From the NCBI GenBank assembly GCA_964565945.1, contig CAZMGY010000018.1:30001-62000 (forward strand): 32,000 nt of DNA. Direction: 5' to 3'. Numbering within the stretch: position 1 is the first letter of the stretch; every line of letters starts with the position of its first letter. The DNA is from an uncultured bacterium. GTDB lineage: Bacteria; GCA-001730085. Below the pieces are notes generated by a model. That model had not been told where the DNA came from and searched no databases. It worked only from the letters and a program-made list of their open reading frames with translations. Positions 1-32,000 of the stretch are shown here, in pieces. The translations under genes were made by a program, and so were the position numbers.

Positions 1-790
1 AGCTAAGCTAACCATAGAGCTAGTTAAACGACCATGCGTAATAGTTGAGTTTTGATTATGTTTAGCTACATCTGCTGAATTGGCTGAGAAACTATCGACA
101 ATCTTCTTCTTTTGACGCCCTGTGTCATAATATTGAAAATATGTGCGATTACTGCTCAAGATCGTGTTATTTGCGTCGCGAACCACACGCAATTCTTCAA
201 TTTTATTATTGCCCCCATAGATATTACGCATTTCGGTAATATCTTTAAGATTAGCAACAGTTACTCCCGAGCGATTCAATTCCGACCAATTCATTAAATC
301 GCTATAGTGGTCATTGCCTTTAAAGTTTTTGTTCATCATATAACCATTCAAAAGAGTGCTACTGCCCGACATTTGGCTGCTGTAAGTGAAGGTTTTTTCG
401 TCGCTATGATCATCACTATAGGTTTTTAAACGTAAGGTTTCATTTAGACCCTTCCCTTCTTCATAAACCACTTCTTTAACAATTTTAGCATTAGCCGCTG
501 GAGTTACCGAAGCATAGCCTTTCCAGCTACGCTTAACATGATTGTAAGTACCATCTTGTGTTTCATTCAAGCTATCGTAAAGTAAATTGTCGACCAAATC
601 GTATTCCTTGTCGATTACTTCATCAAGAGTTGAATTTGTTAGTAATGGTGGGTTTTTTGTAACTGAAGTCATTACATTTTTGATCAACCTGTGATACGTA
701 TCGTAGATTTTAACAGATGATGAAATTTTGCGGTTCCATACAGAATCACCAGCATGAAGCACACGACCAGTTAATCCCATAAAATGCTTC
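1..790 (-). repeat. YD-type repeats resume and run off the window
   Basis: Lines 1-240 translated: TYFQYYDTGRQKKKIVDS...ITEMRNIYGGNNKIEELRVV. The quick read upstream includes IYDTYHRLIKNV and LLYDSLNETQDGTYNHV. Confidence 0.5.
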
Positions 791-3700
791 GCGTCATCAT
801 ACTCAGCTTCAAGGTAAATATCATCAATAACACTCTCACCCTTTTTGATGCCTACGCGATTATCCGAGCGCAAATAATAGCTGTACTCACCATTGTTGAT
901 AGTGTGGCCGTTAATGGTGATATCCCCTTCAGCACCTTGCTTGGCGCGAATTTCACCTGCAGTAAAAACAAATTCATGACCAGTTGCATAAACTTTACCG
1001 AATGTTTTAAGCTTACCTCCAACCATACGTTCGCTCACAGTGATGCCAACATTCTCGAGAACATTTCCCCCATAGATGCGAATCCCATATTGGCCAGAAG
1101 ATTTTTGATAATATTCGTAATATCCGCTATTGATAACAACTGGTGAACGAACTTGAATAGGTGTATCCCCATTTTCGTATTTCATAATAAGTCCATGGGT
1201 CGAACTTGCAGGGTTAAGTTCAAATTCGAAATCATATTCGATCCGACCTGTTGGACGTGGATAATCGTTCACTAAGGTTGAAGCTAAAGTGACATTAGGA
1301 ATGATCACACCATCTTTGTCCTTAAGTCCTAATGTGTTATCGTCACGGATATAGAATGTGCTCTTTAAGTCGTCAATTTTTTGAGGTGGATCACCGACAG
1401 TGCTTGGGAAATTGTCCGTACTTACAGGAGGAAGAATCACACCGCCTAAGGGGGTATCTTGAATGGTTACAGCCGTTTCAGCAATCTTAAAAGGTTCGAC
1501 ATCGTAGATACGCATATTGGCAGCGTTATCTTCGGTGAAACGAACGGCATCTTGCGTAGAATAATCAACGCTGGAAACACCATCAAACGTGATGGTTTGT
1601 TTACGGCTCAACGTTTCGGTATTTTCTTTAAGTTCCATTCCATAAGCATCGTAGCTAAAATCAGATGTGCTTTTGGTCATCAAGGCATTATTTTCGATCA
1701 CTTGGCGTTGTTTTTGCTTAACAGTTGTGTCACTCCCCCCTCCAAAACGCTCTAAAGATAGAATTTCTTTATGCAATAACTGCGTGTAATCTTTATCGTT
1801 GTATACGCTTTCGTACGATTTCTTTTCTTGGCGAAAGGCATCATATTCTTGTGTAACCTCTTTCCATGTCTCTGTTTGTCTTGGAGGATTGATTCTTCTG
1901 GTAATGGCATGCACTTTTTTCTCTTTCGATAGTAAATCTTCTGTGTAACTTTGATAATCGGTTACAGTGGCTATTTCGAATGAGTTTTGCGTCATACGTG
2001 CAACGGTACCATCATCGTTATAGGTCTTTGTCATTGAATGAAAAGGACGTTCCCTACCAGCAATCACTCGACCAGAGCGCGTTCTCACATGATTCTGTGA
2101 TGTTTCACGGCGATGGCTATCGTAAGTGTAGCTCACAACATCTTGTTCAAGCTCATCTCCAGTCACAGCGCTTATCGTGACTACTGCTTTATCAAGAAAG
2201 TCTTTATCGAAAGCAAATTCTCTAATAGTCTCACCCACCGCAAGACCTTTATTGTTGTAGTTGGTTTGGATGGTTTTAGTTCTAGGCTCTTCGCCATAGC
2301 CACGTGAAAGTGCTACGCTCTGAGTTGCGCGACCTAAAGCATTATAGCTTTGATTCCAAATCACACGATCAGATTTAAAATTGACTTGATCTCCTGGTAT
2401 ATTGGTGACCGTTGAGACTTTTTCGCGACTAACACGTCCTCGATTATCATAAGTGAAGTGAGTGATTTCCGTATGTGGTAAATTATCTACACTTGATCCC
2501 GTTTCCACGGTTATGTCTAACTTATCTCCGTAAACATTATAAGAATTATAGCTCATTTTGGTGACTTTTTGACCACGAGAAGGAAGCGTTTTTGTTACAA
2601 TATCTTGCATTTTACGTCCTGTGGTGTTATCGAAAGAGTTTTCTGTCTTTTCATGCAAATAATGCACCACATTATCTTGAGGTACATAGCTATAGGCATT
2701 TTTTTTCGAGATAAAGTGATTGTTAAGATCAAAGCGATAGGTATTTTTAGTAACAATTTTTTTACGAGGCAAATCGGCGGATCCTTCGGAGCCATTTCGA
2801 GGATAAACAAGTGCAGTTGTTTCATAGACGCGGCCAAATCGATCTTGAAGCATACTTTCTTTTTGTTTACTTAGGCGGAAACCAGTATCGGTGAAAGTCT
2901 CTGTGGTCCTCTCTTGAACCTGACCGTCATTATAATATTGATCATAGGTGATCCGTGTATGCTCCCAAAGATATTTATCGGCTTCATTACCCGTTTCGGT
3001 ATAATACGTTTTTTGATCTTTTTGGGTTGGATAACCTTTTTGACCAATCACCTGTTGCATATTATATGTTTTATCAACGATAAGAATATTTTGAATATTC
3101 TTGTTACGATCTCTTTCAATATTTTTGACCTGTGTTTCTAAATCATACGAATTATAAGTTCTGTAGCTCTCTGACATAGACGAAAGCACTCCGCTTTCCA
3201 AAGCACCATCCATACTGTTAAGCCCTGCATTTTCGTAACTATAAGTCACGCTACTTAAATTAACAGAACCATCTTCGGCATAAACCGAATATACCAGTTC
3301 AGCTTTGGACTCTGATCCAAGGCCTTTGAGTAAGCGAGAGGTTTTCCATGAATTGCCATGAACATCGAGATTTTGTTTCCACATAATATTTTGAAGAACA
3401 ACAGAAGAATTAGCAAAGGTTGATCTTTGGTTTTCGTAAATGCTGCGCCTAAGATGATCATAGTACTGTTCCATTTTGACGGTTGCTGTAACGCTACTTT
3501 GATCATCCCCATAATGCTCAGTCGTTTTTTCCAGAACATTATCAAAGTGATCGTATTCATCATAAGTAATTTTTCGTCTGGTGCGATAATGCTTAGTTGG
3601 TCCACTCAAATCCAAATCGGTGTACATGGCCTTACGGGTTCTTTTGTCAACGATTTCATGCGTTTTACGGCCTGTCACATCATCGTAAGTGTTGTAGATC

Positions 3701-6700
3701 TCGGTGATCGATTCGCGGGGCTGTCCCTCTTCGAGAAGATTGGTAACCGTTTCGGTCTTTTTATTGATAAAGTCGGCAAAAAAGACCGCATGTTTAAAAT
3801 GATTGATGCTGGTAATGCGTTCATAAGGTTGATCATTTAAATCAGATGCAGAACGAGGATAATTATCGCGTGTGACGATGTTTTGGCGTTCGAATGCGTC
3901 GAATAAAATGGTTTCTTTATATTTTTCAACACGGTTGTTAGGTGCAGGATTGTTGTTATAACGTTCGATGAATTTTTTCGAAAAGCGGTAATCATCATCG
4001 TAATCTAATCCTCGAGTGACGCGGGTTTCTTTCAAATGTCTGTTTGAGGCGATGTCATTAGTGTAATAGATCTCTTCACGATCGGTCAAAGCAATCCCTT
4101 GAGCACGCAAACGATTATTGCTGTAATCACGATACAAATCCTTAATCGTAATGATGGTTCTTGTACGTGATTTGAATGATTCTAAAGCCAATTTAATAGG
4201 AATGAATTTTAAATTTCCAGCGGAGTGTTCAATTGTTTCTGTGATGTAATAAATCATTTCAGCCAAGTTTTTAGCAGCAATCACTTCATCCAGTTGATCG
4301 CTTGACAAAGATACCGCTAATTGAGTTAAGCGTGTTTTGGCAGCAATAAAATTCATATTAGATCTAGATAAATCATATAAAGCCTCTTTAATCGCTAAAT
4401 CCTTTTCTATTATGCGTGCTTTAGTGGCCAACACAGCTTCGTAAAGTGGTCGATAATTGAACTTCTTTTCCGATAATTTACGTAATTCCGCGATCACCTC
4501 ATCAATGCTCGTATCTGCAGCAAGAAGGGCTTTAGTAAGGTCTGTGTTTTCAGTTAAACGTGCATTTTCAGCAATCAAAAAAGCTTTGATAGAACTCAGG
4601 TTATTTGCTGAAGCAAGCTGCTTAGATATATCCTCTAGCAGTGGTGCTGTTTCTGTCGTCCGATAGAATGTCTCTAGATTCCATGCATTGTATCCTAATT
4701 CTCCGTTGTCTTTGACATGCGTGACGTGCGTTTGACTCTTAACAAGATCTTTACTGATGCTAATGTCTGTGTAGTCGTTAAGGTTATCATTTACCGATGA
4801 AGGCGCTCCATACGTGGTGATGGAGGATTCTTTTTTAAGACCTGTTGCTTGATCATAGGTATTTTGTGTGTCACGAATGAGCTTTTCACTGCCACTGCCA
4901 GAAATTTCAGAAATGATATGTTTCACTTGACCACGGATGTCAAAATCCAGCGACCATTTTTTCTCGACAACAGTGTTGCTGCCAGCTGTCGATACAATGC
5001 CTTCATAAGTTTGACGATGGTCTTTGTTATAACGGTTGGTGAATGTACGAACAGCTGAACTCGATTGATCTTCGTCGGTTAAGGTTACACGCTTAGTTAA
5101 AATATTCTCAAATTCATCAAAACTTAGATACTCAGTTTTTTTACGGCTAAAAAAAGATTTGCTCTTATCGAGCGTCTTGCTCAAATCGTTCCGCTTATAA
5201 GTAGCTTGGGTTTCGGTTTGTTTGCGCAAGGTATTGTCATATGTGTAATCTGTCGTGATTTCACTTTTTTGCTGACCAGAATAAGTTCGAGCGGCTGCAA
5301 ATGTGCGATGGCGAGTTCTTTTTTGAGCTGAATCATCAAAAACAAAGGCGCGTTCCAAAGTCTGAGAGATAGTGAATTCTTCACTATTGTAAAGGTAGGT
5401 GTTTTCCTTAATCACATGACCCTCAGGGGCCTCTCCAGAAACACTATGTTTACCATATTCGTCAATCAAAACAATCGCTTCACGATCATAGATATCATAG
5501 AATATATGTTCGATATTTTTGGCCACATAGAATAGGTTGGCTCCGTCAGAAGCTGGAGCCCCATTATCGCCACGGCTAATGTAACGTTTAATATTACGAT
5601 CAATCACGCGGTTTTGATGATCATAAGAATTAAAGACTGTTTCTCGTGTTTTGTCGTAAATTTCAGTATCCGTAACTGGATCAAAGACAAATTCTTTAAT
5701 GGTTTCTTTACTCATATTGCCTGAAGGACCAAGATTTGGATTGCTTAAATCAAAAGTACGCTCTACATAATTGATTCCAAAAATAGTGGCACTTTCTTGA
5801 GCTCCACCAGTATATTTAACCAATTTGCGCTCACTCTCGCGATCCCATTGGTCGTAACTTATATTAGAAACAACTTCGCTGTTTTTAATATTGCCAGTTA
5901 TTTGAGCACGATTAATGGTCGTTGAGGCTAGATTAATAGGCAAACTGTTGACTTTGGCCGATGTTCCATAGTGCACAACAATTTCAGCACTCATAAGACC
6001 CCGGTTTTTGGCATCATTATAAGTACGATCAAGTAGCTTGAGTTTCCCTATCGATCCTCCACCAATTTTGTACTCTACGATTTGAGTTGCATTGCCACGA
6101 GGATCAAAAGCTTGTTTCCATTGGATACGTGTAGCTGATTTACCATCGCCAAAATCAGAAACTTTGGTTTCTTTGCTTACACGACCCTCGGCATCTCTTA
6201 AATACGTAATGATGTCAGTTTTGCTGCCTTTTTGTGTGGTTCGACTCATTTGACGGTTAACTTTATCAAAACTTAAGATTTTGGTTGTTTCTATAGTCTC
6301 AAAGAAAGTACCAGCATCGGTCAAGTCAAGGGCAACCCCGGGGATTTGAGGGATTTTTTTGGTTTGTTCGGTCTCGATTTCGCGTCCATGAGAATCATGA
6401 GTGTAATTGGTATTGATTTGCATGCCGTAGGCACCTTTATTATTCCCCTCATCATCTAGTGTATCTGACCATTCAAAATAATTTTCTTCTTTGGATTGTG
6501 GCATGTCATTTTGAACACCTAGATATTTCTGATTGCTATAACTGCGTTCAACATATCGAAAGCCAGCTTGATCGGTACCATTTTTATAGAAAACTTTTTG
6601 TTTGTCCGACACTTGGCGATCAAAAATATCGTATTTAATATCATAGATACGTTCTTTTCCTGTTCGCTTGTTATCCATTGTTAAGATTTCGTTTGTTTTG

Positions 6701-9700
6701 GCAACTGCTAAGCCTCTTTCGTTATAGGTATAGTCAGATTCAATACGCTTCGACTGGGCCACATAAGGTCGAGCCAAAATAGTGCTAATATCACTACTAC
6801 TTTTGTAAGCGCTGTAATCATTAGGTTGATCATTGATGTATTTGGTGTTAGTTTTTTTTTGAAGCATACCAGAGTTAAGTAAATCTGTGTCGAAAGCATA
6901 GTATTCCATGATATCTTGGTTTTTGCTCAAAACACCTTCTTTAAATTCGTATGTCGTACGCGAACGATTACGATCCAAGAAATCTTGCTCCACTTCGACA
7001 ATCTGCTGATTCGACCATTGTCCCGCCGTTTTGATTGTCCCAAAGCCAGTTGTTTTCATGACACGATCGTTTCTATCGATATAGCTTCGAAAAACAGCCC
7101 AGGCTTTATTAAAATCTTCTCGAGAAACATTTCCCTGAATACTTTGATAAGCTTCTTCTTTAATCATCCGTCTCAATGCATCTTTAAGGAAATCTTTGCG
7201 AGTCATGGTCCAGCTAATGATGCCATCGACATCCTGAATGATATTGTAGGATTTAACCTTGTTGTAAAGATTAGGAGCAATGGCATCTAAGGAGATTCTC
7301 GCGATACGTCCCTCTGTTTTATCGACATTCCAAATGGTTTTATGGCTAGCACTCACAGAACTCCATAGATTAATAATTTGGCTGGACAAAGCTTGATTAT
7401 CTGCCTTCCAGATCACATGATTTACCCCATCATTATCAATCAGATTGGCATCAATCCAAGGTTGAAGATCCAAGCCCGTAAAATCACTCCCTAAAAAGCG
7501 ATTGGTGTTGCGATAGACCTCTGTATCGGAACCATAAGTAACGATATTTTGAATTTTGCTACGATTGAAAGAATCAAAGGCTTTGATATGGGTCTCTTGA
7601 ACCGTTTTTTCCGTACCCAGGCCTTGTATGATATCTACTTTTCTTTGAACACGATCCATATGATCATACTCGTAAAAGTTTTCTGTTGTTCTCAGGGTCA
7701 CCATGGCCAGTGTTTCTCTATCGGTCGCTTTTTGAACGGATTTCTCGTAGAGTTTAAAATCATATTGATTGTAGGCCATCGTTTTATCTTCGACCGATAA
7801 AACATCAGACATATCATTGTACATACGTAGTTTTAAAGCCTTGACGCCCTCGTAAAGACCTTGATAACGGGGATTAAGATCTTTTTTGGCTTCTAAAGCC
7901 GTAATCATCGCATCGATAGTGGCTGCATTAACGGCGTCATTAAGATCGCCCTCTCCAGAATTGCCCTTATTAAGAGCCTCTTTAGCTTCAATAAAGTTTC
8001 TAGCCAATGATAAATCGAAAAATCCATCGTTCAATCGCTTGTTAGCAACGCCTAGATTTGCTTGGAAGGCCAATATAGCTTGATGAATAGCGTTATACTG
8101 ATTTTTGTCTGATTTTAAACTGGCCAAATGCGCCAATATTGCAGACATATTATCTATTGAAGTGATGGCATCGAGGTCTGCGTTATCCAAAACTTTATCA
8201 AAACGTTTGAGAATATCTTTGACATCAACAAAGTTTTCTGCCTGTGTGATTTTCTCAGCCACTTGCTGATAAGACAATTCGGGTGTTGCCAAAGGATCGT
8301 ATGTGTAGGTTCGTGTTTCGGTCACTTTGTCGAGATTATCAAAAGCGAGGTTCACAGTACGTGTATGACTGACCAATTGTCCCCTAGGTCCAGCTTGGTT
8401 AATATTGGTCTGATTAGCTAAGCTATCGCCAGGATTAGGGCGATAAGTTTTTTGAATTTCCTGAACTTGACGGTTGGCAAAAAAGGTATTGTCATACTGT
8501 TTTTCTGTGACTTGATATTTCCATGCCCCCTGGTAATCTTGGATCTTATCTTTGCGAACTTTCTCACGGTTAAAGACATCGTACAAGATGTGTGTAATTT
8601 TGGTTTGAGCTGTTCTTAAACGTGACCCTTCTGTTAATGGATAAGGCTCCATGGCTTGACGAGACGTTCTTTTCAGTTTAGGTTGATTATGTAAGTTATA
8701 AGCTAGATATTCTGTTCTTTCCCGTTCTTTCATAATCCATCTTTGAAAGCTTTGATCCCAACCATATTGATCAACTTCTTGTGTTTTAAAACGATCAAGA
8801 TTGTCATAGGTATTCGTGCTGACACGGCGATTATGTTTGTCCCAAAATCCTCTTACTTCGTTATAATGAAAAACATCAGTTGTTTCGATATAAACTCGGT
8901 CTTTAGGATTATCTCCATGTAAATATTGATTTTTTTGAATCAAACGACGACGCTCTTGGGACATTTGCAACAAATCATGACTATTATTCTTTTCGTATTC
9001 AATCGTTGTCACTTGAGTTGTTCGACCTAATTGATCAAACTGATAACGTTTGCGTGTTTTGCTGCGATCAACAACTAAACCAAGAACTTCGGAAATGGCT
9101 TGTCCTTTCCATTGTGTTTCGGTGTTAGCCATAGCGGCATCCTGAGCTGTCATTTTAGAAATAATGTTCTCTTTAACTACGTCAAAGATACTTTTTCCAA
9201 TATTATTGATAAGTGTGTTGGCCGGAATACCAAAGAAGCCTCTTAAGATGTTGGCCAAAGTTGAAGCGACAATCATTTTGAAGGATTGACCCTCAATGAA
9301 TCCGCGCACCCAGTTGTAAAAACCTGTTTTGAAAGCTTCCAACATATGAGACAATCCAAATTTTTTCTCACGCTGAGTTAACTTGCCTTGATGAGAGCGC
9401 ATAATAACATCGTAAAGCTTGGAATTTATATCCCCTTCGACAGCCACCTGATTTTGTTTTAAAACACGTAAACGACGCAAAACTTCTTTGCTCATATCAC
9501 TGGCATTGATGGTATTTTTACCTGATATTCTCTTGGCGCCATCCAATGTAAGAACACGGTCAAAATCTTCTTTGCGATATTGGGTGGTGACCAATGCATG
9601 CTCGACAGCTTTACCCATAGAATCATAGATGTAATCGTTGAATTCCTCTAGGGCCGTACGGTTTCCGTACATATCAAATTTTGAATTAAGCTTATGAGTC

Positions 9701-12700
9701 ACTTGTTCAAAAAGATTGTATTTAAAATCAAATTCCGAAGACGCCTCAACCAAGAATTTACCAGTCAATTCTCGTCCTTCCAAATCAAGCATCGCAGTCC
9801 CATCTTCATAGGCGCGTACACGGTAATTATAGATATATTGTTCACGACCTTTGAGACGGCCTGTTAGTTCATCATAGATGTTAGCACTCTCCTCTTCTTT
9901 GGTTAAACCTTGAATCGTATATCGTTTTTGCGCAACATCATAAAGAAAATTGGTTCCTGTTTGTGTCATTTTGTTGGACTGGCGTCCATCGGTATAATAG
10001 GTGTAATGCGTAGCTAAGGCACGTCGAGTAGCCATATTATTCGTATCGGGATACTCCCATCGACGATCACTTAAAAGACGACCATCTTCACGATACACAC
10101 GGTCAAAAGTTGTGGTTTGTTTTTTCGATAAATAATCAATTTCGTGACTATGACTAAGGCGCAGGTTATCGTTGTATCCCATAATGCGCTTGGTATTCTC
10201 GCTTTGAGAAAAGCCATTTAAGAGAGCGTCCTGATCGATCACGAGCGTATCACCATCCAGTCTTTTAGGCAACTTACCATTGAGAAGATTTGTGCTACGA
10301 TTTTTTTGATATTCTTGTTTGGTAACATGAATCGGCATACCACGGTAATCGAATTTCTCAAAATGTTGCACAGATAACCTTGTATTTCCTTTTAAATGAA
10401 TGGCAGAAAAAAACCCTTCCATAGCGGCCACACGTTTATGAGAATTAGAAATCCTGGCATAATCTAAGCTGGCAATGTTAAGTTCGTAAGGACCAATAAT
10501 CGAAACGAGGGCTTGGAATTTGTTTGCAATTAGCACCAAAGCCGTATTGGCATTTTTAATAGCGTCTTCAGGCACGGTTAAGGCCTCTTCATTGATCATT
10601 TTAGCTAAAACATTGGCTTCCTCCGTCGATAAAACGCCATTTTTGTTACGATCGGATAAGGCTAAACGAAATTCGGCTAACACATCGACCACTTGAGGTT
10701 GTTCTTTGACAATTCGTTGCATAATCTTAATTTTGTCGACATCAAGACTTTGTTGAACCGGAATACCAGTAGGATTGCTTGCCGACACAGGATTCAATTT
10801 ATTAATGATTAGCTCTAAAGTGATTTCGGGGCGAATGACAAAGCCTTGAGCAGCGCGATCTCTAAGGTTATAAATGTAATTACCAAACAAGCTATCCAAA
10901 AAGGCATTTTTGTCAGCGTTGCTCAAACCATCAAACGTCATCATCCATGCGCTAAAAGCCGCTTTCACACCCTGAACTTCAGGATAATCTTGACCAGTGA
11001 GAATACCACGAATATTTTGAAGATCTTGAGCTGTGGCATTATTAACTGCTTTAAGGGTTCTTTGCAGGTCTTTTAAACGAACAGCAAAGCGATCTAACTG
11101 CCCTTGCTTAGGATTGGTGTAATCAGAGCTAATCAAAAAGTACTTCTCAAGGATTTTTCGTGCTTTCTGAACTTTCCAGGTAACCACTTGCATATCGTCA
11201 TGAGAAGTTTTACCTAAATCTGTTCCTTGCGCTAAAAACTTTGTTTTATAAATATCTAAATAAGCACCCTCGTTCATAACCATTACGTATTCATTAACTT
11301 TTCTTTTAAAGCGATAGTCTAGGCTGTTTTTGCTGTAACTCAATGTTTTCCATAGAGCATCTTCGACATCATCCGCAAAGTCGAGCTTGGCTTTAAATTC
11401 TGCTTCAGTATCATCTAAAGCATCTGCACTCCAGGTGGTGTAGGGCAAATCCATATCATAAAAATCAATCAAACCAGCTGGAAGCAAGTGCTTAAGTGGA
11501 CTTACACCCACAGGTAATTCATTAGAGCCACTGTTCAAATTAAGACGAATTTCTTTAACACTATTATCGTAAAAAAATTCTTTGACTGTGGTTTCTGTCA
11601 ACGCGTAGTTGTTTTCTCCAAATCGATACTTGGATGTCGTTGCGGAGTCCCAAGTGACCTGACCATCATTGTCATATGTCCGTTGACTTTTGATTTGCGT
11701 TTCATCCTTGTAATACGCACCACCTTCTAAAGGCACATCCTTTAACTGACCCCATTTGTCATATTTTCTAGATAATGATGTCGACGAAGTAACAAGGCCG
11801 GTGTTGTCACCACCAGTTTGAGTTGCCTGGTCATAGTCTTCGTAATAAAAGGCATAGTAGAGCACCTTACCAGTTGTTCCTGTCACTTGACCCGCTTCGT
11901 TCTTAATAGCTTCTAGAAAAATACCATCCAATACGGTTCCATCTGCACGTTTGAGCCCAATGGTTTGATCTGGACGAATAAAATAACTGACTTGACCATC
12001 CTTAATCATATATTTGCCAATCTGTGCTGGGGGTTCTATCTCTGTCTTTGCTAAAATAGAACCCCCAGCCACACTAAAAGCGTCATCTAAGTGCAATACA
12101 ATGGGATTGCTGGCTTCATCTTTAAGAGTCAATTGATCAACATCAAACCGATCTTCACGAACCTCTAGAACATTGGAACCAGTGTTATCATAACGGTAGT
12201 TACGCAAAATATTATGGACTTTATTTTTTTTAGCATAATCAGTTTTTTCAACCTTAATAAACTTCTTGCCATAAGAATTAGTTCCTTTTTCCATGCTAGC
12301 CAACAAATTACCATTGGCATCATAGGCCCTTTCTTGAATAACATAGTTCTTATAAAAAATATTCATTTGACTCGATGTGCGACTTAAACCTAGAGCATTG
12401 CTATGCTCGGGATCACTTGAAAATTCTGGAATCGTAAAATCGAGCTTGTCTTTGTCGATAGCAAACCACATCACATTATCGGTGCGACTACCGTTATCCA
12501 CACGGTCTTCACGTTTTTTAATAAGGCGTCCATTTTGATCATATCCCATATTCCATGTATATTTGAGAGATACATTCCCTTTAGAATCAAAATTCTTGGT
12601 GTTTTCAGCAATTTTTTGTCCCAAACGGTTGTATTCGATACCTGAATAATGGGTTTGGCTAACCGCATCACCCTTATCAACAAAGTCATTGAAAGACACT

Positions 12701-15700
12701 AGTCGACCATCGCGATCATAAAGCATATCGTTGCGAATTAGGGATTGCGCTACACCCCCTACTTTTTCTTCTTTTTCGATCGAAATATTTTGCCCTAGTG
12801 TGTTATAAATCATTTTTTTCACGAAAGTAGAAAAAGACTTCGCAGAGCTATTGTATCCATTCTCACGGTAACTGGTGATACGTCCCAATAAATCGTACTG
12901 AGTATCTTTACGAATGGTTTCGATGCGAATATTAGGTGCCGAACTATCACTCACTAACTCAAAGTAACCAAGATTTTGTCCAGCTGTGTTGTAGTTAATA
13001 TTTGATCGTGAACTATAAATGGTTTTATTGAGTGGATTATTAAACGAATCGCGACCTTGCTCATAATTGACTTCGTTATAGGCTGTGTTGCGTCCTGATG
13101 AATCATAAGTTAAAGCTTGCCATATACGTGTTTTGTTCAAATCGGGTGCATCTGTCGAGCGTGTGATCTCTTCGAAGGATTGTGTGCGTCCAGCGACATC
13201 GTAGCGCATATTTTGGCGTTGTGTCACAGTTAGTTTTTCAAGCAACGAGGCATCTACTTTAAGGTATTTTTTGCTTGAGCGATCATAATCAAGATTTTGA
13301 CGAATAATGTTAAAAATACTTCCTTTATAATGCGCAAACGTATCAGTTAAAGTCATTTTTGTAAAATTCGAAAGCTCCTCAAAAGCATTAAGAACTTTTC
13401 GTTCACCATTAATGTAGCCATTGTTTTCTAATTCGGTCCAAAGCATTGCTTTTTGTGCGACTGTCAAATCAAGCGCATCAAAAACGGATGCATCAAGTTT
13501 ACCTTTAAATTCAGCGTTCAAATAGTTAAGATATTCGGTCACAACACTGCGTTGATTAGAAGAAATAGTTGCTTTTTGATGCTTGCTGATATCTTGATAA
13601 ACAAACTTAAGTCCGTCTTTATAAATAATACCTCCGTTAACAAGGTTTGTTAATTCTATTTTCGAGAATTTAAACAAATTGACCTCATATTGTTTAATAA
13701 TCACACTTTTTTGCTCAGAAACGTCCTGATAGGCCTCGACGCGTCCTAAAGCATCATAAGTCATGCCAGTTCTTAAGGTTAAAACATCTAAATCAGGCTT
13801 GTCGTCGCTGTTGGTACGCTCTCGATAGCCCGTTAGCTGTCCACCCCAGTTATAAATCATATCTGATCTTTGCACCAAAGTCCGTTGTTTAGGCGACTGC
13901 GAATTATACTGTTCTTCGATATAGGAACTATTCTGACCCAGGGCATTGTAGACCATGTTGCTACGAATATGGGTTTCTTTGCTATCAAACTCTAGACCAA
14001 CACCTAGTTTATGGTTCACATCAACGTATCCCAAGGTTTTGCTTTCTTCGTTGTAAATGATATTGATTCGCGTATTCATTTCTAAGATATAAGCATCATT
14101 GGCCACAAATTCAGGAACTTTTTGACCATAGGCATCACGAACAAAATCTCCTGAACTATGTGTTTTCTTGAAAAAGATATCTGGTCCAAGTTGAGAATGC
14201 CAACGTCCATAAACAATTTTGCGTGTCTCTGGATCCGCTGAATCATAGTAATAAACTGGATAAGATAGAGAATCTGTTCTTGTTGCATTGATGCTTGCCA
14301 TCGAACCATCAGCTAAGTAAAGCTGTGCACCCTTTTCATCCTTAAGGTTCAAAACTCCAAGAACTTCTTTCATAACAATATTATGATCAGTGTCTTTATA
14401 CAATTTAAGACCATTAATTACTTCGACCGTCAAATCTCTAGGATCAAACTCTGCTTGTCCAGACTCGCTGAATTCACCGTTATAAGTGAATAAATCTACA
14501 TCTGTGTCTAACAAATCGCCGTAAATAGCTTCTTTAAGCACATTGTTTTCGATGTAGTACAGATCCTCACTTTGATCATTCTTAAGAATCTGATCTTCAC
14601 GATAATAATCAAAATAGTAAGGCTGATTGCGATCATATTGATCTTCGCTATAGGTTTTGAACTCTCCCGTTTGCAAAGGGTTACCATCGGCATCAATATT
14701 GTAAGGATTGTTGTTGGTTTGATCTTGATACGAAGCCATCTGCCCCAATGAGTTATAGGTAACAAAACGTCTTTTTGTTTCTTTGTAGTTATTTAGCAAT
14801 CCTTTAATTTGATCTTTTTTATATTGAAATTTTTGGAACAACAGAACGTTCTGAATGTTAGCTGCCGACAATCTGCTTCCGCTATCGTTGATGTAAAGAT
14901 CCGACGCCATTAGCTTTTGACGTGTTAAAGGATCTGGAGAATCATAGATATGTTGAGAAAAAGATTGTGCAAAGCTTAATTTTTTTTGAACCGCATATAA
15001 TCCTTTGAGAATCTCTCCATCTTTGCCATAAAGAGTCTGCGCTTTGCCAAAAACATCATAAAGTTTTTGAGCTGGATCCCACATGTAATAACCTTCTTCT
15101 TCGGTCATAACACGCTCAAATGAGGATGAAGATGCAATAGCATCCATAATGGCCTGCTTCATTTCTTCCACTGATTGATAAGTTCCGTTTGGGTAGCTGT
15201 CCAAAAGTAATTGATTAAGGTCATAAAATACGCCATCAACTTTGATACGGCCCATTTTGAAAATCACACCTTGGCTCACTTGTGTTGTTTTGAGCTTAAT
15301 CCGATCTGTGATTTGGCCCAATTCATCTTCAATTTCAAGCACCTCACCCTTAATCAGTTTAGCTTTTTTCTCCGCCGTATAAGTATCCCAGTTGGCCGGA
15401 AGCTCATACAATTGTTCCACTTCATTCGTAAATTCACCCCCTTCGTGAATCAGATCATCATAGGCAATTTGTTGACCAAAACGGTTGTAACGTGTGTTAG
15501 TTCGCTCGGTTGTTGTTATCTGTTGAGTTTGATCGTTTTTAACAAACTGCACATAACCAAGAACATAGCCTTGTGAATCGTAAGTTGTACCCTTACGAAC
15601 AGTATGAGTGAGTTCGTTGATAGTCAAAGGCTTGCTCACTGTTTGTAGGTTTAAATTTTTACTAACACCGCCTCGCATAACTCTTAATGTTTTTTGCTCT

Positions 15701-18700
15701 AACAAAAGTTTTTTCTCATCTGGGGTTAAATCATCAAAGGAAAGAGAGCCATCTTCAGAAATGTTTTCGTAGTCATATAAGCTTTGCTGAACAGTACCAT
15801 CATCCGTTTTACGGTTGGTTTCGGTGTAAGAAACTTCTTGACCAAAACCGTTGTAACGAATCATTTGTTTTTCTTTACGCTGAATCGTTGCATCCACTTT
15901 GTTGTTCGAAATCTCGGTGAAGCTCTCAATTTGACCAAAAGAGTTATAGCTAACATTTTCACGGCGTGTAAAATTCTTTTCTTGAATTTTTTTCTTAATC
16001 GACTTACGAATATAGCCCATATAAACACTGCTTGTTTCGATATATTTATCAATGAACTTAACAATAACACCATCATTGGCAGGTTCTGAAGGATCCTTTT
16101 TAATCAAAAAGTCTAATTCTGAACCTATCGAAGCTTCGACAGAACTCGAAGCTGAAGCTAAAGATTGCAAACGGCTAACGGTGTTTTGATAACGAGTGAA
16201 TAATATATTCATTTCTTGATCACTAGCGAGTTCTCGACGTTTGTAGTTAGCTTCAATGCCTTTTAACTTTAGGTCTGGTTTTGCACCAAGCACTTCGGGA
16301 GAATCCACGGCTCCAATCCAATCGGTATGATGTTGGTTGATCGACTGAGCAAGTGTTCGAATATTATCGTTCAATTGCATTGAATCTAGGGACAGATTCA
16401 TCACGGACAATTCCTTGGCAAAATAATCTGCAATAGAATCCGAGCTAAGCTCCAAAATGGCTTTAGATTTTGTCAAACATTCTGTGATATCACCATCAAC
16501 CTTGCTAGACGACTCAGTGAGCAAACGGTTACGCTGTTGGTAAATCGAATCTGAACTCGGTTTATTCGATTCTGTGTAAGGCTCATAATTATTCGTTTCA
16601 TCATCGTCAGTCATGATGTACAGCTTAACAAAGTTATTGTGTGCGGTTGGCAACATGTCGGTGTAATCATCATTAACATAATTATGAACCTCCTTTTTAA
16701 TATTATTGGTAACATTTGTTTTAATAGCTTCGACAGCTGCACGAATCTTCATAGATGCAATGTATCTTTCCTGATCATTAGAAGCGCTTTGATGCGCATT
16801 CAAAAGACTTCTCCAATTATAAGTACCTGTCGATGCCCCAATGCTCAAGGTTCCATGATTTAAGGTCAGCACTGCTAATTGCGCATTGGTTAATGAAGTT
16901 AAATCAGCAATACTCACATGATCTAATTGATTAACAAGGGTTAAGCGATTAGCAGCCGTTGGTGATGCCAAATAGGCATTCACGCTGGCATTGAACTGCC
17001 CGCGGGTCACATTTTGATTTTGATCAATCGCATTAAGACCACTTTCGATAAGACCACTTCTGATACGTTGAGATTCTTCGGAATAAATGGCATTGAACAA
17101 GGATGTATCATCATAATTCTTGTTAGTATAAGTGCGATCGCCATTAAATCGTGACCAACCCGCCTTATCGATAATATTATTAAATGCGAATGTTCCTGCC
17201 CCTGCATCATCGTACTGTCTAAGACCAAAAAAGTCTCCACGTGTTTCCCAATAATCATAGGCATCTGAAAAATACTGATCGTTAACATGCGTCCTAATTC
17301 CGTTAACAATAGAACCCTGCCCCATTGAACCAAGAGTGTTGTTGGAGAGTGTATTATCAAAGGCAGTTTCGTAGTAAGTGCGATAGTCGGCCAAATCTAC
17401 ATTTCCCCGATTAATACGATCCTGAGCAGCATTACGAGCCCTGCTTATAAGGTCATAACGTTGAAGTTCCTCAGAGATAAAATTATTCACAATGGCAATG
17501 TTGGAAAAATTGTCCGCCACTTGAGTTGCTCCATAAGCTGATGCATGCTCCACTTGCTCAATAAAAGTATGAATATCATTGGCTTCAGGAGCAGCGCTCG
17601 TGTAATTGTAAAGGTTTTCTGTTACTCCAGCCTTTGTACTTGCACGTGATGCAGAAATATCCCCTTGAGGAGCAGGTGTAACAACCCGATCGGTGATCAA
17701 AGATCCCATAAGGGCTTCGAGGCTTTGATCTCTTGCTTGACCATCAGCTAAGTAGGAATCATTGGTTTTTACATTCATTTGATTTGTGATGAACTGATTC
17801 GTAACATCCCGAATGGCCGTAAATTTAGCACGCGCATTATTACGATTCGCAATCGCTGTATCCGCAGCTATTTTTTGTGATCCAACAAGTGCTTCATCGG
17901 CAGAAACACCTTTAACGGCCATTTCTTTCAGAAGACTCATATTGGCTTTGATCGATTCTATGATCAAACCAGCAAAATCACGTATTTGATTGGCCGCTGC
18001 ACGTCGAGATTGTTGCAAAGTGGTCGAACCTGAGTTATTGTCCATAATCGTTTGCGCAGCATCGTAAAGTCCTTTGTAGTCCACATAAGCATCGTTTTCT
18101 TCTTTGATTTTAAGAGCATTAATAATTCTTTGTTTCGATACACTGGCAATCGCTCGAGAAATATGAAAACCAGGTTTTGTTTGAAATGATGCAGGTCGAT
18201 TTCCATAAGGTGAAAAGGCAGGTACTTGAAAATCAGCAGGATTGGGTGTAGCGTAGTTGGGATCATAGATATCAAGAATGCTATCGGCTTGATTTGCAAA
18301 ATGAGTCGCAAATCCAGTTGCGTTTAAAACTCGTAAACGAGCAAGCTGAGTATCAATCACATCTTTCAAAGCTTTATCAGCATCTCCCGCATCCGCATTG
18401 TAATTATTCTGAATCAAAGGCTTGTAAGCAGGAATGGCTTTATCAATATTGTTAATGATCCAATCACTATGACCATTCATTGATTCTGTCACATCCATGA
18501 TGCCAGAGGTATGAAGTAAGACCTTCTTGCGAAATGCAGTTTGAATATCATCATAAGAATCGTTTTGCTCATCAAATGCCAGGATCATTAAAACGGCATT
18601 TTTTTTCTGAATATCATCAGCAGTAACAGCATCTTGATACATTTGACGCAAATTATAGGTTTGTGTATCTGATGCAAGTTTTTCTTGAAAAATAAAATGG

Positions 18701-21700
18701 GTTGGTAAATCAGACAGATTCGGACTTGTCGATGGATCGGCATCTTCGATGCTCACCATCGTGGCAGAACGGTCTAAATCCACAAGTGTAAGATTATTCA
18801 CTAAATTGCTTAAAAAAGATTTGTACTCGCCATCGGGAAGATCTGTGTAATTAACGTGTGCCCTTGTAAGATTGAAGTTATCCCTGTCAGGATCTTCCCC
18901 ATCCAAGTAAGCTCGTAAGAAGAGTTTCGCATGATTGATTAAATTAGAGGCATTCATATGAATATCTTGAACCCAAACCTCTTCCAAGTCAGTAATATTG
19001 TCATCGGGAATCCCAGAGCGAACCTCTTGTGAAATAATTTTGACAATGTCTTGCGCTTCTCGACGAACTAAGGCGGCTTGGACTTGTTTTTTGGCCTCAC
19101 CATAGCTCAAATTTGGTACTGAATCATAGTCAATGGTTCCTTCGAAAGCTTGTGCTGCATTGTATTGATCGACCGCAAATCCACGTAAAAGTGTATCGCG
19201 AATATTAAAATTTGGTGTGAAATAGTTGATTTGAATATTGTAATCATTAACGGGTAGTCCTCCATCAATAAATGCATTAAACTCTGTATTTCCTACGCTT
19301 TCATAGGCACGCGTTTGATAGTTGACTGTTTCGAACAAGCTGTCATTGAACAAGTTTGTCGTTCTCTCATAGCTTCGCGCATAATCACCTGCAACCAGTG
19401 TGTCTAGATCGGTAGGAAAAAGATTTTGATTGCTAGATCTCAACGTCGCAGTCACATTTTGTGTTGGATCGTTAAAGACCCTAATAGCCGCATCTTTGAA
19501 AGATTGTAAAAACACATTGGTTGCAGCCATCGCGTCAGCCTTAACCCCAGCATCCATGCCTTCGAACATATTGAAAACATCATGCAAATTAGCTCCTGCA
19601 GCAATTCGGTTGAAGGAGTGATCGCGCAATCTATCTGTTTGGGTGCGAATAGCGCTCATTTGCTCCACTTGAGAATCCATGTTGGCATGCATATCAGCAT
19701 ATTTTTTAAAAAAAGTGGCAATCATTTGTTCATAGTAACCAGCCAACACCTCCATGCGTTTAATGCCATACGAATACACATCATGCTTAATACGATAGGC
19801 AACATAATCCGCTGTCGGAGGAGAAGCACTCACTGCAGACAAAGCAGATAAAGCCGCTGTCATTTCTGTGGACGCATTTTGAAGAGTTGTGTTCGTTGCG
19901 TTGGTTTTATCGTAATCATTAGCATTCAATGTTGCAAACACATCTGGTGTAAAATATTCATAAACAGCGTTAGATGGAGTGGATAAATCTAGGTTTTTAA
20001 CTTTTTTAATGGTCGGATTAGCCCATTTTTGCAATTGAATGATCAACGCTGTGTTTTGAGAACGCGCAGAAAATGTTACACCAGCCGCCTTATTACGCAA
20101 TAAATCCATCTCTTCGTCTAACAAACGATCAATATCTGCAAAAAGACTCCCCATAGGCTCAAGCAGTTCGTACTTCATCATTTGCACCTTATGCTCTTCG
20201 ACCAAACGGCTTAAACCTGTTTGCTGATTGATAATGTCTTGAATTTGATCATTACTGATTTGATTAATCCGGCTTATGTATTGATTATTTTCGCTTTGAA
20301 CTGTGTGTAACGCATCGATATGTTGCTGCAATTCATATTGACGCTCAGCATAACGGTTTCTTTTGGTTTTTTCAGCATGATACTTACTCATAATGATTTG
20401 TAAGTTTTCACGCATATTATTAGATAAAGATGCCGAAATGGTGCGTTCAAAATGAAAGGCTTTATAGTAATGGATACCCTTAACTTCCTCCGTCGCAGTG
20501 ACCATATCGCAGATGACTTTGGATCCCTGAAGCAATTTGTATTTTTGGACAGCCGAAAAGGAATCTATCAAACCACCTACTCGCCAAAAATTATTCCATT
20601 CGGCTTGCGTCATCGACGTTGGCACCTCAAATTGAGCCTTCCAATCATTGCGCAAACCAATAAATGTCTGCGAATCCGTCAATTGACCATGTTCCGCGAG
20701 ACCAAAATATTCTTCCCAACGCTCTCTTTCTCCACTGTTAGCTGAGTCTTTATCGGGCAATAAAAAGGTATTGAGAGACACTTCTGATTTAGGTGCCAGC
20801 TGAAAGCTGCCTTGGACTGGAATTTGAACACGTGCAGCTCGGTCTCTTAATTCGGGTAAAGCAACACTGTGTGTTTGATCCCATAGATTAAGGATTTTGG
20901 TTTTGTCACTAACCGAATAGGCAAACTCTAGCAACTTAGATGCCAAAATGGTTCGTGTGGCTATATTCCACACAATATGGGTATCCTTATTCGGATCAAT
21001 TTTGATTAGGTTGTGGACAATCATTTGCTCGATCGTTGCATTCGATAACAAATACGCGCTGCCTAACTCTATACGTGTCATTTCACGAGCTGATTTTCCA
21101 AGAAGGATCAATTGTTCCTCGGATGTTAACGTATTGTAACCAAACGAAGGACTTAACCAAAAAGCCCTCCACTTGCTTTGATAACTAACCTCTTCTCCGT
21201 CTTCATGCACAACAAATTCGGCTTCAGTATCCCATCCTTCGGGAGCCTCAAATAAGCCTTCGAGTTCGTTACCAAACAGTTTTTCAGTGATTTCAATCTT
21301 GGAAACAATTGCATTGATACGGTCGTTGATAAGAACTTTTTCTTCGAAGAGTTCGGCAATTCGCTCATCATCAACAGGCGATTCTAAGGTATTAAGCGTT
21401 AGATTGAGATTGGCCAAGGCACGACGTTCACTGGCTAGGTTTTCTTCCAAGCTCTTCTTATAGTTATTAATAACATTTTTCATAAGAGAGTTGGAAGGAA
21501 TCGCAGATTTGTCAGGATTTTCTTCATTCTTGGCCTGAACGATGTTGTAAATCACTTCGCGCATCACATTGCGTGTTTCTTCGCTTAATTCACCCGATTC
21601 TTCCAATAATTCGGAAATAATACGATACTCAGAACCCGAAGGAATCTCGATTTTCGTTTTTGTGATTACTTTTTCCTTTTGGTTATTCTTAAGTACCGCA

Positions 21701-24700
21701 AAAATAACTGCTTTTTGATCAGCTCTTTCATCAAGGGTAAATTCAACGGCTTCTTTCATTTGCAAAAATTTAGTTAACAATAAACCCTGAGCTAACAAAT
21801 AACCTTTGGCCTCCAATTCATCCCAAAGCTGTTGTGAATTAAGTCCTAAAGCATCTAAGTCATTCAAACCAATCACATCATTTTTTTTATTTTTCAAAAA
21901 GTTATAAATTTCTTCAGTATGCTCCGAGAAAGGTGCTTTAAGGTTAAGATCTTGATGGCGCAACAAACGGTTCATTTTATCGGTGTAAACCCCAACATTT
22001 TTGATGTAATTTTTTGCCACTAAATCAGCCCACATGGCTTTTTTCTCAGCATTTGTCCCCGTAACGGTCGAAAAGTCCTCCATCGAGATCAAGCCCCGAG
22101 ACATCGCCAACACATCCGATTTTTTAAAGCGATTCATCATCGAAGACGAGGCCACAGAAAATTTGATTGTTTCTTCTCCCAGAACTACAGAGCCCCCACT
22201 CAACACAAGTGCTTGCTGTTCTTCGTTAAGCTGGCTGAAACCATAGTGATCACTATTCCAAAAAGCATCCCACTTGGAACGATAATCCACGTCGGCGCCA
22301 TCTTCATTCACGGTATAAGACGTTTCCCAACCTGTTGGAATGCGGAAAAATGTTCCTAACTCTTCACTTGTGCTACCAATTTTGTAATCTTCTTGATCAT
22401 ACTCGAGTTCTTGGCCAAAGCTGTTATAAGCGATGTTATAACGAACCGTAATCTCTTTCATATTAGGAGATGCGTTTTTAACCCGAGATTCCTGATACGT
22501 CAAAAGCTTACCAAACTTATTGTACTGAATGTTTGTCCGTTCAGAGTGTGTCACGTCATCCACATCAAAGGCAGTTTCGTAATCAACAACAAAGTCATCT
22601 TGGATCGCATTGATCATGCCCGTGGTAAAATCTTTATCATCAATAAGACTGTCTTGATTGAGGTCGAAGCGAGCCCATAACGCAGGATTCACATTAGCTA
22701 GAAACTCATAAAGCATTAATTTCTTAATCAAGCTCAAGTCATAATCAAATTCATTCAACGTTCTAGCTCCAAATAGTCTGCGGAAACGAACTTCTCCCAA
22801 AGCTTGCTTCATATCTTTAACCGAAATAATTTCTTTGTCTGGAAAGTATCTTCCGTACTCCACGGCGCCTAATGCCTCAATAGCTTGCGAGCGTGTGACT
22901 TCTGTGGCAAATCCAAACAAACGGGTGTAATGGTTGTAGCCAAGATCTTGAGTTACTTTTTGAGCAAGCTTAACAAAATCATCAACCGAAAAGGTCGAAG
23001 CCGTTTCAAGCTTTTCGATGATCGATAACAGATAATTTTTTAGGGATTGGCCAGTTAAAGAATACTTTTGAATCGTTTGACCTTGTTTTTGTGATTTTTC
23101 AATGTATTGTTTTTCGCGACCAAAAACATCATAATAAATTCGTTTTTTCTCTTTGATGGTGATCGAATCTGGCGATGATGTGCTCACACTGCTCTCTTTA
23201 GTGTATCTTTCCTGGCCTAGTTTATTATAGATCGTGTCGTTACGATGGACAATATCAGTCACATCAATCCGGGCTTCGCTCAATACCGACTTGGATTTGA
23301 TCTCGACCACAGCATCTCCCTTCTCATCTTTTAAACCAGTGCGAATGGTTGTATTATCATCAGCTGTAATGGCCTTTAAAAGGGCATTCAAATCTTTTAT
23401 ATCTGATTCCTTAATGGTCAAAAGACCATCTTTCTCCAAAAAGAAATGTTGCTCTGGTATCAACTGGGTTTTGACATCTTGAGTTGGAGTTTTGTAACGC
23501 ATAACTTGAGCTTGTCCAATACGACGCGAAGCAATTGAACGTTTTTTAAGTAGTCCCGTTGTGTCATAGTGCATATCTCTCACATAATCGATGGTCAATA
23601 AATCAGGCTTACTGAGATTTTTTTTGGTTTCGGTATAACCGATAAGCTGAGACAAATCATTATAGGTGGCTCCAATCCGTGTATTAAATTCTCGTGTGTC
23701 AATCACCTCTTGCAACTGAATACCTTTGCGAGAGGCTAAAACACCCCCCGCAGCAAGAGAATCCACAAAACTGACGCGTGCCTGTTGAGAATTACTCCAT
23801 AGCTGAACAACAAAATCAATGTTTTTCTCGCTGTAATCAAACTGATTCAGTTTAGAGCGCAATTCGCTTTCTGATGTCACATTCCAATGAAAAAGGTCCT
23901 TATTGCTGGGATCGCTAACAAGAACCTGTTGTTCAACCGAATTGAGTGATGCTAGCAAGCTTGCATCCTCAAATGAAGCTCTTCCAATTTGACTTCCTAA
24001 CAATTCAGTGAAGCCTGTGGCCTGAGCATGAGGCATTTGATCAAGCTCATTCTTGGTATAATAACGTAAGTTTCCAGTAGCTTTAGCCACAACAGACTTA
24101 ACCTGATCACCATCGACATAAAGCGCTTGATCTTGAGCGCTCATTTCGTTCCACTCCTCTTGAGTCATATAGAAAGATGTAAGACCTGTATGGTCATCAT
24201 TAATATCTACTTTGTGAAGCAATTGCAACAGAGAAACTTTTTGGGGTGTACCATAGGCCTTTTTCTTCTCAAAATCCAAATTCGCCCACTCTGACTCCGA
24301 GAAAAAATCAAAAGTTCCTGGAGAATCGTTTTTTTCACTCATCACCAAAACGCTGCCATTTTGCAAAATTCGTTGAAACGATGAATCTTGATCATTGACT
24401 TTTTCAAGTTCATCTCTTAAGGAATTATAAAAGATTTCTGTAACTTGATAGCGATCAAAATAAGTCGTTATATCTAAAGAATTTCTAGCATAAGGCAAAG
24501 CTGAACCTTCAACGCGAATAAGCTGATGAGCCGTCCCTGCAATAGTAACACTTTGCCCAAACAAAAGCCGTTCTTTATCTTCAGATGCTAAACCATCAAA
24601 CACACCACCTTTGATCCAAAAGGTACTCCAGTTACCTTGAACCCTCGATGCGCGCATATCGAAGGCCGCCTGCCACGCACTACGATCGCGATCAAAGCCT

Positions 24701-27700
24701 GTTTTCAAATCGTTAACAGCGACTTGATTATAGTTGGCAAAACCAAAAAAGCGCTTTGTTTGCCCATGCTTTGTTTTCGATTCCAAAAATCCTTTTTCTT
24801 GGCCCTCTCCTGTGTAAAAAATCGATTTACGCTCGACATGTGTTTCAACCCCTTGGTTATCTGTTACATCTTCGACATAGCTTTCAACTTGAACATTGGA
24901 GTTATAAGTCGTTTTTCGACGTAAAATTGTGGTCGTATCGTTGATCTCGATGCTATCATTCACATAACCTAAAGTGAACGCTCCCAAATCATAATCGTCA
25001 AAAAAAGAGCCTATGTTCCTCACATAGGTGTTCAGCAAGTCTCCATCATTGGGGAAAAAAGTTTCGTTTTGAGCCACGGTGGCAATATTATCTGCATTAT
25101 CTGCTAAAGCAGCCAATACAGCAACTCTTTGCGTTCCGCTCAAATTTGTATCAATCAGATTTTTGAACCAGCTTAAGGCCTGTGAACGGATATCCACAGC
25201 TTCGTCATGATAAATTTTAGCAATATATTCCTGAGTTAACAGGGCTTTGAGCCATGCATTATTTTCAACAATTTCCCTATTAACGCGTTCAACAGTGCTG
25301 ACACCCTTTTTTTGGACTGTTTGACGATACGAATTCTGGCGGTCAAATTTTTCATATGTGATATCTGTCATTACTGTGATTGTCGTTAAATCGGGCTGAG
25401 CTGTTGAGCGTTTAATTTCATCATAGGCATTAATATTGCCCGTTTCGTTGTATTGAGTATTGGTGCGCAATAATCCTTCTTGAATGTCTTGCAACACCTT
25501 ATTATCCAACTGATCATAGGCCAATCGATGCGTAACATCGAGATACTCAAACGTTTGACCAAGACGATTGTACTCAATAGCACTTCTCGAAACACGTTCT
25601 GATTTTTCAAGGCTCTGAGTTTGCCCTTTAATCGTTTGTGAGCCTTTAACATTTTCGAATTGGGTGTAACCCGTCATTTGCTCAAATTGATTATAAGTGA
25701 TATGGCTACGTGTTTTGCTGGTTTCAGAGCTACCTTTAGCTGCTATTTTGCTACTTTCACGATAAGCGACTTCTTGATTCAAATCATTACGTACAATCGA
25801 AAAGCGGGATGTGCTGTTAATGTTGTTCAGTACATTTGTTTGTTGATAGCTCACCCCTGCGCTAGTCAATAAGTCCAAATCATTTTGATCGATCACCTCA
25901 TCTTTGTTTAAATCAAAATGTTTATCATAAGCGCGACGTTGCTCAATCATGTCTTTGATCATCATTTCGGATTCATAATAGTTGAAGTTCATATCAGTCA
26001 GAGAGCTTCCCAGCTCAACGTCACGTTCATCATAAGAAAACTTCAAACCATCAAGATAAACACCCTCCCAGGTTTTTAGCTTAACACTTGTTCCCAAAGC
26101 AACACCATCAGAAGTATCTACTTTTAAATTCGCCAAATTTTTAGGATCAAAATTAAACGTTGGATTTGGCACATAAACTTTCTTAATAGCTTCCCAGACA
26201 CGATCTTTGTCACTACGCCGCATCGAGCCAAGAGCCTCATAAAATGAGTCGCGATCATTGCCCAACTTGGTCACGGTCACTTGCGTAGGGCTCTCTTGAT
26301 CTTCAACAACCAATCCTTGATCCAACAACACTTGCAAGCGATTGCCTAAAAGATCTTTACTGATACGTCCGTCATTATTGATTGCGCGAATAATCTGATT
26401 CATGTCGGTCAATTCCTCACGAGACGTGCTTGAATCAGAGGTCAGAGTATAAACCTGGGTTACATTTGATTCTTCATCCCAAATTCTATTGTCGGTGTAC
26501 TTACGTTCCCAACGATTAATGGTATCTACAGCACCTGGAACACTGTGTAAATTGGTATCTTCAACAAAGCTTTTCAGACGAAATTGATCATCGTATTTCA
26601 TATCATAGCGAAGGGTTCGGCTTTTTTTATCAGGGCTGTCCGAGCGTTGAGTTGTGTCTTCGTAAGACAAAATAAGACCCGTCGAAACTTGCTGAATTTT
26701 AGCATGGGCATCAATGTAATCAACCTTTTTGTAAGTAATATTTTTTCTTTCGCTGATTTGACGCGAACGCCGCTCACCGCCTAAAACATTTAAGCTAAAA
26801 ACCATATTTTCCGTGATTGAACCAGGAAGAACATTTTGTGCACCCAAATTTCCATAAGGACCGTTAACACCAAAGAAGAACTCTAGGATTAAATCATTGA
26901 CGGCTTGTTGGCTCACAGCATCTGGCTCGACCGCCTCACGTTCTTTAAGCGCACGATAAATCTTTTGAGCCAGTTTTTGACGTGGAGCATTAATATCATC
27001 TTTAGCCATTAGGAAATCACTGCTCTTAAATACGTCTTGCCCTGATTTGATCTGATTAATCATGGTAACAGTTTCATTTTGATCGAAGTTTTTTGTTAAA
27101 TGTTCTCCCAAAAAGATTTTATGCGTTAAGGCAATTTTAGCATTGACTGGAATCGTATCGATCTTTACGTCGCGACCATTAAGGGAACCAATGGCTACTC
27201 CGTCCACGTCGGGTGTTTGTGATACCTGAGAATTCTCTCCAAAAAAGTAATCAAGAATTTTATTATTTACAGAATGAACAGTGATTTCACCATTGTTGCG
27301 GGGATCCCCATCTTCGAGATTTACCAAATCGTTGTAAATGTCACTAGCCAAAACCTTAAGCGCGTGATCTTTATCCTTAAGATAATAAAAATCATATTGT
27401 CCAAAGACCTTAGTACTATTAAGCAATGATACAGCTAATTGTTGCAGAGCAGCACCTTCATAAGCTACATATTCATCCGCTTCCCCCATTTTTTCTGTGA
27501 TTTCTTCGTAAGACAACATCCTCCCATCGGCATCATAGTTTCCAGACCAATCGACAATCGTATCAATCGCTTGCTGACCATTGTTATCATATTTGCGGGT
27601 GATTTTATGCTCATTGATCCGTAAGCTACGAACTTTTTCGTATTCGGTTTCAATCACAGTGATTTTCTTAGGAAAGCTTACATCAATTCCCTTAGAATGA

Positions 27701-30700
27701 TTGTCATGTTCCATATCAAACTCAGCTTCTTTGGAGAAGATCTTGTTGCCGCGAGAATTATATTGGCCTGACCAGCGAAAAGTTTTGTTCTCTTTAAGCT
27801 CACCTGTCGATTTATAAGTAATGTCCCCTCGATAAAATTCTTTTTCCTTGCGATCTTTTTTCTTTGCACCTTCAAGATAGGTGTAAGCACCTTGCCACTT
27901 TTCATAACGTTCACCATTCACCGTGTTCATACCAGTCTCATAAGAACCTAGGGTTTTTCCATCACTGTTATAAGGGTATTTTGTCACAATTAAATCATCA
28001 CGACTCAAACCACTAGGTCGAAGAATAGCTAAATTAACTGTGCTGAGATCAAAATCTTTGGTGATTAAAATGGCTTGATTATTACTATCTAGAATTGGCT
28101 TAATAATACCCTCACGATTTTTGTATTCTAGGATGTTGGAAGCATTCCATTTGATGTCGACAAATTCCTTGCCTTCGTTCTTTTTGTAGGATTTATAGCT
28201 TAATTCTAGGTCATTATTGTCGTAAGAAATGTCACGACGTTTCTCAACAGAGGTTCCTTGAATTTGACCAGAAATCAATTCACGATCATATTCCAATGAA
28301 CGATCAGCTGCATCATACTTCATATTCTTCATTCTCGTGATGTTCAATACCCCATCAGTCACGGTGCGTTCGGTGTAAGATTCTGTTCTTTTCAAAGTAT
28401 CGTATTTCATATCAAAACGATGCGTCTGGGTGCTGTGGCCATTAGAGATGTTTTTCGAGAAATATTCTTTGCGATTGTCATCATGATCATAATAAATTGC
28501 CTGCATTTCCATGTTGTACTCAGATCCTTCAGCATTCACGCCCTCTTCTTGATAGGCATATAGGCGCTTTTTTTTGTCATAAACCATGTTTGTTTTTTTG
28601 CTATAGGTTTCATTCACAATCGGATGCTCAATTCCTTTGGTCTCTTTTATTTTAACGATGCTTCCAGTCAAACGTTGGTCAGCGTTATAACCAAGATTTG
28701 ACGTTTCTGTCATAGATTCGCTGTATGATGCAACTTTACTCTTGTCTTTCACATCACGGTGGGTTACTTTGCGATAATCGGTGTAATTAAATAACTGCCC
28801 TTTAACCAAACGCACATCGGACTCTAAGTGACCCTCTTTAATCAAGTTTTCGTTACTATAAGAATCTAGCTCACTCGCATCGCGGTAAGATTCAGAAACC
28901 ATGTCTTTGATCAATTCACCGCGCTGACCTTCACCTTTAATAATCCAACTTTTACTCTGTTCCGTTTCGGTGTTGTACTTAAGCAAGTTAAAATCCCTTT
29001 CCAATTCACCATAAACAGAACCTCCCCAAGTTTGATAGCTAACAGATTCGACACCCACTTTATGTTTTTCCAAGTCTTTGGCCGTTAAAACATAACCCAA
29101 ATCATTCAAAGCATCGAAATAAAGGTCACTTTTGTTCGTCAAAAAATCGTTATAATCGGCTAAATCACTTGCAATATCGTAGGATGGCAACTGCTGATGA
29201 AGTCCCTGCGATGTCCAGTAAACAAGCAACTCTTCAGGACTTTGCACGATCGAGTTCCAAATATCTTCCGTAACCTTAAGTTCGGCTTTTTGATAAAGAC
29301 GACTTTTATACTCCATAAATTTTTCATTTAAAAATCTTTCGATATCTACATTAAAATAATCACGAATGAATTTATTCGACATTTTGCTCATATTGGCATT
29401 GCCATTGCGCACAATGCTCAAGAGATCGACATCGGGATAACTCTTATCCAACGACGTTTCTAAGCCTGAAAAACGAAGTAAATTATTCCACAACTCATCT
29501 TTAACGATAGTGATTTCGGAATCATCGCCTTGCAAATCATTTTGCAAAATAAGATGGTCATTCAATACCTTGGTTAACCCTGCCTTAAAATTAGTTAAGG
29601 CTTTTATCATTAACTGTTTTTCTTCACGATAGTTGTCGTAACGCAAAGCTGTCATTTTATCTGTGATTGTTTGGCTATAGTTACGAAATGTCTCGGCATC
29701 ATCACCAGATAAGGCTGGCCACTGGGATGTCTCACCAAACACAAACTCGATAATTTCGTTAGCATCTTCGAAATTGACATTCGGTGCATCGGCATCGATC
29801 CGTTGACTTTCAATCACGGGCTTGGCCAATTCTTGTAAAGCAAGGTCAACGTACTCCATATACGAGTTATCTCCTTTATCTCTGTTATTGATAAAAAGAC
29901 CTGTATTTTTAAAAATACGCGTTAAAATATCAATGTCGGAGGCACTTAAAACACCTTTGATTTCAAGATAGGATAGCTTTGAATCCACATCCTTAAGGCT
30001 ATTCCATACTTTATCTGTCTTGGATCGAATAAGACTTAAAAGATTGTCTTGCGGATTGTAGAACTTATTATGATGCTTGATTGTTTTTTTGTTGTACGAA
30101 CGAATATTATCGCGATAATCGTAAGTAGCATCATAATAAATCGATTCTTCATCCGTTAGCTCATTATTCTCATCAATTTCATACTTATACACTTTATATT
30201 TGGTTATATTCCCATTAACATACTCTGTTTCGAAGCTTGCTGTCTCCAAGATGCGGAATAATCCTCGACGATAAACAGCAAATTCAGGAGCTACTTTAAA
30301 ATAACTATAACCCTCTAAAGATTTAAATTTTTCTGTGATAACTCCAGCTTCTGTGAGATAATTGCGTTTGATCAAATCATTCCAAATATCTTTGTTTTTG
30401 TAAGGGATGTGAGATAAATCAATAACGTCTTGACGATTATGTGGATCCCAAAGTCCCCATTTTTCGACTTTGGTGGCTTCTTGATTGCTATATGTTGTTT
30501 TCCTGTAAGACAATACATCACCCTTTTGAGTGTAAGCAATTTGCTTGTCATAACTCATCGCGGCGTCCCAAATTATCAAGGTTTCCTCGCCATCACTAGC
30601 TTTCGTATGTTCACGGTAAGACACAAGCTTGTCATTGGCTTCCGTTTTACTTTCAAAAAAGTAATTCGCTTCCCAGGTAATATCTTCAACTTTACCTGAA

Positions 30701-31686: not shown

Positions 31687-31692
31687 AGCCCT

Positions 31693-31697
31693 CTCCT
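31693..31697 (-). promoter_or_regulatory. Shine-Dalgarno (AGGAG) of the giant gene
   Basis: Minus strand reads TTTAGGAGAGGGCTGTG: AGGAG, a 6-nt spacer, then the GTG start at 31686. Confidence 0.75.
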
Positions 31698-31751
31698 AAA
31701 CTTCGGGTAAGTTTGTTTCCCCAAACACAGCAAGCTCACTACGCCAGAACT

Positions 31752-31781
31752 TATATAACATTTGTAGCAAATATTTTGCAA
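31752..31781 (-). promoter_or_regulatory. Candidate sigma70-type promoter of the giant gene
   Basis: Minus strand has TTGCAA (31781-31776), an 18-nt spacer ending in TGt, then TATATA (31757-31752), i.e. an extended -10 arrangement about 65 nt upstream of the start. The region is so AT-rich that -10-like hexamers are frequent, so this is tentative. Confidence 0.3.
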
Positions 31782-31800
31782 ATCCATCTACAATGAAATA

Positions 31801-31864
31801 ATTCATAAATTAAAATAAAGATCATTTATAAATTAAATAAGTGTAATGATTTATTTATAAATTA
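31801..31864. repeat. Three direct copies of AT[TC]ATAAATTA upstream of the candidate -35
   Basis: attcataaatta at 31801-31812; atttataaatta at 31824-31835 and 31853-31864. The last two are identical, and their core ATTTATAAAT is a perfect palindrome. Start-to-start spacing is 23 and 29 bp. Confidence 0.6.
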
Positions 31865-32000
31865 GATTATAATTAAGATATTTGGATCGAAATAGCAAGG
31901 AGTGAAATGAAATTTTAATGATATTATTGTTTACAAAAAATTTAATTAACTTAAAAAACATAAGCTAAATTAGACCATTTGCTCGAAATTACGCTACGGC

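Follow-up and report, generated by a model that had tools for sequence, protein, structure and literature searches.

The closest described counterparts of the gene analysed here are the β-hairpin shells of RHS, Tc-toxin and teneurin proteins, the polymorphic toxins and the giant proteins of Omnitrophota. A single RHS shell comprises ~700-1,500 aa, and the motif of the RHS aspartyl autoprotease (PxxxxDPxGL) normally lies in the C-terminal part of the protein, before the toxin. An ORF overlapping the stop codon of the gene upstream is typical of toxin-immunity pairs. Among the polymorphic-toxin domains, Ntox10 is RHS-associated and trafficked by the Sec/T2SS route (Zhang et al. 2012, PMC3482391). 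The giant proteins of Omnitrophota contain RHS-like antiparallel β-helix tubules with exterior helices, for which attachment roles have been proposed (West-Roberts et al. 2023, bioRxiv 10.1101/2023.11.21.568195). According to the same study, 7,478 BV-BRC proteins reach 10,624 aa or more, and in Elusimicrobiota proteins from 10,000 aa upwards are "frequently detected" (West-Roberts et al. 2023).

In this study, we analysed a window of 32,000 nucleotides from an uncultured bacterium, which contains the 5' part of a giant gene. Its product resembles the "Archaeovorin" and "Dockerin" giants of Omnitrophota (West-Roberts et al. 2023; Seymour et al. 2023) in coming from an uncultivated bacterium and in being mostly unannotatable with HMMs, and it is predicted to share their long RHS-like antiparallel β-helix segments between helices. 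Unlike these types, it has no multiple transmembrane segments and no SecA-DEAD, C39/S8 peptidase, dockerin or discoidin domains, so that the features of the Archaeovorin/Dockerin types (transmembrane arrays together with SecA-DEAD; dockerin, discoidin or carbohydrate-active domains) are missing from it. No sequence similarity to the Omnitrophota giants was detected, and no match in the protein searches was named Omnitrophota. The layout of polymorphic toxins (Zhang et al. 2012), with an N-terminal trafficking signal and a repeat "stalk", is present in the giant, the trafficking signal being a putative signal peptide.

Extent and coding potential of the giant open reading frame

The initial annotation had claimed that one uninterrupted ORF of at least 10,562 codons runs along the minus strand and is absent from the accompanying list of ORFs. 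Translation of the reverse complement bore this out: from the GTG at 31686 to coordinate 1, all 10,562 codons are open (0 in-frame stops), and the remaining five frames of the window contain 407-1,220 stops. Based on base composition, ~727 stops would be expected in the frame of the giant ORF, and the probability of encountering none corresponds to a log10 P of ~ -327. TGA, TAA and TAG are all missing from this one frame only, by which recoding and non-coding DNA were ruled out. The ORF is not in the list because ORFs running off the end of the source are left out there. What had been said about the listed ORFs was exact: none exceeds 137 aa, the 16 minus-strand ORFs (≥60 aa) share one other frame, and 23/32 plus-strand ORFs occupy the codon-aligned antisense frame.

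The coding signal is uniform along the gene. Over 31.7 kb, the codon-position composition amounts to a GC1 of ~0.48, a GC2 of ~0.34 and a GC3 of ~0.35, with a purine at position 1 in ~65% of codons; blocks of 1,000 codons range between 0.46 and 0.51 for GC1, 0.30 and 0.38 for GC2, 0.32 and 0.38 for GC3, and 0.62 and 0.68 for position-1 purines. The view that the short ORFs are shadows of one long and real gene is supported by the 0 stops, the ribosome-binding site and this uniform composition. Further support comes from the protein-like composition of the product, its signal peptide-like N-terminus, ancient internal duplications, distant homologues and one confidently modelled fold. Positions 1-31686 (minus strand) hold the first 31.7 kb of a true protein-coding gene that uses the standard code. 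This partial CDS has its complete 5' end, and the window edge cuts it off on the 3' side; as annotated initially, the frame is still open at coordinate 1, and the gene continues past it. No tRNA genes or Rfam families were found within the window.

The opposing explanation, that the ORF is an artefact, either because the assembly is chimeric or wrongly joined or because the frame is open but not expressed, is extremely unlikely. The giant sequence is missing from all public collections searched, which speaks for an artefact. However, a chimera would have to keep the frame and dodge stops through 31.7 kb, and composition and codon bias are homogeneous. The window contains no direct DNA repeats exceeding 31 nt in length or 86% in identity, and its sole tandem repeat at the DNA level is a 32-nt array. 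Repeat-driven misassembly is therefore unlikely, there being no repeats able to seed a misjoin. In addition, paralogous modules join distant parts of the ORF (aa 6537-6610 with aa 10239-10311; aa 3042-3122 with aa 5356-5435), and one of the relatives described below (P0008) also occupies an entire contig, of 22 kb.

The initial annotation had also described bacterial genes above 10,000 codons as rare. Such genes are indeed uncommon, but they are not exceptional (West-Roberts et al. 2023). As thousands of them have already been catalogued, size alone is not new.

Start site and predicted export

All coordinates given from here on refer to the minus strand. The GTG start codon (31684-31686) is the first possible start after an in-frame TAG (31696-31698) three codons upstream, and a Shine-Dalgarno-like GGAGAG (31691-31696), as read from the sequence, lies 4 nt upstream of the GTG. 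The upstream region (31687-32000), presumed to hold promoter and leader, is AT-rich (26% GC). Within these 314 nt, the frame of the giant contains 10 stops, and at the window edge it shows 15 open codons and then a stop. A promoter scan of the upstream region gave a score within shuffle expectation.

The product so far comprises 10,562 aa (~1,208 kDa, pI 5.39) with 3 Cys; apart from this scarcity of Cys, its amino-acid composition is ordinary, and it contains no low-complexity sequence. A putative Sec signal peptide (aa 1-37, 31576-31686) consists of KKYVR, VVSCLTVQLFIATSMDVSL and AFA/QQ. It was assigned by Kyte-Doolittle hydrophobicity together with the AFA/QQ motif: in a scan of the 10,562 aa, aa 14-37 is the sole segment with a value above 1.6, and AFA/QQ follows it. 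Beyond this putative signal peptide, the Kyte-Doolittle scan revealed no membrane-span candidates in the 10,562 aa. Similar N-termini are found in five of the relatives (P0001, P0003, P0004, P0006 and P0007). These properties characterize the giant as a soluble, acidic and Cys-poor protein that is putatively Sec-targeted.

Domain searches and distant relatives

Searches with domain models left the giant almost blank. Pfam assigned no family at E ≤ 0.05 to any of ten 1,000-aa pieces, among which no adhesin domain (Ig, cadherin, dockerin, lectin) and no protease domain was recognisable; Pfam and NCBIfam gave no meaningful match to the 5,000-aa halves. With selected pieces at E ≤ 10, the best match to RHS_repeat (PF05593) had an E-value of 0.59 and 11 bits compared to a cut-off of 22, and the YD-repeat and RHS-core models of NCBIfam showed no match at E ≤ 0.1. 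By these family sequence models (Pfam PF05593, NCBIfam), the giant falls outside the RHS/YD proteins. The RHS-core protease motif DP.G[LWIVMF] is absent from the 10,562 aa present, the C-terminal part lying beyond the window. Sequence searches against the PDB with both protein halves, the repeats of P0008 and profile A1 yielded nothing relevant.

Comparing the 5,000-aa halves with 5.8 billion proteins, we obtained no self or near match of either half and eight distant relatives (P0001-P0008; E-values of 1e-12 to 1e-46), all of them giant (2,927-7,965 aa). Their identity to the giant is ~24% over 4-11% of the query, and ~10% of the giant is covered. Four of the eight are named as proteins of Elusimicrobia or Elusimicrobiota MAGs; examples are [quoted passage not shown] (7,965 aa), "KCHDKBKB_02153 [Elusimicrobia bacterium]" (7,733 aa) and "DUF4214 domain-containing protein [Elusimicrobia bacterium]" (5,022 aa). 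Peptide patterns from the C-terminal 1,000 aa had no match in genome, metagenome or viral contig collections, and tblastn of aa 5842-6440 against phages and plasmids returned nothing.

According to phmmer domain maps, the homologous stretches are confined to aa ~200-400 and 5850-6400, and the N-terminus of the giant is colinear with those of P0001, P0004 and P0006. The giant and its relatives share a signal peptide followed by an array of the ~30-aa YD-like unit that runs colinearly through the first 300-400 aa, additional arrays of this unit, an insert module, their giant size and a scarcity or lack of Pfam domains; signal peptide, colinear array and insert module are thus all recognisable in the giant, albeit distantly. 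They differ in that the giant is longer (at least 10,562 aa compared to a maximum of 7,965 aa) and in that the relatives lack a counterpart for ~90% of it, including its centre of ~1,500 aa. A further difference concerns the C-termini and cargo: Ntox10 occurs in P0004 and P0007 and DUF4214 in P0005, whereas the C-terminus of the giant lies outside the window. On the level of sequence comparison, the giant belongs, as a very distant member, to a small and uncharacterised family of giant proteins with signal peptides, mostly from Elusimicrobiota MAGs, and ~90% of it has no detectable homologue.

YD-like repeats and their predicted fold

The repeated element of the giant is a YD-like unit of ~30-32 aa with the pattern R/W-x4-5-Y-[DN]-x2-G-[RQ]-h-x2-[YF]-x-E, which occurs in clusters of 2-7 copies. 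An HMM of this unit detected 22-28 copies in the giant compared to 0 in locally shuffled or reversed controls, and a looser motif ([YF][DN]..[RQNK]) was counted 112 times compared to 38 +/- 6 in shuffles, being nearly missing at aa 3500-4500. Its counterpart in P0008, W-x5-Y-D-x2-G-R-[LIV]-[LIV]-x-Y-x-E, follows a strict 30-aa period, and RHS/YD models did not match even these regular repeats. The sole relative to reach 27 bits with Pfam RHS_repeat is P0005, for which this score is a sum over stretches. A profile of the very gappy alignment A2 gave no match at E ≤ 1e-5, its own members included.

The first YD-like array (aa ~205-400, 30487-31074) is the one colinear with the N-termini of P0001, P0004 and P0006. 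The unit HMM placed a further cluster at aa ~1030-1400 (27487-28599), and self-comparison together with the unit HMM located three more, at aa ~1990-2130 (25297-25719), aa ~2670-3125 (22312-23679) and aa ~5240-5660 (14707-15969). The copies detected by the unit HMM fall at aa 240-300, 1030-1400, 1990-2100, 2670-3110, 5240-5660 and 5900-6400. The best-conserved arrays, at aa 5842-6440 (12367-14163), are supported by homologues as well as by AlphaFold2 hairpins like those of RHS/Tc/teneurin shells. The C-terminal third (aa ~7100-10050, 1537-10389) contains variant "[YF]D..[DN]R" units in modules of ~190-240 aa, whose paralogous blocks show 24-29% identity. Iteration of the unit HMM, performed with an imperfect script that gave 0 matches in shuffled and reversed controls, did not spread into this third.

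In order to model the best-conserved arrays, AlphaFold2 was supplied with aa 5842-6440 and 35 in-register windows from P0001-P0007, in which the YD columns are well aligned. The resulting model reached a mean pLDDT of 73, with values above 90 over local residues 310-540 and low confidence in the insert separating the two arrays. The predicted structure is all-beta; its 34 strands, each of ~10-15 residues, are connected by 5-residue turns. Foldseek against the PDB returned the Rhs core of a T6SS (8QJA, E 4.6e-11) as the top match for this segment, followed by three TcdB-TccC structures, teneurin-4 and teneurin-2, OspA single-layer sheets and YenB/RHS2; the top six, obtained with one ~600-aa segment, are all RHS/Tc/teneurin shells (E 4.6e-11 to 1.4e-6). 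The TM-scores of these matches are low (0.10-0.25), and the match therefore concerns the local sheet architecture and not a global shell; these scores speak neither for nor against a closed cocoon. In the model, each confidently predicted unit forms one long β-hairpin within a continuous antiparallel sheet of the RHS/Tc-toxin/teneurin type. Such a YD-shell-type hairpin sheet is seen for aa 5842-6440 alone and as a local match. A second AlphaFold2 model, of aa 8420-9010 based on a 7-row alignment, has hairpin-like secondary structure at a mean pLDDT of 43, which gives a hint of a hairpin fold there; for the whole of aa ~7100-10050, a β-hairpin fold is only suggested.

The giant thus appears to share with the RHS/Tc/teneurin shells (8QJA; 6SUQ, 4IGL, 5KIS; 7BAM, 9G2H) a continuous antiparallel hairpin sheet and one Y-D/N-x-x-G-R/Q turn motif per hairpin, with Foldseek E-values of 4.6e-11 to 1e-4. 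It differs from them in its ~30-32-aa unit with strands of 10-15 residues, which is invisible to the RHS/YD models of Pfam and NCBIfam. Neither a DPxGL core motif nor a PAAR/VgrG link, β-propeller or plug domain was found, and its arrays are spread through more than 10,000 aa instead of forming one shell. We infer that the giant would work like a YD-shell protein and probably folds like one locally, although it is no member by RHS/YD sequence models.

Insert modules and the central region

Besides the YD-like arrays, the protein contains ancient internal duplications, with 24-48% identity between distant parts. Paralogous pairs comprise aa 3109-3185/3474-3548, 6537-6610/10239-10311, 8701-8934/9238-9459 and 3042-3122/5356-5435, and these ancient paralogues tie the ORF together as one evolving unit. 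Module "B", with the motif W..W...L[ST].E[EQ]Q..[LI]L.G, is present at aa 3109-3185 (22132-22362) and, by paralogy to this copy, at aa 3474-3548 (21043-21267), the two sharing 38% identity (E 5e-12). Relatives of module "B" (W..L[ST]..[EQ][QK]..LL.G; partly read by eye) were noted in P0001, P0003, P0004, P0005 and P0008; jackhmmer with this module recovered just the giant's own two copies. Module "C" has copies at aa 6537-6610 (11857-12078), aa 10081-10136 (1279-1446) and aa 10239-10311 (754-972), the latter two located by self-comparison; the first and third share 36% identity (E 2e-10). Two paralogous copies of module "E", at aa 7807-7907 (7966-8268) and aa 9018-9122 (4321-4635), are 28% identical. 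By eye, module "E" gives a helical-looking impression. A Gly-rich amphipathic stretch at ~aa 7440-7520 likewise bears a by-eye likeness to the regions before the C-terminal domains of relatives.

The central orphan region (aa ~3750-5230, ~1,500 aa, 15997-20439) is richer in Ala (10.3% compared to 5.4% elsewhere in the giant), contains less Lys and Glu and has almost no YD motifs. An exhaustive HMMER search with aa 3790-4989 against 1.84 billion representative proteins yielded one match, a 95-aa fragment (E 1.6e-6) from a 1-kb metagenome contig.

Taken together, three features are new here: the extreme divergence of the sequence, as judged by the lack of any Pfam match at E ≤ 0.05 in 10,562 aa; a long-stranded ~30-aa YD variant that is missed by the RHS models used; and a large core that appears to be orphan.

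Toxin domains and gene context in the relatives

No toxin, pre-toxin or immunity elements were found within the window, and in the relatives two instances of a polymorphic-toxin domain were identified. P0004 (5,382 aa) ends in a C-terminal Pfam Ntox10 (28.1 bits compared to a cut-off of 26.8), and P0007 (7,733 aa) has an internal Ntox10 at aa ~5286-5412 (45.1 bits), ~2,300 aa before its C-terminus. As Ntox10 is an RHS-associated domain (PMC3482391), its occurrence in two relatives adds a further link of the giant to RHS proteins. Hydrolase-like "GHSxG" motifs, seen by eye in the C-terminal parts of P0002, P0006 and P0007, were supported neither by Pfam nor by BLAST among these proteins, and were discarded.

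In 5/6 relatives with readable 3' context, a downstream ORF overlaps the stop codon of the relative's own gene. These ORFs encode proteins of 96, 218, 363, 203 and at least 320 aa, of which the 218-aa protein contains HEAT repeats and the 363-aa protein TPR repeats; none of the downstream ORFs matched known Imm families. Upstream context was available for six relatives: three of them have RND-efflux genes there, and the other three lack them.

Proposed function

The function of the giant is most likely that of an extracellular RHS-like scaffold for toxin delivery or adhesion. In the proposed mechanism, the protein would be exported by the Sec pathway and would then form a very large extracellular or cell-surface β-sheet scaffold, be it a shell, a tubule or a ribbon, in which the YD arrays are interrupted by lineage-specific insert modules and by the orphan centre of ~1,500 aa. 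This scaffold would make contact with other cells and carry or deliver effector domains, as in RHS-type polymorphic toxins; any terminal toxin, together with its immunity gene, would be located past the window edge. As one statement, a real giant gene whose product is a secreted member of the YD-like family and serves as an extracellular RHS-like scaffold that makes contacts and delivers effectors is, in our judgement, moderately probable.

It is possible, though somewhat unlikely, that the giant is a surface protein whose role is structural or adhesive alone and which has no toxin cargo, with a YD-type fibre or tubule attaching to host, prey or substrate. Neither a toxin nor an enzymatic domain was detected by Pfam and NCBIfam in the 10,562 aa, and the arrays are far longer and more broken up than one RHS cocoon requires. 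The significant structural matches to OspA single-layer sheets, as well as the RHS-like tubules and the attachment proposed for Omnitrophota giants (West-Roberts et al. 2023, bioRxiv 10.1101/2023.11.21.568195), point in the same direction. Against this reading stand the bona fide polymorphic-toxin domain in two relatives, the translationally coupled downstream ORF in most of them and the lack of a recognisable adhesin domain (Ig, cadherin, dockerin, lectin) in the giant.

The internal position of Ntox10 in P0007, ~2,300 aa ahead of the C-terminus, indicates that members of this family can have effector-like domains at internal positions. Together with the several separate YD arrays and the Gly-rich amphipathic stretch at aa ~7440-7520, which by eye is like the pre-C-terminal regions of relatives, this would fit a polyprotein, or a precursor of several effectors, from which cleavage after export would release several independent RHS-like modules and cargo domains. 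We consider such a precursor very unlikely, since neither a protease domain nor an RHS autoproteolysis motif was found and the resemblance of aa 7440-7520 is by eye only. A contact and effector-delivery scaffold is the reading we prefer. Distinctly unlikely, finally, is a more far-reaching version, an undescribed class of megadalton extracellular machine in which the many separate arrays of the long-stranded 30-aa unit, together with the insert modules and the orphan core between them, would build a multi-chamber or tubular sheet. This sheet would house or deliver several internal effectors, in contrast to a single RHS cocoon with one C-terminal toxin, and would belong to a lineage that has no close public relative.

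The locus described here, encoding a protein of at least 1.2 MDa, is an example of giant genes that are systematically missed by standard ORF lists and in fragmented assemblies. It would widen the RHS/YD β-hairpin architecture to a long-stranded repeat variant of ~30 aa and draws attention to a family of giant proteins with signal peptides, mostly from Elusimicrobiota MAGs, some members of which carry polymorphic-toxin domains. The orphan sequence of ~9,000 aa may represent a large reservoir of unexplored folds. If a role in toxin delivery or attachment holds true, such giants could be major determinants of cell-cell interactions in uncultivated bacteria.

Composition and internal modules of the giant protein

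In the giant secreted RHS-like repeat protein encoded on the minus strand (window 1-31686), cysteine is nearly missing, with 3 of the 10,562 residues (aa 19, 3726 and 5070, counted from the GTG at 31686), and the net charge is acidic, with 1,529 Asp and Glu against 1,292 Lys and Arg residues. A small module ending in '…[IL][LI][ED][FY][FV]FG[EV]N' is repeated at aa 1415-1485 and aa 1536-1608 (window 26863-27441), and a third copy was recognized by eye at about aa 631-660 (window 29707-29796). The motif 'W..L...GY[IL]' marks a second module, which occurs at aa 3233-3335 and aa 6029-6131 as well as in the distant relative P0008 at 4959-5099. The giant gene encoding P0008 spans a whole 22-kb contig (L009:1-22184) and is truncated at both ends; across roughly the first 1,400 aa of the protein, a 30-aa repeat recurs with almost perfect periodicity.

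For the orphan central region, the sole database relative was a 95-aa ORF (L010:125-412) on a JGI metagenome contig of 1,089 bp, matching aa 4448-4533 (window 18088-18345) with 34% identity over 85 aa (tblastn). No similarity was detected on this contig outside the ORF.

Toxin domain of a relative and a Gly-rich stretch of the giant

The relative P0007 (7,733 aa) carries the RHS-associated polymorphic-toxin domain Ntox10 (45 bits; L003:25568-26626, aa about 5190-5542) in an internal position, with about 2,300 aa on its C-terminal side, whereas this domain is usually placed C-terminally, as in the relative P0004. In the giant itself, a stretch that is amphipathic and rich in Gly (…FKTGFYNWVRGFIEGQSFKMIVASTLANILRGFFGIPANTLINNIG…; window 9127-9366, approximately aa 7441-7520) looks by eye like the regions preceding the C-terminal domains of P0004 and a further relative, P0006, with no model in support.

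Genes adjacent to the giant and its relatives

At the upstream edge of the window (31954-32000, minus strand), 15 open codons in the frame of the giant are followed by a stop (…RSVISSKWSNLAYVF*); this very short segment may represent the end of a candidate upstream gene on the same strand.

In five relatives, the stop codon of the giant gene is overlapped by a downstream ORF (L002:26128-26418, L003:33199-33855, L004:27469-28560, L008:14819-15430 and L001:18771-19730); the overlaps span 4-22 nt, an arrangement that suggests translational coupling to the giant genes. None of the five ORFs matched a known immunity family; two of them encode HEAT or TPR repeat proteins.

An RND-type efflux cluster (L001:431-9769, L002:1-879 and L003:1-6402) directly precedes the giant gene in three relatives, out of six for which upstream sequence was available. 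It comprises OEP and MFP genes together with one or two ACR_tran genes, and TPR fusions occur among these genes. The cluster was not present upstream of the relatives P0003, P0005 and P0006. Where it occurs, it could represent a system dedicated to export or to the envelope, or could simply reflect lineage synteny.

Follow-up and report, generated by a model that had tools for sequence, protein, structure and literature searches.

To our knowledge, the YD/RHS shells characterised to date are all single, closed containers of ~1,000 residues each. Teneurin forms one closed shell of fixed size, and both Tc and teneurin shells tolerate inserted domains; the canonical YD-repeat period is ~21 aa. 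WapA of Bacillus subtilis (~2,300 aa) is picked up by the standard YD models; its C-terminal end carries an Rhs core and a tRNase toxin, and an immunity gene accompanies it. A conserved C-terminal sealing region is common to all characterised Rhs shells (PMC8765631). An open form of the fold has been predicted in giant proteins of the Omnitrophota, in which RHS-like antiparallel beta-helices form open tubules of ~1,500 aa (West-Roberts et al. 2023, bioRxiv 10.1101/2023.11.21.568195).

Here we analyse a stretch of 32,000 nucleotides of DNA (the window) from an uncultured bacterium. On balance, it probably encodes an exported giant protein of a divergent branch of the YD/RHS superfamily, in which the YD sheets serve as open ribbons or spacers and not as toxin capsules. 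A single uninterrupted frame on the minus strand, open from position 31695 to position 1, fills nearly the whole window. From the GTG at 31686 the ORF comprises 10,562 codons and runs past the left window edge, so that its C-terminus lies outside the window; the sequence immediately 5' of this GTG is AGGAGAGGGCT. The G+C content is 36–41% throughout, and the window contains neither a DNA-level tandem repeat nor a complete ORF of at least 150 aa. The N-terminus of the giant protein looks like a Sec signal and export is predicted from its sequence; the same signal-like layout is found in the related proteins L004, L007, P0001, P0003, P0006, P0008, P0009, and P0012. The only cysteine among the 10,562 residues (window 1-31686) lies inside this signal-like N-terminus.

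Orthologs show the ORF to be real and conserved. Contig L004 (ENA ERZ25071824) encodes an ortholog collinear with aa 4-2895 at 35–62% identity, and this collinearity from aa 4 supports the GTG start. A more distant ortholog on ctg147967l (ENA ERZ25070786; L006, L007, and L008), with 23–36% identity in the best segments, is collinear at aa 18-343, 1027-1250, 3004-3173, 5759-6617, 7452-7773, and 7971-8055. It consists of about ten overlapping, frameshifted ORFs with a combined span of ~35.8 kb, or ~11,940 aa. Judged from this ortholog, the full-length protein probably comprises ~12,000 aa, so the window protein probably lacks its last 1,000–1,400 residues. The collinear orthologs indicate that the gene is real and, together with the absence of a DNA tandem repeat, exclude an assembly or repeat artefact. 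In both orthologs (L004; L006/L007/L008) frameshifts break the giant gene into overlapping ORFs. Word-indexed searches returned two and one relatives of the window protein, and a further search of this kind retrieved an ortholog fragment (P0151). No relative was found in the genome collection, an exact search with a 44-mer gave no match in the viral and metagenome collections, no protein matched aa 9201-10562 when the metagenome collection was scanned, and tblastn of the best array against plasmids returned nothing.

The motif Y[DN]xxG[RQ] occurs 25 times in the protein (0.44 in shuffles) and a looser YD-like pattern 49 times (6.4 in shuffles). Self-trained HMMs converge on xRxxxxY[ND]xxG[QR]xxxYxE, and the C-terminal part of the protein has a degenerate variant, [YF]Dxx[DGN]R, for which an HMM of its own was trained. 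The two unit HMMs find 58 distinct hairpin units, compared with 0–0.1 in shuffles, at a modal spacing of 30–34 aa; these fall into 20 clusters, 16 of which contain at least two units. The original prediction, made from the sequence before this analysis, had proposed at least ten arrays and more YD-type hairpins than one shell needs, and both statements hold. Its estimate that YD-type sequence makes up roughly half of the residues was too high: the motif-bearing clusters cover 2,422 aa, or 23% of the protein, and a coverage of ~50% is reached only by a crude composition index read off a table by eye. A Chou-Fasman profile did not separate arrays from inserts. The longest regular run spans eight hairpins in 259 aa.

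Each unit of 30–34 aa would form an antiparallel beta-hairpin, with a first strand leading to Y-[D/N], a turn of the form x-x-G-[Q/R], and a return strand leading to Y-x-E, often with a PD-containing loop. In the N-terminal two thirds of the protein, 2–8 motif-bearing units at a time may stack as ribbons, while in the last third the hairpins would be arranged as super-repeats of ~370 aa. The ribbons are predicted to be separated by modules of several kinds: helical, Trp-rich, EF-hand-like, and small beta.

Table. Features of the giant ORF and its surroundings, with residue numbers of the encoded protein and positions in the window.
Feature	Residues (aa)	Window position	Strand	Evidence
Giant ORF, 10,562 codons	1-10,562	1..31686	-	open frame, start and translation, collinear orthologs
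AGGAGA ribosome-binding site, 5 nt upstream of GTG 31686		31692..31697	-	read from sequence
Signal-peptide-like N-terminus (KKYVR, hydrophobic core, AFA|QQ)	1-37	31576..31686	-	read from sequence
YD-like array, 5 motif-bearing hairpins, W-type (xxWxxxxYDxxxNxxxY)	201-409	30460..31086	-	unit HMMs
YD-like array, 5 units	985-1175	28162..28734	-	unit HMMs
YD-like array, 2 units	1295-1407	27466..27804	-	unit HMMs
EF-hand-like loop	1925	25879-25914		
YD-like array, 5 units	1951-2134	25285..25836	-	unit HMMs
YD-like array, 2 units	2244-2313	24748..24957	-	unit HMMs
Trp-rich insert pair, 31% identity	2313-2382 and 3660-3726	24541-24750 and 20509-20709		
YD-like array, 2 units	2805-2875	23062..23274	-	unit HMMs
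EF-hand-like loop	3008	22630-22665		
YD-like array, 2 units	3038-3109	22360..22575	-	unit HMMs
Trp-rich insert pair, 38% identity	3109-3184 and 3474-3547	22135-22362 and 21046-21267		
Central region without YD motifs, ~2,100 aa	3110-5231	15994..22359	-	
YD-like array, 4 units	5232-5424	15415..15993	-	unit HMMs
YD-like array, 4 units	5864-6000	13687..14097	-	unit HMMs; AlphaFold2 hairpins
Longest regular YD-like array, 8 units	6145-6403	12478..13254	-	unit HMMs; AlphaFold2 hairpin sheet
Beta-rich-looking module pair	6537-6610 and 10239-10311	11857-12078 and 754-972		
EF-hand-like loop	7012	10618-10653		
Degenerate (C-type) YD-like array, 4 units	7535-7802	8281..9084	-	C-terminal-variant HMM
Helical module, copy 1, paralogous to aa 8980-9122	7754-7907	7966..8427	-	
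C-terminal arrays, four super-repeat copies of ~350-390 aa, sparse [YF]Dxx[DGN]R	8400-10050	1537..6489	-	
Helical module, copy 2, ~150 aa, interrupts C-terminal arrays	8980-9122	4321..4749	-	

Non-repeat stretches separate the arrays, and several of these are themselves duplicated. Within the central region lie duplicated Trp-rich inserts, a stretch resembling a coiled coil, and a long part rich in Ala, Asn, Asp, and Thr; neither a family match nor a homolog was found for this region. The Trp-rich inserts, which occur as duplicates of ~70–75 aa between arrays, follow the pattern W...WxAFW...LSxEEQxxLLxG and have no family match; a similar insert (W..LSxEQQxxLL.G) interrupts the arrays of homolog P0001. 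Three EF-hand/dockerin-like loops of the DxNxDxxIDxxD type are present, against 0.13 expected in shuffles, and a weak Dockerin_1 match occurs in one family member. A beta-rich-looking module of ~74 aa is found in two copies 3,700 aa apart (36% identity, E = 1.6e-10), has no Pfam support, and may be what the original prediction termed LamG-like. Of the folded inserts proposed there, the non-repeat stretches and the three EF-hand-like loops are thus present, but neither LamG nor any other Pfam family was detected.

The super-repeat copies in the C-terminal arrays lie at offsets of 352, 386, and 517, with a fifth, partial copy near aa 7600-7710, and their period could equal one structural turn or one domain. 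By hhalign, the super-repeat profile aligns with the confirmed arrays at a probability of 80.6% (E = 1.3e-5). The second copy of the helical module is modelled as helices by AlphaFold2, with pLDDT block means of 55–71. The combination of a helical domain and a long array is duplicated at an offset of ~1,220–1,250 aa, with arrays of ~770 and 870 aa. An AlphaFold2 model of aa 8990-10070 built with paralog rows had a mean pLDDT of 29.8 and was discarded. A hydrophobic, amphipathic stretch, FKMIVASTLANILRGFFGIPANTLINNIGKSIF (aa 7455-7500, window 9187-9324), opens aa 7452-7773, which is among the few C-terminal segments alignable with the distant ortholog (23% identity).

The standard domain models do not recognise these repeats. 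Eleven tiles spanning all 10,562 aa were searched with Pfam and NCBIfam, including a run at E <= 10. Neither RHS_repeat (PF05593) nor YD_repeat_2x (TIGR01643) matched any of the 11 tiles at E <= 0.01 (best E = 0.57), whereas the control, E. coli RhsA, matched RHS_repeat at 1.5e-68 and TIGR01643 at 5.3e-41, as well as Rhs_assc_core, RHS, and DUF6531 (3.7e-18). Relaxing the Pfam/NCBIfam threshold to E <= 10 over all tiles gave nothing meaningful, nor did a phmmer search of PDB sequences with the whole protein, and the PDB contained no match to the array profile up to E = 10. By hhalign, the confirmed arrays align with E. coli RhsA at a probability of 40%, which is weak, and the C-terminal super-repeats at 1%. 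The original prediction had named few or no RHS/YD repeat hits as the outcome that would count against it, and formally this is the outcome obtained.

The predicted fold points the other way. An AlphaFold2 model of aa 5860-6500, built from an alignment of eight homologous array fragments, is an all-antiparallel hairpin sheet in which Y-D closes the first strand and G-R lies in the turn; pLDDT block means are mostly 80–93 for aa 6150-6390 and mostly 76–88 for aa 5905-6000. The DSSP string of this model contains no regularly spaced helices. The best ten Foldseek matches of the model in the PDB are all Rhs, Tse15, TcB-TcC, YenBC, or teneurin shells (E 2.7e-10 to 4.7e-4, probability 0.99–1.00), and the eleventh has E = 0.05. 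Because TM-scores are low (0.12–0.25, with rmsd 21–33 A), the likeness to Rhs/Tc/teneurin shells is a local one. The model therefore predicts a hairpin-sheet fold with Rhs-like local structure in aa 5905-6000 and 6150-6390 only.

A total of 653 cluster representatives match the array profile; 84 do so at E <= 1e-30, and lengths of 4,000–8,000 aa are common in the set. Named family members are annotated as "hypothetical protein, partial" and come from Elusimicrobiota, Omnitrophota, and unclassified MAGs. Pfam RHS_repeat is present in 5 of the 72 family members scanned. In P0149, the RHS_repeat match (1.5e-20) covers residues 912-949, overlapping the stretch best matched by the profile (724-946), and contains classical YxYDxxGRL units; the C-terminal part of P0020 also carries RHS_repeat. 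Based on the AlphaFold2 sheet, the best ten Foldseek matches, and these intermediate RHS_repeat proteins, we conclude that the repeats are divergent YD-type repeats that lie outside current domain models, with weak direct membership at the sequence level. The YD-type nature claimed in the original prediction is accordingly upheld by the fold (aa 5860-6500) and by the intermediates but not by the standard HMMs.

Elements that seal or accompany known Rhs shells were sought along the whole window protein, and no RHS, Rhs core (TIGR03696/PF03527), DUF6531, plug, PAAR, propeller, or toxin family was found in aa 1-10,562. The original prediction had named the downstream sequence as a place to look for an Rhs core and a toxin. 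In the ~11,940-aa ortholog the C-terminus is complete, and its last 1,543 aa contain no Rhs core, plug, PAAR, propeller, or recognised toxin family. This C-terminus has TM helices and Lys-rich helices, and its long tail, rich in Pro, Thr, and Val, includes a direct repeat; the end looks like a coiled coil. A "DPLG" in the tail was considered as an Rhs cleavage site; it lies in a Pro-rich, disordered-looking stretch and, since it lacks the RYYDPxxGRF context, it is not read as one. Downstream of this ortholog lies a gene for a 238-aa Gly-rich, Gly-zipper-like membrane protein; a protein of >1,500 aa with an N-terminal TM segment is also encoded downstream. Other family members end in variable C-terminal modules that follow hydrophobic Gly/Ala-rich stretches. 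The C-terminus of P0009 contains a RES domain (E = 2.8e-11), and P0002, P0006, and P0008 contain GxSxG-like motifs (DHSQG, GHSQDG, and GHSGG), found by eye and supported by no family model. In the last 671 aa of P0002 there is no Pfam family, and a small ORF whose N-terminus resembles a signal or TM segment comes after it.

These observations allow several readings. The repeats could be unrelated to YD/RHS and represent an independently evolved Tyr/Gly beta-hairpin mimic in a generic giant adhesin. This would account for 10,562 aa without an RHS_repeat or TIGR01643 match where RhsA scores so strongly, for an array profile that matches no PDB Rhs or teneurin sequence, for the low hhalign probabilities against RhsA, and for a unit of 30–34 aa in place of the canonical ~21 aa. 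However, we regard it as very unlikely, as the best ten Foldseek matches are exclusively Rhs/Tc/teneurin shells and the first match outside this group is weaker than the last of them by about two orders of magnitude, YD/N and G occupy matching strand-end and turn positions, and RHS_repeat occurs in 5 of 72 family members and in the C-terminal part of P0020, its best match in P0149 overlapping that of the profile. If the repeats are YD-type, several cocoons could be arranged in series, with each helical domain and array of 770–870 aa closing and neighbouring helical domains serving as plug or cargo. The duplication of such a module at an offset of ~1,220–1,250 aa is consistent with this arrangement, as are the size of the long arrays, which is about that of solved shells (single Rhs/BC target chains in Foldseek have 1,020–1,457 aa), and the local Rhs-like structure of the confirmed arrays. 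Yet the tiles contain no sealing Rhs core or plug family, although a seal is common to characterised Rhs shells (PMC8765631), the C-terminal array model is unusable (pLDDT 29.8), equivalent super-repeats of ~370 aa fit an open periodic structure at least as well, and the arrays of the N-terminal two thirds, at <=259 aa, are too short; serial cocoons are hence a distinctly unlikely reading.

A further reading concerns function and is compatible with an open fibre: the YD-like part may act as the carrier of a polymorphic-toxin-like delivery system, with a C-terminal membrane-inserting segment and a variable effector beyond the window and an immunity gene downstream. Family members do end in variable modules after the repeats, including the RES domain of P0009; in P0002, P0006, and P0008 the hydrophobic Gly/Ala-rich stretches precede the GxSxG-like motifs, and P0002 is followed by its small ORF. 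The C-terminal piece of the ortholog likewise has TM helices and is followed by the Gly-rich membrane protein. But the complete C-terminus of that ortholog contains no recognised toxin or Rhs core, the lipase-like motifs lack family-model support, and the window protein's own C-terminus is outside the window, so that we consider a delivery function fairly unlikely.

The preferred reading, an open modular fibre, takes the window to encode the first 10,562 residues of a putative Sec-exported giant protein. It would belong to a branch without Pfam/NCBIfam coverage that consists mainly of giant "hypothetical proteins" of uncultured bacteria, including Omnitrophota and Elusimicrobiota MAGs. The YD sheets would serve as spacers or as ribbons that curve without closing, within an elongated, modular fibre that is secreted or displayed on the surface. 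Other family members suggest by analogy that a hydrophobic segment able to insert into membranes, perhaps accompanied by an effector, may be present at the C-terminal end beyond the window. We infer openness from the shortness of the confirmed arrays and the absence of sealing elements, and the duplication of modules and super-repeats as equivalent units points the same way. With at most eight motif-bearing hairpins and 259 aa, each confirmed array is far too short to close a shell of ~1,000 aa. Arrays that are not contiguous could nevertheless join to build a large shell, or several, from which the inserts loop out, and the two C-terminal arrays (~770 and ~870 aa), whose model has a pLDDT of 29.8, are shell-sized. 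A wider proposal, that the YD/RHS sheets of the giant exported family form open ribbons or tubules, or serial chambers, interleaved with helical modules, is offered tentatively; if true, uncultured bacteria would put the YD fold to a structurally distinct use in surface machines of megadalton size. The observation that prompted this work is thus confirmed in part, and its interpretation is partly supported.

With the Rhs/YD shells (E. coli RhsA, P. protegens RhsA, Tse15, TcB-TcC, and YenBC) the giant protein shares the antiparallel beta-hairpin sheet, the Y-D/N strand end, and the G-R/Q turn, and Rhs/Tc/teneurin shells are the best and only significant Foldseek matches of its model. Intermediate Pfam RHS_repeat proteins link its family to Rhs shells, and some members share variable C-terminal modules, including the RES toxin domain, with Rhs toxins. 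In contrast to the Rhs shells, the giant protein has no PF05593 or TIGR01643 match, its unit of 30–34 aa has strands of 10–16 residues, and its confirmed arrays comprise 2–8 motif-bearing hairpins interrupted by other domains. Within the window it also lacks an Rhs core/aspartyl autoprotease, plug, PAAR, VgrG-linked, or beta-propeller element, and it is about ten times longer and bears a putative Sec-type signal. Whereas characterised shells are single containers, the YD-type hairpins of the giant family are far more numerous, the arrays are interrupted, and sealing domains are not detectable.

Teneurin, like the window protein as predicted here, is a very large extracellular protein with a YD-type sheet, and teneurin-2 and teneurin-3 are among the top Foldseek matches; however, no FN-plug, NHL, or Tox-GHH family was found in the window protein. 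WapA shares Sec export (predicted for the window protein), YD-type repeats, and the absence of T6SS elements, but the window protein yielded no match to standard YD models and no Rhs core, and neither a tRNase toxin nor an immunity gene was found within the window. The Omnitrophota giants (West-Roberts et al. 2023) are likewise >10,000 aa long, come from uncultured bacteria, and contain unannotated, predicted antiparallel beta regions likened to RHS. The present family includes Omnitrophota and Elusimicrobiota giants, and is likened to the published proteins by description. Their tubules are continuous over ~1,500 aa with regularly spaced exterior helices, and the proteins have many TM regions and SecA DEAD domains; the arrays of the window protein, in contrast, are short and interrupted, and no SecA or DEAD family was found in its Pfam/NCBIfam tiles. 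Given the open tubules of West-Roberts et al. 2023, an open YD-like architecture is not without precedent, which for this form weakens the original suggestion that the architecture is undescribed.

At least 653 cluster representatives are missed by the standard domain models, and a dedicated HMM would annotate large unannotated parts of giants in Omnitrophota, Elusimicrobiota, and related MAGs. Whether open fibres or tubules can be built from the YD fold would become clear from structures of the arrays. As for the genomic surroundings, an aminotransferase gene adjoining an ortholog has only ~50% identity to many Proteobacteria and other phyla. An RND efflux operon (an OEP, a membrane-fusion protein, and two ACR_tran genes) lies immediately upstream of the gene for homolog P0001 (L001 1-9683), which suggests a diderm host for that relative.

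Follow-up and report, generated by a model that had tools for sequence, protein, structure and literature searches.

What is a non-repetitive segment of 1,475 amino acids doing between arrays of short repeats in the middle of a giant protein? The initial annotation had described positions 16100-20450 of the window, the whole stretch of 32,000 nt analysed here, as a helical core of unknown function inside a YD protein. The frame scan confirmed these coordinates on the minus strand. They correspond to aa 3748-5198 of a single giant ORF (Table 1). The reading frame is open from window position 31695 to 1 over 10,565 codons. Its 10 stops are all located within the first 101 codons, against 407-1220 stops in each of the remaining frames. 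An AGGAG precedes the GTG start by 6 nt. The protein spans 10,562 aa, a lower bound as the C-terminus is located beyond the window; this part has about 1.2 MDa, a pI of 5.4 and three cysteines. In a 19-residue Kyte-Doolittle scan, the sole hydrophobic segment of the entire ORF was the signal-peptide-like segment at the N-terminus, and no transmembrane segment was found in the 10,562 aa. The segment is also kept in the N-terminal homologs L017 and L018 and may be a Sec signal peptide.

Table 1. Features of the giant ORF with their positions in the window.
Feature	Position	Strand	Residues (aa)	Remarks
Single giant ORF	1..31686	(-)		GTG start at 31686-31684; runs past the low end of the window
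Signal-peptide-like segment, N-terminal	31573..31641	(-)		..KKYVR-VVSCLTVQLFIATSMDVSLAFA, followed by QQ
YD-like array 1	24763..25725	(-)	1990-2310	Regex, repeat HMM; hhalign 80-94% with the other arrays
W-x-x-F-W module, type A	24523..24765	(-)	2310-2390	NWSTFWIKGG; self-BLAST, hhalign 96%
YD-like array 2	22363..23667	(-)	2676-3110	Regex, repeat HMM, hhalign
W-x-x-F-W module, type B	22183..22380	(-)	3105-3170	SKWDAFWNS; self-BLAST, hhalign 97.8%
W-x-x-F-W module, type B, second copy	21073..21285	(-)	3470-3540	SKWRAFWLS
W-x-x-F-W module, type A, last	20488..20730	(-)	3655-3735	EWNNFWRVGG; upstream boundary of the core
Core	16063..20487	(-)	3736-5210	1,475 aa; non-repetitive, enriched in Ala and Asn
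Peptide quoted in the initial annotation	19690..19860	(-)	3945-4001	Overlaps one of the best-conserved blocks of the core
Core part shared with a metagenome contig	18088..18870	(-)	about 4275-4535	In pieces
Densest cluster of conserved blocks in the core	17203..17412	(-)	4761-4830	RGNVDLADYR, NNTLG, W-x-TRGDFFGL-xx-Y
YD-like array 3	14713..15960	(-)	5245-5660	Regex, repeat HMM, hhalign; downstream boundary of the core
YD-like array 4	12493..13980	(-)	5905-6400	Helical insertion of about 140 aa; AF2 and Foldseek

The polypeptide is a mosaic of four short YD-like arrays, four W-x-x-F-W modules and several unique stretches, the core being one of them. The flank repeat is a hairpin unit of 32 aa with the pattern R....Y[ND]..G[QR]...Y.E, which was counted 21 times with 0.7 expected. 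About 23 YD-like units are detectable, only in the four arrays and as two isolated units. An AF2 model of array 4, calculated with a 5-row alignment, has strands of about 10 residues at pLDDT 50-68 and a helical insert. Foldseek with this low-confidence model ranked teneurin-3, the Rhs effector Tse15 and TcdB2-TccC3 at the top, and all of the eight best matches were YD or Rhs shells. The repeat profile gave weak matches, at E about 0.2, to teneurin and Tse15. The best Pfam RHS_repeat match of the giant ORF had an E-value of 0.44, and the search of NCBIfam, which includes the TIGR YD-repeat model, came back without any YD or Rhs family. In eight relatives that carry 10-22 units each, RHS_repeat was likewise not significant, and NCBIfam gave neither a YD nor an Rhs family. 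The Rhs-core motif PxxxxDPxGL is absent from the 10,562 residues present, and the aspartyl autoprotease motif was not found in the giant ORF. The flanks are remotely related to YD/Rhs repeats, at a distance that database searches do not see. The earlier label of a YD protein is only partly correct. The repeat-only relative P0002 ends with a non-repeat C-terminal domain, after which a small ORF overlaps, an arrangement like that of polymorphic toxins.

The W-x-x-F-W modules are small and helical. They form two pairs in self-BLAST: type A with aa 2314-2383 and 3661-3727 (E = 2e-7) and type B with aa 3112-3165 and 3477-3532 (E = 1e-10). The motifs at aa 2355, 3141, 3508 and 3699 are all conserved (4/4) in the ortholog described below. 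The last motif and the first downstream YD-like unit, which starts at aa 5245, are the natural boundaries of the core, in agreement with the initial annotation; its bounds were therefore set at aa 3736-5210.

The core is the longest repeat-free stretch of the giant ORF. Self-BLAST against itself and the rest of the protein gave no match at E<10. The 32-aa repeat HMM had 23 significant matches outside aa 3110-5240, none within this range and none in shuffled sequence. Six core tiles, compared by hhalign with each other and with all flank tiles, reached a probability of 2.6% at best, while the eleven best flank-flank comparisons reached 71-98%. Hhalign links the flank tiles mutually and no core tile; the core is therefore not made of divergent YD repeats. 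It lacks YD units, YD periodicity and internal repeats, as had been read from the sequence. The described shift towards N, Q, A, D, S and T was real for two residues: Ala is 10.5% in the core and 5.4% elsewhere in the protein, Asn 8.9% and 6.9%. Q, D, S and T hardly differ from the rest. Lys (4.1% vs 7.5%) and Glu (4.6% vs 6.8%) are lower. The core has 165 kDa, a pI of 4.9 and a net charge of -57. It contains no hydrophobic stretch, with a highest 19-residue Kyte-Doolittle mean of 1.2.

A helical character of the core is weakly supported, by modelling and by hydrophobic periodicity. The single-sequence AF2 prediction of aa 3900-5099 gave 48% helix and, as counted from the element list, no strand of three or more residues, at a mean pLDDT of 33. 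The control flank array, modelled with a 5-row alignment, gave runs of about 10-residue strands. Hydrophobic periodicity of the core peaks at 3.8 residues (z = 2.9 vs shuffles), and Pro and Gly are scarcer in the predicted helices (3.6%) than elsewhere (9.5%). The peptide quoted in the initial annotation overlaps one of the best-conserved blocks of the core, IKRMEVLAGYYEQMIATFFKKYA here and IKRFEILSGYHEQMIATFLKKYS in the ortholog, which falls within the predicted helix 60-111 of the tile. The Gly- and aromatic-rich region aa 4761-4830 was not predicted to be helical and may be a small non-helical subdomain.

The closest relative of the giant ORF is a giant gene of the PVC bacterium AB1-3, associated with the bryozoan Bugula neritina, found by a degenerate DNA pattern search. 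The GenBank isolate AB1-3 is presumed to correspond to the AB1_div bin, described as a host-associated member of the PVC group with a genome of 1.91 Mb (PMC5041132). Two loci, L020 with 42.9% and L063 with 43.7% identity, cover about 2,670 aa each and appear contiguous from frame continuity and adjoining matches. Joined, they have an open frame throughout 5,333 aa and are collinear with the window ORF at 43% identity, with 21 gap runs in 5,367 columns. Within the core, identity is 36%, and the 10 gap runs are short, with just 18 gap positions in total. Conservation is highest for F, Y, L, W, G and P and lowest for A, T, Q, N and S. The identity, the few gaps and the conservation of aromatic residues, Leu, Gly and Pro argue for a folded, constrained region. 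The pattern indicates purifying selection of the folded-domain type, and the core is probably folded.

The core matched no Pfam family at permissive thresholds (E up to 10), including enzymes, TcA and pore toxins. Nothing matched in NCBIfam, PHROGs and PADLOC, in the PDB by sequence and profile searches, or in plasmids and phages by tblastn. This agrees with the first reading of a large non-repetitive region without a recognisable catalytic motif or a match to a characterised family; neither known-family homology nor divergent YD repeats, the two findings that would have spoken against it, were detected. Among 1.84 billion proteins, phmmer found a single 95-aa fragment (E = 1.6e-6). It is encoded on a 1,089-bp metagenome contig (JGI 3300042717), which has 34% tblastn identity over 85 aa of the core and core-HMM matches at profile positions 528-589, 567-677 and 692-788. 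This contig is a third lineage with the core. The protein databases missed the true ortholog; the 'orphan' status is therefore partly due to the storage of giant, contig-truncated ORFs. The comparison set comprises two full core sequences and one fragment, so structural and catalytic conserved positions are inseparable.

The core would be a folded, mostly alpha-helical block of several subdomains, at least one of them, at about aa 4760-4830, non-helical and highly conserved. It would be exported along with the whole protein and placed between two pairs of rigid beta-hairpin arrays. This descriptive part is very probable overall; 'helical' and 'multi-subdomain' come from weak predictors. By exclusion, the core may be a specialised head or hub without enzymatic activity in an extracellular protein for cell contact, which would bind a partner surface or molecule of a host or prey, with the YD-like arrays and W modules as scaffold. 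Such a binding or structural function is a tentative assignment; of the roles suggested in the initial annotation, a stalk or binding module is a possible one. Taken as a whole, a conserved unique core serving as extracellular binding or structural head has slightly less than an even chance. Roles as cargo, pore or spacer rank below that of an extracellular head or hub. The cocoons of Tc and Rhs toxins enclose some 30 kDa of toxin in a largely unfolded state. The 165 kDa of the core are far above this cargo, which disfavours the earlier suggestion of a cargo inside a YD cocoon built by the flanking arrays. YD-like arrays are present on either side, and Rhs, Tc and teneurin shells are the best matches of the array model, but each array is short, with about 320-495 aa, the Rhs-core and aspartyl autoprotease motifs are absent and conservation of the hydrophobic-core type implies a folded state; a cargo role is very improbable. 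A membrane-insertion or translocation apparatus, as a cis-fused analogue of the TcA shell and channel or of alpha-pore-forming toxins, would deliver a payload borne by the YD-like arrays or by the C-terminus outside the window. The amphipathic periodicity of about 3.8 residues, flanks that resemble Tc and Rhs shells in the array model and the toxin-like end of P0002, with C-terminal domain and small overlapping ORF, would fit. Paired long helices (481-532/536-573, 658-694/699-740 and 1074-1124/1148-1181) come from the low-confidence model with pLDDT 33. The strongly acidic core has no hydrophobic or transmembrane-like stretch, which disfavours the classical pore or translocation role proposed before, and neither a TcA or pore-toxin family nor a PDB structure matched. 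Translocation is rather improbable.

An enzyme, or several, with a fold not yet described is also unlikely, to a slightly lesser degree; degradation or modification of glycans or peptidoglycan would be an example. Such an activity would fit proposals for giant proteins of predatory Omnitrophota, and catalytic modules embedded in giant proteins have precedent (10.1101/2023.11.21.568195; 10.64898/2026.06.07.730766). Short, sharply conserved blocks with many D, E, R, Y and W residues (W-x-TRGDFFGL, RG[ND]VDL-x-DYR, YTES-x-[KR]PSSD-x-IY and QGDIS) and the lack of predicted helix at aa 4760-4830 are compatible with an enzyme. However, no enzyme profile matched even at E up to 10, the core has no conserved HExxH, GxSxG, P-loop or Cys-based motif, and two sequences are too few to define an active site. 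A passive spacer, a coiled coil or irregular alpha-solenoid for length and rigidity only, has a similarly low probability as an enzyme. The first 150 residues or so (aa 3760-3900) read as coiled-coil-like, Ala is enriched, long helices are predicted and the length of the whole protein is conserved to an extreme degree (21 gap runs in 5,367 columns), which would suit a ruler-like structure. Against a spacer, no heptad- or solenoid-type internal repeat was found even by profile-profile comparison, 52% of the AF2 tile is not predicted helical, and the conserved Gly-, aromatic- and Asp-rich blocks resemble globular elements rather than a stalk. Very divergent YD repeats, a disordered low-complexity linker or non-coding DNA are scarcely credible. 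Asn, Ala and Ser are fairly abundant and AF2 confidence is very low, but repeat HMMs and hhalign join all flank arrays and are blank in the core, strands were predicted for the control array only, and the gap-poor alignment preferentially keeps F, Y, L, W, G and P. The frame is open over 10,565 codons and also in the ortholog. For the preferred head or hub, the literature offers a context: secreted giant Omnitrophota proteins were read as attachment or cell-wall-attack proteins (10.1101/2023.11.21.568195).

Among known systems, Rhs/YD proteins (TcB-TcC such as TcdB2-TccC3, T6SS Rhs effectors such as Tse15, teneurins and mosquito SGS1) are like the flanks and not like the core. The flanks share the tandem beta-hairpin units and the signature R....Y[D/N]..G[R/Q]...Y.E. 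In contrast, the unit here has 32 aa, YN..GQ outnumbers YD..GR, each array is short and interrupted, PxxxxDPxGL is absent, and the core is wholly outside the repeat system. TcA of Tc toxins has a large alpha-helical shell and a translocation channel and is a separate pentameric subunit. As an analogy only, the core is likewise very large, predicted to be mainly helical and tied to a YD shell. It has no sequence or profile similarity to TcA, lacks a hydrophobic channel-tip segment and is fused in cis in mid-chain.

The core had been called unusual for an Rhs-like scaffold with its small payloads. Since the host protein cannot be shown to belong to the Rhs/YD proteins, the comparison with small C-terminal toxins uses the wrong reference class. 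A better one consists of the giant secreted proteins, dark to Pfam, of PVC and Omnitrophota-like bacteria, and kilobase-sized unannotated regions are common in them (bioRxiv 10.1101/2023.11.21.568195; 10.64898/2026.06.07.730766). The core is a new domain within a giant, secreted, 'dark' protein of an already known kind. The ORF has in common with these proteins more than 10,000 aa and large unannotated tracts, and the host is likewise a low-GC, small-genome member of the PVC group. Of the surveyed proteins of at least 10 kaa, 15% were Pfam-dark and 8.6% had a signal peptide only (West-Roberts et al., bioRxiv 10.1101/2023.11.21.568195; bioRxiv 10.64898/2026.06.07.730766). Many transmembrane helices are typical of giant Omnitrophota/PVC proteins, and SecA-like DEAD domains are frequent among them (10.1101/2023.11.21.568195; 10.64898/2026.06.07.730766); neither was seen in the 10,562 aa here. 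No sequence relationship of the core to these proteins was found; Omnitrophota loci match the repeat units only. Antiparallel beta-helix tubules of an Rhs-like kind, with helices interspersed on the outside, were described for giant proteins (West-Roberts et al., bioRxiv 10.1101/2023.11.21.568195; bioRxiv 10.64898/2026.06.07.730766), and the array model here similarly combines hairpins with a helical insert.

The repeat-free block that the initial annotation had placed at window positions 16100–20450 is real. It corresponds to aa 3748–5198 of a giant open reading frame on the minus strand, a coding strand that the annotation had left unstated, and the peptide quoted there lies at aa 3945. The last W-x-x-F-W module ends just before the block and the repeat HMM detected no 32-aa unit in aa 3110–5240, which therefore sets the natural limits of the core (see table). 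The core has a mass of 165 kDa and is acidic. Its change in composition concerns mainly four residues: Ala (10.5% in the core, 5.4% in the rest of the protein) and Asn (8.9% and 6.9%) are more frequent, Lys (4.1% and 7.5%) and Glu (4.6% and 6.8%) less frequent. The observation as a whole was confirmed, with an overstated list of enriched residues (N, Q, A, D, S and T).

The absence of repeats and of YD periodicity was borne out by three methods. BLAST of the core against itself and against the rest of the giant protein found no similarity, even at E < 10. In hhalign comparisons, any pair with one of the six core tiles had a probability of at most 2.6%, and pairs with the YD arrays of at most 1%. 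Flank tiles compared with flank tiles, using two-row profiles of window protein and ortholog, reached 71%–98% for the eleven best pairs. Internal repeats of the heptad or helical-repeat type were not detected in the core by BLAST or hhalign. That the core is made up of YD units was rejected on the basis of these hhalign values, zero matches of the repeat HMM and the lack of predicted strands.

Features of the giant protein and its relatives (ortholog loci L020 and L063 of isolate AB1-3; L002, locus of the repeat-only relative P0002)
Feature	Protein position (aa)	Window position	Remark
Open minus-strand frame		31695 to 1	10,565 codons
GTG taken as start codon		31686	AGGAG 6 nt upstream
Lone 32-aa units	275; 1385		
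YD-like array 1	1990–2310		
YD-like array 2	2676–3110		
YD-like array 3	5245–5660		
YD-like array 4	5905–6400		
W-x-x-F-W motifs	2355; 3141; 3508; 3699		exactly four
Nested modules, A-[YD array]-B ... B-A	2310–3735	20488–24765	directly upstream of core
Core	3736–5210	16063–20487	1,475 aa
Likely non-helical conserved subdomain(s)	around 4760–4830		within core
Block W-x-TRGDFFGL	4815–4827	17212–17250	within core
Tail resembling the W-module tail	~6090		in helical insertion of array 4
Second repeat	8421–9917	1940–6432	period ~190–280 aa; copies 23%–29% identical
Strict length conservation with ortholog		12200–28200	
Match of ortholog locus L020	1158–3819		42.9% identity, tblastn
Match of ortholog locus L063	3833–6489		43.7% identity, tblastn
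C-terminus of P0002 and next ORF			L002:13333–15430

The open frame has 10 stops, all within its first 101 codons; each of the remaining five frames of the window has 407–1,220 stops. No ORF of at least 150 aa is located wholly inside the window because this one frame spans it down to position 1. The N-terminus of the giant ORF, M-ILDIFAGPLKKYVRVVSCLTVQLFIATSMDVSLAFA|QQ, holds the only hydrophobic segment of the protein, the sole stretch with a 19-residue Kyte-Doolittle mean above 1.6. The segment is kept in distant N-terminal homologs and its sequence pattern suggests a Sec signal peptide. Genes adjoining these homologs, coding for an AcrB-family pump and GroEL, were uninformative. Within the window, the protein has at least 10,562 aa (~1.2 MDa, pI 5.4), with the C-terminus beyond the window. 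Acidic along its whole length, it carries a net charge of −237 (window 1–31686), and only 3 of the 10,562 residues are cysteines. The second repeat, located in the C-terminal part of the ORF in the window, is unrelated to the 32-aa unit. Pfam (E ≤ 0.1, 5,000-aa pieces and also tiles) and NCBIfam searches with these at least 10,562 aa yielded no significant match.

Insight into the core came from an ortholog. Peptide-pattern scans failed, and therefore a degenerate DNA pattern covering a pair of tandem repeat units was designed. It was checked on the window and L002 and then run over the GTDB species genomes. A tblastn search of the giant protein against the resulting 78 loci revealed the true ortholog on MDLB01000105.1 (64.9 kb) of 'PVC group bacterium (ex Bugula neritina AB1) isolate AB1-3'; only this hand-made pattern found it, and protein libraries missed it. 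The continuous frame and the adjoining matches suggest that the two 8-kb loci are contiguous; concatenated, they are open for 5,333 aa. From matching descriptions, AB1-3 is taken to be the AB1_div bin (1.91 Mb, 34.7% GC, 96% complete), a member of candidate division NPL-UPA2 and the PVC superphylum according to its published assignment, with ovicells as the site of its highest abundance (PMC5041132).

The alignment covers 5,367 columns with 43% identity over 5,333 aa and only 21 gap runs comprising 43 positions; the core part contributes 10 gap runs with 18 positions. Such length conservation is unusually strict for a protein so large and divergent. Two highly divergent bacteria, one from a PVC lineage that lives with a bryozoan and has a 1.9-Mb genome, share the core with hardly any indels. 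Identity is lower in the core (36%) than in the flanks (46%). Conservation in the core is highest for Y (0.64), W (0.57), F (0.56), L (0.56), G (0.50) and P (0.46) and lowest for Q (0.18), T (0.19), A (0.21), N (0.28) and S (0.30). Conserved aromatic residues, leucine, glycine and proline next to variable Q, T, A, N and S point to a folded domain whose hydrophobic interior is conserved and whose surface varies. This pattern does not fit a disordered linker.

Sharply conserved core blocks include IKR.E.L.GY.EQMIATF.KKY, KW.NP.IKKVKNL.LSTP..VYEYFT, VTP..QGDIS, RG.VDL.DYR, NNTLG, W.TRGDFFGL..Y, ASMKIRA and YTES..PSSD.IY. None of HExxH, GxSxG, P-loop and similar catalytic motifs is conserved between the cores of both orthologs, in agreement with the initial view that the region carries no catalytic signature. 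W-x-TRGDFFGL, among the best conserved of these blocks, contains an RGD tripeptide that is kept in the animal-associated ortholog. With ~0.2 RGD per core expected by chance, the tripeptide is suggestive only.

The description of the core as helix-like found weak support. A single-sequence AF2 model of aa 3900–5099 had 48% helix and no strand of three or more residues, at a mean pLDDT of 33, which is unreliable. A flank array modelled under comparable conditions had strands. Proline and glycine are depleted in the predicted core helices (3.6% vs. 9.5% elsewhere). The mean hydrophobicity spectrum of the core peaks at a modest periodicity of 3.8 residues, with the alpha band at z = 2.9 against shuffles (arrays z = 1.5). 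Chou-Fasman propensities and the hydrophobic moment in single windows did not discriminate the regions. The core is likely, but not more than likely, mostly helical, with one or more non-helical conserved subdomains. A Foldseek search, suggested with the initial annotation, was meaningless with the pLDDT-33 model (best E = 1.9).

The arrays on both sides consist of 32-aa units on the minus-strand ORF with the consensus R....Y[ND]..G[QR]...Y.E. The strict pattern has 21 matches, against 0.7 expected from shuffles, and the repeat HMM detected 23 significant units in the giant protein and none in shuffled sequence. Repeat seeds from aa 207–336 did not propagate. The W-x-x-F-W motifs belong to two pairs of homologous ~70-aa modules, types A and B, in nested order, each followed by a helix-like tail, L-[ST]-x-E-Q-x-x-x-L-x-G. 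An AF2 model of array 4, based on a five-row alignment of window rows and the whole P0002, has an overall pLDDT of 44.6; the repeat part (pLDDT 50–68) is a run of ~10-residue strands, and a helical insertion of ~90 residues is also present. The top eight Foldseek matches of this low-confidence model include teneurin-3, Tse15, TcdB2-TccC3, SGS1 and the Yersinia BC complex, with E-values of 1.5e-5 to 2.9e-4 for the best four and TM-scores of at most 0.1.

The name YD protein is therefore only loosely justified: the flanks behave like arrays of divergent YD-type hairpins without being established as members of the Rhs/YD family. The tandem hairpin units of the low-confidence model may be a likeness to this family. 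RHS_repeat (PF05593) was never significant. Its best E-values were 0.44–0.64 on tiles of up to 1,000 aa (gathering score 22 bits), and it was absent from the 5,000-aa pieces up to E = 0.1. An NCBIfam scan of the giant protein found neither YD (TIGR01643) nor an Rhs family, and phmmer with both flanks had no match in the PDB. A profile of 21 units matched teneurin (E = 0.17) and the Rhs effector Tse15 (E = 0.19) no better than chance coronavirus-spike matches. The Rhs-core motif PxxxxDPxGL is absent in the 10,565 window residues of the giant protein, which continues beyond the window, in the 5,333-aa ortholog piece and in P0002.

The core matches no characterised family, as initially stated. 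Pfam searches with the core and the ortholog core in ~500-aa tiles, at E up to 10, returned no family of any kind. PDB searches by phmmer and with a profile, as well as NCBIfam, PHROGs, PADLOC and plasmid and phage tblastn searches, were negative. In a word-indexed database of 5.8 billion proteins, neither the core nor the N-terminal 3,716 aa had a match, and the C-terminal 5,000 aa matched P0002 only. Locus searches found nothing, whether the query was the core protein by itself (genome, viral and metagenome contigs) or the two-sequence alignment (metagenome and viral contigs). In a HMMER scan of 1.84 billion representatives with aa 3748–4947 (1,200 aa), the only match was a 95-aa fragment, P0001 (E = 1.6e-6). 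It sits on a 1,089-bp contig of JGI 3300042717 that is apparently palindromic, with identical peptides readable on both strands, and that matches the two-sequence core HMM in three pieces (profile positions 528–788). This contig is probably an assembly chimera. Peptide-pattern locus searches need near-exact 7–8-mers and missed the ortholog (37% identity). Because this ortholog eluded all protein libraries as well, the orphan status of the core is weaker than the empty searches imply. Further orthologs may exist. For giant, contig-truncated ORFs in general, 'no homolog' is weak evidence and any 'orphan' call needs caution.

The core is a conserved, non-repetitive and apparently folded acidic block, linked to the putative secretion signal and located between two pairs of hairpin arrays. 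Its host is a protein of megadalton size, poor in cysteine and free of transmembrane segments in the window part. Such a protein would be extracellular, with the YD-like arrays and W modules forming a rigid scaffold and the core acting as a specialised head or hub in contact with a partner, a host or prey surface. Two of the roles proposed initially are disfavoured. A cargo of a YD shell does not agree with the size of the core, its conservation of the folded type and the missing Rhs-core motif. A classical pore or translocation domain is opposed by the hydrophobicity of the core, which contains no membrane-inserting segment (maximum 19-residue Kyte-Doolittle mean 1.2), and by the lack of a profile match to such families (Pfam at E up to 10, PDB). 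These searches detected no sequence or profile similarity of the core to TcA-like or alpha-pore-forming domains.

A pure stalk is also disfavoured: the core has no repeats, and its conserved blocks look globular. An enzyme of a new fold is possible, the comparison of motifs being based on two sequences. Another reading, which we consider improbable, sees the core as a large, novel alpha-helical machine by which the bacterium attacks or enters another cell, with YD-like shell segments joined to it in cis on either side. By analogy, this machine would unite in one chain the helical translocator and the YD container that Tc toxins keep separate. Under the same improbable reading, it would serve PVC-type bacteria with small genomes that inhabit animals or other microbes or live on their surface, and its folds would be without described relatives. 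Provided that it is a folded module of 165 kDa and lacks Pfam and PDB relatives, the core makes up a substantial portion of protein dark matter. A solved or confidently predicted core structure would tell whether these megadalton secreted proteins serve attachment, attack or scaffolding.

The protein is best compared with the giant secreted proteins, for the most part without annotation, that occur in PVC and Omnitrophota-type bacteria. Rhs-like antiparallel beta-helix tubules with exterior helices and kilobase 'dark' tracts have been described among them (10.1101/2023.11.21.568195). Among proteins of at least 10 kaa in one survey, 15% were Pfam-dark and 8.6% had a signal peptide only (10.64898/2026.06.07.730766). 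The protein studied here resembles Omnitrophota-type giants in its length above 10,000 aa (at least 10,562) and its large unannotated tracts. Most of those giants have many transmembrane regions and a divergent SecA DEAD domain, whereas Pfam detected no SecA/DEAD domain in the window part of this protein (10.5 kaa, C-terminus beyond the window) and the N-terminal hydrophobic segment is its single one. The core was rated as one or more new domains within a known kind of giant protein.

The 32-aa unit is not confined to proteins with a core. P0002, a complete 4,871-aa ORF from the Logan assembly SRR26046407, matches the repeat arrays only and has no core. Its C-terminus is a non-repeat domain of ~450 aa with DHSQGA, a possible GxSxG-like lipase motif; Pfam and PDB searches with this domain found nothing. 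An overlapping 203-aa ORF follows, a layout like that of polymorphic toxins and immunity proteins. Weaker repeat-only relatives were present in Elusimicrobiota, candidate division FCPU426 and Omnitrophota MAGs; with PVC MAGs included, the unit is repeated 5–22 times per 8-kb block (loci L037, L080, L053, L057, L052, L009, L005, L056 and others). Pfam RHS_repeat matched none of eight unit-rich relatives tested. The R....YN..GQ...Y.E unit looks like an undescribed YD-like repeat family, which is spread over these four groups and missed by current Pfam and NCBIfam models. L056 (MDLB01000104.1, a ~70-kb contig) belongs to the AB1-3 genome and is a second giant gene, a 27%-identical paralog of the array region. 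The organism appears to spend a substantial share of its genome, tens of kilobases, on giant genes. The 8-kb block of L056 is fully open.
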